This document shows positions 1 through 64,000 of a DNA stretch of 64,000 nucleotides, piece by piece. The stretch's first letter is position 1. Each line of letters begins with the position of its first letter. The notes under the pieces were generated by a model. That model searched no databases, was not told where the DNA came from, and worked only from the letters and a program-made list of their open reading frames with translations. The translations under genes and the position numbers were made by a program. The DNA is from Chiloscyllium plagiosum (taxonomy: Eukaryota), in assembly GCF_004010195.1 (NCBI RefSeq), contig NC_057756.1:8938320-9002319 (forward strand), written 5' to 3'.

Positions 1-166
1 ACCTTTTATCTTAGCCTGCTGGACAAACTTTCCTCATTCCTGAAGAAGGGCTTATGCCCGAAACGTCGATTCTCCTGTTCCCTGGATGCTGCCTGACCTG
101 CTGCGCTTTTCCAGCAACACATTTTCGGCTCTGATCTCCAGCATCTGCAGACCTCACTTTCTCCTC
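1..166 (+). mobile_element. Penelope-like element 3' end (pLTR) with hammerhead motif
   Basis: Near-identical to 15290-15455 and similar to the tail of the GIY-YIG-bearing copy at 58910-60045. Confidence 0.8.
40..67 (+). ncRNA. minimal type I hammerhead ribozyme motif
   Basis: CTGAAGA-a-GGGC(ttat)GCCC-GAAA-CG-TC: conserved core, 4-bp stem II, palindromic ACGT stem III and GUC cleavage triplet. Confidence 0.75.
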
Positions 167-493
167 GACAATTTAACATGACCAATCCACCCTAATCTGC
201 ACATCCCTGGACACTATGGGACAATTTGGCATGGCCAATCCACCCTAATCTGCACATCCCTGAATACTATGGGACAATTTGGCATGGCCAATCCATGCTA
301 ACCTGCACATCCCTGGATGCTACAGGGCAATTTAGCATGGCCAATCCACCTTTTGAACTGTGGGAGGAAACCAGACCACCCAGAGGAAACCCACGCAGAC
401 ACGGGGGAAAATGTACAAACTCCACACAGGGGCTGGAATCAAACACAAACCCCTGACGCTATGAGGCAGCAGCACTAACCACTGAGCCACCCC
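167..493 (-). mobile_element. HE1-like tRNA-derived V-SINE with internal tandem duplications
   Basis: Reverse complement matches the SINE at 58037-58345; the ~50-bp unit gggacaatttggcatggccaatccaccctaatctgcacatccct recurs about 3 times. Confidence 0.75.
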
Positions 494-1381
494 AAATGAC
501 ACCCTCTTTACAAATAACAGATCTTGGGTGCCAAGTTTATAATTTAAACACAAATTAAAAATGTATTATATAGAGTGAGACTTTAGCAGAACACAGATAA
601 ACTAAAGGCAAATTGAGTCCAATACATGGACAACAAGCTGAACCAAATCAGCCTCCCTTTCACTGGAGATGCAACACAGTGAAATTACAACATTGAACGG
701 CACTCCAAATTGCTCAATTGTCCCCAAACAGGCTTTTTGAATAACGGATCTTGGGCATCAAGTTTGTCACTTAAACAAAAATTAAGAATTTATCATCTTG
801 AACGCAACTTTAGTAGGAGGGATATGGGCCAGGTGCTGGCAGGTGGGACTGGATTGGATTGGGATATCTGGTCAGGCATGGACGGGTTGGACTGAAGGGT
901 CTGTATCCATGCTGTACATCTCTATGATTCTATAACACAGATAAACCACAAGGCAATCTAATTAACATAATCAATTAAAGCTCAATCTTGTTTGAGGATG
1001 AAACCTAACTCACACATGGACAGTCGGACAGGGTTATGGGATATATCGAAAAAGAATTGTCATTTGCCAGCTCGATAATCATTCCACTGATCTGTGCCTT
1101 CACAAAATTGTCAGGTGATTGCCTGAAACTCTAACCAATTCCATCTGTGTTGACTGGAATGGTGACTGAGTCCATCTGAATTCCCAAAACTATAACTGAC
1201 TCTACCTGTATTTTCCAAAACCCATAACCAACCTCCCTCATGGAGGTTTTCAAATTCTTGTCTGGTCGTGTCAAATGGAAAGGATGCCTCTGCCAGTCCT
1301 GGTCACAGATTGGGAAGGGGTTGGGCCACACTGTCGGAATTTGCGATCCCGCACTCTCTCACCTGTTTTTTTCACTTTCAG

Positions 1382-1678
1382 AGGCGGTGAAGCCGGTGAT
1401 AACTGGAGTGTCGGCGGTGGATGAGATTGGAGGGAACCTCTCGATAACCTGCCTCAGCGAGGGGAGTCAGCCCAGTGAAGAGTTCTTTCTGCAGAGGGAT
1501 GGCACCACTTCCTTGCCTCACTACTGGACGGTATGGAAGGCAGATGGTTCTGTTACCTTCATCATCGCCGATGTGAGCCAGGACGATGCAGGGAACTATT
1601 CCTGTGGCTACAACCTGACGGTCAACGGGACGGTGTTGGCATCCATCTTCAGCGAAAGCATGCAGGTGACCGTCAGTG
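1382..1678 (+). CDS. Ig C2-type domain exon of an LRC/LILR-like (IGSF1/A1BG/OSCAR-type) receptor; 5' part of the gene lies outside the window
   Basis: ttttcactttcag acceptor, G|gtgagt donor, phase 1-1; KPVI..GGNLSITC..FFLQR..FIIADVSQDDAGNYSCGY..SIFSESMQVTVS matches the LRC Ig pattern. Confidence 0.85.
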
Positions 1679-1899
1679 GTGAGTAGGATGGAGGCAATAA
1701 CCGGGCTCCCCAACAGGAAGGTGTAATTGATGAAACGGTTGAATAGGTTAACCCCAACGGTGGGAGAGCAGGTGTCATAGGGCAGGAGGAAGGTGCAAAA
1801 GGCGAAATCATTGGCTGGGGGAGAAACTGTTTGGATTGAGTGTGGTGGTTGGGCGAGATTGATGGGTCGATGGTGAAATTGACACGTCTGCAATATTGG

Positions 1900-2750
1900 G
1901 TGATATTGCATCGAGGGTTGTTTATGTGTTTGCTGACGGTTCCATAATGTTCAGCATCATTCACAATTCCTCAGATACTGAAAAATTCCATGTCCAAATG
2001 CAACAAGATCTGGACAATATTCAGGCTTGGGCTCACAAGTGGCAAGTAACATTCACGCCACACAAACACCAGGCAATGACCATCTCCAATAAGAGAGAGT
2101 CTATCTGTGCCCCCTTGACATTCAATGGTGTCACCATCACTGAAATCCCCCCACGATCAACATCCTGGGGATTACCATTGACCAGAAACTGAACTAGACT
2201 TGCCACATAGACATGGTGGCTACAAGAGCAGGTCAGAGGCCTAGAATCCTGCTGTGAGTAACTCACCTCCTGACTCTTCCCCCCACAAAGCCTGTGCCAA
2301 CATCAACAAAGCACAAGTGAGACAACTCCCCACTTGCCTGGATGGGTGCAGCTCTGACAACATTCCAGAAGCTCAATGGGACATAGCAGCCCCCGCTTCA
2401 TTGGCCCCACATCCACAAACATCCCCTCCCTCCACCACCAATGGTCAGTAGCAGCAGTGTGTACCATTTACAAGATGCACTGCAGAAAATCACCAAAAAT
2501 CCTCGGTCAGCACCTTCCAGGCCCACGAACACTTCAATTTAGAAAGACAAGCAAGGGCAGCAGATACATGGGAACATACTCCTGCAAGTTTCCCACTGAG
2601 CCACTCCCCACCCTGACTTGGAAATATATCACTGTTCCTCCAGCATCAAAATCCTGGAATCCCCTCCCTTAGGGCATTGTGGATCTACCTACAACACATG
2701 GAACTGCAGTGGCTCAAGAAGGCTGCTTCTCAAGGGGGCAACTAGGGACA
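1900..2750 (+). mobile_element. LINE RT C-terminal fragment and 3' region
   Basis: FADGS..MQQDLDNIQAWAHKWQVTFTPHK..AMTISNKRE is a typical LINE RT/thumb segment; frameshifted. Confidence 0.7.
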
Positions 2751-2979
2751 GGGCTCCTCTCTCCAATGCATTTACATCTTCCCTACAATGTGGGGCCCAT
2801 AACTGCTTGTAATACTCCAGCTAAGGTCTGACAAGCATCTTGTGAAATTTCAGGATCAACCTGCCTCTATAAATGTCACGCGTTGATTTAACCGATTATG
2901 TGTGGCACAAATTTGGAGTCAAGTTGCGGGTAGAGGAGACGAACAGAAGAAGTTACTAAAATGTCTTTGTCCAATCCAG

Positions 2980-3102
2980 AATTCAGGAAGCCATCTGGGA
3001 GGCATGCGGTCCCACGATATTACTATGTCATCGCTGTGGCCTTGTTGGCAGCAGTTCTCACAGTTGTTCTTGCAATCCGAGCTCGAAACAAGTCGAAGCA
3101 AG
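2980..3102 (+). CDS. stalk + transmembrane exon of the same receptor
   Basis: ccag acceptor, G|gtaaag donor, phase 1, in frame with the Ig exon; EFRKPSGRHAVPR-YYYVIAVALLAAVLTVVLAI-RARNKSKQ has a hydrophobic span and basic stop-transfer residues. Confidence 0.8.
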
Positions 3103-3244
3103 GTAAAGCAATGATTTTGTCTTGTGGAATCAAAGCGGGCCAAGCGCTGGCAAATGGGACTAGATTAGTTTAGGTAATCCGGTCAGTATGGACAGGTTGG
3201 ACTGAAGGGTCTATTTCCATCCTGTACATCTCTATGACTGTAAA

Positions 3245-3840
3245 ACATAGAAAGTGGGAGTGGGATTTGGCCATTCAGACCTTCTAAACTGTTCCCTCTA
3301 TTCACAAGAATTTTCCAATTCAGTCCCTTCCTCCCCCTGCTTTCGCTCCTAAGAACGCCATCCAACTCCTCCCTGAATGACATTCAATGTTCTATCCCGG
3401 CCTGCATTCGGTGGCAGAGAATTCCACAGGCTCCCCCACTCTCTGGGTGAAGACCTCATTTTAGTCCTGCCCAGTCTCCTTTAGACTGATTCTGGACTGT
3501 CCCTTTGGTCGTTAGGAATATCCTTCTTGCTTTTACTGCTGTTAGAATTCCCTATGAGATTCCAACCCCTTGTTCTTTTAAACTCCAGTGAATATAATCT
3601 TAACCTTCTTCGGCCTCTCTTCGTCTGTCACCCAGGAACCAGTCTGGGAAACCTTCACTGTGCTCCCTGCAGAATGTCCCTCCTCAGATATGGACACCCC
3701 CGAAACCACACAGGCGATAATCTGGGGGACAGTTTTGTCCTGAACAATCGATGCAGGACATTCCTGCTCCCAGACACAAGCCCTCTGACTATGAAGGCCA
3801 ACATCCCATTTGCCTTCCTCATTGCCTGCTGTGCCTGTGC
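3245..3840 (-). mobile_element. CR1 LINE fragment
   Basis: AQQAMRKANGMLAFIVRG.. in a minus frame. Confidence 0.7.
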
Positions 3841-3848
3841 TTTCCCAG

Positions 3849-3928
3849 AAATGATCATTGATTCAATCAAAGCATTAACCGGGAGAAAGACTCACATCAC
3901 TGGGCCATGTGTGGGACTAAAGCCCTAA
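3849..3928 (+). CDS. candidate terminal cytoplasmic exon (EMIIDSIKALTGRKTHITGPCVGLKP*)
   Basis: tgctttcccag acceptor is phase-compatible with the TM exon, and non-repeat sequence starts here; no independent support. Confidence 0.35.
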
Positions 3929-4044
3929 GCTGAAATTCAACACAAGTTCATCACTGGATCACAAAATGCACAGTGGATCTCGAAGATCAAGACATGGGCT
4001 GATGTGTTTGATGGTAGCAGCCTGCTGGGGGTGTCAGAGTTAAC

Positions 4045-5060
4045 ATAGAAACATATAAAATAGGTGCAAGATTAGGCCAATCGGCCCTTCAAGCCTGCAC
4101 TACTGTTCAATAGGATCATGCAATTTCAGTCTCCAAACTCCCACACTGTCTCCATACCTCTTGATCCCTTTAGCTGCAAGGGCTACGTTCAACTCCCTCT
4201 TGAATATATCTAATGAACTGGCCCCAACGGCTGTCGATGGGAGAGAATTCCACAAGTTCAAAACTTTCTGAGTAAAGAAATTCTTCCTCATTTCAGTCCT
4301 GAATGGCTTCCCCCTTATTCCTATGGTATGATTCCCTGGGTTCCCAATATCAGGAACATTCTTCCTGCATCTAATCTGTCCAGTTCTAACAGGATTGCAG
4401 ATGTTTCTAGGAGATTCCCCCTTATTCTTCTAAATTCCAACAAATACGAGCCCAGTCGATCCAGTCTTTCTTCATGTCAGTTCTGGCTTCCCGAGAATCA
4501 GTCTGATGAGCTTTCATTGGACTCCTTCAACAGCAAGAATGTCGTTACTCAGACTAGGAGACCCAACCTGCACATGCTACACAAAGTGTGGCCCCACCAA
4601 GGCTTGTACTTCTATACTCCAATCTTCTTACTATGAAGGGCAGCATTAGCTTTCCTCACTGCCTGCTGCACCTCCATGCCAACCTTCAGCGACTGTTCCA
4701 CCATGACACCCAGGGCTCATTGCACCTCACTGTTTCCAAATAACAATCTGCCTTCCCGCATTTGTGACCAAAGTGGATAACCTCACATTTACCCACATTA
4801 TATTGTATTTGCCCACTCAGCCAGTCTGTCCAAGTCACCCTGCAGCTTCTGGCAGCCTCTTTAGTGCCATCCAGCTTAGTATCGTCTGCAAATGGGGAGA
4901 TCTGGCACTCAATTCCTTTGTCCAAATTGTGCATGTATATTGCAAATGGCTTGGGTCCCAGCACTGAACCTGGCGGTACCACACCCGTCACTGCCTGCCA
5001 CTCTGAAAAGGACCCAACTCTCTGCTTCCTGTCTGCCATCCAGTTCTCTATTCACGTCAA
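4045..5060 (-). mobile_element. CR1 LINE 3' fragment
   Basis: GVVPPGSVLGP..FADDTKL, and MRKNFFTQKVLNLWNSLP. Confidence 0.8.
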
Positions 5061-5074
5061 GACGTGGTCCTGGG

Positions 5075-5778
5075 AAGTATGGCCGAACAAAAGAGATCTT
5101 GGAGTGCAGATTCATAGCTCCTTGAAAGTAGAGTCACAGGTAGATAGGATAATGAGGAAAGTGTTTGGTATGCTTGCCCTTATTGGTCATTGCATTCAGT
5201 ACAGGAGTTGGGAGGGTCATGTTGCGGCTGTACAGGACATTCGTGAGGACACCTTTGGAATACTGTGTTCAGTTCTGGCCTCCCTACTATAGGAAAGATG
5301 CTGCGAAACTTGAAAGAGTTTAGAAATGTTTTACATGGATCTTGCCAGGGTTGGAGGGTTTGAGCTATAGGGAGAGGCTGAATATGCAGGGCCCACTTTC
5401 ACTGGACCATCAGAGGCTGAGGGGTGATCTTATTGAAATCATGAAGGGCATGGATAGGGTGAATAGCCAAGGTCTATTCCTCAGGGTAGGGGGATTCTGA
5501 AACTAGAGGGCATATGTTTAAGGTGAGAGAGGAAAGGGACCTAAGGGGCAACTTTTTCATGCAGACATTGCGAATGAGCTGCGAGAGGAAATAGTGGAGG
5601 CTGATATAATTGCAATATTTAAAAGGCATCTGGATGGATTTAAGAATAGAAAGGGTTTGGAGGGATACGGGCAAATGCTGGAAAATGGGACTAGGTTACT
5701 TTAGGATATCTGGTCAGCTATATGGATGAGTTGTTCCAAAGGGTCTGTTTCCATGCTGTACAACTCTATGACTCTCTA
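5075..5778 (+). mobile_element. CR1 LINE 3' fragment
   Basis: RDLGVQIHSSLKV..GMLALIG; ends in the ctctatgactcta tail. Confidence 0.8.
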
Positions 5779-6469
5779 AGAGATTACCTGTCTCAGGTCT
5801 GTTTCTCTCCGATCCAAAGTGACATTTCAGTTTTGAAAAGATGGTTCAGAGAAATAATGGATTTGATGTCGGAGCTAGTTTGGGGATCAGTGTTTAACTT
5901 ATCTCAAGCCAAACTCATTGTCCTTTGCATTCTGTCCTCTCAAGGTCATTTCAGATTGGAGGGACATGCTGAAGAGTTTGATATTATCAATCCAGTCTAC
6001 AGCACAGACATTGAGTCTTAAGCGCTGGAAGATCTCAGCTTGCGACAGCTTACCCTGCTTCTCTTGTCTGTTGGTCATTTGCCTGAGGATGCAACCGTGA
6101 GATTCAATCCCACCTCTGCTGAGGTGGCTACGTGAATGCGGGACACCTGACTGAGCACTGCCTCCAGATGGGCGTGAGGTGGCAGCCCTTTCTCTGGTTG
6201 GTTTCCACCAGGAGGCGCAATGCCTTCAACTGATTGCCAAGGTTTGAAGATTGAGGCAAAGCTTGGGAGTTAACTATTGGACATCGGCAGCTGGTGTATC
6301 CTCCATTGAAACAACCCTCCCTCAGCGATCAGAGCTACGAGCGCTCTCCTCCCATTCATTATGCATGCCGTTTCCTCATCAGTTTCATCTTCCTCGTGAA
6401 TTTCTCAGTCAAGGGCAAGACAATGAGCTTCTTGAAATGTCAATGTCATTAATCTAGAACCCAGCTCTT

Positions 6470-7330
6470 TGTCTCACAGAGTCAGAGATGTACAGCCCTG
6501 AAACAGACCCTTTGGTCCAACTCGTCCATGCTGACCAGATATCCTAAATTAACCTAGTCCCATTTAGAGTCATAAAGAAAGATATACAGCAAGGACAGTA
6601 TGGACTTACAGATATCCTAAATTAATCGAGAACAATTTCTCAGCATTTGGCCCATATCCCTCTGAACCCTTCCTATTCATATACCCACCCAGATGCCTTT
6701 TAAATGCTGTAATTGTACCAGCCTCCACCACTTCCTCTGGCAGCTCATTCCATACATGCACCATTTAAAAGAGTTGCCCCTTAAGTGCCTTTTAAATCTT
6801 TCCCCTCTCACCTTAAACCTAGTTTTGGACTCCCCTACCCAGTGGGGAAAAAAGACCTTGACTATTCACCCTATCCATGCCCTTCATGATTTTATAAACT
6901 TCTGTAAGGTCACCCCTCAGCCTCCAACACTCCAGGGAAAGTAGCCCCAGCCTGTTCAGCCTCTCCCCCACAGCTCAAACCCTCTAACATCCTTCACTGT
7001 AGGAAATCTAATCATAATCCTTGTAAATCTTTTCTGAACCCTTTGAAGTTTGACATCTTTTTTATAGCAGAGAGACCAGAATTGAATGCAGTATTCCAAA
7101 AGTGGCCTCATCAATGTCTTGTGCAGCCACAACTTGACCCCCCAACTCTAATACTCAATGACTCATCAATAAAGGCGAGAGTACCAAATACTTTCTTCAC
7201 TATCCTGTCAACCTGCGACTCCGCTTTCAAGGAACTCTGAACCTGCACTCCAAGGTTTCTTTGTTCAATAAAACTCTCCAGGACCTTACCATTAAATGTG
7301 TATATCCTGTCCTAGTTTGTTTTACCAAAA
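6470..7330 (-). mobile_element. CR1 LINE 3' fragment
   Basis: Reverse complement of the family at 5075-5778 and 13150-13830. Confidence 0.75.
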
Positions 7331-7364
7331 GGAGGCAGCACCTCCTAATTGCAAGCTCAAGTTT

Positions 7365-7807
7365 GCCTTCTAGCAGAGCGCTTTAGGGAACATCTCCGGG
7401 ACACCAGCACCAGTCAACCACACCGCCCTATGGCCCAACATTTCAACTCCCCCCCCCCCACTCTGCTGAGGACATGGAGGTCCTGGGCCTCCTTCACCGT
7501 CGTCCCTCACCACCAGACGCCTGGAGGAAGAACGCCTCATCTTCCGCCTCGGAACACTTCAACCCCAGGGCATCAATGTGGACTTCACCAGTTTCCTCAT
7601 TTTCTCTTCCCCCACCTCACCCTAGTTCCAAACTTCCAGCTCAGCACTGTCCCCATGACTTGTCCTACCTGCCTATCTTCTTTTCCACCTATCCACTCCA
7701 CCCTCCTCCCTGACCTATCACCTTNATGCTGCCTGAACTGCTGTGCTCTTCCAGCACCACTAATCCAGAATCTGGTTTCCAGCATCTGCAGTCATTGTTT
7801 TTACCTC
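7365..7807 (+). mobile_element. Penelope-like element 3' fragment (GIY-YIG C-terminus + pLTR), broken by an N at 7725
   Basis: LAERFREHLRD..HFNSP..EERLIFRLGTLQP; similar to 59530-59760. Confidence 0.75.
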
Positions 7808-8525
7808 GTTGTTTTCCAGCCCAGCCATGTTCAATCAGTTCCAGAACTTGAATATAAATCATGTTTTTACAAAAGAAAATGCAGGAAGAACAGAATCAAA
7901 TTGTCCTTAAACATTAGGGGAACTTTGTCATTTTCTCTACCCTCCATTTGCCTTTTTAATGTTTACCTTTTTCCAATTGTTGACCAGACAGAAAATCAGA
8001 GCAGAATTAGGTCATTCAGCCCCTCCACTCTGTCCCACCATTTAATGAGATCACTGTTGATCTGATCATCCTCAACTCCACTTTCCACACCTCACTTTCA
8101 AATCCCCTTCCTGATTAAAAATCTCAGCCTTCAATACAGTCAATGATCTAGCCTCTGTGGGAAAGAATTCCACAGATTCATTCCCCCTCGGAGATAAGAA
8201 ATTCTTCCCATCTCTGTCTTTGCCTTTACTCGGAGACGATACCCCTCTGGTCCCAGATTTGCACACACACGAGGGGAAACAACCTCTCCATATCCACCCA
8301 GTCACGTTCCCCCTTATCCATGCCAATTCAGTTGCCTCTGAATTTTCAAAACTCCAGAGGATACAGTGGCCTGGCCTAAGTAGCCTCTTCCTCATTATTC
8401 CAGGGATTAGTCTGGTAAACCTTCTCTGAACTGCTTCCCCAACATTGACATCCTTCTGCAAGGATGGGGAGCAGTACTGCACAGTACCCTGGATGCAGAG
8501 ACAAGGATGAACTGTAGAACTGAAG

Positions 8526-8620
8526 TTAAAAATCATACAACACCAGGTTATAATCCAACAGGTTTTGATGTGTGATTTTTAACTTTGTTCACCCCAGTCG
8601 AACACCGGCACTCCACATCA
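8526..8620. mobile_element. short fold-back insertion of the aagttaaaaatcacacaacaccagg family, inside a CR1 fragment
   Basis: 13-bp TSD tgtagaactgaag at 8513-8525 and 8621-8633; inverted ttaaaaatca..tgatttttaa. Confidence 0.7.
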
Positions 8621-9999
8621 TGTAGAACTGAAGGATAAACTCCTGAATCTTGCATTCAATCTCCTTTCACAGTAAACCATAACAGCCTGCTGGCTCTCCT
8701 GATTACTCACTGTCCCTGCAAACTAACCTTCTGGGATTCATGAGCTGAGTCCATGAATCTAGTGGGGAGGCAATGGCCATGCGGTATTATGGCTGGACTG
8801 TTAATCCAGAGACCCAGATTTGGGGATTTGGGTTTGAATCCTGCCATGGCAGATGGTGGAATTTGAATTCAATAAAAATCTGGAATTAAGAGTCCAATGC
8901 TGACCATGAATCCATTGTTGGAAAAATCCACCTGCATCACTAATGTCCTTCAGGGAAGGAAACTGCCATCCTTACCTGGTCTGGCCTACATGTGACTCCA
9001 GACCCACAGCAATGTGGTTGACTGTTGAATGCCCTCTGGGTAATAAATGCTAGCCCAGCCAGTGACAACCTCATCCTGTGAATGAATAATAAGAAAAAGC
9101 TCACTCAGTTCTCTCTGCACCTCAGAGCTCCGTAACCTCTCACTGTTAAGATAATGTACCGGCCTGAACATTTTATCTGCTTTACCGTTCAATTTTCAAA
9201 TGCTGAACTTTATTTGAGATGTAGAGACAGTAGAATTACATTGTACGGTATGGTTTAAGGCATTTACTCAGAAACTGCAAAAGAATAAGCCTTTTCTGTC
9301 TAGAAGGAAACTGCATGAAATGTGAATGATTTTAAGTTCACATGGGATCAACAAAACTGTTTTTATCTCAATGTGTTTGTGAACGATCATTTTTATTGGT
9401 TTCCAAACTGAAAGAATTATGAGACCAGTTTGATGGCCCAGTTAGGACCACCCAGCTCCTGACTTCATTTCCAGCCTTGGTTGGAGAACACTGTGCAAAG
9501 CCGCCAGCACCATCCGGTTCTGCTTCCTGCCCATTGGTCTTCCTCACTCAACTTCCCCTTCCTATGCACGTCTGTGCCACAGCTATTCCAGTTCAGCCTG
9601 TCAAAGTTAACCCATGGAACGGTCTTATCGACTCCACATTCGGGAAGTCCAGAACAAGCCCCTCGGCCCATTGAGTGAGTACACCGGTCCCGCTTTCCCA
9701 CACTCTGCAGCCTTGGATGTTCTGACCCTTCGAGTGATCATCCAAGTACTTTGTAAAGTTTGGGAGGATCCCCCCCCCCCCCCAACTCCCCTCCGAGGCA
9801 GTGCATTCTGGACCTCATCACCCGCTGGGTGCAAATCAATTCTTCAAGTCCCCCTCTAAACCTCTGACCTCTCACTGTAATATTACAGTCCTTCCTCATT
9901 GGTCTTTCAACAAAGGGTGTACATCAGTGTATGAGTTTGTATAAGGGTGTGAGTGTGCACATTACTTTGTGTGTGTATGTGTGTCTCGCTTATATAATA

Positions 10000-10390
10000 A
10001 TAGAATCCCTACAGTGTAGAAGCAGGCCATTTGGCCCATCAAGTCCACACTGAACCTCTGGAGAGCATCACATCTAGACCCACCCCCTGTCCTATCCCTG
10101 CACCTCCCAAGGCTAACCCACCTGGTCTACACAAGCCTGGACACTGCAGGGTAATTTAGCATGGCCAATCCACCTAACCTTCACATCCCCTACCACTACG
10201 GGACAATTTAGCATGGTCTGTCCACACCAACCTGCACATCTTTGGACTGTGGGAGGAAACTGGAGCACCCAGAGGAAACCCATGCAGACACGGGGAAAAT
10301 GTGCAAACTCAGACAGTCGCCCGAGGGTGGAATCAAACTCGGGTCCCTGATGGTGTGAGGCAGTAGTGCTAACCACTGAGACACCGTGCT
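10000..10390 (-). mobile_element. HE1-like V-SINE
   Basis: tRNA-like head, V-domain GGGTTTCCTCTGGGTGCTCCAGTTTCCTCCCACAGTCCAAAG and CR1-like tail on the minus strand. Confidence 0.8.
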
Positions 10391-10714
10391 GTGTGTGTGT
10401 GTGAGAGAGATAGAGAGAGTTTGCGTGCTTGCGTGTGTACAAAGAACAAAGAAGCACAGGAACAGACCCTTCAGCCCTCCATGCCTGTGCTGACACATTT
10501 TGCGCTCCATACTATCCGTATTCCTCAATTCCCTTCCTATTCATGTATATGCCCAGGTCCTTCTTGAATACTGATGTTGTGGCTGCTTCCACCACCATTC
10601 TTGCAGTGTATTCCAGACATTCACCACCCTTTGAGCGAAAAACTTGCCTCATACATCTCTTAAATTCCCCCCTCACCCTGTACATTTACCTGTGTCCCTG
10701 AGTAATTGACCTCT

Positions 10715-11570
10715 CCATCTTGGGAAAAAGCCAAAGAGTGTCTCTCACTGAGCTGATGGTCCTCCAGGCACAGTCGATGTTTGTCTTGTTGTGCGTCCCA
10801 GGGTACAGACTGTAGAGCACAGAGTCCTGTGTCATGTAGGTGCTTGGGATGAATCTCAACAAAAACCACTGCATCTTTCTCCAGACTTCCTCAACAAAGG
10901 CACATTCCAGAAGGAGACATGTGATAGTCTCTACACCCCACAGTACCTTCAAGGGCAGCCTGAGGTGACACAGACTGACCGGGTGTACATGAAGGACCTC
11001 ACTGGTACTGCCTTTCCCAACACTGCCAAGCGATGTCTTGGTGCCTGTTGGGAAGTTTTGGTGATGAGGCATTCTGCCAAGTCACTTTGACAGTCTGCTC
11101 AGGGAACCACATGGCAGGATTCAGCCTTTCCTTTTCCCCCAGGTTCTCAAGAATGCTACGTGCTGACCATTTCCTGGTGGACTTGTGGTCAAATGTGTTT
11201 CCCTTTGCAAATTTCTTCACAAAGGACAGGTGATATGGAACGGACCAACTATTTGGAACACTCCATGGCAAAGAGGTCAGTCCTGTCCTTCGCAACACCA
11301 GGGAAGGTACAAACATCTTGGTGTTTGCATACTGAGAATCTACACACAGCTTGATGCAGCCACACACAGAGGTGGCCATCAGGATGAGGATGACGTTGGG
11401 TACCTTGTTGCCCCTCCCTTATCCAGCGTTTCGTACATGGAGTCCCTGCAGACATGGTCAATCTTAGACCTCCAGATGACGTGCATGGTGGCTCAGGTGA
11501 ATACAATAGCACAGTTTCAGGAAATGGGCCACACCTGCATCACCTAGAACAACAGAGCGTGTGTTGCACA
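10715..11570 (-). mobile_element. L1/Tx1-clade LINE ORF2 C-terminal fragment
   Basis: ..LPNRHQDIAW..; ETITCLLLECAFVEEVW (zinc-knuckle remnant); CAWRTISSVRDTLW. Confidence 0.7.
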
Positions 11571-12419
11571 CCTGAAGAATACTGTGTTCAATTCTGGTCT
11601 CTTTGCAAGCAGGAAGGATGTTGCAAAACTTGAAAGGGTTCAGAAAAGATTTACAAGGATGTAGCTGGGGTTGGAGGGTTCTTACCCTTTGTTTCCACTC
11701 TGCCAGTTTTCCCTCCATCTCAGTACACTTCCCCCAGTCTCATGCGCTTTAATCTTGCACAATAATCTCTTATGCAAGACTTTGTCAAACGCTTTCTGAA
11801 AGTCCAAATATACCACATCAACTGGCTCCCCCTTGTCACTGAGTTACATCTCATAGAATTCCAACAGATTTGTCAAGCATGATTTCCCCTTCGTAAGTCC
11901 ATGCTGACTCTGCCACTGCTTTCTAAATACACTGCTATAAAGTCCTTGAGAATGGATTCGAGAATTTTCCCCATTACCGAAATTAGGCTTACTGATCTAT
12001 AATTCCCTGGTTTCTCTCTCCCTCTCTTTTTGAATTTTGGAGTGACATTAGCTGTCCTCCATTCTGCAGGAACTGCACCTTCAGGTAATCTGTCCCAATT
12101 GTGAATGGGATAAAGGATTCCCCGGCACCAGCACCCTCCCCCCCTCCCGCCAATTTATCTGTCAGCACTTCCCCCTCCACATTCCTAATGAGGGCTTCTG
12201 CCGAAACGTCAACTCTCCTGCTCCTCAGTTACTGCCGGACCTCCTTTGGTTTTTCCAACGTCACAGTTTTTGATTCTGACTCTCCAACATCTGCAGTCCT
12301 CACTTTCTACTAAAGGATCGGTCGACCCAGTTCCTAAAGAACATGGCCTTGCTCATACCTCAATTTACCTTGGCTCCTGAGGCCAGTTTGAACTGGTCAC
12401 AGATTCCCATTAGTCTGTG

Positions 12420-13150
12420 CACTGACAGAAGATCTGAGCAGAAAATGGCAACGTCATCCATTTACAGGGAGGCTTTGACCTGCTGGCCGCCGCTGCCTGG
12501 AATAATCGCTCCTCTGAGGCTCACATCCTTCCTGATGGACTCAGCAGAGGGCTCTATACAACACACACACAAGCAGGAGAGACTGGGCAGCCCTGCCTGA
12601 CTCCGGATCTGATCGGCAAGCTTTTTGATTCCCAGCCTTTGATTGAGACTACGCTAACAATGTTGGTGTAGAACAGTTGGATCCAGTTACAAATTCCCTC
12701 CCCAGAGCCCATTAATGGTCAGCAGGTCCCACATGTAGGTGTGCAATATCCTGTCAAAGGCCCTCTCTCGGTCCAGGCTGATGAGGCAAGCATCCACCCA
12801 ACTGTCCTGCACGTAGGCGATTGTATCCCTGAGGAACATGAGGGTCTCAGACATCGTCCTGCCGAGTAGAGCACAGGTTTGGTCAGGGTGGATCACCTAT
12901 CCCAAGTAGACCTGACCTGGTTGGCAATGACCTTACATAGGTCTTTTTAATCAGAATTCAGCAGTGAAATTGATAGCTAATTTCTAATTACCTCCATTTC
13001 CCCTTCCCCTTGACAAAGCTTTTCACTGTGCCTTGGTACAAGTGACAATAAATTCAATTCAATTCAATTGTAGATGAGGGTGCTGATACTTTTCCTCAAG
13101 GATTCCCACATGCTACGTGCCAGAAGCAAAATGTCATCTCCCTCCAGCAG
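12420..13150 (-). mobile_element. L1/Tx1-clade RT fragment
   Basis: IHPDQTCALLGRTMSETLMFLRDTIAY..LISLDRERAFDRI (RT motif SLDxxKAFD). Confidence 0.7.
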
Positions 13151-13830
13151 GTCCTGCCAATCAAGTCCCACAGAGTCACAAGTATATAGGATAGTAAAGA
13201 AGGTATTTATATGCTTTCGTTTATTGGTCAGAGCATTGACTATAGGAGTTGGGAGGTCATGTTGCGGCTGTACAGGACATCGGTTGGGCCACTGTTGGCA
13301 TATTGTGAGCAATTCTGGTCTCCTTCCTGTTGGAAGGATGTTGTGAAACTTGAAAGGGTTCAGAAAAGATTTACAAGGACGTTGCCAGGGTTGGAGGATT
13401 TGAGCTATAGGGAGAGGCTGAACAGGCTGGGGCTGTTTTCTCTGGAGTGTAGGAGGCCGAGGGGTGACCTTATAGAGGTTTATAAAATCATGAGGGGCAT
13501 GGATAGGGTAGACAGACAAAGTCTTTTTCCCAGGGTGGAGGAGTCCAGAACTAAAGGCATAGATTTAGGGCGAGAGGGGAAAGATTTAAAAGGGACCTAA
13601 GGTTTGCACAGAGGGTGGTGCGTGCATAGAATGAGCTGCCAGAGGAAGTGGTGGAGGCTGGTACAATTACAACATTTAAAAGGCATCTGAATGGGTAAAT
13701 GAATAGGAAGGGTTTAGAGGGATATGGGCCAGGTGCTGGCAAATGGGATGAGATTAATTTAGCATATCTGGTCGGCATGGACGGGTTGGACCAAAGGGTC
13801 AGTTTCCGTGCTGTACAGCTCTATAACTCT
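13150..13830 (+). mobile_element. CR1 LINE 3' fragment
   Basis: YRSWEVMLRLYRT..LERVQKRFTR..LSYRERLNRLGLFSLE..GDLIEVYKIMRG. Confidence 0.85.
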
Positions 13831-14933
13831 ACAACTGTACAACACGAAGGACATTGATATCGGCAATTTTAAAACCTATTTTGAGAGCTTATGGACTGAC
13901 CCGTAGACTCAATGTCCATTCACTCGCGGAGTTGTCACTGAGGACTCCCTGCATCCCCGTGGTGTGGGCGAACTGTTGGGTATTCTGCATTGAGGTAAGG
14001 TTAAAGATCACACAACACCCGGTTATTGTCCAACAGGTTTATTTAGAATCACTACTTTATGACGCGCTGCTCCTTCATCAGGTAAGGTGCCACCCCCTTA
14101 CCCCAGCAAGAAAACTGAAACAAGGGGCACCCAGAAAGAGGGATAGTCTGGAGAGGAGGAAAAGCTAGTCAGTGTGGAGGCACAATAACTGACTCATCCT
14201 CCAGATGAACTGACAGTCTCAATGGAGGAACATGAAATGAAAGAGACAGGGGAGTGAATATCGGTGAGAAACAACTGGAAAAGAAAAGCATGCCAAACAC
14301 ATCAGCAGCTCCTCTGATGATGAAGGCGTACAGAGGGTCACCCCCAACAATAAAAAGAGACAGAGCAGCCCCACAGCCCAGAAAGACCAGGCGTCCCGAA
14401 AAGCCGGGCGAATCCCCAGTTTGATTTGCACTTCAAAACACAAAGGTTTAGCTTCGAAAAGCACTGAATTACTCAGAGATCATGACATTTATGATCAACG
14501 TGAGTATAGGCTGTTTCTGGCTGAGACTCAAATCTGCTCTTCCTGCAACATTCAAATTACTGCAGATACTGACATTTGTACTGAAAACAACTAATGCTAG
14601 AGACCACAGCAAAGTCAGGCAGCAGCCATGGAGAGAGAGTAAGCTAACATTTCGAGTCTTGGTGACCCTTCATCAGAACTGAAGTGTGGTTGGGAGTGGG
14701 GGGGGCAGCATTTATGCTGTGGGGGTGGGGGAAGGAGTTGGAGTGCGGGGGAGAAAGGATGTCGATAGTTTAGATTAGGTAAACGTCAGAAAGGCAGAAC
14801 AATGGGTGTGTCTAACTGCCAGACTGGAGAGACCAGACAGACCCACTGGGGTGAGGGGAGAGAGGACATGGTGACAGCAAGTGCAACAGGTCAAGTTAAA
14901 AGAAAGGGAAGAAGTGGGCTCATAATCTGAAGG

Positions 14934-15453
14934 AGCTGAAAATGTGTTGCTGGAAAAGCGCAGCAGGTCAGGCAGCATCCAAGGAGCAGGAGAATCGACG
15001 TTTCGGGCATAAGCCCTTCTTCAGGAATGAGGAAAGTGTGTCCAGCAGGCTAAGGTAAAAGGCTGGGAACCCTCCAACCACAAGGGATGAACTCAGATTT
15101 CTCCAGCTTCCTCATTTCCCCTCCCCCCACCTTATCTCAGTCCCAACCCTGGACTCAGCACCACCTTCTTGACCTGCAATCTTCTTCCTGACCTCTCTGC
15201 CCCAACTCCCTCTCCGGCCTATCACCCTCAACTTAACCTCCTTCCCACCTATCGCATTCCCAACGTCCCTCCTCCAAGTCCCTCCTCCCTACCTTTTATC
15301 TTAGCCTGCTTGGCACACCTTCCTCATTCCTGAAGAAGGGCTTATGCCCGAAACGTCGATTCTCCTGCTCCTTGGATGCTGCCTGACCTGCTGTGCTTTT
15401 CCAGCAACACATTTTCAGCTCTGATCTCCAGCATCTGCAGCCCTCACTTTCTC
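14934..15453. mobile_element. fold-back Penelope-derived element with hammerheads on both strands (14997-15024 minus, 15330-15357 plus)
   Basis: ~130-bp inverted arms; ~15-bp TSD ctcataatctgaagg on both sides; nested in an older Penelope-like copy starting near 14590. Confidence 0.8.
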
Positions 15454-16362
15454 CTCATAATCTGAAGGTGTTGAACTCAGGATTGAGCCCAGAAGGCTGT
15501 AAAGTGTCACGATGAGATGTTGTCCCTCTAGTTTTCACTGTGGTTCACTGGAACACTGCAGCGTGCCGAGGACAGGCAGTGGAGCATGTAAAAACAGTGA
15601 CTGCAGATGCTGGAGACCAGATTCTGGATTGGTGGTGCTGGAAGAGCACAGCACTTCAGGCAGCATCCGAGGAGCTTGCTGTGTTAGAATGACCCGCTCT
15701 GGTTCATTCATTTTGTGACTCTCCCATTCTCACAGGGAGAGAGGGGGGAGGAATGAGGGATCCGGGTGTCGAACCCTGTCGGGAAAAGCCAGGTCAAAGC
15801 TGCTTTTCCCCTGAAGGGGTTGGAGTGAGACACTGATCCGGGTGGGGACTCCCGGAAAACTGCGGGTCCAGAGCCGGGGAGTTGGGAGGAGGTGAGACCC
15901 AGGGGATTGATCCCTCCCATCTCACAGTACAATGTGGGTCAGTCTGTAACAAGCTCCTCCCCCCCCGGAAGTGGCGCCAGTTTTAAAGACCAGGACAGAG
16001 AGAGAGAGAGGGAGAGAATCCAGGGGGACATTGCAGTATCGGCTCTGGGCTGTATCTGAGACACGATCCGCTCTCCCTCCAACGTGGAGTTTTACCAAAT
16101 GTTTCTCAGCAGCTTCTCGGTCTCCTGTCAGTGTCTGACCCTGATCCTGATCGCAGTCCCGGTCCCGGTCCCGGTCCCGGGAAAGGAGCTGCAGGTACTT
16201 ACTGTCAGTGTCTCCCACCCGGGGGACACCGAGGGAGGGAGGGGGATCTGGGGAAACTTTCCGGGCAGTGAATCTGTTGGAAAGGGACTGACTGTTTTCT
16301 TGTTGCAGCGACACAGCTCCCAGAAACTACTCCCCCCGCTGCTGCTGCTAAATGTTGTTGCT

Positions 16363-16702
16363 TTTCTTTTAATTTCAAAAATATACTTTATTCATAAAAA
16401 AATCTTTGTGTATATACATCGTCTCAAACGCAGTTCGGTTCTGCACAGTAGCACATCAAACAAACAAACATTGGAGTTTGACTCTATCCAGACAAACCAA
16501 ATACCTCTCTTACTCACACAGGATTATATTTACATGCGTTGAGGCATTAGGAAAGCCCAATAACTGAATGGACCCTCATTTAACATCTGCAGAAATTCCT
16601 CAGACGGTGGTCTTTGCCCACTGCTCCTTGTTCTGGAAGACCAACAGGTTTCGGGCTAACCAAAGAGCATCTTACACCGAGTTGATGGTCCTCCAGGTAC
16701 AG
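16363..16702 (-). mobile_element. L1/Tx1 3' end inserted in the leader exon of paralog A
   Basis: The minus strand ends in aataaa plus an A-rich tail; matches 10725-10770; imperfect TSD atgttgttgct/atattattgct. Confidence 0.7.
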
Positions 16703-17877
16703 ATATTATTGCTGTTTCAGGTCAGTGCTGTGAGTGCTGGGACATTTCAGCAGGGATCAAAGGCTGGGGGTGGGGGGAATCAGGAATTCCTCTTGCTTTA
16801 AGGTGCTGTGTGGGCTGCAAGTGGACCCACTGAGGGAGTGGGACACAGTAGGCTCACATTACACACCGTGATCATGAGAGGGAGCTGAAAGGAAGGCACT
16901 TAATGTCTTCAGATTAACCCCTGGGATGGGAACAGTGGCACCTTGACACTTAACAACACTCAGTGACTTCAGGAGGGGAGACTGGGATCCACTGGCACTG
17001 GGATGGGTCTTCAGCAGTGGGATCAGGAATCTAGGACAACCCTGAGAACAAACAACTGTGACTTAAAGAGCATGAGGTATGGGGCATCAGGACTGGGGAC
17101 TGGGCTTTGTGTCCTGGGAGGTGGCAAGTTCTGAGTGTACTGGCGGGAAGAGGGGGCGGAAATTAAGGTCAACAGGTTAGTGGTGGAGGGTGGTGAGGAT
17201 CTACATTGTCTCGGCCCCTTTCACACCATCAGCTTCTGCCTCACCCCTGTATGGTGCACTCATCCATGACTGTCCTCACAATCTGTCCACAACACCTTTC
17301 ACAGTGAATCCCCACCTATAAAGACACACAACCTTTCCTGTCTTTAGATTTCAGTGTCAGGATTCTGCTCCACCTCACATCGTGCCCCTGCTCCATCTGT
17401 GATTCCCCCGCCCCCCAGGGGGGAGAGAGATGTGACCAATATCCTGATATATCCTCCCAGCGTATGTTCCAATGCAAAACATGTGATTCAAAGTGCTGTC
17501 CAGCTGCTCAGTGCTGACAAACATCCAGCACAAGCTGCTTTTAGTTGAAGACCCTCAATGTCTGAGCTTTAACCTTCCCCCAGAAATGAAAGCAGTGAGT
17601 TACTGATCAGAGCTTCTTGTAAATCCAGCATCGCAGTGTAACCATGTGAAGCTTGGGATGTAATGTACCAGCAGGGAGGTTCTATCTGTGGATAAATCCT
17701 TTCAATCTTTTCCAGGTGACTCGCCTGTCCCAGTTTCTGGGTTCCTTGGGGAGCAGGTTGTGCTGCCTTGTACCTACAAAGGGAATGTCCCAGTCTCTGA
17801 TCTATGGGTAATGTGAGGGAGGACAAACCAAGAGTGAAACTGTACAAAAGTTTGTCTATGGGAGTAATGATTTGAGA

Positions 17878-18584
17878 AGATAATTGTGAGATGTTGCATT
17901 TTGGTAAGACAAATCAAGACAGGTTTTAAACAGTTAATGGTGGGGCACTGAGAGTGCACAGATAGACAGGATGGTGAAGAAGGTGTTTAGCACGCTTGCC
18001 TTCATTGGTCAGATCATTGAATATAGAAGTTGGGATGTCATGTTATGTCGGTACAAAGCATTGTTGCGACCACTTTTGGAATACTTTATACAATTCGAGT
18101 CATCCTGCTATGGGAAGTGTGTTATTAAACTGCAGCGGGTGTAAAAAAGACTGACAAGGATATTATTGAGATTGGAGGGTTTGAGTTATAAGGATTGTCT
18201 GGATAGACTGGGACGTTTTCCCAAAGTGTCAGAGGCTGAGGGGTGATCTGAAAGAGCTTAATAAAATCATGAGAGTATAGATAAGGTGAATAGCCAACAC
18301 CTTTTCCCCAAAGAAGAGGAGTTCAGAACTAGAGGGCAGAGGTTTAAGGTTAGAGGGGAAGATTTTCACACACAGGTTGGAGTGTACACGGAACAAGGAA
18401 GTGGTCAAAGCGGTACAATTGCAACATTTAAAAGACACTTGGACAGATACATAGATAGGAAACATTTAGAGGGATATGGGCCAAATACAGGCAAATGGGG
18501 AGAGTTCAGTTTGGGGAAATTGCTCAGCGCGGATGATTTAGGCCGAAAGTCTGTTTCCATGGTGTTTGACTCTATGGCTCTATA
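17878..18584 (+). mobile_element. CR1 3' fragment inserted in the IgV exon of paralog A
   Basis: IgV sequence ..gatttgaga resumes as aacaagacccacagttc.. after the CR1 gactctatggctcta tail. Confidence 0.85.
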
Positions 18585-18842
18585 AACAAGACCCACAGTT
18601 CAGAAACAGAACATAACTTTCAAAGATCAACTGGAATATGGCAACTGGTCAGTTCTGATCTCTGACCTCAGGGAGACAGACCAGGATGAGTATCAGTGTC
18701 ACGTTTACAGCTGTAGAGTTATAGTCTGAGGAAACTGCTCTTGGTCAACTCTCTGTAACAGCTGAGAGATTTGTTTCGGTATTCTGTATTTAATCTCTGA
18801 GTATGGTGATGGTAGTGCAAGGATTATATTACTAGATGAGTA

Positions 18843-20186
18843 CGGGTAGTTCTCACATAAAGCGTGCTTCAGTAACGCAATTTGGCTATAATGTCACTGA
18901 AGAATTAGGGAATGGTATTTTCGAGAACATTTACCTCTGTCTGCAATAGTGCGATTCCAGCGGTAATCGTTTCACATGCTTCATTCTGCGCATGCACCAA
19001 TGTCAGCTGCCATCAGAGCATTTGAGAGGTGCACTACTCTACGCTGAGCAGCTTCACCCCAAACCATTAAACTAATGAATGTTCACTGCTCTCCCTCTAA
19101 GATAAGAATATGCTTGTATACTTCCTGGGTAAGCCCTGTATAATACCTGAGGACTGCATTACTCTTACACATGCCATTTCTAATTTGTTCTTTATTATTT
19201 GTTAGCAATGAGTGTCCTCGTGATGAAATTGTTTTCAAAGATGTTTTTAGACTGTATCGCAGGCAAAAAAAATTTGGATTTCAAAGCTCTCCTCATCCTG
19301 CGCCAAGCCACCCTGCTACCATTGGTGAGCTTTCTGAAAACATCAAAGTGCTATTTCTACCTCCAAACATAACTTCTCTCAACCCATGGACCAGGATACA
19401 AAATCAGCTTTTAAAGTTTATTATGTAAGGCACACATTCAAGAAACTGATTTAATAAGGACAGTGTTCTTCAATTTTGGAAGAGCTTTAACATCAAGAGT
19501 GCTATTGACATTATTGTGGAGGCCTGGGGTGATGTCAGTAAGCACTGACTGCATGCAATTTGGCAGCAGCTTCCCCTGAATTTCTTTTCGAGATTTTAAA
19601 GATAAGAACTGTCAGAGGAGCTCCCAAAAATCAAAGAGCATTGAGTTGCCCTTGCAAAGCAGGTTGGCTTTGAAGAAGTGGAAAATGAGGATATTGAAGA
19701 GCTGCTTGAGTCTCACTGTTAAAACCTCTACAAGTCATCTACAACAGCTTGTCGCTGAGAGGGAAGTGGAAGCTGGAGAAGTAAAAGGGTGAAGCAGCCA
19801 AAACTGAATGTCTTTTTTTAAACCAACCTCCCCCAACCAAGAAACAGCATGAAGACAATCAACCATAGTGATCCACTTCTGCAACCACCAGTGTACCTGA
19901 AGGTGGTGATGATGATGACCCTCTGTCCCTACATTAACAATATTTTTCAATGTAATGAGTTAAATTTAATTTTGTTTAATTAATAAATATGATTGAAACC
20001 TTCATTTAGGCTGTGCTATATTTTATGTTAAGCGTTTGGGTTATTTTTGAGCAATTCTGAGTGGTATTTTTTACTGCTCTGTCCCATCCCCACTTTTCCC
20101 ATGGGCCCCATTATTTCTATTATGCGATTTTCTATTAAGCGAGGTTTTGCTGGAGTGCAACTGCCTTGTTGTAGGAGAACTACCTG
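18843..20186 (+). mobile_element. Tigger/pogo (Tc1-mariner superfamily) DNA transposon, internally deleted
   Basis: TIRs cgggtagttctc / gagaactacctg; TA on both sides; transposase remnant APSHP..IKVLFLPPNITSL..FWKSFNIKSAIDIIVEAWGDV..VGFEEV; the site is empty in gene B (~33400). Confidence 0.85.
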
Positions 20187-20379
20187 TAACCCAGAGACCT
20201 AAACTAATGATCCAGAGAATGAGAGTTCAAATCCTGCCATGGCACTTTCAGAATTAAAATTCGATTTATTAAATAAAAATTAGGAAATACTAAGTTGGTC
20301 CCAATAAAAGTGACCATGAAGATGTTGGATTCTTGTAAAACCATCACGGATGACCCTTTAGGTAAAAGAACCCAAAGTG

Positions 20380-21530
20380 GTCCCAGAGAACATAAGGAAC
20401 TGACTTTGGAAATAGTGGCCGAATTAGTGATTCAAGATTCTACAGACTTGGGAAGCGTCCCTTTGTATTGAGGGTAACTAATAGAACCAGACAATTTAAA
20501 AATAGAAGGTAGAGAGAAAACAGGGAATTACAGATGGGTTAGCTTGGCATTAGTAGTGGGGAAAATGCTAGAGTCTGTGGTGGAAGATTTAAAGTAGAGC
20601 ACTTGGAAAACAGTGACAGGATCAGACAGAGTCAGGATGGATTTATGAAAGGGAAATAATGTTCAACAAATCAACTGGAATTGTTCAAGAATTGAACAAA
20701 GAGTTGCCAAGGGTGAACCAGTGGATGTGATTTACCTGGACTTCCACAAGGCTTCTAATAAGGTCCCACATCAGAGTTTAGAGTTTAAAATTAAAGCACA
20801 TGGGATTGGGGGAGTGTCCTGATATGGATAGAGAATTGGCAGGAGGCTGGAAGAACACAGCAAGCCAGGCAGCATCAGGAGGTGTAGAAGTCGACCCTTC
20901 TTCAGGACCTACTACTTGTCTACTTTGGATTCCAGCATCTGCAGTTTTTTTTTGTCTCTATTTATAGAGAATTGGCAGACAATAAATAAAAGAGTCCGAA
21001 TAAACAGGTCATTTACTGAGTGGCAGCCAGTAGCTAATGGGGTACCGCAGGGGTTCAGTGCTTGGGCCACATCTATTCACAAAATATATTAATGATTGAG
21101 ATGAAGGATTTAAAGGTATTGCCTGGAAAGTCTGCAGATGCTACAAGCAGGATGGGAAGGTGAGCTGTGAGGAGGATGCAGAAAGCTTCAGTGCGATTTG
21201 GACAAATTCAGTCTGTGGGAAAATACATGACAGATGAAGTATAATGTGAATAAATGTGAGATTATTCACTATGGGAGCAAAAACAGGAGAACACATTATT
21301 ATCTGATTGGGGTTAGATTGGGAAAGGGGAATGTTCAACGAGACCTATGTATCTCTGTACACATACTTGCTGAAAGTAAGCATTGCGGGCGCAGCAGGTG
21401 GTGAAGAAGGCAAATAGTATGTTCACCTTCAGAGCAAGAGGATTGGAGTACAGGGTGTCTTGACGCAATTGTATAGGGCCTAGGTGGGACCACACTTGGA
21501 GTACTGTATGCAGTTTCGCACACCATACTT
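20380..21530 (+). mobile_element. CR1 ORF2 RT fragments
   Basis: GFMKGK..VDVIYLDFHKASNKVPH; GVPQG; VKKANSM. Confidence 0.7.
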
Positions 21531-21870
21531 AGCACATGATGTTTTCTTTAGAGTGAACTCGTGCAGTTGCACTGAAAACTGTCGAACTTGTCAGGATTTA
21601 AATAGTTTGTTGAATAAAAATATGGAAACAGCAAGTTGGTCCAAATTAAAGTGATCATGAAGCCGTTGGATTGTTGTAAAACCCCATCTGGTTCCCTCAT
21701 GTCCCTTGAGGGAAGGAAACCTGCCGTCCTTACCCGGTCTGGTATATCTGTGACTCCAGTCACACACTAACCTGGGGACATTTAACTGCCCTGTTTAATT
21801 GTCTGAGCACATTAATCAGTTTGTACACCAAACCCCTAGACAGGAAAATCCACAATAAAACTGAATGGGT

Positions 21871-22287
21871 AGAGCCCGGGTGTCCTTGGAGAAGGAGCAC
21901 GCAGTCTCCACCAGCACCCTTGAGGTATTCAGGGAGAGGTGGGCGCCACAGGGAGTGGAGTGCATTATTTCCCCCTCCAACTCTATTTTGAGTTAATCCC
22001 TGCCCTCCCCTTCACTGTTTGATCACACAGCATTGCCCTTTGATGTGAAGGGCACTGCTTGTCACTGGCCACTCGGGTGTTTCCTTTCTTCCTGTTGGTG
22101 GAAATTGAATAAAGATTCATGCACCTTGTGTCTCTCACTGTATCTCACACCTGCACACACACAACATGGGTGCTGGGGAAAAAATAAGCACTACCACAGT
22201 TAGGCGGGAGTGTGGGGGAAAGGAAAAATAAAAAAAAGGGTGTGAAACATCCTGTTCACTCTGAGAGCTGCCTCTGAAAAAAAATAA
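21871..22287 (+). mobile_element. 5'-truncated L1/Tx1-like 3' end with poly(A)
   Basis: 17-bp TSD aataaaactgaatgggt (21854-21870, 22288-22304); ORF end RARVSLEKEHAVSTSTLEVFRERWAPQG; A-rich tail. Confidence 0.75.
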
Positions 22288-23085
22288 AATAAAACTGAAT
22301 GGGTCACTGGCTGTGAGTCAGGCATTGAATCAGGACACAGCAATGACACAGCCAGCCCAGCTGACCCTGCAAAGTCCCCCTCACGAACATCTGGGGACTG
22401 GGGTCCAATTTGGGAGACTGTGGGACATAGTCACACTGACAGAAATAACACAACACCCCAGACTCCCCTATCACCATCCCAGGGTATGTCCTATCCCACT
22501 GGAAGGACAGGCCCACCAAAGGTGAGGGCACAGAGCGTACAGTCTGGAGGGAGTGACCCTAGATTAAAGACAGTGTGGTATTATATTGACCCAGTTGTAA
22601 AGCACATTCCACACAATCCTTCTTGGAGAAATAATATTTTAAAATTAAAATGATTTCAGCTGTTGTTGGATTTAATGGATGGGAGACTGCTGCTGGTCAG
22701 TGTCCAGTTCTCGCTATTGGAAAGCATGTATCCATCCATGTGTGTGTGTGTGTGTAAGGAGTTGTGGGGTGGTCTGGTGTGTGTGTGATTATTGGGATCT
22801 AACCTCCTACATCCCTCTAGGACAAGAATTACCCAGGGATCTGTTTGTACTGGGGCTGGTTCTGAAACACTAGGTGCTGAAGGTCTCCGCTGTTAGTATT
22901 GTTTGTGTGTCCCAGCCTGTTAATGGCTTCATTTGTTTCTAGGTTCTGGACTCTCCACTGAAGCAAGAGCTGGATTGGGAATCGGGATTGTTTCTGAGAT
23001 GGTTGATGTTTTTGTTGTCGCTTAAATAATGGTTTACATCCTCCAAAATAAACAGATGTGATGAACTGAGATATTTGCATCATCA

Positions 23086-23232
23086 ATAGACACTGGTGAG
23101 TTGCCGGAAGACTGGAGGTTGGCTAACGTGGTGCAACTGTTTAAGAAGGGTGGTAAGGACAAGCCAGGGAACTATAGACCGGTGAGCCTGACCTCGGTGT
23201 TGGGCAAGTTGTTGGAGGAAATCCTGAGGGAT
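23086..23232 (+). mobile_element. CR1 ORF2 fragment
   Basis: GELPEDWRLANVVQLFKKGGKDKPGNYRPVSLTSVLGKLLE. Confidence 0.85.
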
Positions 23233-23239
23233 TCACGTT

Positions 23240-25690
23240 TGTCTTCAGCTTGGACACTGCCTTAGGAGTGATGGAGCAGGAGGAGTCTGGAACAAGGACC
23301 CCCGCTGGGCTCTGTGCAAGTTTCCAGCTCAGACACAGGTACAGGAATGATAGTGGAGGAGGAGTCTGGAACAAGGACCCCGCTGGGCCCTGCACATGTT
23401 TCCAGCTCAGACACAGCCACAGGAATGGTAGAGGAGGAGGGGTCTGGAACAAGGACCCCACTGGGCCCTGTGCAAGTTTCCAGCTCAGACACACAGCCAC
23501 ACGAATGGTGGTGGAGGAGTCTGGAACAAAGACCCGGCTGGGCCCTATGCAAGATTCGAGCTCAGACATAGTCACAGGAATAGTAGTGGAGGAGGAGTCT
23601 GGAACAAGGGCCCCGCTGGGCCCTGTGCAAGTTTCCAGCTCAGACACACAGCCACACGAATGGTGGTGGAGGAGTCTGGAACAAAGACCCGGCTGGGCCC
23701 TATGCAAGTTACCAGGTCAGCCACAGCCACAGGAATGGTAGTGGAGGAGGGGTCTGGAACAAGACCCCTGCTGGGCCCTGGGCAAGCTTCCCACTCCGAC
23801 ATAGCCACAGGAATGGTAATTGAGGAGGGGTCTGGAACAAGGACACCTGCTGGGCCTTGCACATGTTTCCAGCTCAGACACAGCCTTAGGAATGGTGGCG
23901 GAGGAAGAGTCTGGAACAAGGACCATGCTGGGCCATATGCATGTTTCCAGGTCAGACACAGCCACAGGAATGGTAGTGGAGCAGGAGTCTGGAACAAGGA
24001 CCCCCGTTGGGCCCTGTGCACGTTTCCAGCTCAAACACAGCCACAGGAATGGTAGTGGAGGTGGGGTCTGGAACAAGGACGCCTGCTAGGCCCTGTGCAA
24101 GGTTCCAGGTTAGACACAGCCACAGGAATGGTAGTGGAGGAGGGGTCTGGAACAAGGACGCCTGCTAGGCCCTGTGCAAGGTTCCAGCTCAGACACAGCT
24201 ACAGGAATGGTGGTGAAGGAGGGATCTGGAACAAAGACCCCGCTGGGCCCTATGCAAGCTTCCAGCTCAGACAAATCCACAGGAATGGTAGTGGAGGAAC
24301 GGTCTGGAACAAGGACCGCATGCGCCCTGCACATGTTTCCAGCTCAGACATAGCCACAGGAATGGTGGTGGAGGAGGGGTCTGGAACAAGGACCCCACTG
24401 GGCCCTGTGCAGGTTTCCAGGTTTGACACAGCCACAGGAATGCTAGTGGAGGAGGGGTCTGGAACAAGGACCCCGCTGGACCCTGCACATGTTTCCAACT
24501 CAGACATAGCCACAGGGATTGTCATGGAGGAGGGGTCTGGAACAAGGAATCCACTGGGCCTTGTGCACGTTTCCAGCTCAGACACAGCCACAGGAATGGT
24601 GGTGGAGGAGGGGTCTGGAACAAGGACCCCGTTGGGCCCTATGCAAGTTTCCAGCTCAGACACAGCCACAGGAATGGTAGTGGAGGAGGGGTCTGGAACA
24701 AGGACCCCGCTGCGCCCTGCACATGTTTCCAGCTCAGACATAGCCACAGGAATGGTGGTGGAGGAGGGGTCTGGAACAAGGACCCCGCTGCGCCCTGCAC
24801 ATGTTTCCAGCTCAGACATAGCCACGGGCTGGTCCTGGAGGAGGTGTCTGCAACAAGGACCTCACTGGGTCTTGTGCACGTTTCCAGCTCAGACACAGCC
24901 ACAGGAATGGTAGTGGAGGAGGGGTCTGGAACATGGACCCCACTGGGCCCTGTGTAAGTTTCCAGGTCAGACACAGCCACAGATGGAAATGTGTTGCTGG
25001 AAAAGAGCAGCAGGTCAGGCAGCATCTAGGGAACAGGAGAATCGACGTTTCGGGCATTAGCCCTTCTTCAGGAATCACAGGAATTATGAAGAAGGGCTAA
25101 TGCCCGAAACGTCGATTCTCCTGTTCCCTGGATGCTGCCTGACCTGCTGCGCTTTTCCAGCAACACATTTCCATCTCTGATCTCCAGCATCTGCAGACCT
25201 CACTTTCTCCTCAAAGACACAGCCACAGGAATGGTAGTGGAGGAGGGGTCTGGAACAAGGACCCCGCTGGGCCCTGTGCAAGTTTCCAGCTCAGATACAA
25301 TCACAGAAATGGTGATGGATGAGGGGTCTGGAACATGGACCCCGCTGGGCCCTGTGCAAATGTCCAGCTCAGATACAACCACAGGAATGGTGATGGAGGA
25401 GGGGTTTGGAACAAGGACCCGCTGGGCCCTGTGCAAGTTTCCAGGTTCGACACAGCCACAGGAATGGTACAAGAGCAGGAGTCTAGAACAAGGACCCCCG
25501 CTGGGCCCTGTGCAAATTTCCAGCTCAGACACAGCCACAGGAATGGTAGTGGAGGAGGAGTCTGGAACAAGGACCCCGCTGGGCCCTGTGCAAGTTCCAG
25601 GTTTGACACAGCCACAGGAATGGTGGTGGAGGAGGAGTCTGGAACAAGGACCCCGCTGGGGCCTGTGCAAGTTTCCAGGTTAGACATGGC
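23240..25690 (+). repeat. 78-bp minisatellite, about 28 units
   Basis: Unit cagctcagacacagccacaggaatggtagtggaggaggggtctggaacaaggaccccgctgggccctgtgcaagtttc; occasional 1-bp indels. Confidence 0.95.
24983..25214. mobile_element. fold-back Penelope/hammerhead mini-element inside the minisatellite
   Basis: 14-bp TSD agacacagccacag (24969-24982, 25215-25228); inverted arms; intact hammerhead core on minus at 25044-25071, plus-strand core mutated (ATGAAGA). Confidence 0.85.
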
Positions 25691-25745
25691 ATTGAAGCAG
25701 AGGCTGAGGAGCAGCACTATACAAACTCCAGCTGATATCCAGCAG

Positions 25746-25965
25746 GAGGTAAAAACAATGGCTGCAGATGCTGGAAACCAGATTCTGGATCAGTGGTGTT
25801 GGAAGAGCACAGCAGTTCAGGCAGCATCCAATGAGCAGCGAAATCGATGTTTCAGGCAAAAGCCCTTCATCAGGAATTCCTGATGAAGGGCTCTTGCCTG
25901 AAACGTCGATTTCACTGCTCCTTGGATGCTGCCTAAACTGCTGTGCTCTTCCAGCACCACTAATC
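25746..25965. mobile_element. fold-back Penelope/hammerhead mini-element
   Basis: 14-bp TSD ctgatatccagcag (25732-25745, 25966-25979); palindrome centred on GAATTC 25874-25879; hammerhead core 25880-25907 (+). Confidence 0.85.
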
Positions 25966-27309
25966 CTGATATCCAGCAGCAGACAGCAGAGTCAAAGAGT
26001 TTGAGGTCAAGTATGAAGTAAACCATTCTACAAAGAACAATTGGATAAAATATCAAAGCTATTGCTGCAATATTTTGTATTTAAACAGAGATACAACAAG
26101 TCGCTGGAGAGTGGTGACTCTTTGCGAATAACATGCAAAACAATACTTTCTACTTTTTTTTTACGTGACAATAAATCTAACCTAATATAAATTTAATCTA
26201 CAGCTGTTAATACCTTCTCCATCCCAATTAAAATTTATTCAAGTATAATACAATCTTCATCTCTGATATTCAGACCTCCCTCATCCTCCTCGACACTGAA
26301 TACAGATGCAAAGTACTTGCTTCAAACTTTATCACCTCTTCTCGTTCAAAATACAGTTTCCAACTTTGGCCTCTCCAGTGTTCTACTCTTTCCCTGGTTA
26401 TCTTCTTCGACCTAATGTTCCTAAAGGTGACTTTAGATTTACCTGTAATTTGCTTACCAATGTTATATCATGTGCCCTCTTGGTTTGCCTCTGTTCTGTT
26501 TAAGTAGCTCCTGCACTTATTCTCCTCTGGGAGACCTGGTGTTTTGAGTCCTTGATCTCTACCATAAGCTTCCATTTTATCCTAATCCAACCCTTTATAT
26601 TCTTCGACATCTAGGGTTCACTGCACGTTTTTCCCATCCTTCACTTTCACAGACATATTTTGGCCCAGTACTCTTACTATGTCCTTGTTGAAATACTCTC
26701 ACTGGTTGGATTTGGATTTTCCTCATGTCGTAGCTCCCAGCCTACTTTGCATGTTCTTATGCTAAAGTTTGCCTTCCCCGATTTAGAAGTGTTATTTTTG
26801 CTCTTTTTCATAACTACCTTAAATCTCACTGAGTTCTGATCACTAACACCAAAATACCCTCTGACTGACAGTTCCACTGCTTGCCCAGTTTCATTTCTGC
26901 AATCTAGACCAGCACTGTCCCCTCTCTTCTGGAATTTTCTGCTTGCTAGATTAAAAAGCCCTCTGAGATACATATTAAAAATCCTGCTTATACTAACACT
27001 TTCACGTTTTGCTTATTCCAGTTAATATTTGCAAAGCTTAAATACTCTGCTATTAGTATATCACTTTTACACTTTAAAATTAGCCTTCATATCTAGCCTG
27101 ACTGTTTGGGGACTATACTGCACCACCAGCAAGTGATGGTCTCCTTTTTGTTCTTAAGTTCTTTATACTAGATGAGCCAAAGTCCCCTTTTGTGCTGTTT
27201 GGGTGACTCAGGATGGCCTCAATTGAGGAAACTTTTCAATCAGCATTGACCCTGCCCCTGTCAGTCAGCATTGGCCCCGTTCATTGTCAATCAGCCCTGG
27301 CCCCACCTT

Positions 27310-27660
27310 CTATCAATCATATAATCCCTTCAATGCAGAAAGAGACGATTTGGCCCACTGCTTCCACACCGACACCCCCAAAGAGCATCCCACCCAAGCC
27401 CAGTTCCCAACCCTATCCGCGTAACCCCATATTCAACCCAGCTAATCCACCTCACCTACACATCCCGGCACTGTGGCTAATCTACCTAACTTGCACATCT
27501 TTGGACTGTGGGAGGAAACTGGAGCACCCAGACAAAACCCATGCAGACTTTTAGGAGAATGTGCAAATTCCACACATGTAATCACCCAAGGCTGGAATCA
27601 AATCCAGATCCCTGGCACTGTGACATTGCAGTGCTAATCACTGAGCCACTGTGCTGCCCT
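27310..27660 (-). mobile_element. HE1-like V-SINE
   Basis: Same family as 10000-10390. Confidence 0.75.
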
Positions 27661-28859
27661 AATTAGCACCTATTCCACCTCCTGTCAATCGTCACTGATC
27701 CCGCAGTCTGTCAATCAAAAGCAAGAAGTGATATAGAGTCAGAAAGTGTAGAAAGCATCTGGGTGGAGTTGAAGAACCATAAAGAAAATAAAACAATGAT
27801 GGTAGCTGTGTACAGGCCTCCTAGTAGTAGTCAGGATGTGGGGAAGAAAATAAATCCAGAGATGGAAAAGTCATGTAAGAAAGGCAGTGTTACAAGAACC
27901 AAGGGTGGGAGGGCTTCAGTCTGCAGATGGACTGGGAAAATCAGATTGAGAGTGGATCTCAAGAAAGGGAATTCATAGAATGTCTACAAGATGGTTGTTT
28001 GGAGCAACTAGTGTTCAGGGATGTGTGGGTCAGGTGTATTAAGTGTAGAGCAAAAAGGTAAGGGAATGGTTCTGGGTGGGTTACTCTTCAGAGGGTCGGG
28101 GTGTACTTGTTGGGTCAAAGGGCCTGTTTCCACACTACAGAGATTTGAGGGATCGGGTATTGAGCACTGGGTTGAGAATGTGGTGCTGGAAAAGTGCAGC
28201 TGGTCAGGCAGCATCCGAGGAGCAGGAGAATCGACGTTTCAGGCAAGAGCCCTTCATCAGAACTGAACTGGGATCAGGTTTCTGAGGAATACTATACTCA
28301 GAATTATGAGTCTGAGAGGGCATGGAGATGTTTCCACTCGTAGAAGAGGTTGGGACCTGAGATGAGGAGGAATTTCTTTAGTCAGAGGGTGGATCTGTGG
28401 AACTCCTTGCGGCAGAGGATGTGGAGGTGAAGTCACTGTGTGTATGTTAGACGGATATGGATAGGCTTTGAAGAAGGGTCATTAACTCTGCTTTCTCTTC
28501 ACAGGTGCTGCCAGCTGCTGAGCTTTTGCAGTAATATTTCTAACCTTTTTTGAAAAGGTAGGTTCTTGATTGGCAAGCAGAAAAACTGTCATGGGGATGA
28601 AACAAACTTGTTGGGCTGAATGGCCATATTTCTGCCCCAATATCTTACATTTAAAAGTGATTGTTGATTCAATCAGTCAAAAATCACACGATACTAGGCT
28701 AGTCCAGCAGGTTTCGGAGGAGCTCCGAAAGGTTGCAGTTTCAAATAAACCTGTTGGACTATAACCTGGTGTTGTGTAACTTTTAACATTAACAATCAGC
28801 ACGAACCATATCCTGTCCAATTCAGTCTCTGCTTTCTTTAAACATCTCCGGGCCCTTGT

Positions 28860-29169
28860 GATTGGCTCATATTACGCAAGCAGCTGGCACACTGACCAAC
28901 CAGGAGCCGGCTTCGCCGAAAGGGGGAATTTCAAAGCACGCAAGCAGCTGCGAAATGAGCCAGTTCTTCCTGGGTTTCAATCCTTTGTCGCAGCTCTCTC
29001 TCAGGGATCCAGCTCTGTGTCCTGAGGCTCCAGGATTACTCTCCTCTCCTCTCCTACGATCCAGGGGACCGCATGATCCCCTTGCATCTCCGGGATTCTC
29101 CTCTCTTTTGGGATCCCATTCCCAGTCCTGGATACAGTAAGGGCTGATTGTTCACTCTGTGCCCCGGAA
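28860..29169 (+). promoter_or_regulatory. candidate promoter/5' UTR of gene B
   Basis: CpG-richer unique sequence upstream of ATG 29170; ATTGG 28861, TTACGCAA 28872, NF-kB-like GGGAATTTCA 28924. Confidence 0.4.
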
Positions 29170-29190
29170 ATGGCTGGACAGGAACAGCAG
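29170..29190 (+). CDS. gene B exon 1 (MAGQEQQ)
   Basis: gaaATGg Kozak context; CAG|gtac donor, as in paralog A (16194); phase 0. Confidence 0.6.
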
Positions 29191-29382
29191 GTACCGAGTG
29201 AGGCTAGACGGTGAAGGGAGAGTGTGAGTGGAGCAAAAACGATTGGGAGACGGGGAAAGAGCGAGTGTGTGCTCGGTGATGTAGAGTCGGAGGGGGATTT
29301 GGGGGAGGAGGGAGAGGACAGGGAAAGAGTGGAGAGAGGCTTGTACGAGGGGGAAATAGCAGGCGCAAGAAAGATAAATCTA

Positions 29383-29810
29383 TAAAAGTTAAAAATCACA
29401 CAACACCAGGTTATAGTCCAACAGATTTAATTGGAAGCACTAGCTTTCGGAGCGACGTTCATTCGTCAGGTGATTGTGGAGGACTCTATCGTAACACAGA
29501 ATTTATCGCAAAATTTTGCAGTGTGATGTAACTGAAATTATACACTGAAAAATTGATTGTCTGTTAAGCCTTTCATCTGTTAGAATACAGTGATAGTTTC
29601 ACTTCTTTCATGTGTAAATCACAAAACCTTTTTTTTTAAAATTGCATTCTCGTTAGCTGTTAACAATGGGGATAGCTAGACAATATGTTGAAGGTGTTAG
29701 CTCCCCGTGTTCTCTGTCTATGACCTGATGTTTAGATTGATTCTAATCTAAAAAGTGAGATAACAGAGTTTTACGTACGTTCATGCAGTTTTTGAGCTCA
29801 GAGTTCTACA
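29383..29810 (-). mobile_element. Penelope-derived non-autonomous element in gene B intron 1 (degenerate hammerhead CTGACGA..GAAA-GC-TA on minus)
   Basis: Absent from the 114-nt intron of paralog A; shares its terminus with 8526, 14000, 28680 and 57175. Confidence 0.6.
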
Positions 29811-29840
29811 AAAGGGGCTAACTATGTTTTCCTGTTACAG

Positions 29841-29904
29841 GGACACAGCTCACAGAAACTACTCCCCCTGCTGCTGCTGCTAAATGTTGTTGCTGCTGTT
29901 TCAG
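29841..29904 (+). CDS. gene B exon 2, signal peptide (GHSSQKLLPLLLLLNVVAAVSG)
   Basis: ttttcctgttacag acceptor, G|gtcagt donor, phase 0-1, Leu-rich h-region. Confidence 0.85.
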
Positions 29905-31479
29905 GTCAGTGCTGTCACCGCTAGAACATTTCTGCAGTGATCAAAGGCTGGGGATGAGGGAAATTACTTTTAGCTGCTGCGTGGATTGCAAGTGGACCCA
30001 TTGGGGGGTGGAGTAGATACCATAGGTTCATGCTTCACACCAAGATCATGAGAGCTGAAAGGAAGGAACTTAATGTCTTCAGATGGTACTAGGATGGTAG
30101 ACTGGGAATCTGGTGGGCCTGTGATCGGTGACTGAATGCTGGCAACAGGTCGAAGAAATGCTATACGTTAAACAGAACTGAAATTTTTTGCTGTGTGTGG
30201 GGGGGTGGGGGAGGAAAGTGTCATCAGGACTGGGGATTGGACTTTAAATCCTGGGAAAGGGTGAAGTCTGACTGTATTGATGGAACTTTGTTCCACCATT
30301 CAAATGACATCATGACTGATCTGTAGTCCAAGTCCATTTACCTGCCTTTGGCCCATAACACTTGTACTTTTTGCTTAATAAAAAAATTCTCAGATTTTAA
30401 ATTAACAACTGATCCAGCATCCACTACCCTTAGTGCAAGAGAGTTCCAAACAATTACCACCCTTTTGTGTGTAGAAGTGCTTTCTAAGATCTCTGCTGAA
30501 CAGTCTAGCCCTAATAGTCAGACTGTGGCCCCTAGTTCTAGAATCCCCAACCAGCGGAACTGGTTTATTTATCAATCCAGTCTTTTACTGTTCATATCTT
30601 GAAGACTTTGGTCAGATTACCTCTTAACCTTCTAAATTCTGGAGAAAAAAAAAAATATATTCTCTCCTCGTAACTAGACCCTGAAGTTCAGGTATCAGTC
30701 ATGTAAACCTACAATTTGTACTCTCTCCAAGACCAACATATCCTTTCTAAGATGCAGTGCCAGATCTGCTTGCAGTACCCCAAGTGAAGTCTAACTAGGG
30801 TTTTGTACAATACAGCAAAACATCTGCATCCTTATCTGAACCAACAAGTTTGTTTTGGCATCCACTGTATTTGACTTCATACCATTGAGAAAGTACCTTA
30901 ACCTATCCTTTTCAGCCCAAAAGGAGAGGGGTAAAGTGTGACAGGTTGGTAACAGAGGGAGGTAAGATCCACATTTTGGGTTTCAGTCGATGGGTAGTTA
31001 CCCCTTTACATGGAATTTGATTTTGAATATGTAGCTGTTTATTTTAATTCACAGACCAAGTCAGTTGACCCTCAGTAGTCAACTGTTGCAGTCTTTAGTT
31101 TTATTTTAAAATAACTAAGTTTTGAGTACAGTTCATGTTTTTAAAAGCTATGAATTGGATTTTTTTTTTTTTTACAAGGCTGTTGCTGGGATTGGATGGT
31201 TTAAGCTATAGGGAGAGGCTGAATAAGCTGGGGCTTTTTTCTCTGGAGCATCAGAGGCTGAGGGGTGACCTTATAGAGATTTATAAAATCATGAGGGGCA
31301 TGGATAGGGTGAATAGCCAAGATCTATTTCCCAAGAGGGAAACTAGAGGGCATTGGTTTAAGATGAGAGGGGAAAGGTATAAAAGGACCTGAGGGCAACT
31401 TTTCATGCAGAGGGTGATGCTTGTATGGATATAATGTAGCAGCTGTGAATAATGGATAATTATTTTAAATCTCTTCTAG

Positions 31480-31824
31480 GTAACTCACCTTTCCCGGTTT
31501 CTGGGTACCTGAGGGAGCAGGTTGTGCTGCCCTGTACCTACAAAAGGAATGTCCCAGTCTCTGATTTACAGATAATCTGGGGGACACTTAAGAAGGAAAT
31601 TGTCCACAAGTTTGTGAATGGGAGCGATGATTTAAGAGAACAAGACCCACAGTTCAGAAACAGAACAAACCTGTTCAAAGATCAACTGGAACAAGGCAAC
31701 TGGTCAGTTCTGATCTCTGACCTCAGGGAGACAGACCAGGCCGAATATCAGTGTCAGATTTACAGCAGGATGGAGGATCACTTTCGATGGGAGGGAGTTG
31801 TTTCTGTCCATCTCTCTGTCACAG
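31480..31824 (+). CDS. gene B exon 3, B7/butyrophilin-type IgV domain 1
   Basis: VVLPCTY..IIW..QDPQFRNRTNLFKDQLEQGNWSVLISDLRETDQAEYQC; 345 nt, phase 1-1, canonical splice sites. Confidence 0.92.
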
Positions 31825-31959
31825 GTAAGAGATTTCTGTTCCTGATATGATGTTTAATCTCTGATTTTAAATGGTGCATTTTTTGTTGACTAGTCTGGAG
31901 TCTCAATACTTCTGCAGTTTGTTTCACACACTGTACTAAACACATGATGTTTCCTTTAG

Positions 31960-31998
31960 AGCGAGCTCCTACACCTGGACCGAACACACCTGTACTAG
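31960..31998 (+). CDS. gene B exon 4, Pro/Thr linker (ERAPTPGPNTPVL)
   Basis: 39 nt; ttcctttag acceptor and G|gtaagt donor; homologous exon at 63367-63405. Confidence 0.8.
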   Translation, partial: SELLHLDRTHLY

Positions 31999-32179
31999 GT
32001 AAGTCTATTTCTAAACTACTGCATGTGTTTTCAGCTCTTACATTGGATCATGCTGGATCGATTGGGAGGAATTTTGGAAGTTTTGAAATGGTATGTGATA
32101 TTTTTACAAGAATTACTTTGAGTGTGAGTGATGTGAGTCACTAACCTGGAATTGGTCCTTAAACTCCCTGCAATTGTTA

Positions 32180-32336
32180 AAAGCAAATTACTACGGATGC
32201 TGGAATCTGAAATCAAAACAGAAAATCTCAGCAGAAAGCTTTGACAAAGGGTGAGTTAGACTCGAAACGTCAGCTCTTTTCTCTCCTTGCAGATGCTGCC
32301 AGACATGCTGAGATTTTCCAGCATTTTCTCTTTTGG
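32180..32336. mobile_element. short Penelope-derived insertion with a decayed hammerhead
   Basis: 15-bp TSD tccctgcaattgtta (32165-32179, 32337-32351); ..gactcGAAACGTC. Confidence 0.7.
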
Positions 32337-32978
32337 TCCCTGCAATTGTTACTTATGTTTCTCAGACTCCCCTTCCTATCACTTTCAGATGTAGAATTCT
32401 GAGAATTCCTGCTTTCCTCAAGCAGTAGTGTTTCTAGAATTGTGTAGGGAGTCTCTGTATAATATGAATAAAACTCTTCTGTTAGGGAATCTGATGGGAT
32501 TGGGATTGATTCTGGTTATAATCAGTGGAGAGAAACACTGACTCACTCTTTGCACGTATGTTTACATATATGACGATGTATCTATTTAAAACCAATAACT
32601 GGAACTACCATCATAAATAACGTGTTACTGGAGTGTTAACTTTTTCAGACCATGGCTTGAATCCTAACATCTTGATGTTGAGGCAGAACAACAGGGTTGG
32701 AAAGTAAAGAAGGCAAGTCCTTTGCCTGGATTCCACAACCTCACAGGACCTTCTGTCAAATTTCTGTTGGTGTATTCAGTCACATGTACATCGATGGTGG
32801 AAACTCTCATCCCTAAGTAAATGCCATCCACAGACCATGGTGACAAGAACTAAAGAAGCAAGTAACTGATCAGAGCTTCATATAAATCCAGCATCACAGT
32901 GTAACCATGTGAAGTTTGGCATGTAATGTACCAGCAGGCAGGCTCTATCTGTGGATAAATCCTTTCAATCTTTTCCAG

Positions 32979-33323
32979 GTGACTGGCCTGTCCCAGTTTC
33001 TGGGTTCCTTGAGGAGCAGGTTGTGCTGCCCTGTATCTATAAAGGAAATGTCCCAGTCTCTGATTTACAGGTTATGTGGGGGACGTCCAGGAGTGAAATC
33101 GTACACAAGTTTGTGAATGGGAGCGATGATTTGAGAGAACAAGACCCACGGTTCAGAAACAGAACAAACCTGTTTAAAGATCAACTGGAACAAGGCAACT
33201 GGTCAGTTCTGATCTCTGACCTCAGGGAGACAGACCAGGATGAATACCAGTGTCAGATTTACAGGAAGGTAGCTGCTCACTTTGATTGGGAACAGACTGA
33301 ACATGTTCATCTCTCTGTAACAG
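32979..33323 (+). CDS. gene B exon 5, B7/butyrophilin-type IgV domain 2
   Basis: 345 nt, phase 1-1; both Cys, the Trp and D-x-x-x-Y-x-C are intact. Confidence 0.92.
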
Positions 33324-34079
33324 GTGAGCAGTGTCTGTTTCAAGTATTCTGTATTTAGTCTTTGGTTTTATGGTGATGGTATTGCAGGAACTACGTTACT
33401 AGATAACTAATCCAGAAACATGAACTAACCATCAGAGGAATCCTGCCATGTCATTTTTGGAAATTAAATTCAGTTTATTAAATAAAAATATGGAAGTAAG
33501 ATCCCAATAAACATGACCATGAAGCTGTTGAAACTGGTTCACTCATCCCTTTTGGGAAGGAAACCCGTTACCCTTAGCTGTTCTGATCTATGTGCGACTC
33601 CAGTCCATAATTAACCTGAGTGAGTTTTAACTGGACCCTGACTTGTTCAGATGCTTCAATCAAGCCACTGGATGGACTGGAAAAAAACTGAATGGACCAG
33701 TGGCTACAACCCAAGGACTGAATCAGGACACAACAAAGATACATACCCAGCCCAGTCAACATGGTAAAGAACATACACTAAAGCTGGGCTGTTGGATTTA
33801 ACTGAAGAGAGGCTGCTGCTGGTCATTGTCCAGTTCTCTCTATTGGAAAGCATGTATCCATCCCATTGTGGGCCATGTGTGTGTGTGTAAGGAGCTGTGG
33901 GATGGTCCTGTGTGTGTGTTTGTGACTATTGGGATCTAACCTCCCACATCCCTCCAGTACTAGAATTAACCAGAGATCAATTTGTATTGTGCTGGTTCTG
34001 AAAGACTAGGCGCTGAAGGTCTCTGCTGTTAGTTTTGTTTGTGTGTCCCAGTCTGTTAATGGCTTCATTCTGTCTCTAG

Positions 34080-34185
34080 GTCCTGGACTCTCCACTGGAC
34101 TAAGAGTTGGATTGGGAATCGGGATTGCTACTATTTTTATTGTAGCTGGAATTGTGGGTTACATTGTCCTCCAGCGACAAAGAAG
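34080..34185 (+). CDS. gene B exon 6, transmembrane (GPGLSTGLRVGLGIGIATIFIVAGIVGYIVLQRQR)
   Basis: tctctag acceptor, AG|gtgagt donor, phase 1-2, hydrophobic span followed by basic residues. Confidence 0.85.
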
Positions 34186-35874
34186 GTGAGTTGTGGAATG
34201 TTCCACTATTTCCATGGTAACCCTTTGATCTTTGTATAACATTGTGTGAAATGTTGCTGAGCTCTGTCCCTGCCCATTCCCTGAGCTGTGAGGATACAGC
34301 ATCCATTCACTTCCAGCTTGTCATCCTCTCACTGTTGAACAGTCTCTGTGGATTGAACTGGAGCAAATATTATCCCACTGGAAAACCAGAGAATATTTGA
34401 GGTGGTGCCACACAATAGGTTTTTGCACAAGATAAGGGCTAGTGGGATTGGGGGTAATACAGCCTGGATTGAGGATTGGTTAAGAGGAGAAGAACAAAAA
34501 TAGGCTATTGAACCCCCTGAATCTGCTTTGCTACTCTCTATCATGGTTAGTCATCAACATCAACACAGCATTCCTCTGATCTACCTATATCCCTTTGTCA
34601 TTAGTCTCTCAAAATCTGACGATCTGTTTTTGAAGTTGCTTTAATGGCAGACAGGTAGAGAATTGCAAAGATTCATCACCCTGAGTGAAGTTCCTCCTCA
34701 TCTCAGTCCTAAACATCTTCCATTTTCTTATTGTTTGTCAGTGTCCCAAGGTTCCAGACTCTACAGTTAGGAGACCCAAAATCCTTCCTGTGTCTATCAT
34801 CTATCACTTCTTCAGAAGTTTAAGTTTCCAAATATATCCTTTTCATTCTTCTCAGCACCAGGTAATATTGGCCCAAGCTCCTCCATCTACCCCCATATGC
34901 CAGTTCCACCATACCAGAAATCGGTCTGGTGAACCTCTGCTGCACTTTCTCAATGGCACTTCCTTAGGTAATGGGACTACAACTGTACACACTGTTCCCG
35001 GTGTGGTCTCACGAGTGTTGTATGCAATTGAAGCAAGGCATCCTGTTTGCTTTCTAAATTTCTTGCTATGCGTGCACATTAGCTTTCAATAAATTGTGAA
35101 CAAAGCTGTTTAGGTCCCTGGATATCAACACTTTCAAACCTCTCCATCATTCCTTAAATAGTCTGCACCTCCATTCTTCCTATCAAAGTGATTAATGGAC
35201 AGAAATGGAGTAGGAATATCTTTGTTTATTAATGAAACTGTATAGATCTGTTGGGAGGCCTCTCTATTCACAATCTACATCAATTGAGACTTGATGGGCT
35301 TCTTCTGTACTTTATGGTTCTATGGTCAGGGTAATATGTGCAAGTTTGCAGGTGGTGCAATTTTGGCTGGGAAGGTAAGCAGTATGGAGGGCAGAGACTG
35401 CAAAACTGATGTAGGCCCGTGACTGGGCAATGATGGTAGGAGATGGTGTATAGTTTTGTAAGTGTGAATGGTCAACTTTTGGAAAAATGGAAAAGTAATA
35501 TTTTTACAGTGGGAGGTCAGTGCATGGCATTCAAGGAGGATTTTTTACGCCAATTCCAGATAACTAGAGTCATAAATATTTGTTCAAGAACTGTTATAAG
35601 GATAGCCATGCAGGTACAGATTGAGTAGTGATGGAGAAGCTTCTGGGAATAATTATTTGGGATTGAAGTAGTAGTCATGTGGAAAAAGGTGTATTAATTG
35701 GGAAGAGTCAGCACTGACTACTTAAGGGGAAGTTATGCTTAACAATTCTGGAGTTTCTTTTTGAGGAGGTAAAAGAAAATGTTACTAAGAGTAATGCTAT
35801 TGATGTGGCATATGTTACATTCTAACAACTTGTAAGAATGTGTAATGTGTACTCTGCTGATCTCACTCTACTAG

Positions 35875-35935
35875 GAATTGTGATCAAAACCACTCCAGGC
35901 ATCAAAGCATCAGATGGTCTCTCTGTGAGAGGTGA
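35875..35935 (+). CDS. candidate terminal exon, copy 1 (RNCDQNHSRHQSIRWSLCER*)
   Basis: ctctactag acceptor, phase 2; paralogous to 38868. Confidence 0.45.
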
Positions 35936-38867
35936 CCTGTTCAGATCAAGCACGGAGCCTCGTGTCAACAACACCCGACCATCAGGATGGAGTGGCTAGG
36001 GGAACGTGGCTGTCCGACACTGATTTTTCACTGCACTGAACCTGGATTCCATATATTCACCAGCCTCTGGTTGTAGAAATTCCTTCTCATATCTGTTCTA
36101 AAGTGATGTCCCTTCACTCTGAGGCTGAGCCCTCAGGTCCTTGTCTCTCCTAATCATGGAAATGTCTCTGCCTCTAATTGTTCAAAATTGACACTCCAAC
36201 CAAAATGAAGCACTGAACGGTGATAGGAAACCTGTTCAGGTGAAGCACAGAGCCCTGTGCCAACAGCACCTGAGCATCAAGATGGAGCAGCTGGAGAACA
36301 AAACCTTCTGGGGAATAGGATTGTCCAGCACTAACTATGTTTCCACTGCAAACAGCCTGGCTCATGGAGGGGGGAAATCAGCCCAGTATTGTAGCCTTAT
36401 GGAAGGTGTTTGATACAGTGCCACACAATAGATTTGAGGAAAGTTATAGGTCATGGAATAAAAGGGACTTTAGCAACTTGGTTTCAGAATTGGCTGAGGG
36501 GAAATAAAAAGGAATAATTGTTAAAATGGATATTTTTCAGACTAGAGGAAGCTTTGTAGAAGTATTCCCAAGAGGCTGGTATTAGGACCCTTTTATCTTC
36601 CTGATACATTTCAAAGTTTGCATATGAGGCATAACTTGGAAGAATTATATACTGAGGATTGTGTAGAACTACAAAAGGACTTAGACAAATGGGTGGAGTG
36701 GCCAGATGGGTGGTAGACTGGGCCCAATGTAGAGAAGTATGAGATGATGCATGTTTGATCGGAAGACCATCAAAAGATAACATAAAATAGGGTGTACAAT
36801 TCTAAAAGGAGTTGCAGGAGCAACAGGTGGCCAGACAGATGGAGAACAAGGAGCAAGTGAGGACTGCAGGTGTTGGAGATCAGTCAAAGTGTGGTGATGG
36901 AAAAACACAGCTGGTCAGGCAGCATCTGAGGAGTAGGAGAGTCGATGTTTGATCAATGAGCTCTTCTTCACGATGAAGAGAGGAGTTAGTAAAACATCAT
37001 TCATAGGGGCATGGAGTGTCAGAAAAAATGTAATGTTGAACTTGTACAAGACACTTGAATAGAGGATAACAGGAGATCTGATAGAGGGTTTCAAAATCAC
37101 AAGCAGGTTTTACAGAGTAGAGAGGAAGAAAATGTTCCTGTTATAAAAGGATTGAGAATCAGAGCACAGGTTTAAAGTGCTTTTCAGAAGAAGCAAATGC
37201 AAACTGATTTTTAAAGGAAGTTTTCACGCGGCAAGTCTTAAAGTATGGAATGTGCTTTCCTGGCAGTGTGCTGAATAGGTTCCATTGAGGCATTCAAGAG
37301 AGTATTAGATAATTGAAACAATTTCTGCAAGGTAATGGGGGGGAGAAAGCAGGAGATTGGTACGAGATAATGATGCCCTCTTGAAGAGCTGGTGCAGACA
37401 CAATGGGCAGCACCTGAACCAGAGCCCGTCAGTGATAGTCCCAAGGTAACATGCAGGTGGTTAGGAAGATAAAGGGGACATTGGGCATTATTGGAAGAGG
37501 AAGATGTATTAGAGGACAAAATCTTGCTGTAAGTTACATACGGGATAGGTATGAGCAAATTAGAAAATTGTGAAGGATTGATCCCAATCCAAAGCAGGAT
37601 ATTTTTGCCTCAGTGTAAAACAAAAGTTCCCTAGACTCAGTCCTGGGATGAATGGGTTCAACAAAGGTGAGATTATTTAATGGAAATATAATATTCTGGG
37701 GGTCTTGAAGATAGATGCTGAGTGGCTGTTTCCCTCCTACCTGGATGGAATTCTGTATCTCAGATGGTTGTGGATGCTCTATTGGTCAATATATTTGGGG
37801 CTGAGAGCTAGATTTTTAAACTCTTGCCTTTGTTTTCATATTCCGTTTGTGGTTTATCTCTGCCTATCTGTAATGTCCTTTACTCACACAACTCCATTCC
37901 TCCTCTTTTTTTTCCATCAGTCCACCACAGACAGCTGTGCTTTCAGCTGTCTGGATGCTAGGGTCTGACATGTCCTCTTTTCTGAGTTTATCGGAATCCC
38001 ACTCCTGTGCTGTGATTCTCTTTATAAAAACCAAACACTGATCAAACTTAAATTTCTTTTCGTGTAACTTATGGTCGAGTTTAATTGTCCTTGTGAAGCA
38101 TTTCAGATGTTGTCTGTCAAAGGTGTTATTTAAGATCATAGGAGCAGAATTAGACAACTTGGCTCATCAGGTCTGCTCCACTTTGATATCATGGCTGATA
38201 TGTTTTGTATTACCATTCTGCCTTGTTCCATTAACCCTCTATCTCCTTGCTAATCAAAAGCCCATCTAACTCTGACTTAAAACCTACCCTCCACAGCTCT
38301 GTGGCATGCGTTTCACAGATTCACCATTCTCTGGCTAAAGAAATACCTTCTCATCTGAGTTTTAGGGGTTGTCCCTTCACTGAGGCATTGCCCTCTGGTC
38401 CTTGTCTTTCCTAATGACGGAAAAATCTTTTCCGCATCCAGGTTAAGTGCAACTTGATATTCAAACCTCTAGCGTTTTCAACACCCCCAACACTTAGTCT
38501 GGGCATCAGAGTATTCAGTGACTGGGAAGCCCATCTCCGGATTTCTTTGTTTCACTCAATATCCACATCTCTCTGCTCACCAACACCCAATATACATCCC
38601 TCACAGTGGGAGGAGGAACTATTGCAAGGTTCTCTCACTCTCCCTCCGCTGGCCCTCCCTCTATCAGACAGCACAGCTCTTAGTGTCCTAGCTCTTGCCC
38701 ATTGCCTCCTGTATAAGCCTCCTCTCATCTACCCTATCCTCTATCACCATGCTTTCATTGGTCCACAAGATGTTGTGTCCTTCAATACGGCTGTGCTCCT
38801 GAATAGCTCCTTTTAAATTTGACCAAAATGTTAGAGTGTAATATGCACTGTGGTTTTTCTCTCCTAG

Positions 38868-38931
38868 ACACTCCAGCAATCGAAATGAAGCATCGAATGG
38901 TGTCACTTTGAGGGGTGATTTGCGCAGGTGA
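38868..38931 (+). CDS. candidate terminal exon, copy 3 (RHSSNRNEASNGVTLRGDLRR*)
   Basis: Strong acceptor tttttctctcctag, phase 2. Confidence 0.55.
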
Positions 38932-40301
38932 AGCGTGGAACCTTACGACAACAGCACTTGAGCGTCAGGATGGAGCAGCTGGAGAACAAAACCTTCTGGG
39001 GAACAGGGCTGTCCAGCACTGACTGAGTTTCCACTGCACTGAGCCTGGCTCAGGGAAGGGGGAATCAGTCTAGTGTTATGGTGATTGAGTGATTCCTGGT
39101 GGAAAGTTTATGTGGGTGATGCTGCCAGGACCCCATTTGTTGTCCATCTCTAAATGACCCACAATAAGTCCTTGTAGTGTTGGTGCTCCCACACTGGGAA
39201 ACATGGAAAGAGGCTTCAGAAAATTCCTCCTCAGCAGCACCTACTGGTCAAAACCAGGAACTACATTACTGCCAGCAACTGGTTTATATCCAGGATTCAG
39301 ACTCTGGATGGTTTACAGACTGAAAATGCACTGATTATGCAACACACTAACTTGCTATTCTGAAAAAATCTTGATTATCCGTACTCTGTGCTCTCTGTCC
39401 AATGTGATCCTATGCATGTGGTATGTTATTGTTGACTTTCTGATTGGGTGGGAAGAGGAACAACTTTTAACTTTGTGTGGGAGGAGCTAGGTTTGTGGCA
39501 GGGGTTTATTTACCACCAGTATTCTGTACAATCCAAGGGTGAACTGTATTCTGAGTGACACTGGAGGATATGGTTTCTGTTGGTACATTTGAGGCTTTGT
39601 GACAACTGAGTATTGAAAAGTATGGTGGGGACTATAATCTAGAAGGCTTTTTCTGTTAAGTGTGTTGGAATACACTTCTGCTTTCTTAACCCAAAATTGG
39701 CCCTTTGATATTTTTGTCTTTTTCATGAGGTTCATTCATCTGTAAGAACTATGTCACTTTTACTTGTTTTTCTGCAGTTGGAAAGGTGTTTTTTTTTGTA
39801 CTGGTGATGTTTTTAAAAGAAAGGTTGTACTGGAAAAGCTTTTTTTTTTTAATCCCATCGATGTTCTCTGCTTTCCCATGTCTTTTCAAGTCATCAGTCT
39901 CAAAGACAATTTTTGATCCCCTTTGCAGCTTTATCTGATAGGTTTCAGTTGGGGGGAGGGAGGGGAAGTGAAGGTGGAGAAAGAGTTCGTCAGCGAGACT
40001 CATGGATAACACCGTTTCTAGTTCCTCTTTGCTACCTGTTGGGGTCAATTCGTCTGAGGTGCTCCTGAGATTGGGAGGTGTCAGACAGTTGCCCTCACTG
40101 TATTCATTGTCTGATGGGAGTAACTCATTTTCTTCAAGAACAAAGAGCAGCAAAAAAAATGACTCATTTAATATGTGACCTCAGTCTCCATAAATCTCTT
40201 TTAGGTCCCTAATTGACTCTGGTCCTCCTGTTTTATCCTTTTCCTGTTCTTGTGTTTGTGGAAGTCTTTTGATTTACTTTTTGTTAGCTGCCAATCTCTT
40301 G

Positions 40302-41067
40302 TATTAAGAAGTTGAAGTCATGTACTGTACCTTGAGAGTGAACTAAGAGATAACAACAAGCACTTATGTGACTAGATAGTCAGTGTGCTGGAAAATATGT
40401 AACATTTGGGTGTGAAAGGAATACCTGAGTTTTGGTTGGTTAAATTTAAATTGTTGTCAAAAAAACAATCAGTTTAAATTATGCCCCAGGATACTAAAAC
40501 CCAAATTGTTTGAATTTATTGGTTCGATGTTGGCAACATAATGAGATGATCCAATGTTTTGGGGGAGGAAGGGTTATGAATGCAGACATTTTGAAAATTG
40601 GTCAGAGAGCAACTGCCATCAAGACAGAAATGCATAGGGAGCTAACATGCTCACTAAGAAATTAGGAAACACTCTCCATCAAAAGGTACCCTTTCATATG
40701 AAACATACTCATAGTAAAAAGACAGACGACAACCCAGGGAGATCTTCAGCCGGAAGACAGACACAGAAGACTATAGTAGCTGTGTGGTTTTGAAATTAAG
40801 TTGATGTAATTTCAAGTGTCTTATTGGAACAGTATATTGTTATAGAGTTGGAGTCAGATAGTAAGCAATTGAAAGGGGAGTTTAGAGTTGTGAGTAGTTG
40901 TTGTTTTAATGCTTACTTTCAGAGTTAAAAGTTTTGATGTTATTTTCTTTGAACAATAGAATTTGGGAGTTCTCTGTCCCTCATATTTTAACAGATTACA
41001 AGGTGAGGTGAGCTTTTTCTGGGTGTTTGATTTCATTAGCAGAGGGGTTCACCACCGTGTCGTAACA
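40302..41067 (+). mobile_element. probable solo LTR
   Basis: Ends TCGTAACA with a degenerate inverted start TATTAAGA; 4-bp flanks cttg/ctta; the flanking sequence rejoins. Confidence 0.5.
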
Positions 41068-44000
41068 CTTATACTATCCTTGCTTTTCCTATTTGTGATT
41101 TTTTTTTTTTTTGCAATTCTACATTTGGCCTGGTTCCCATTTATAATATCAATCTGCCAAATACCTTTTTTTTTTCTCCTTCATCTCCCTCATCACTTCT
41201 TCTAGCCAGAGTTGTGAATTTCTTTAGCCTATCTGTCCTTCATATGTAGCTTGACTATACCTGAACTGTCTTCTCTATGAAGGCAGTGTGTTGTTCTTTT
41301 ACAGTTTTGTTGCCAGTTTTTGATTCCAGTTCTCCTGGCCCAGTTCTATGGTGTTGATTAACCTGATCAGTCCTGCACCATACCCAGTGGGAATGTTACT
41401 GATTAGCAATTATACCCCTAAGAAGCATGACACTATGTGCAAGCTTAGCTTAGGATATTTTCTTTGGGAGAATAGCACACACCTACATGATGTATGAGCT
41501 GTTGAAAATGAGGTTGTGGCCAAGGAATCCCTAATTGAATCTAATTGGTTTGAACCAAAGCTTTCTGATCATATGTGGAGTCAGACAACCCTGCACTATC
41601 TTCCACCTTCACTCACATACTGTAATCAAACCACTGGCTGGAAGAGGAGGCACTCGGAACAAGGGTTTTTTTTTCTGTTCATTATCTGATTGCAACATTT
41701 CTGCTTTCTTTAAAAGCATTCAAAAGGCCAATTTTGGGTTAATGAAGATCATTTACCAGTAAAATCGGAACAATAATAGTTTAGCTCTCTGCTTTCCTTC
41801 TGTGTGATGGTGGCTTGTTTTTGAAAAATTAAAGTTTTTTTATTTGAAAGTCCATGTTCTCTTTTTTTTTCCAAAATTGTGTGTGTCATTTTTTAAGTTG
41901 CCCTGTGCAGCATCATTCAGTGAGTTTCATTAGGAGGATGGGGGTGAAAATTGTGGGATGGGTGCCCTCATTGGATGAATACTCTCTTCGAGTTACACTC
42001 TAATGACTATGGGGTCAACACCATCTGCCATGGCGAGACTTGATCTTGGGTACCCAGAATATTATCTGGGTCTTTAGATTAATATTCTAGCATTTATACC
42101 ACAAGAACATCACCTCCTCTGTTATTGTTGTTACAAACAAAATGGAGGACAGAGGTCATGCTCTGAAGTTGTTGAACTCTGTGTTGGACCCCAAAGACTA
42201 AAGTATCTTTAAAGTTATGATGAGTGTGGAAATATCAGACAAAGAAAATATTCCTGCTAATTAAAGTACTGAGAACCAGAGGGCACAGTTTTTATGTGTT
42301 TTGTGAAAGAAGCAAATGTGAGGAGGGGGAAAAAAAAAACCTCTTTCATTCAGCAAGTGGTTAGGATTTGGAATGTACTGCCTGGAAGTGTAGTGGAGGT
42401 AGGTTCAATGAAGGCATTCAAGAGGACATTGGGTGATTATTTAAATAGAAAGATGCAGGTTATGGGAAAAAGCTTGGCACTAAGCCTAAATGCTTAGAGA
42501 ATTGATGCAAATGCAATAGACTGAATGGCTTTCTCTTACACTATTAACATTCTACTATTCTATGATTATCCATCTGAATGCCAAGATGGACACTTGAAGC
42601 ATAAGAGATGGGCTGGAAACTGTAAAACTCCTCAGACTGTGTTTGTCACGAGATGTACATTGTAAATACCAAGAGCAATTGCATTGATACACCCAGAGAG
42701 AAACATGGCATGTGAACAGAAACTGAACCATACTCCAACTTCTATCACACCTTAAGTTGAACTGTTACAGAATATAATTTTACAAGAAAGCATACGTTTA
42801 GAAAAAATGAATCCAGTCAGATTCTTTGCCTTCAACTGTTTGTGACAATGCTCTGAAGGTGTTCCTGGGGTATTTAACATGCAAAGAAGCACTTCCAACA
42901 ATGCCATATTTCCCCAGATACAATTTAGACTGATGCTCCTTGGAGGTATGTTCATGGCCTGGGGTTTGTATTTGAACATATGACCGCTCTGTCCCAGAGA
43001 GAGAAAGTGAGGACTGCAGATCAGAATCACTTTTCCAGCACCATACCGTTCTGTCCCAGAGGTCAGAGTTCATGCTTTTTGACTTGTCTGCTGAGGCACA
43101 TTTGATACCATACTCATCTCTGAACCATAATGTTCCAGGTTCTGAACCTGAACACAGAAATCTTGGCTGACACTGCAATGCAATACAGAGGGAGTGTTGG
43201 ACTGTTGTTTGGAGAAGGTACCAAACCATCGGCCTGCTCAGGTGGATGAAAAAGACTGTGGCAATTTTACAAAGAGTGGAGGTAATCTCCCTACAGTCCT
43301 GTCCAATATTTTTACTCATTCCACATCACAACAAAGCACGATTTTTAAATCATTATCATGTTTATGAGATCTTGCTGTGTCCAAATTAGCTGCATAGTTT
43401 CAGACATTACAACACTGACTACACTTCACAAATTACCTCAAAATGTTTTCCAGCTAATGAGAAGTCCAGCAATCTTCAAAAATGCCATATACATGCAAGG
43501 CTTTCTTTTCATCCCTGTAACAACAGTAAATCATTGATGCAGTTCCCAACAAAATCAAACTTTTCTTACATTATCAAAGGATAGTGATAACAATAAAATC
43601 TGTACAAACTGTGTGTGTGTGTGTGTGTGTATATATGGATAGACTGCCTACATGAGATTTTTGTACCGACAAGAACATTTAAAGATTATTAAAGTTAGCA
43701 AATCACAGTTTGTTAGTCCTGCAATCTGTGCTTGATACGTACAATAATACGGAAATCACCAAAGGTACAGAAGACCAAACACCAACATTGTGAAACTGTA
43801 TAACATGGAAGTCAGGGTTAGATACCTTTGAATACATTCTTATATAAAATTCTATATGACAGAATCTTCGGTGTATGACCCCTAGAAGATAATACCCCCA
43901 GGTACATCACCTCTTAATTAAAAAAAACTCCCAGAAGGTAATACCTTCCAATATATCAGCCCCACAGTGCATGATTGCCAAAACATAACACCACGGTACA

Positions 44001-44179
44001 TAGAACATAGAAGAATACAGCGCAGTACAGGCCCTTTGGCCCTCGATGTTGCGCCGATCCAAGCCCACCTAACCTATACTAACCCACTATCCTCCATATA
44101 CCTATCCAAAACTTTCCCTCAGTATAAGTGCCTCAGAAGATAATATCTCTAGTACATAGGCTTAATGTAGGACCCAGAA

Positions 44180-45870
44180 GAAAGTGAGGACCACAGATGC
44201 TGGAGATCAGAGTCGATAGTGGGGTGTTGGAAAAGAACAGCAGGTCAGGCAGCATCTGAGGAGCAGGAAGTTCAATGTTTCGGGCATAAGCCCTTCATCA
44301 GGAATGAGGCTTGTAGGCCAGGGATTTGAGGGATAAATGTGAGGGGGGTGGGGCTGGGGGGGAAGGTAGCTGAGAATGCAATAGGTAGATGAAAGTGGAG
44401 GAGAAGGTGATAGGTCGGAGAGGAGAGTGGAGCGGACAGACGAAAAAGATGATGGACAGGTCAAGAGGGCATTGCAGAGTTGGAGGCTTGGGACTGGGAT
44501 AAGGTGGGGGGGAGGGGAAATGAGGAAACTAGGTGAAATCCACATTAATCCCATGTGGTTGCAGGGTCCCAAGGCAGAAGATGAGGTGTTCTTCCACCAT
44601 GGGTTAGGTGGTTAGGATTTGGTGATGGAGGAGGCCCAGGACCTGCATGTCCTTGACAGAGTGGGATGGGGAGTTGACATGTTCAGCCACAGGGCAGTGA
44701 GGTTGGTTGGTATGGGTCTCCCAGAGATGTTCTCTGAAATGATCCTCAAGTTGGTGTCCTGTCTTCCCGATTTAGAGGAGACCACATCAGATGCAACGGA
44801 TTCAGTAGGTGACATTTGTGGGTACAGGTAAATTCTATCAGATGTGGAAAGATCCTTTGGGGTGTTGGATGGAGGTGGTGGGGGGAGAAAAAAAAAAGTG
44901 TGGGCGCAAGTTTTGCACTTCCTGCGGTGTAAGGGAAAGGTGCCGGGAATGAGTTGAGGGCTGGTGGAGGGTGTGGATCTGACAAGGGAATCACGGAGGG
45001 AATAGTCTCTCTGGAACGCTTATAGGGGTGGGGAGAGAAATATATTCCTTGTAGTGGGGTCTGTTTGTAGGTAGTGGAAGTGGTGAAGGATGATGCAATG
45101 TTCTCAGGATGACCAATTCTACCAAAGAAAATGGTAGAATGGCCTCCTTCAAAGACCACAATTTCCCCTCCCACGTGATCAATGATACCCTCCAGTGAGT
45201 CTCCTCCACTTCCTGCACTTCCACCCTTGAACCCCACCCATCCCAATACAACAAGGACAGAACCTTTCAGGTCCTCACCTTCCACTCCACCAACCTCTAA
45301 GCATCGCATCACCCTCCGCTATTTCCACCACCTCCACCGCTCCACCACTATCCCTGGGACACCCGCACTAACCAACCTCACCACCCAGTGGCTGAACATT
45401 TCAACTCCCCCCTCACTTCACCAAGGACATGCAGGTCCTGGGCCTCCTCCATCTTCAAACCCTAAATACCCGACGCCTGGAGGAAGAATGTCTCATGTTC
45501 CGCCTTGAGACCCTGCAACCATATGGGATTAATGTGGATTTCACTAGTTTCCTCATTTTACTTCCCCCACCTTATCCCAGTCCCAAGTCCCCAACATGGC
45601 ACCGCCCTCTTGACCTGTCAGTACTTCACCCTTTTATCTATCTGCTCCACCCTCCTCTCAGTTCTCTCACCTTCTCCCCCACCTTCATCTACCTACTGCC
45701 TTCCCAGCTACCTTCCCCCCAGCACCCACCCTCCCCCTTCCCATTTATGTCTCCACCTCCCTGGCCCACAAGCCCCATTCCTGATGAAGAGCTTATGCCC
45801 AAAAATGTCAATTGTCCTGCTCCTTGGATGCTACCTGGCCTGCTATCCTTTTCCAGAACCCCATTCTTGA
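44180..45870. mobile_element. Penelope-like element in inverted (tail-out) arrangement
   Basis: Minus arm ~44180-45100 and plus arm ~45110-45870 both contain GIY-YIG C-terminal remnants and a pLTR; degenerate direct repeat cttaatgtaggacccagaa / cttagtacaggacccccagaa on the flanks. Confidence 0.75.
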
Positions 45871-47939
45871 CTTAGTACAGGACCCCCAGAATATAACATA
45901 TCCCATTACATTCACCCTCACACCTCTGAGTATATCACTGCTGTGTTGGACCTTCCCAAATATAAAACATTCCTCAATCTGACATCCCTCAGTGTGGGAT
46001 CCCTATATTACATGTCCCTTGGTGTAGTACTCCGCAATGTAATGTTTCTCAATTTAACATCACCAATCACACTTTCCAGCATTAGGTCAATAGCCTTTGA
46101 ATGTTGTGACATTTCAAGTGCTCATGCAAGTACATTCTAAAGGTTGCGAGGTTATTCACCTCAACTAACCTCTCAGGCAGTGCATTCCAGACCCCAATCA
46201 CATTCTGGGTAAAACTGTTTTCCCTTCCAGTCCATGATGGTGGTGGAGAAGGGCTTGTGTGTACAGCTCATCTGCTTCAACTTTACTTTTTCTTTTGTCA
46301 CCCCTCACTTTCCTTTTATTTTAAACTTAGCCTGTCCTGAGCTTGGATAGCATCAGCAGCAGGAAGAGCCCAGTGCTCAGACCTCAAGTGGTCTCAAGCC
46401 AGGTCCAGGGGTCAGGCCTCAAGCACACCCAGAGCACAGAAGAGTGGGCCCAGAACACAGAGTGGAGCGAATCCGTACTTACTTTTCTGGAGCTAACACA
46501 GGTCCTGGAATAAGAGGCTGCCACATCTGGAGAGGCAACATTGGCGAGGCAGGCCCATCAGCAAAAGATGAGGATCAGCAACTTCATTGTTGGTGGATTT
46601 CAACACTAGCAATGGCGGAATAGAATCATGGCAACATCAATGAGTGTCCTAGGAGCAAGAGATGCGGCTCTGACATGGATTGATTCAGAGCAGGAGTATC
46701 GGTTCAGCAGCAACGATGGCACCTGAGGAGTGGCAACTTCAATGTTCGTTGGGTCTGGTGTAGATGGCAGCAAAGTTGTGGCGGACAGATGGCAGTGCAG
46801 GCATCATTGACGGTGATGAACTGACTCAGGACTGATGGACTCTCTTCAAGCTACATCTTTCTTTTTTATCCTTATTCTTCAATTATTCAAAAGGGCACCA
46901 TTTTGTGGTGACAAATAAAAGCTTTTCACTGTATTGCGTTGTATCCTTATTGTCAAATACACATTACAATCGAATCAAATCCCTGCTCAACCTCCTGCTT
47001 CTCATCTTAACATTTGTTTCTTAACTGCTCTCTGGGTATCCAAGGATGAGCAATAAATGTTGGCCTCAGGCACAGATGCCCACATCCCGTGAATGAATAA
47101 AAACATTAAGAAATGCCAAAGCAAGTTGGGAACTCAATGGGCAACAGAAAGAGGGGGCTTAGAATATTTAAAATGTCAAATATTGAAAATAGATGCAAGG
47201 AAACTGAGGGATGAATTAAACAATTATCTTATAAAGTAATTTCATCTAAATTCAATGCTGCTGTTTGGGAAACACAACAGCTCTCTCTCTCTATTGGCTC
47301 TGCCCATCTGAAAGGGCAAACTGGCAGTTGGCGGGAATTATGTCAATCAGAAGCCACCGCATCCCTCCCCGATAATAACCAGTGTGTAGTTCTATGATTG
47401 ACAAGCCGGAGCCAAATCTGAGTGGCCACAGCACTAACCAATCACCGAGTCAAACACTTTTCTACAGGCCAGATTGGGCACTCATTGGCCATCATCGTTA
47501 ACATATCACCGGGCCGACCTCTACTTGACAGATCATACCATAATCTGATTGACCACTGGATTTTGACGCCGCCCCCTTGGCATGTGCGGAAACCTTTGGA
47601 GGAAAAGAAATGGTGAAAATTTGAAAAGCCAAACTGAATGGCCAATTTCAGAAAGTTCAATGTATTGGAGAGAAACCTATATGAAGGAAGCTCAGGGAAG
47701 CAAATGATTTGGGGCGAGAGGAATGTTTAATGGGATGGGATAAGCATTGGATTTATTCTAAAGGAGTATTTTTTTATTTAAGAATTTATTGTCAGTGGTT
47801 GAAACTTCTCAGAGGAGGTGAACAAGTCTATTTTCTCTTCTCGTCAGTCCCACATTCTTCAATAAAGCCTCCCAAACCCACAACCTCCAGCCTCTCTGAG
47901 AAGCAAAACACAGCAGGAACATGGGAATGCCATCATCTC

Positions 47940-48763
47940 TGTTAGAAACAAACTCAATAAAATTTTAGACGAGACCAACAAATCTGGAAACAAGACAATT
48001 TATTACGGACTTGCAAGTACGGGCTGCAACTGCACAAAGCAATTGAGCGAATTAGACTTGGGTTAGTTTACAATTATACGAGCTGGAAGTTTTTGTTGCA
48101 AACGTTTCGTCCCCTGTCTAGGTGACATCCTCAGTGCTTGGGAGCCTTCTGTGAAGCGCTTCTGTGGCGTTTCACAGGAGGCTCCCAAGCACTGAGGATG
48201 TCACCTAGACAGGGGACGAAACGTTTGCAACCAGCTCGGCGAACAGAACCACAGCAACGAGCACCCGAGCTACAAATCTTCTCACAAACTTTACAATTAT
48301 ACCTTTGAGCTGAGTGAGGTCACCCCTCCAGACTCCTAATTACCAAATCTCTCTTACTCAGCAATACAACTGCCCATCTATGCTCCACTCTTATTACTTC
48401 CCCTTCCCCATGTTGTCAACCTTCCTCCCTGTTAGTGCTGACATTTTCTTTATTTTGTCGATAGTACCTCAAGATATAGTTTAACATTTTGTATCAATAC
48501 TGCTGGTACATACCATTTTCCATACAACTTTATATCATTTTTGTACAGCTCAGACATTTTAGTTATCTCAGTTTTTTTGCTGAAAACTTATTTTAAAAGA
48601 GTTAACTTGCTTATATTATTCTCAAGAATTAGTATTTAATTAACCATAATAATAAGTAAAGATACACTTCCCTAAGTACCTGCAGAGTTAATAATTTTTC
48701 TGCTGGACCCCTTTTCTTCATGTTCTTTTATATCTGCAAAAACACTTCTTTCCATTTCTAACT
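47940..48763 (-). repeat. ERV 3' LTR (contains a 210-bp insertion)
   Basis: Matches 56049-56654; AATAAA on minus at 47999-48004; purine tract aaaagaaatgggggagg immediately upstream (48764-48780). Confidence 0.9.
48080..48289. mobile_element. fold-back double-hammerhead mini-element (third family) in the 3' LTR
   Basis: 13-bp TSD tttacaattatac; absent from the 5' LTR; cores at 48192-48225 (+) and 48101-48134 (-): CTGAGGA-t-gtcacct(agac)aggggac-GAAA-CG-TT. Confidence 0.9.
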
Positions 48764-48871
48764 CCTCCCCCATTTCTTTTATTTTACTATTTGTTGTTTT
48801 TGCAATTTTTACTCTCTGCCCTCTTTTCACCGCAAGGTGTAGAGATTCACAATCTTACCATTTCTGCTCTC

Positions 48872-50147
48872 CTAAGTCTGCCTTTTCTTTTCAAACTCTA
48901 CGAGTAATCTATTACTCTCTCTTTCTTGTGTGTTTAATGTGGTCATGATCATCATTGATTGGTGACCTCCCAAGGACATTATCAACTTATTCATTATCCA
49001 CTTTAACACATTAAATCCTATTATTAGTCCTACTATTATTAGTAAGACATAAATGCCTAAATTAGCTAACCATTTTCCCCAACTGGTCACCCCATTCCCA
49101 TCTCTCATCTTTTTGAGGTTTATTCTCAACTTCTTTAATATTCTTTATTTTTTTCTTTACTATTTCTGCCTTATCTTCTACTAGGGAATTGGCGTCTGGG
49201 ATGAAGGTGCAATTAGTGCACAGGTTTCCCCTTTTTCGGCCAAGAGATAATCTAGAGCCATTCGATTTTGTAAAGCTGTTAATCTTGCGGCAATCATTTT
49301 GGTGGTTATGGCCGATATTTGGGTCTGAGTTTCTTCCATTACATCAGAAGTATTATTAATTAATTTCTCAAGGGCAGCGCCAGTTTATGTATCTCTCCCC
49401 CTGCCCTTGCAGTACCGTAGCTTGGGAATAATGTCCATAACTGACGGTCAGAGACCTCTCGGGTCTTACATTTTACTCCCCCTTTATTTCTCAGGTTGTG
49501 TTCATGTTTTTCTAATCGGAGGCGAGGAATTATATAAGCAATAGCAGCCACTCCAACTTTTCTTGTTTTGAGGCAATGACTCATCAACATCAAAACATGC
49601 ATTTCTTCCTATACATTCGGTTATTCGAATGTATTTCTCCCCGGGAATAAATAGATAGGCCTTCCGGCCACATACCCAATATGTTCCATTCAATATTTGG
49701 GGAACGGTCTTGGCCGTGGCTTGGCTGGTGTAGACACAAGATGATTTTCCTAATTGGAAGGGTGCAGCATTATTCCGATTACAAAAGCAGGTGGTATTTA
49801 TTGCTCCTTTCAGTGGGGTAATTATAAAGTCAACGATAATACCCTTGGTTCTCGGAGCTGGTCTAGGGAACCACCCTGCAAAGTTATATTTATCCTTTTC
49901 GTGACTCCACATTGTTATTTGTGCCTGAATTAAATTGTTGCACATCATACACTTCCTTTTTGGTAAGTGGTATTACTGAGGTGGGGATTCCAGATTCACC
50001 ATGGTGTGGGACCTCTGCACAGACCCAACAATTAGTAAGTCCTTTTTGTTCAGCATAATTTTGGCATAGTGTAGTAAAGTGATTTCTCCAGTTTCCTCGA
50101 ATAGTTAGTATTACTATTGTTATAATATTATACCAATACTCTCCCAT
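48872..50147 (-). pseudogene. env: ERV envelope (gamma-type), frameshifted
   Basis: Signal-like N-terminus, CWVC motif, ISD LQNRMALDYLLAEKGETC, TM LGIYVLLIIVGLIIGFNVL. Confidence 0.9.
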
Positions 50148-50276
50148 TTCTAACAACTATCTACCTTCCTATCTATCTGTCTTATTTCTTTAGGCGCCAG
50201 GAAGAGGTGAGTCCACACAGCCCTTACAATCAATAACAATATATCAGCAAACTTTAAAAGAGTCTTTTTTCTCAAT

Positions 50277-53200
50277 TCATTCTTTCTTTCGCAGCTTAAT
50301 TTTCAGAGGATTTTCTGTAGGATGGGTGTGCCACTCCGCAGGAGTTCACAGGACCTTTGACACGAGTGTGATGGCTCCACTCTTTCTCAGCAGGGTTAGA
50401 AGAGTTAGGAACGGTCCCTCCCAACTTGGGTGTAGTTTGGTATCCTTCCAGGTTTTAATCAAGACCTAATCACCTGGTCGTATACGGTGTACTGCAAACT
50501 CTAGTGGTGGTGTTTGTACCAACAAGCCTTTGTTCCCAAGAACAGATAATGAAGAACCAAGTGCCATAATATAATTTTTCAAAAATTTATCATTAAACTC
50601 AGCTGTAGGTACCTCTCCTTTCCCTCCTAGAAATGGTAGTCCAAACATCATTTCATAAGGGGAAAGACCAATATCGCACCTTGGGCAGTTTGGACACGTA
50701 ATAGTACAATAGGCAAACATTTGGTCCATGGTAATCGAGTCTCTATGACTAATTTAGATAATTGTTTCTTCAAAGTCTGATTCATTCATTCCACATGTCC
50801 GGAGGAGAGTGGGTGCCAAGGGGTGTGAAATTCCCAAGAGATTTCTAATCCTGCCATTACTCCTTGTAGGATACTAGAAGTAAAATGGCTACCTTGATCT
50901 GAATTTATATTTTCCACTATTCCATATCTTGGAATAATATGTTTGAGAAGGGTTTTTACCACTCCTTTTGAGGTGACTGACGACATTGGGAATGCTTCTA
51001 CCCACTCTGTTAAATGGTCTACTAAGACCAACAGGTATTTCTGCTTTCCCACTGGGGGTAGTTCAGTGTAGTCTACTTGTATACTTTGGAAGGGTCTCAC
51101 CCCTGGGTTTCTTCCTCCTTTGGGTATTTCCCTTATTATTTTCTTATTAATCTTCCGGCAAGTTGTACATCCTATGCATATTTGTTTTGCCAGTGTATAG
51201 ATTCCCTTGCATCCATATTTCCTTAACACAATGTCGCACATAGCTTGGGAGCCCCAATGACTACCTTGGTGTAAAGTAGCTAGGATGTTTCTCATAACTG
51301 GTTTACTCACCAATTCCCTCCCATCTGGCAAGATCCATTTTCCTTCAGTTGTCTTATTGGCCCCTATTTCCTGAAATTCTTTTTCTTCTTCCTCTATGTA
51401 CACGGGGTTCACAGAAGAAGAATCAACTAGGGGGCATTAGTACCTGCATTCTTGTTACTGTGTGTTTCATAGCTGCTTCTTTGGCTATTTCGTCCACTAG
51501 CCTGTTTCCCTTTGCTTCTAGTGTGTTCCCTTTCTGGTGTCCGGGTACATGGACTATAGCTATCTCCCGGGGTAATTTGAAGCTCCCCAATACTTGTCCT
51601 ATCAATTCTTCATGCACTAATTCCGTCACTCTACTATTGATTAGTCCCTGTTCTTGCCATATCTTTCCAAAGATATGAACTACCCCGTAAGTATACTTAG
51701 AGTCAGTATAAATTGTTCCATCGCGATTCTCTAAGTGTTTTAAAGCTTGGTTCAATGCATACAATTCACAAGTCTGTGCTGACCATGCGTTAGGTAGCCG
51801 GTCAGCTTCCACTATTCGGTTCTCATTACCGTCCACTACTGTGTACCCATTGCATCGTTTTCCTTCCACTATTCTTGATGACCCAGCTATAAATAATCTG
51901 TCTCCTTCCTGTAAAGGAATGTCTCTCAGGTCATGCCTAATCTTAGTCTGATATTCTATGATATCTAAACAGTCATGTTCTAGTTCTCGTTTGTCTCGAG
52001 GTTCTCCCTTCTATAAGAAGGTAGCTGGGTTTAGACAGGTGTCTGTTGCTAATACAAGGTCATCTTTTTCCATCAGAATGGCTTCGTATTTTAAAATTCG
52101 TGAATCTGTTAACCATCTTCCTGCCTTTTGGTTTAACACAGTTCTGACCTGATGGGGGGTACTAACTACTAGTGCTCCTCCAAAAGTGAGCTTCCGACTT
52201 TCTTCTACCAATATGGCAGTCGCTGCTACTGCCTGTATACATTCAGGCCATCCTCTTGAAACTGGGTCCAAAACTTTGGACAGGAAAGCTATAGGTTGTC
52301 TATTTCCTCCTCCTTTCTGAGTTAATACTCTTAAGGCTGCTCCATCATTTACTGTTACAAAAAGGTGAAATGGTTTCTCTTGTGAGGGAAGGGCCAAATC
52401 TGGAGTTTGTATTAAACTATGCTATAACTCGCGTAATTTTTCTTTTTCTTCTTCTGTCCAGTGCAATTTTTCATGTTCGGACTCAGTCAATTTATAATAT
52501 AGCCCCTTTGTTTTCTGAGCATACGACTCTATCCATAATCTGCAATAGCCCATTAACCCTAGAAACTTCCGAAATTCTCGTTTGGTTTCCAGGAGGGGCA
52601 GTTCTACTATCCCTTGAATTTTGTCGGGGCTAATACGTCTAGTTCCTTTGCTAATAAGGTGTCCTAAGTATTTCACCTCTTTATCTGCATATTGCTATTT
52701 ACTCCTAGTTACTCTTAACCCCTGTTGTCCTAGGAAATTTAACAACCCATTGGTAGCTGAGCTTACATCATTTCTATTTTGTCCTGACACGTAGATCATC
52801 TACGTATTGCAACAGTGACGTTCCCCGAGGCATTTTATGTTGTTCCAGGACTTGTTCCAGTACTTGCCCAAATAAATTAGGTGATTGTGTGAATCCCTGG
52901 GGAAGTACCATGCATCGGAATTGTTGTTTTCTGCCACTGTATGGATTTTCCTATTCAAAAGCAAATATATCATGACTCTCTGGGGCTAAAGGACAAGCCC
53001 AGAATGCATCTTTTAAATCTATCACACTAAACCAACAGTGGTTGCACGGTATCTTACTAAAAAGGGGTATATGGATTAGGCACCACTGGGTGGCGTGTCT
53101 GAACCAGTCGATTTACTGATCTGAGATCTTGTACTAAATGGCTTCCGAACTGGTAGTATTGGAGTATTAAAGGGTGACATGCATGGTTCCAATAACCCTT

Positions 53201-54331
53201 CTTTTGCGAGGGAGTCTATTACTGGTTGTAGACCCTTGCGTCCCTCTAATGAAACTGGATATTGTTTAATTCTTACTGTTTTATTTTCTTGTGACAGCAT
53301 AATTACAATGGGATTAATGATGCTGGAAGAGCACAGCAATTCAGGCAGCATCCGAGGACAGGCAAAATCGACATTTCGGGCAAAAGCACTTCATCAGGAA
53401 TAAAGGCAGAGAGCCTGAAGCATGGAGAGATAAACTAGAGGAGGACATTGACAGGATGCAGAGCTGGGCTGAGAAGTGGCAGATGGAGTTCAAGTTGGAA
53501 AAGTGTAAAGTGATTCACTTTGGAAGGTCAAGTTTGAATGCAGGGTTAAAGGCAGGATTCTTGGCAGTGTGGAGGAACAGAGGGATCTTGGGGTCCATGT
53601 CCATAGGTCTCTCAAAGTTGCCGCCCAAGTTGGTAGGGTTGTTAAAAAGGCGCATGGTGTGTTGGCTTTCATTAGCAGGGGATTGAGAATAAGAGCCGCA
53701 AGATTATGCTGCAGCTCTATAAGGCCCTGGTCAACCACACTTGAAATGCTGTATTCTGTTCTGGTGGCCTCATTATAAGAAGGATTTTGAAACTGTGGAC
53801 ATATTCCTGATGAAGGGCTTTTGCCCGAAACGTCGATTTTGCCTGGCCTCGGATGCTGCCTGAATTGCTGTGCTCTTCCAGCACCACTAATCCAGAACAA
53901 TTGGATTAATGTTTAAATAACCTGTGTTTCCAGTTCTTGCCCGCACATTAGGATTTGTCTGCTCTTCGGCACTGGTCGTTAATCTATTCATCGTTACAGC
54001 TACCGAATTGTTCTCAACTCTGATCTTTAAATTTAGTAAAATTATCATATCTCTACCTAAAAGGTTGCTAGCGACATCAGGGATATATAATAATCGTTCC
54101 GTTATTTCTTCGTTATTTACTTTTATTAAAGTTGGTTCGAAAACAGGCACTAGGAATTCTTCCCCTTTTATTCCAGAAATCTTGAGACTTTTGTTAGTTA
54201 ACTTAACACCACTAGGTCTAAAGCTTAGGGATGATCGGGCTGCTCCCATCTATTTCCTCTCCCTTAGGCCCCACCTTCAAATTTATCAAGGGTTCCTGGC
54301 GGGTTTCAGGAAGAAGGAACCCCTGACTTCC
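50277..54331 (-). pseudogene. pol: ERV pro-pol (PR, RT, RNase H, IN), disrupted
   Basis: LLGRD, LPQGF, YVDD at 52795-52806, IYTDSKY, HQGSH..CTTC, QVDYTE / SDQGSHF / SSGHVE. Confidence 0.92.
53320..53896. mobile_element. fold-back Penelope/hammerhead element enclosing a CR1 fragment, inserted in pol
   Basis: 15-bp TSD acaat(g/t)ggattaatg (53305-53319, 53897-53911); hammerhead 53807-53834 (+); CR1 sequence ~53440-53785. Confidence 0.85.
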
Positions 54332-55817
54332 CTATTCTTCATCAAAAGTCATTAACGAAACTGCTTCTTTTTGTCGCATTAGCTTTGGACAATCTTTCTT
54401 AAAAATGTCCTGTTACTCCACAGTAATAACATCCTGCCGATTGTCTTTTTTATAATCTGTTCTTTGCCTCTCGTCTTTCCTTGTTGCTTTCTGATTCTAT
54501 CTTTCTCTTCACAACTTCCTCAACTGCTGCAACCATTATTTTAGCTTTCTATTTCTGTTTCTCATCTTTTTACATATACTTTCTGTGCTTCATGTAACAA
54601 TTCCTACATCTGTCTCTCACTCCATCCATCTAATTTCTGTAACTTCTTTTGTATGTCTGGCCATGATTTGGTTACGAACTGAACCTTCAAAAGTCCCTGA
54701 GCTACTGGATCATTAGGATTCATTCCTGAATATTTTCTAGTGACTTCTTTTAGCCTTTGCAAGAAAGCTGACGGGGCTTCATCTTTGTCTTGTCTTACTT
54801 CAAAAGCTTTCGTAAAATTTTGGGATCTAGGCGCCACCTCTCTGATTCCTAAAATAACCATCTCTCGAAAGTCCCTCATTTCTCCTCTATCATGTTCATC
54901 CATACCCTTTCATCGTGGGTCTATATTGGGGAATTTGTTTTCAGCTGGTATTACTCCCTTGCCCACAGGGTGTCTCTTTTCCCATTCCCTAAGCACTTCT
55001 AATCTTACCCCTTTCTTCTCCTGAAAATAGTGTCCCCATAATACTCATCAGTTCACCCCATGTACACAAATTCGGTCCCAGGAATTGATTCAACTGTTCT
55101 GTCAATCCTACTGGATCTTCAATCAAACTTTTCATTTCTCTTTTAAAAACCTAACTTTACTACTGGTCAGCGGTGCATTAACATATCAGATTTCACAATT
55201 ACCGACGGGTAATTCTCTAAAGGGGATATATTTGTGCCGATGCCCTGCCTATGTCCCTCTCTTCACTTCTTTTTACTGCTGATCTCATTCTAAATCGGAC
55301 TCAAGAGAAGGTCTTCCCCCGGACCTCTTTCAGGTCCTTGTACCTGAGGGGGTGCTGTGGGAGAGGGAAACGACGGACCATTATTATCATTGTTATATGG
55401 GGGAGGGAGTAAACTTGACAAAGGATCCCAGCGGGAATCCTTTGTTTCCTCATTGCCTTCTTCTGTTCTTGACTTTTTCAGAATTAAAATTTTCGGGCTC
55501 CCTATCAGACAGGCAACGTAGTCAGATTCTTTATAGGAGCACTTATGTTTCCTATTTACATATATATTTAAATCTTGATATAACCAATCCTCGTCAGACC
55601 CATATTTAGGCCAAAATACATTTGGGGCTTTAATGCTTTCCTTAGTCCACTCAAAACAACAAAATTTTATCATTTGTTTTTGGTCTTTTCCTCACGTCCA
55701 AGGATTGTATTTCCAATCTCTTCGCATTTTTCCTAAAGGACTGTCCATTGGGATATAGTCTTCGGCTGTCTCTCTCATGTCTCTTTCTACATCTGAATTG
55801 CTATTCTTATTTCCCAT
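54332..55817 (-). pseudogene. gag: ERV gag, disrupted
   Basis: MGNKNS myristoylation motif, WPKYGSDEDW, PPPY and PTAP late domains, MHR-like VRQDKDEAPSAFLQRL, CYYCGVTGHF..C knuckle; ends DEE-TAG. Confidence 0.9.
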
Positions 55818-56025
55818 TTTAATACTCGGCTGTTTTCTTTATATAATTTTAAATTAACCTCTCTGAAGTTCGGTGTTACCTTCTTCCACACCCACTTCAG
55901 GGTCTCAGACCGGATCTCGCTTGCCCGAGCCGCCGCAGCAATGGGGGAAAAAGTAGAGACCACCGAAATCGGCAGGGTGCACCTTCTCCGATTTTTCCGA
56001 AATTGCCGAGAGACCGGAGCTTGGG

Positions 56026-56044
56026 ATCCCAGGACGAGCACCCA
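56026..56044 (-). promoter_or_regulatory. primer-binding site, tRNA-Pro-like
   Basis: TGGGTGCTCGTCCTGGGAT versus canonical TGGGGGCTCGTCCGGGAT, 4 nt after the 5' LTR. Confidence 0.8.
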
Positions 56045-56048
56045 AATC

Positions 56049-56654
56049 TGTTAGAAACAAACTCAAAATTTTAGACGAGACCAACAAATCTGGAAACAAG
56101 ACAATTTATTACGGACTTGCAAGTACGGGCTGCAACTGCACAAAGCAATTGAGCGAATTAGACTTGGGTTAGTTTACAATTATACCTTTGAGCTGAGTGA
56201 GGTCACCCCTCCAGACTCCTAATTACTCAATCTCTCTTACTAGGCTATACAACTGCCCATCTTCACTCCACTCTTATTACTTCCCCTTCCCCATGTTGGC
56301 AACCTTCCTCCCTGTTAGTGCTGACATTTTCCTTATTTTGTCGATAGTACCTCAACATATAGTTTAACATTTTGTATCAATACTGCTGGTACATACCATT
56401 TTCCATACACTTCAACTTTGTATCATTTTTGTACAGCTCAGACATTTTAGTTATCTCAGTTTTTTTGCTGAAAACTTATTTTAAAAGCGTTAACTTGCTT
56501 ATATTATTCTCCAGAATTAGTATTTAATTAACCATAATGAAAAGTAAAGATACGCTTCCCTAAGTACCTGCAGAGTTAATAATTTTTCTGCTGGACCCCT
56601 TTTCTTCATGTTCTTTTATATCTGCAAAAACAACACTTCTTTTCATTTCTAACA
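56049..56654 (-). repeat. ERV 5' LTR
   Basis: TG..CA ends with a 9-bp inverted repeat; adjacent PBS. Confidence 0.92.
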
Positions 56655-57174
56655 TTTCTAAGTCCCAAGTCACAAACTCACTATCCCAACTTGGAGAAAT
56701 ATTCACTGTTCCTGCATTATGATTGGGTCAAAATCCTGCAACTCCCTCCCTAAAGGCACCATAGGAGCACCCTCATCAGACAGGAGTTAAACATTTCAAG
56801 ATGATCACTAACACCTTCTCCAGAGGCTAGAGAAAACAGTTAGCGTGTTCAAAGCCACAGCAACAAGAGAATTGACCCCTGACCAACATTTCTGGACAGG
56901 ATTGTTTCACCAGATGGGACTGAGATTGTTCAAGAAATTCATCAACACCTTCTTAAGGAGAATATGGGATGAGCAATAAATGCTAACCTTGCCAGTGATC
57001 CCATATTATTGGGAAGATGTTGCCAGCGTTGGAGGGTTTGATTTATAGGGAGAGGCTGAAAAGGCTAAGGCTGTTTGTCAACTGCCTTTTCTGCTAACCT
57101 CCATCCCCAATCCACTCCAAATCAATCAACTCTACCCTCATTCCTATATTTAACCAAGGGCAATTATATAAAAA

Positions 57175-58034
57175 AAATCACATAATGAGGTTAGAGTCCA
57201 ACAGGTTTATTTGGAAGTACAAACTTTCGTCAGGTAGCTATTGGGGCAGGATCATAGGACACACACAAAATTTATAGTAAAAGATCAAAGTGTCATACAG
57301 CTGACGCGATGTCTTGAACAAAGTTAGGTCGCTGTAAAGCCTCGCATCACTTAGAATGGGTCGCAGATTTTGAATCATTAATATGTAAATTCCAGAGCAT
57401 CTTTCAAGTCACATTCCCAAGATAATTTAAGGTTAAAAAAAGGTGACACCTCAGTTCAGACAATGCATTAAAGGTGTGAGGTTAGAATCTGTTGCTGTCT
57501 CTGACACACACACACACACACAGACACTTACATATACACCCTCTCACAAGCATATAATCTGTCACACATGTGCACGCATGCACTAATGTACACACACACA
57601 CGTCTATGGGGTGAATTTGCAGATACATTCTATTTTGTTCCAAAAGTACACAATCTGTAGGCAGTCAGTCCATGTGACATTTTGGAAATAGAACCAGTCT
57701 GACTCAAGGTTGGAATACACACAGACTCTAACCTCACATCTTTAATGCACTGTCTGAGCTGAGATATCACCTTTTTTATAAAACCTTAAGTTATCACGGG
57801 AATGTGACTTGAAAGATGTTCTGGGATTTACATATTAATGAATCGAAACCTGCAACCCATTCTAAGTAATTAAAGACTTAACAGCAATCTAGGTTTGTTC
57901 AATACATCACATCAGTTGTATGACACTTTGATCTTTTACGATCAATTGTGTCCTATGATCTTGCCCCATTAGCTATGTGACAAAGAAGCAGTTCTCGGAA
58001 AGCTTGTTCTTCCAAATAAACCTGTTGGACTATA
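57175..58034. mobile_element. fold-back element with ~300-bp inverted arms around a CA-rich spacer
   Basis: 57193-57491 is the reverse complement of 57721-58034; terminus of the gtccaacaggtttatttggaag family. Confidence 0.7.
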
Positions 58035-58036
58035 GC

Positions 58037-58345
58037 AGGTGGCACAGTGGCTGTGGTTAGCACTGCTGCTTCACAGCACCAGGGACACAGGTTCAATCCC
58101 AGCCTCGGGTGACTGTCTTTGGAATTTGCACGTTCTCAGTGTCTGCTTGGGTTTCCTCCGGGTGCTCCGGTTTTCTCCCACAGTCCAAAGATGTGCAGGT
58201 TAGGTGAATTGGCCATGCTAAATTGCCTGCAGTGCTAGGTGCATTAGTCAGAGGGAAATGGGTCTGGGTGGGTTAATCTGAGGGTCGGTCGGTGGACTGG
58301 TTCGGCTGAAGGGCCTGCATCCGTACTATAGGGAATCTAATCTAA
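58037..58345 (+). mobile_element. HE1-like V-SINE
   Basis: A-box TGGCACAGTGG, B-box GGTTCAATCC, V-domain and aatct-repeat tail. Confidence 0.8.
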
Positions 58346-58406
58346 TGATCTGGTGCTGTGTGATTTTCAGCTCCGTCCAACCGACTGACCCCACATGGAC
58401 TCCAGA

Positions 58407-58761
58407 TTCTGGATCAGTGGTGCTGGAAGAGCACAGCAATTCAGGCAGCATCCGACGAGCAGCAAAATCGACATTTCGGGCAAAAGCCCTTCATCAGGCA
58501 GGTCGGACAAGTCCGGACAGGTCAAGGGGATAGTGCGGGCTGGAAGTTTGAAACTCGGATGAGGTGGGGGAAGGGGAAATGAGGAAGCTGTCTCCTCTAG
58601 CTTATCTCTCCACGCTTCAGGCTCTCTGCCTTTATTCCTGATGAAGGGCTTTTGCCTGAAATGTCGATTTTGCTGCTCGTCGGATGCTGCCTGAATTGCT
58701 GTGCTCTTCCAGCACCACTGATCCAGAATCTGGTTTCCAGCATCTGCAGTCATTGTTTTTA
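58407..58761. mobile_element. fold-back Penelope/hammerhead mini-element
   Basis: 17-bp TSD cccacatggactccaga (58390-58406, 58762-58778); inverted arms with hammerhead-like cores. Confidence 0.85.
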
Positions 58762-58909
58762 CCCACATGGACTCCAGACTACATTCAGACCAACACGCCC
58801 CCACGTCGATCTCTGCCCCCACAACCAACTCCGCTCCAGCCCCACACCAGGTCCTAGATCCCAGCCCTGCCGTATTTTTACCATCCCTCCCTTAGTCCAA
58901 GAACTCCTA

Positions 58910-60045
58910 GATTACACCTCCTCCCACCCTGCCCCCTGTAAAAACGCCATCCCACATTCCCAATTCCTTCATCTCCGCTGCATCTGCTCCTAGAAGGATA
59001 AATTCCACCACCGAACAACCCAAATGGCCTACTTTTTCAAAGACCGCTGTTTCCCCTCCGACGAGGTCGATGATGCTCTCCATCGCATCTCCTTCACTTC
59101 CCACACCTCCGCCCTTGAACCCCGCCCCTCCAATCACCACCAGGTCAGAACTCCATTGATCCTCACCTTCCACCCCACCAACCTCCAGATACACTGTATC
59201 ATCCTCCATCATTTCCGCCACCTCCAAACAGACCCCACCATCAGGGATATATTCCCCTCCCGACCCCTATCAGTGTTCTGGAGAGACCACTCTCTCCTCG
59301 ACTCCCTCGTCAGGTCCACACCCCTACCAACCCAACCTCCATACCCGGAACCTTCCCCTGCAACCGCAAGAAGCGCAAAACTTGCGCCCAAACCTCTCCC
59401 TTCACCTCCCTCCAAGGTCCCAATGGATCCTTCCATATCTGTCGCAAATTTACCTGCACGTCCACACACATCATTTACTGTATCCGTTGCACCCCATGTG
59501 GTCTCCTCTACATTGGGGAGACAGGCTGCCTACTTGCGGAACGTTTCGGGGAACACCTCTGGGACACCCGCACCAACCAACCCAACCGCCTTGTGGCTGA
59601 ACACTTTAACTCCCCCTCCCAATCCGCCAAGGACATGCAAGTCCTTGGCCGCCTCCATCGCCAGACCCTGACCACATCACGCCTGGAGGAAGAGCGCCTC
59701 ATTTTCCGCCTAGGAACCCTCCAACCACACAGAATGAATGTAGATTTCTCCAGCTTCCTCATTTCCCCTCCCCCCACCTTTCCTCAGTCCCAACCCCCAG
59801 ATTCAGCACCGCCCTCTTGACCTGCAATCTTCTTCCTGACCTCTCCGCCCTCACCCCCTCTCCGACCTTTCACCCTCAACTCCTATCGTATTCCCAGTGT
59901 CCCTCCCCCAAATCCCCTACCTTTTATCTCCACCCGCCTGGCACACCAGCCTCATTCCTGAAGAAGGGCTTATGCCCGAAACGTCGATTCTCCTGCTCCT
60001 CAGATGCTGCCTGGCCTGGTGTTTTTCCACCATCACATTTTTCAA
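58910..60045 (+). mobile_element. Penelope-like element 3' half (RT thumb, Cys linker, GIY-YIG endonuclease, pLTR)
   Basis: AIPHSQFLHLRCICS..PLILTFHP..PCNRKKRKTC..IIYCIRCTPCGLLYIGETG..EERLIFRLGTLQP; hammerhead 59958-59985. Confidence 0.88.
59958..59985 (+). ncRNA. minimal type I hammerhead ribozyme motif
   Basis: CTGAAGA-a-GGGC(ttat)GCCC-GAAA-CG-TC. Confidence 0.75.
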
Positions 60046-61410
60046 TAGTGGGAGTACAGAGTGGTTTGGTGTCCTGACCTCAGCAAGAGGATGTACTTGT
60101 TTTGGAAGGGGTGCAATAAACTTTCATTGGACTAAGCCTTTTCACTAGGTGGGCTGTCCTTTGAACAGACTGTTACTCCCAGATTTCTGGAAGAATGGGA
60201 CTTTACCTCATTGGAGCTATCAAATTTACATTAAGTTCATTTTGGGACCAATAATTTTTTTTTAAATTCGCTTAGTGACATAGTTTGAGACCCCAGATAC
60301 ACATAGAGAATAAAGTCACCAGATTCCACAGTGTTAAACAAAATAAGCTTTACTAAACAAAGTTACAATAGCAAGAATAATGTGCAATATATGTACAACT
60401 TGCATTGTACCATATAGAATTAACATGAGACAAATACAGACAAACTGATAATACACTCCAGAGCACAAATAGCAAATGAGGTCAAGGCAATTACCACGTA
60501 TTTCTTAACGGATCAAGGTATTATTAATGTGTGGGTCATCAGATATCATTGAAACTTTATAATGGATTCAGTTTTTAAGGTCTTCAAAAGTGCACCATCA
60601 TGGACTGTCTTAATGATTGCTCACATCCTGGTAGTTCACTCTCCTTCCTAAATTTTTCAATTCTTGAGACTGACCCCAGCATCTACACAAGGATACAATT
60701 TTAGCTCTTTGCAGACAGCTAACTTCACAAAGCTACCATCGCCCCGGTTTCACAACTTCGATTTTTCACAACTGCACTAAGCAAATACTGTTTGTATAAA
60801 TCTTTTACTCCATTCTCAGCTGTACTGAACAAAAGCTGGCTTACATTTTCCAAGCCATTATGGATCTGAGTTTGAAGCACAACACAGCTGCTTCCAGGAC
60901 TTTTCCTGTGTCCTACCTGCATGGAGACCATTACAGTAGTGCCCTTTAAGAATGAAGCCTCTTTATCCGAAAGTTGACCACCTCAGCTGTCAAATGTGCA
61001 CCCTGGCTGCCATACACAGGCATTCATGCTCGTACCGTCCAGTGATTTCTCTTTCCATAGAGCTGGGAGTGGAAGGGCATGGGAAAATTGTAGTCCTTTA
61101 CCTCCACCTCTTAAGAAAGGTCAGCTCACACCTTAATGCAGGAACCAGACTGTGGGCTTATCTGTCAGAACCCCCTTTAAAACAGGAACCAGTCTCTGGG
61201 TTTATCGCTCTGAATTCCCTTTAATACAGAAACTAGACTCTGCATGATGCCACTTGATCAGATGGTTTACCAGGAAACAGCCAAATTTCTTCCTCCAAAG
61301 TGTTTTTTTAAGTATCTTATAAGCTTTGTGAAAGAGATTTCCATTTCCGTAAAATGTATTGTATGTTTCTGATATCCTGATGTATTCTCCTAGCATGTGC
61401 ACAAATAGAC

Positions 61411-64000
61411 AAAATGTGATTCAAACTGCTGTCAAGTTGCTTCGTTATGCCAAATGTCCAGCACAAGTTGCTTTTACTTGAAGATCCTCAATGTCTGAGC
61501 TTTAGCTTTCTCCCAGAAATGAAAGCAGCGAGTTCCTGATCAGAGATCCAACATCACAATGTAACCATGTGAAGCTTGGGATGTAATGTATCGGCAGGGA
61601 TGTTATATCTACTTATTCCAGGTGACCCATCTGACCAGGTTTTTGGGCTCCTTGGAAGCAGGTTGGTAGTAAAGAAGGCAAATGTTATGTTGAACTTCTT
61701 AGTGAGAGGAGTTGACTAGGAGGAATTGTGTGTAGGAGCAGTGATGACTTGCTGCAATTACACAGGACCTTGGTGAATACCACATCCGTGTAGTTTTGGT
61801 CTCTTCACCGGAAAAAGATATTCTTGTTATACAGTGAGTGCAGTGAATGTTTATCACACTGATTCCTGGGAGGGCAGGAGTTATGTCCAGAAAGCAAGGA
61901 GATCGGTTACGAATAATTTACTGCAATTTAGAAGAATTATAGTGGGTCAGGGTGAGGGTTGGAGGAAGAAGGAGGTGGTACAGGTCTCAGAAACCTACAG
62001 GGCTAGACAGGTTGGTTTAATCTTGCTCCTATCTCTATGTTTTAATATTTTGATGTAAAACCTGATGTCCTCACCTGGTCTGGTCTCTATGTGATTGCAG
62101 TCCTCTATTATCTCCCCAATGACTTACTTGGAATTTCAGTTTGTATCAAACCAATGAAGAGAAAAAAAAATTAAACCGAACAGACCACTGGCTATGACTC
62201 TGACTCTGAATCAGGTCACAACAAAGAAACATCCAGCACAGTCTTAGGGAAAGTCCCTTCAGTCAGGATCCTGGTTTCCAGGTTGGGAGACTATGTCACA
62301 GAGTCTGAATTCCCTGTGCATCTCACACTGCACTATTACCACCTCAGGTCGTAACTGATCTCACCAGCGGTGGACAGTCAGGAGGGAGAGGTGATCGGTC
62401 TCCTCAACCTTGACTTTGAGCCCCATGAAGACTCTCAGCCTCGGATCAAACATGGACCTGGAAACCTCCTGCTGGTTCTCAGCTACTTCCCTCCCTTATC
62501 TGATGAATCAGAATCAGTTCTCCTTCGTGCTGGACGTCATTTGTACAAAGCAGTGAGTATCACTTGGAAACAATTAGAGTGCCCACTACCAAGGGTTATT
62601 TTGTAAAAACACAACTGACGGAGCTGGCTGAGCCCTGAAGGACAGAGTTACCAAACTGGGATGATGGAAGGGGTTAACGGTGCTATAACATGCACATACC
62701 CCCTGAAACATGGTCCTTTCATCTTCAGATTAGAATAGATTCCCTAGTGCAGAAACAGGCCCTTCGGCCCAACAAGTCCACACAATGACCCTCCAAAGAC
62801 TAACCAACCCAGACCCATTTCCCTCTGACTAATGCACCTAACATTATGGGCAATTTACCATGGCGAATTTACCTGACCTGCACGTCTTTGGACTGTGGGA
62901 GGAAACCGGAGCAAATCCACACAGACACGGGGAGAATGTCTGTGTGGAGTTTGATGCTGAGAATCGAACCTGGGACCCTGGTGCACTGAGCCAACATGCC
63001 ACCCCACGGTGTTGGTGAACTGGAGACAGGCCAAGAGCCCCTCTCAAGCAGCCTTTGTGAGACCCAGTGCACTGACCATTAAAGTGCACCCCAGGATCCT
63101 ATGGGGTGGGGGTGGGTGGGAAGGGGGGGCCCGGATGTAAGCTGCTGGAAATGATCCTGCTCAGGGTCACTCTGGAAAACTTCCATTCTACCCTTCACAG
63201 TTAATGCAATCCTGTTGGAATTTTGATTCCCAATCCTGTTCCTGAACCCTCCTGATCAGTCTGACCGGAGCCTCATTCCTCCCTGGATGTGTTTCCCTAA
63301 AGCCTGAGAGTCTCTGAACATTTCTACAGTTTGTTTCACACCCCATACTAAACAGGTTTTCTTTAGGACAAGTTCTGACACCTGGACTGAACACACCTGT
63401 ATCAGGTAAATCTGTTTCTAGACTACTGCATGTGTTTTCAGCTCTTACATTGGATCATGCTGGATAGACAGGGAGGTTTGAAATGCTGAGAGAGATTTTA
63501 TCAAAGAATGACTGTGACAGTGAGTGGTGTGGGTCACTGTTGCCTGGAACTGGTTCTTAAGCTACTTGAAATTTTTATTTCAATTCCTGAGATTCACTTT
63601 TCTGTTCTTCAGATACAGAACTCTCTTGAAAACCAAAAGATCTGATGTTGTAACAAAAACAAAAACAGAAGTTGCCAGAAAAACTCAGCTGGTCTGGCAA
63701 CTTCTGTGGAGAGAAACCCGAGTTAACATTTCAGGTCAAGTGACTCTTCCGCAGAATTCAAAGAACTCTGAACGTGCTACCACTAGTATTAGTGTTTCCG
63801 GAATTCTGTGTAGGAACCAAGTGTACAATTTTAACCAAACCCCCATGACTGGTTTAAGTCAATGGAGGAGAACACAGACCCAGGAGGGAACCAGTGTTTC
63901 ATCCAGTCCTATGCCTTACTGATCAGCAAATTATTTTAAAATGTCCACTTTATTTCAGCAGCTGTTGGGTTTAATTAAAAAGGGAGACTGCCACTTGTCA
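61411..64000 (+). pseudogene. B7/BTN-like paralog C remnant (IgV 5' stub 61622-61665, linker exon 63367-63405, pre-TM intron at the window end)
   Basis: 61411-61665 aligns with 17477-17760; 63350-63480 aligns with 31945-32070; 63950-64000 aligns with 22655/33785; the IgV is truncated by CR1. Confidence 0.75.
62730..63010 (-). mobile_element. HE1-like V-SINE
   Basis: Same family as 58037-58345. Confidence 0.7.

Follow-up and report, generated by a model that had tools for sequence, protein, structure and literature searches.

Hairpin inserts with a hammerhead motif on each strand in Chiloscyllium plagiosum as Penelope-like insertion units

Hairpin inserts and related Penelope-like copies in the window

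Analysis of a 64,000-nucleotide stretch of the Chiloscyllium plagiosum genome (NC_057756.1, positions 8,938,320 to 9,002,319; here called the window) revealed six hairpin inserts (E1 to E6) of 210 to 577 bp, each flanked by target site duplications (TSDs) of 13 to 17 bp. All six consist of 5'-truncated copies inverted head to head, with arms of 65 to 136 nt and a complementarity of 91 to 97%. Starts, sizes, and TSD lengths agree with a preliminary description of this DNA. Among 3,000 random boundary pairs, an exact 13-mer repeat occurred in 7, and a 15-mer repeat with at most one mismatch in 19. As also described earlier, no intact open reading frame (ORF) is present in E1 to E6; E1 keeps the last codons of an endonuclease and E5 a broken LINE-like reverse transcriptase (RT) piece. 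The inserts had been treated as one family, but they are members of three Penelope-like element (PLE) families, A, B, and C.

E1 (family A; 14934 to 15453, 520 bp) lies between 15-bp TSDs at 14919 to 14933 and 15454 to 15468. Its left arm is antisense and tail-less and runs from +91 to -44 relative to the hammerhead C3 at 15024; the sense right arm begins in the endonuclease C-terminus and runs from -261 to +124 (C3 at 15330), and the two arms meet at 15068/15069. E2 (family A; 24983 to 25214, 232 bp; 14-bp TSDs at 24969 to 24982 and 25215 to 25228) is a mini fold-back within a 78-bp satellite. The left arm of E2 ends at -4 and the right arm about 3 nt from its mutated core, with a 9-nt filler (25076 to 25084) at the centre. 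The mini fold-back E3 (family B; 25746 to 25965, 220 bp) is flanked at 25732 to 25745 and 25966 to 25979 by TSDs of 14 exact bp, or 17 bp if one mismatch is allowed. Its tailed arm is the left one, an orientation opposite that of the other inserts, and both arms stop at -4 with a 2-nt overlap at 25876 to 25877. The mini fold-back E4 (family C; 48080 to 48289, 210 bp; 13-bp TSDs at 48067 to 48079 and 48290 to 48302) has arms extending to about -34 and about -24. E5 (family B; 53320 to 53896, 577 bp) has 15-bp TSDs with one mismatch (53305 to 53319 and 53897 to 53911) and arms reaching -46 and -5. These arms are separated by a 358-bp LINE-like RT fragment (53444 to 53801; Pfam RVT_1, E 0.21), which has no DNA-level match and only distant protein-level relatives in the window. 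E6 (family B; 58407 to 58761, 355 bp) lies between 17-bp TSDs (58390 to 58406 and 58762 to 58778). Its tail-less left arm runs on into an upstream internal segment (58499 to 58592) that is missing from the right arm, which is tailed and spans -46 to +124.

The same head-to-head arrangement was found in two further fold-backs. One of them, E7 (44176 to 45870), is an older, 1.7-kb copy in which each arm retains ORF remnants; its ends lie at +126 and about +90, and it has a decayed TSD-like pair (44161 to 44175 and 45871 to 45885; 12 of 15 positions matching). The other, at 8526 to 8620, is 95 bp long and represents a fourth family, D; it carries an exact 13-bp TSD (8513 to 8525 and 8621 to 8633) and a one-sided extension of about 35 nt and has no hammerhead core on either strand. 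The structures in the window thus form a size continuum from 95 bp without a ribozyme to 1.7 kb.

A longer remnant related to family A (58994 to 60041, plus strand) contains a broken RT C-terminal region, a Cys-rich linker, GIY-YIG, and a pseudo-LTR (pLTR). The endonuclease (59119 to 59820) is followed by the pLTR with a hammerhead (C3 at 59958) and a tail-less end. The long arm of E1 is 83% identical to this remnant across 354 nt. The segment from 59365 to 59757 resembles GIY-YIG weakly (E 0.0015, under the Pfam cut-off) and matches P0001 at 80% and P0002 at 72%; P0002 has weak RVT_1 and GIY-YIG matches, also under the Pfam cut-offs. On these weak matches, family A has a parent with both RT and GIY-YIG, as in an endonuclease-positive PLE. 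A Zn-finger-like linker is a mark of the Neptune clade, and the Cys-rich RT-EN linker (ORF 59119 to 59820, P0002) suggests that this parent may be Neptune-like. No PDB sequence matched the endonuclease ORF. Family B connects to a remnant at 7349 to 7806, and family C (E4), which has no further copy within the window, was placed by architecture and motif alone. A TSD was looked for around 57192 to 58034 and was not found.

Hammerhead motifs and their predicted folding

A motif search identified 15 hammerhead-like motifs in the window, compared with a mean of 0.22 (maximum of 2) in 60 Markov controls. The motif is present in all 12 arms of E1 to E6 and points outward on each strand, and some cores are mutated, as first described: 6 are strictly intact, 3 deviate only by G-U wobbles (9 of 12 intact or wobble-only), and 3 are broken, namely, those of E2R (at C3), E3L (helix III), and E5L (stem II). 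E1 and E4 alone have a strictly intact core on each strand. Rfam returned no hammerhead match; its only 10 matches were sub-threshold, 8 of them to microRNA models and far under threshold. Published minimal PLE hammerheads likewise lack helix III and have a palindromic 15.2-16.2, an additional base before stem II (families A and B here), and mostly G10.1-C11.1, but stem I is only 2 to 4 bp in the inserts. The published account also describes dual hammerhead motifs on opposite strands, about 100 to 700 bp apart, in Schistosoma. Scans of metagenomes with two motifs gave no matches. Scans of viruses and prokaryotes gave 12 and 28 matches, none aligning with an element over more than 42 nt, and these were taken as chance.

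The preliminary description had considered that the inserts might form a self-propagating, non-autonomous family; its RNA would be rod-like, with a ribozyme, taken here as a working one, in either polarity, as in viroids or retrozymes. Three inserts do fall between 210 and 232 bp, the rods are very stable (E3, z = -21.3), and the cores of E1 and E4 are intact on both strands. However, each strand of all six inserts carries only one sense motif, so no monomer could be excised; no direct tandem of hammerheads occurred among the 9 rows listed. Transcription would reach the antisense arm before the sense core, which is predicted to be paired in the hairpin, with a mean unpaired probability of 0.11 or less. 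Opening the core is predicted to cost 30 to 66 kcal/mol in all 12 strand cases, co-transcriptional prefixes included, and 2.7 to 9.7 kcal/mol in lone arms. On this prediction, the one sense hammerhead of any read-through RNA would be hidden in a duplex with the antisense copy, the hammerheads of the inserts would not act in cis, and a ribozyme would not fold in each polarity. The three families, the differing centres, the microhomology of tail-less ends to the target (see below), and the hammerhead-free and 1.7-kb versions also count against such a family, which we regard as very improbable.

By definition, a retrozyme holds two or more hammerheads in direct tandem; each unit has a ribozyme, and circular or unit-length linear RNA is produced (PMC7229834; bioRxiv 10.64898/2026.07.22.740005). 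The inserts resemble non-LTR retrozymes in being non-coding, hammerhead-bearing, PLE-related, and dispersed. Retrozymes are head-to-tail tandems, whereas the inserts pair two copies head to head and have a single sense ribozyme on each strand. The inserts most likely represent a known insertion shape, not a new self-copying ribozyme RNA.

Arm ends, centres, and assembly at the target site

Comparison of the arms revealed two classes of 3' ends. Tailed ends lie at +124 to +129 in E1R, E2R, E3L, and E6R and at +126 in E7L, and tail-less ends lie at +78 to +91 from the hammerhead C3. A one-sided 3' extension, 33 to 42 nt long in E1, E2, E3, and E6 and about 52 nt in E4, is present in five of the six inserts; the earlier statement that one arm is always longer fails for E5, which lacks an extension at either end, and the asymmetry corresponds to the tail reported for PLEs, which is bounded by two sites at which reverse transcription starts. 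In a direct comparison of the six inserts plus two more, all six insert centres were different. All eight tail-less ends tested share 1 to 5 nt with the adjoining TSD (rough null, 0.0013). Arms differ at 1 to 7 of 85 nt inside one element and at 4 to 7 (family A) or 7 to 15 (family B) of 85 nt between elements. Conversion between arms may contribute to this likeness.

The TSDs, the outward arms, the two classes of 3' ends (about +90 and about +125), the unique centres, and the GIY-YIG-bearing parent support the reading that each insert consists of two Penelope-like 3' ends joined head to head between TSDs, likely in one event in which both cut ends primed (probability of about 0.8). The element's endonuclease would cut the target with a 13- to 17-nt stagger. 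Of the two 3' ends, one would prime from the outer start site and its partner from an inner site 30 to 40 nt upstream, aided by the 1- to 5-nt microhomology; priming at two different start sites would leave a tail on one side only. Each cDNA would halt early or reach the end of the template. It would often end at -4, an A within an initiator-like motif and perhaps the 5' end of the RNA, and two run-off products would give the recurring size of 210 to 230 bp. Host repair would then link both cDNA ends, using microhomology or adding filler DNA. The microhomology of the tail-less ends and the differing centres are counted for building on site. In this scheme, a hammerhead comes to lie on each strand as a side effect of the inversion of one end that bears a ribozyme; the inserts themselves are most probably dead ends.

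This shape is published. Two papers (PMC8557442; Arkhipova et al. 2013, PMC3846280) describe the insertion unit of endonuclease-positive PLEs as a 5'-truncated copy and an adjoining inverted copy, head to head, with a TSD, a tail at one end, and unrelated DNA caught between the pLTRs, as seen here. The tail is optional and 30 to 40 bp long (Craig et al. 2021, PMC8557442). The suggestion in the preliminary description that the inserts are stereotyped truncated Penelope insertions is supported by the PLE pLTR ends, the unique centres, and the homology to a GIY-YIG-bearing parent. In contrast to the published units, most inserts are cut down to the pLTR ends, and their TSDs of 13 to 17 bp compare with 8 to 10 bp in published passages on rotifer PLEs. 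E5, untailed at both ends, and E4, whose extension exceeds 30 to 40 nt, fit poorly. In vitro, Poseidon of Anolis carolinensis uses two start sites on both DNA strands (Frangieh et al. 2024, PMC11167929). As in the inserts, these sites bound the tail and both strands are extended; Poseidon copies uncut RNA, and the copies described here retain the whole hammerhead. Unlike Poseidon, the family A parent may be Neptune-like, and joined inverted products were not reconstituted in the Poseidon assay, the in vitro support for dual priming in one event being extension of both strands only (PMC11167929). Literature searches, mostly of journals outside subscription, found no shark data on Penelope hammerheads, nothing to the point on twin priming or inversion in PLEs, and, among the titles listed, no fold-back PLE family.

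An identical geometry would be produced by snap-back, in which one cDNA or antisense template folds over and serves as its own template, and the new strand is then attached to the second target end. Self-priming has been proposed for rotifer PLEs on the basis of palindromic junctions (PMC3846280), the centre of E3 is a 4-nt palindrome, E2 is nearly symmetric, and the arms within one element are very alike. However, snap-back cannot produce E6 or E7: in both, the tail-less arm includes element sequence that the tailed arm lacks, which is counted for independent templating. It also leaves the stop near +90 unexplained, whereas a second start site accounts for it. We consider snap-back improbable.

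Small size, inverted arms, and TSDs would also suit MITE-like DNA transposons or older copies that underwent inverted duplication at the DNA level. The arms, however, are asymmetric and correspond to PLE pseudo-LTR ends, the TSD length is not fixed, and a late duplication of an old copy explains neither the clean TSD around the whole hairpin nor the tail-less end class; this origin is hardly credible. In LINE-1 twin priming, the second target strand primes on the RNA, which yields an inversion whose two parts hardly overlap. In the inserts, by comparison, both arms copy the same 60 to 500 nt, with an almost constant second start site.

The inserts thus offer a clean vertebrate example of the published PLE insertion shape, and the very numerous young copies in a shark-type genome could serve as a natural data set for steps of PLE integration, such as dual priming versus snap-back and why cDNAs halt just before the hammerhead. 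Screens for hairpins and "ambisense ribozymes" will catch such stumps as false viroid-like or microRNA-like matches.

Genome-wide ends and RNA of family A

Family A was followed genome-wide in 120,005 and 90,648 contig records; 15 of 56 joints were listed, and the count left some joints out. Of the 5' loose ends listed, 15326 (-4) was the commonest in each of the three runs that gave data (136 and 113 contigs and 152 reads), with a flank agreement of only 0.33 to 0.42. The commonest 3' loose end was 15455; the tail-less end is smeared genome-wide by subfamily sequence (loose ends at 15406 to 15415). The six strand-switch joints listed had depths of 16.5 to 74.6 in two DNA runs, compared with a summed arm depth above 10^7. 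Shared inversion breakpoints had been proposed as the mark of a propagating family. No shared centre with shared ends was found: the window holds six unique centres, and the joints among those listed are of low depth. The breakpoint test is weaker than first claimed, since 5' ends recur at -4 amid unrelated flanks at many loci and a shared breakpoint alone would therefore not prove propagation. Short-read contigs cope badly with perfect palindromes, so a repeated -4/-4 centre could go unseen.

Contigs with a head-to-tail joint from 15456 to 15325 (132 bp) numbered 5 and 2. The stump from -4 to +126 might be a short transcript that starts at the initiator-like A, carries both priming sites, and is mobilised in trans by Penelope protein in a SINE-like manner; the hairpins would be its insertions and the rare 132-bp tandems nascent retrozymes. 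We regard this scenario as unlikely.

RNA carries family A sequence in both orientations, as a self-propagating rod RNA would, but none of 2,691 RNA reads (about 2% of one run) covered the inner left arm or the right flank of E1, which counts against such an RNA; 94% of these reads continued into unlike sequence. In this poly(A) single-cell library, which is unsuited to circles and cannot settle the point, no pile-up of RNA ends was listed either at -4 or at +28/+29, where the cut is predicted. As to why ends gather at -4, a 3' splice site would require an AG, and none is present there; a downstream promoter element at canonical spacing was unconvincing by eye. In Drosophila virilis, the published start site is not adjacent to helix I: 46 bp and then a 75-bp intron, which ends at helix I, lie between them. 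The published preference of the endonuclease for ATT is another reading of the pile-up at -4. Stem I pairing would also conserve the A at this position.

Fold-back inserts and their Penelope-like parent

Analysis of the window located six fold-back inserts, E1 (14934-15453), E2 (24983-25214), E3 (25746-25965), E4 (48080-48289), E5 (53320-53896), and E6 (58407-58761), all at the starts reported in a preliminary description. Their lengths between target-site duplications (TSDs) are 520, 232, 220, 210, 577, and 355 bp, respectively. TSDs of 15, 14, 13, and 17 bp flank E1, E2, E4, and E6; that of E3 is 14 bp, or 17 bp if one mismatch is allowed, and that of E5 is 15 bp including one mismatch. These lengths agree with the 13 to 17 bp described earlier; random boundary pairs yielded comparable repeats 7 and 19 times per 3000 trials. 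The arms are 65 to 136 nt long and 91 to 97% complementary. E2 lies within a satellite at 23278-25687 (78-bp unit, about 31 copies). E5 sits inside a broken endogenous retrovirus-like remnant (about 49500-55700, minus strand) with integrase, RNase H, and RT-RNase H Pfam matches in separate frames.

The inserts split into three families, A (E1 and E2), B (E3, E5, and E6), and C (E4), with 15 to 23 differences per 85 nt between B and A. Single, non-inverted fragments of A, B, and relatives are also present in the window. The long arm of E1 reaches the final codons of an ORF also present in a longer family A-related remnant (58994-60041, plus strand), where it encodes a linker rich in Cys together with a region weakly matching GIY-YIG. 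Two proteins of Chiloscyllium punctatum are related to it (80% and 72%), and one of them weakly matches both RT and GIY-YIG; these relatives point to a shark-like host. Because the E1 arm enters this ORF and a relative weakly matches both domains, the parent is, judged by sequence, an endonuclease-bearing Penelope-like element (PLE), probably Neptune-like given the linker as described in excerpts of PMC8557442. No parent of family C was found within the window.

These results indicate that the inserts are PLE insertion products (probability about 0.95). An adjacent inverted, 5'-truncated copy with a one-sided 30- to 40-bp tail is described as typical of PLEs in parts of PMC8557442, and E1 to E6 are new copies of this known, ordinary shape. 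The earlier reading as stereotyped abortive Penelope insertions is supported. A literature search revealed no publication on these shark PLE families; shark copies may appear in the supplements to the two papers on hammerheads.

Ends, centres, and route of insertion

Numbering from hammerhead core position C3 (+1) revealed two classes of 3' ends, tailed (+124 to +129) and tail-less (+78 to +91). E5 has two tail-less ends, and the other five inserts each combine a tailed with a tail-less end; the earlier claim that one arm is consistently longer thus holds except in E5. Between 1 and 5 nt are common to the tail-less end and the adjoining TSD in all eight ends tested (rough null, 0.0013). According to portions of PMC11167929, the Poseidon protein of Anolis acts on both DNA strands, cutting and extending each; its two start sites bound the tail, and hammerhead cleavage is dispensable. 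Priming at both ends of a staggered cut would produce, in order, a TSD, an antisense tail-less arm, a sense tailed arm, and a TSD, and this dual priming is likely the main route.

Snap-back self-copying, suggested for rotifer elements in part of PMC3846280, would give identical geometry. It is unable to produce E6 or an older fold-back, E7 (44176-45870; 1.7 kb; from a relative of family A), because their tail-less arms hold sequence missing from the tailed arms. E7 shows the two end classes described above and retains remnants of ORFs, and its tail-less arm has lost an internal stretch. The closest relative of an arm is usually its partner in the same insert, compatible with a single RNA or locus as the source of both, or with subsequent conversion.

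All six centres differ from one another. E1 has a simple junction; E2 has a 9-nt filler that occurs 20 times in the surrounding satellite and also largely repeats the arm end; the arms overlap by 2 nt in E3 and are offset in E4; E5 encloses a 358-bp LINE-like RT fragment; and E6 contains an internal piece from upstream in the element. A family D fold-back without hammerhead (8526-8620, 95 bp, exact 13-bp TSD) served as control and, together with E7, widens the size range; its 35-nt extension, presumably a tail, has no second copy within the window. Two further family D fold-backs were observed. One (57192-58034; arms of ~300 nt, 80% alike; CA-rich centre; no TSD found) continues at its right end into a repeat resembling, by eye, a tRNA-type SINE. 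The other (about 28678-28790) is tiny and decayed, with a palindromic centre and a flanking repeat of 7 bp only.

Hammerhead cores within the hairpins

No Rfam hammerhead model matched the inserts. In the window, the CTGAnGA-stem-GAAA motif itself occurs 15 times versus 0.22 expected. Among the 12 cores, six are strictly intact, three carry wobble changes only, and three are broken, consistent with the previous remark that some are mutated. In families A and B, the motif predicts cleavage after +28, and a self-complementary ACGU could form helix III in a dimer only; stem I comprises 2 to 4 bp. Sections of PMC4209133 describe dual minimal hammerheads on opposite strands, about 100 to 700 bp apart, and low in vitro cleavage of minimal hammerheads, as dimers only.

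In any transcript crossing an insert, the antisense arm is transcribed before the sense arm. Predicted core-opening costs were 30 to 66 kcal/mol in 12 of 12 strand cases, the same for prefixes ending 15 nt beyond the cut, and 2.7 to 9.7 kcal/mol in three lone arms. Each strand of the six inserts carries no more than one sense ribozyme; inverting one ribozyme-bearing end is enough to place a ribozyme on both strands. Retrozymes require tandem direct ribozymes, as stated in parts of PMC7229834 and bioRxiv 10.64898/2026.07.22.740005. E1 to E6 lack such tandems. The six differing centres, the single sense ribozyme per strand, and the predicted burial of the core make a propagating ambisense rod RNA, the other reading offered previously, very improbable.

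Family A ends across the genome

For family A alone, sequencing runs were matched to 15035-15560 at a likeness of 90%. Contig records numbered 120,005 and 90,648 for the two DNA-type runs; short-read assembly keeps perfect palindromes poorly in such contigs. Depth rose about threefold on entering bin 15323-15340, and the commonest 5' loose end among those listed was 15326 (-4) in both DNA-type runs and the RNA run. Flank agreement there was low (0.33 to 0.42, versus 0.99 at 15245, a subfamily variant); therefore, many independent family A insertions start at -4. Among 3' loose ends, 15455 was the most frequent. Of the 10 A/B arms of the inserts, six have their 5' end within 5 nt upstream of C3, three reach -44 to -46, and a single arm extends to -261. 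The three comprise the left arms of E1 and E5 and the right arm of E6 (two families), and -44 to -46 is not among the top genome-wide family A loose ends listed.

The base at -4 is the A of an initiator-like motif (YYAKTY, the initiator consensus) in four upstream variants. If transcription started at -4, the 210- to 230-bp inserts would represent two run-off cDNAs. The -4 ends could instead be caused by stem I pairing or an ATT preference of the enzyme, and the start in D. virilis lies further upstream according to portions of PMC2377424 and PMC4209133, which argues against a start at -4.

Fifteen of 56 joints were listed, a total that itself leaves some joints uncounted. Among them, six strand-switch joints had depths (16.5 to 74.6) similar to single contigs (10.8 to 75.4). 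In five of these six, the short side stops at 15453-15456, which suggests, from joints given without orientation, products whose sense part extends scarcely beyond the tail. A joint from 15456 to 15325 (5 and 2 contigs) is a head-to-tail return of the 132-bp stump and may reflect retrozyme-like tandems at other genomic sites. The RNA run (about 2% read) gave 2691 reads in both orientations, 94% continuing into unlike sequence and none in bins 15035-15052 and 15467-15560; no pile of ends was listed for this library type, which is unable to reveal caps or circles.

Elsewhere in the window, several long inverted matches link LINE-like remnants at 5370-6967. Immunoglobulin-domain exon-like ORFs at 1228-1686 (Pfam Ig), 31449-31850 (V-set), and 32927-33358 (by eye a near copy of the second) mark a host gene cluster.
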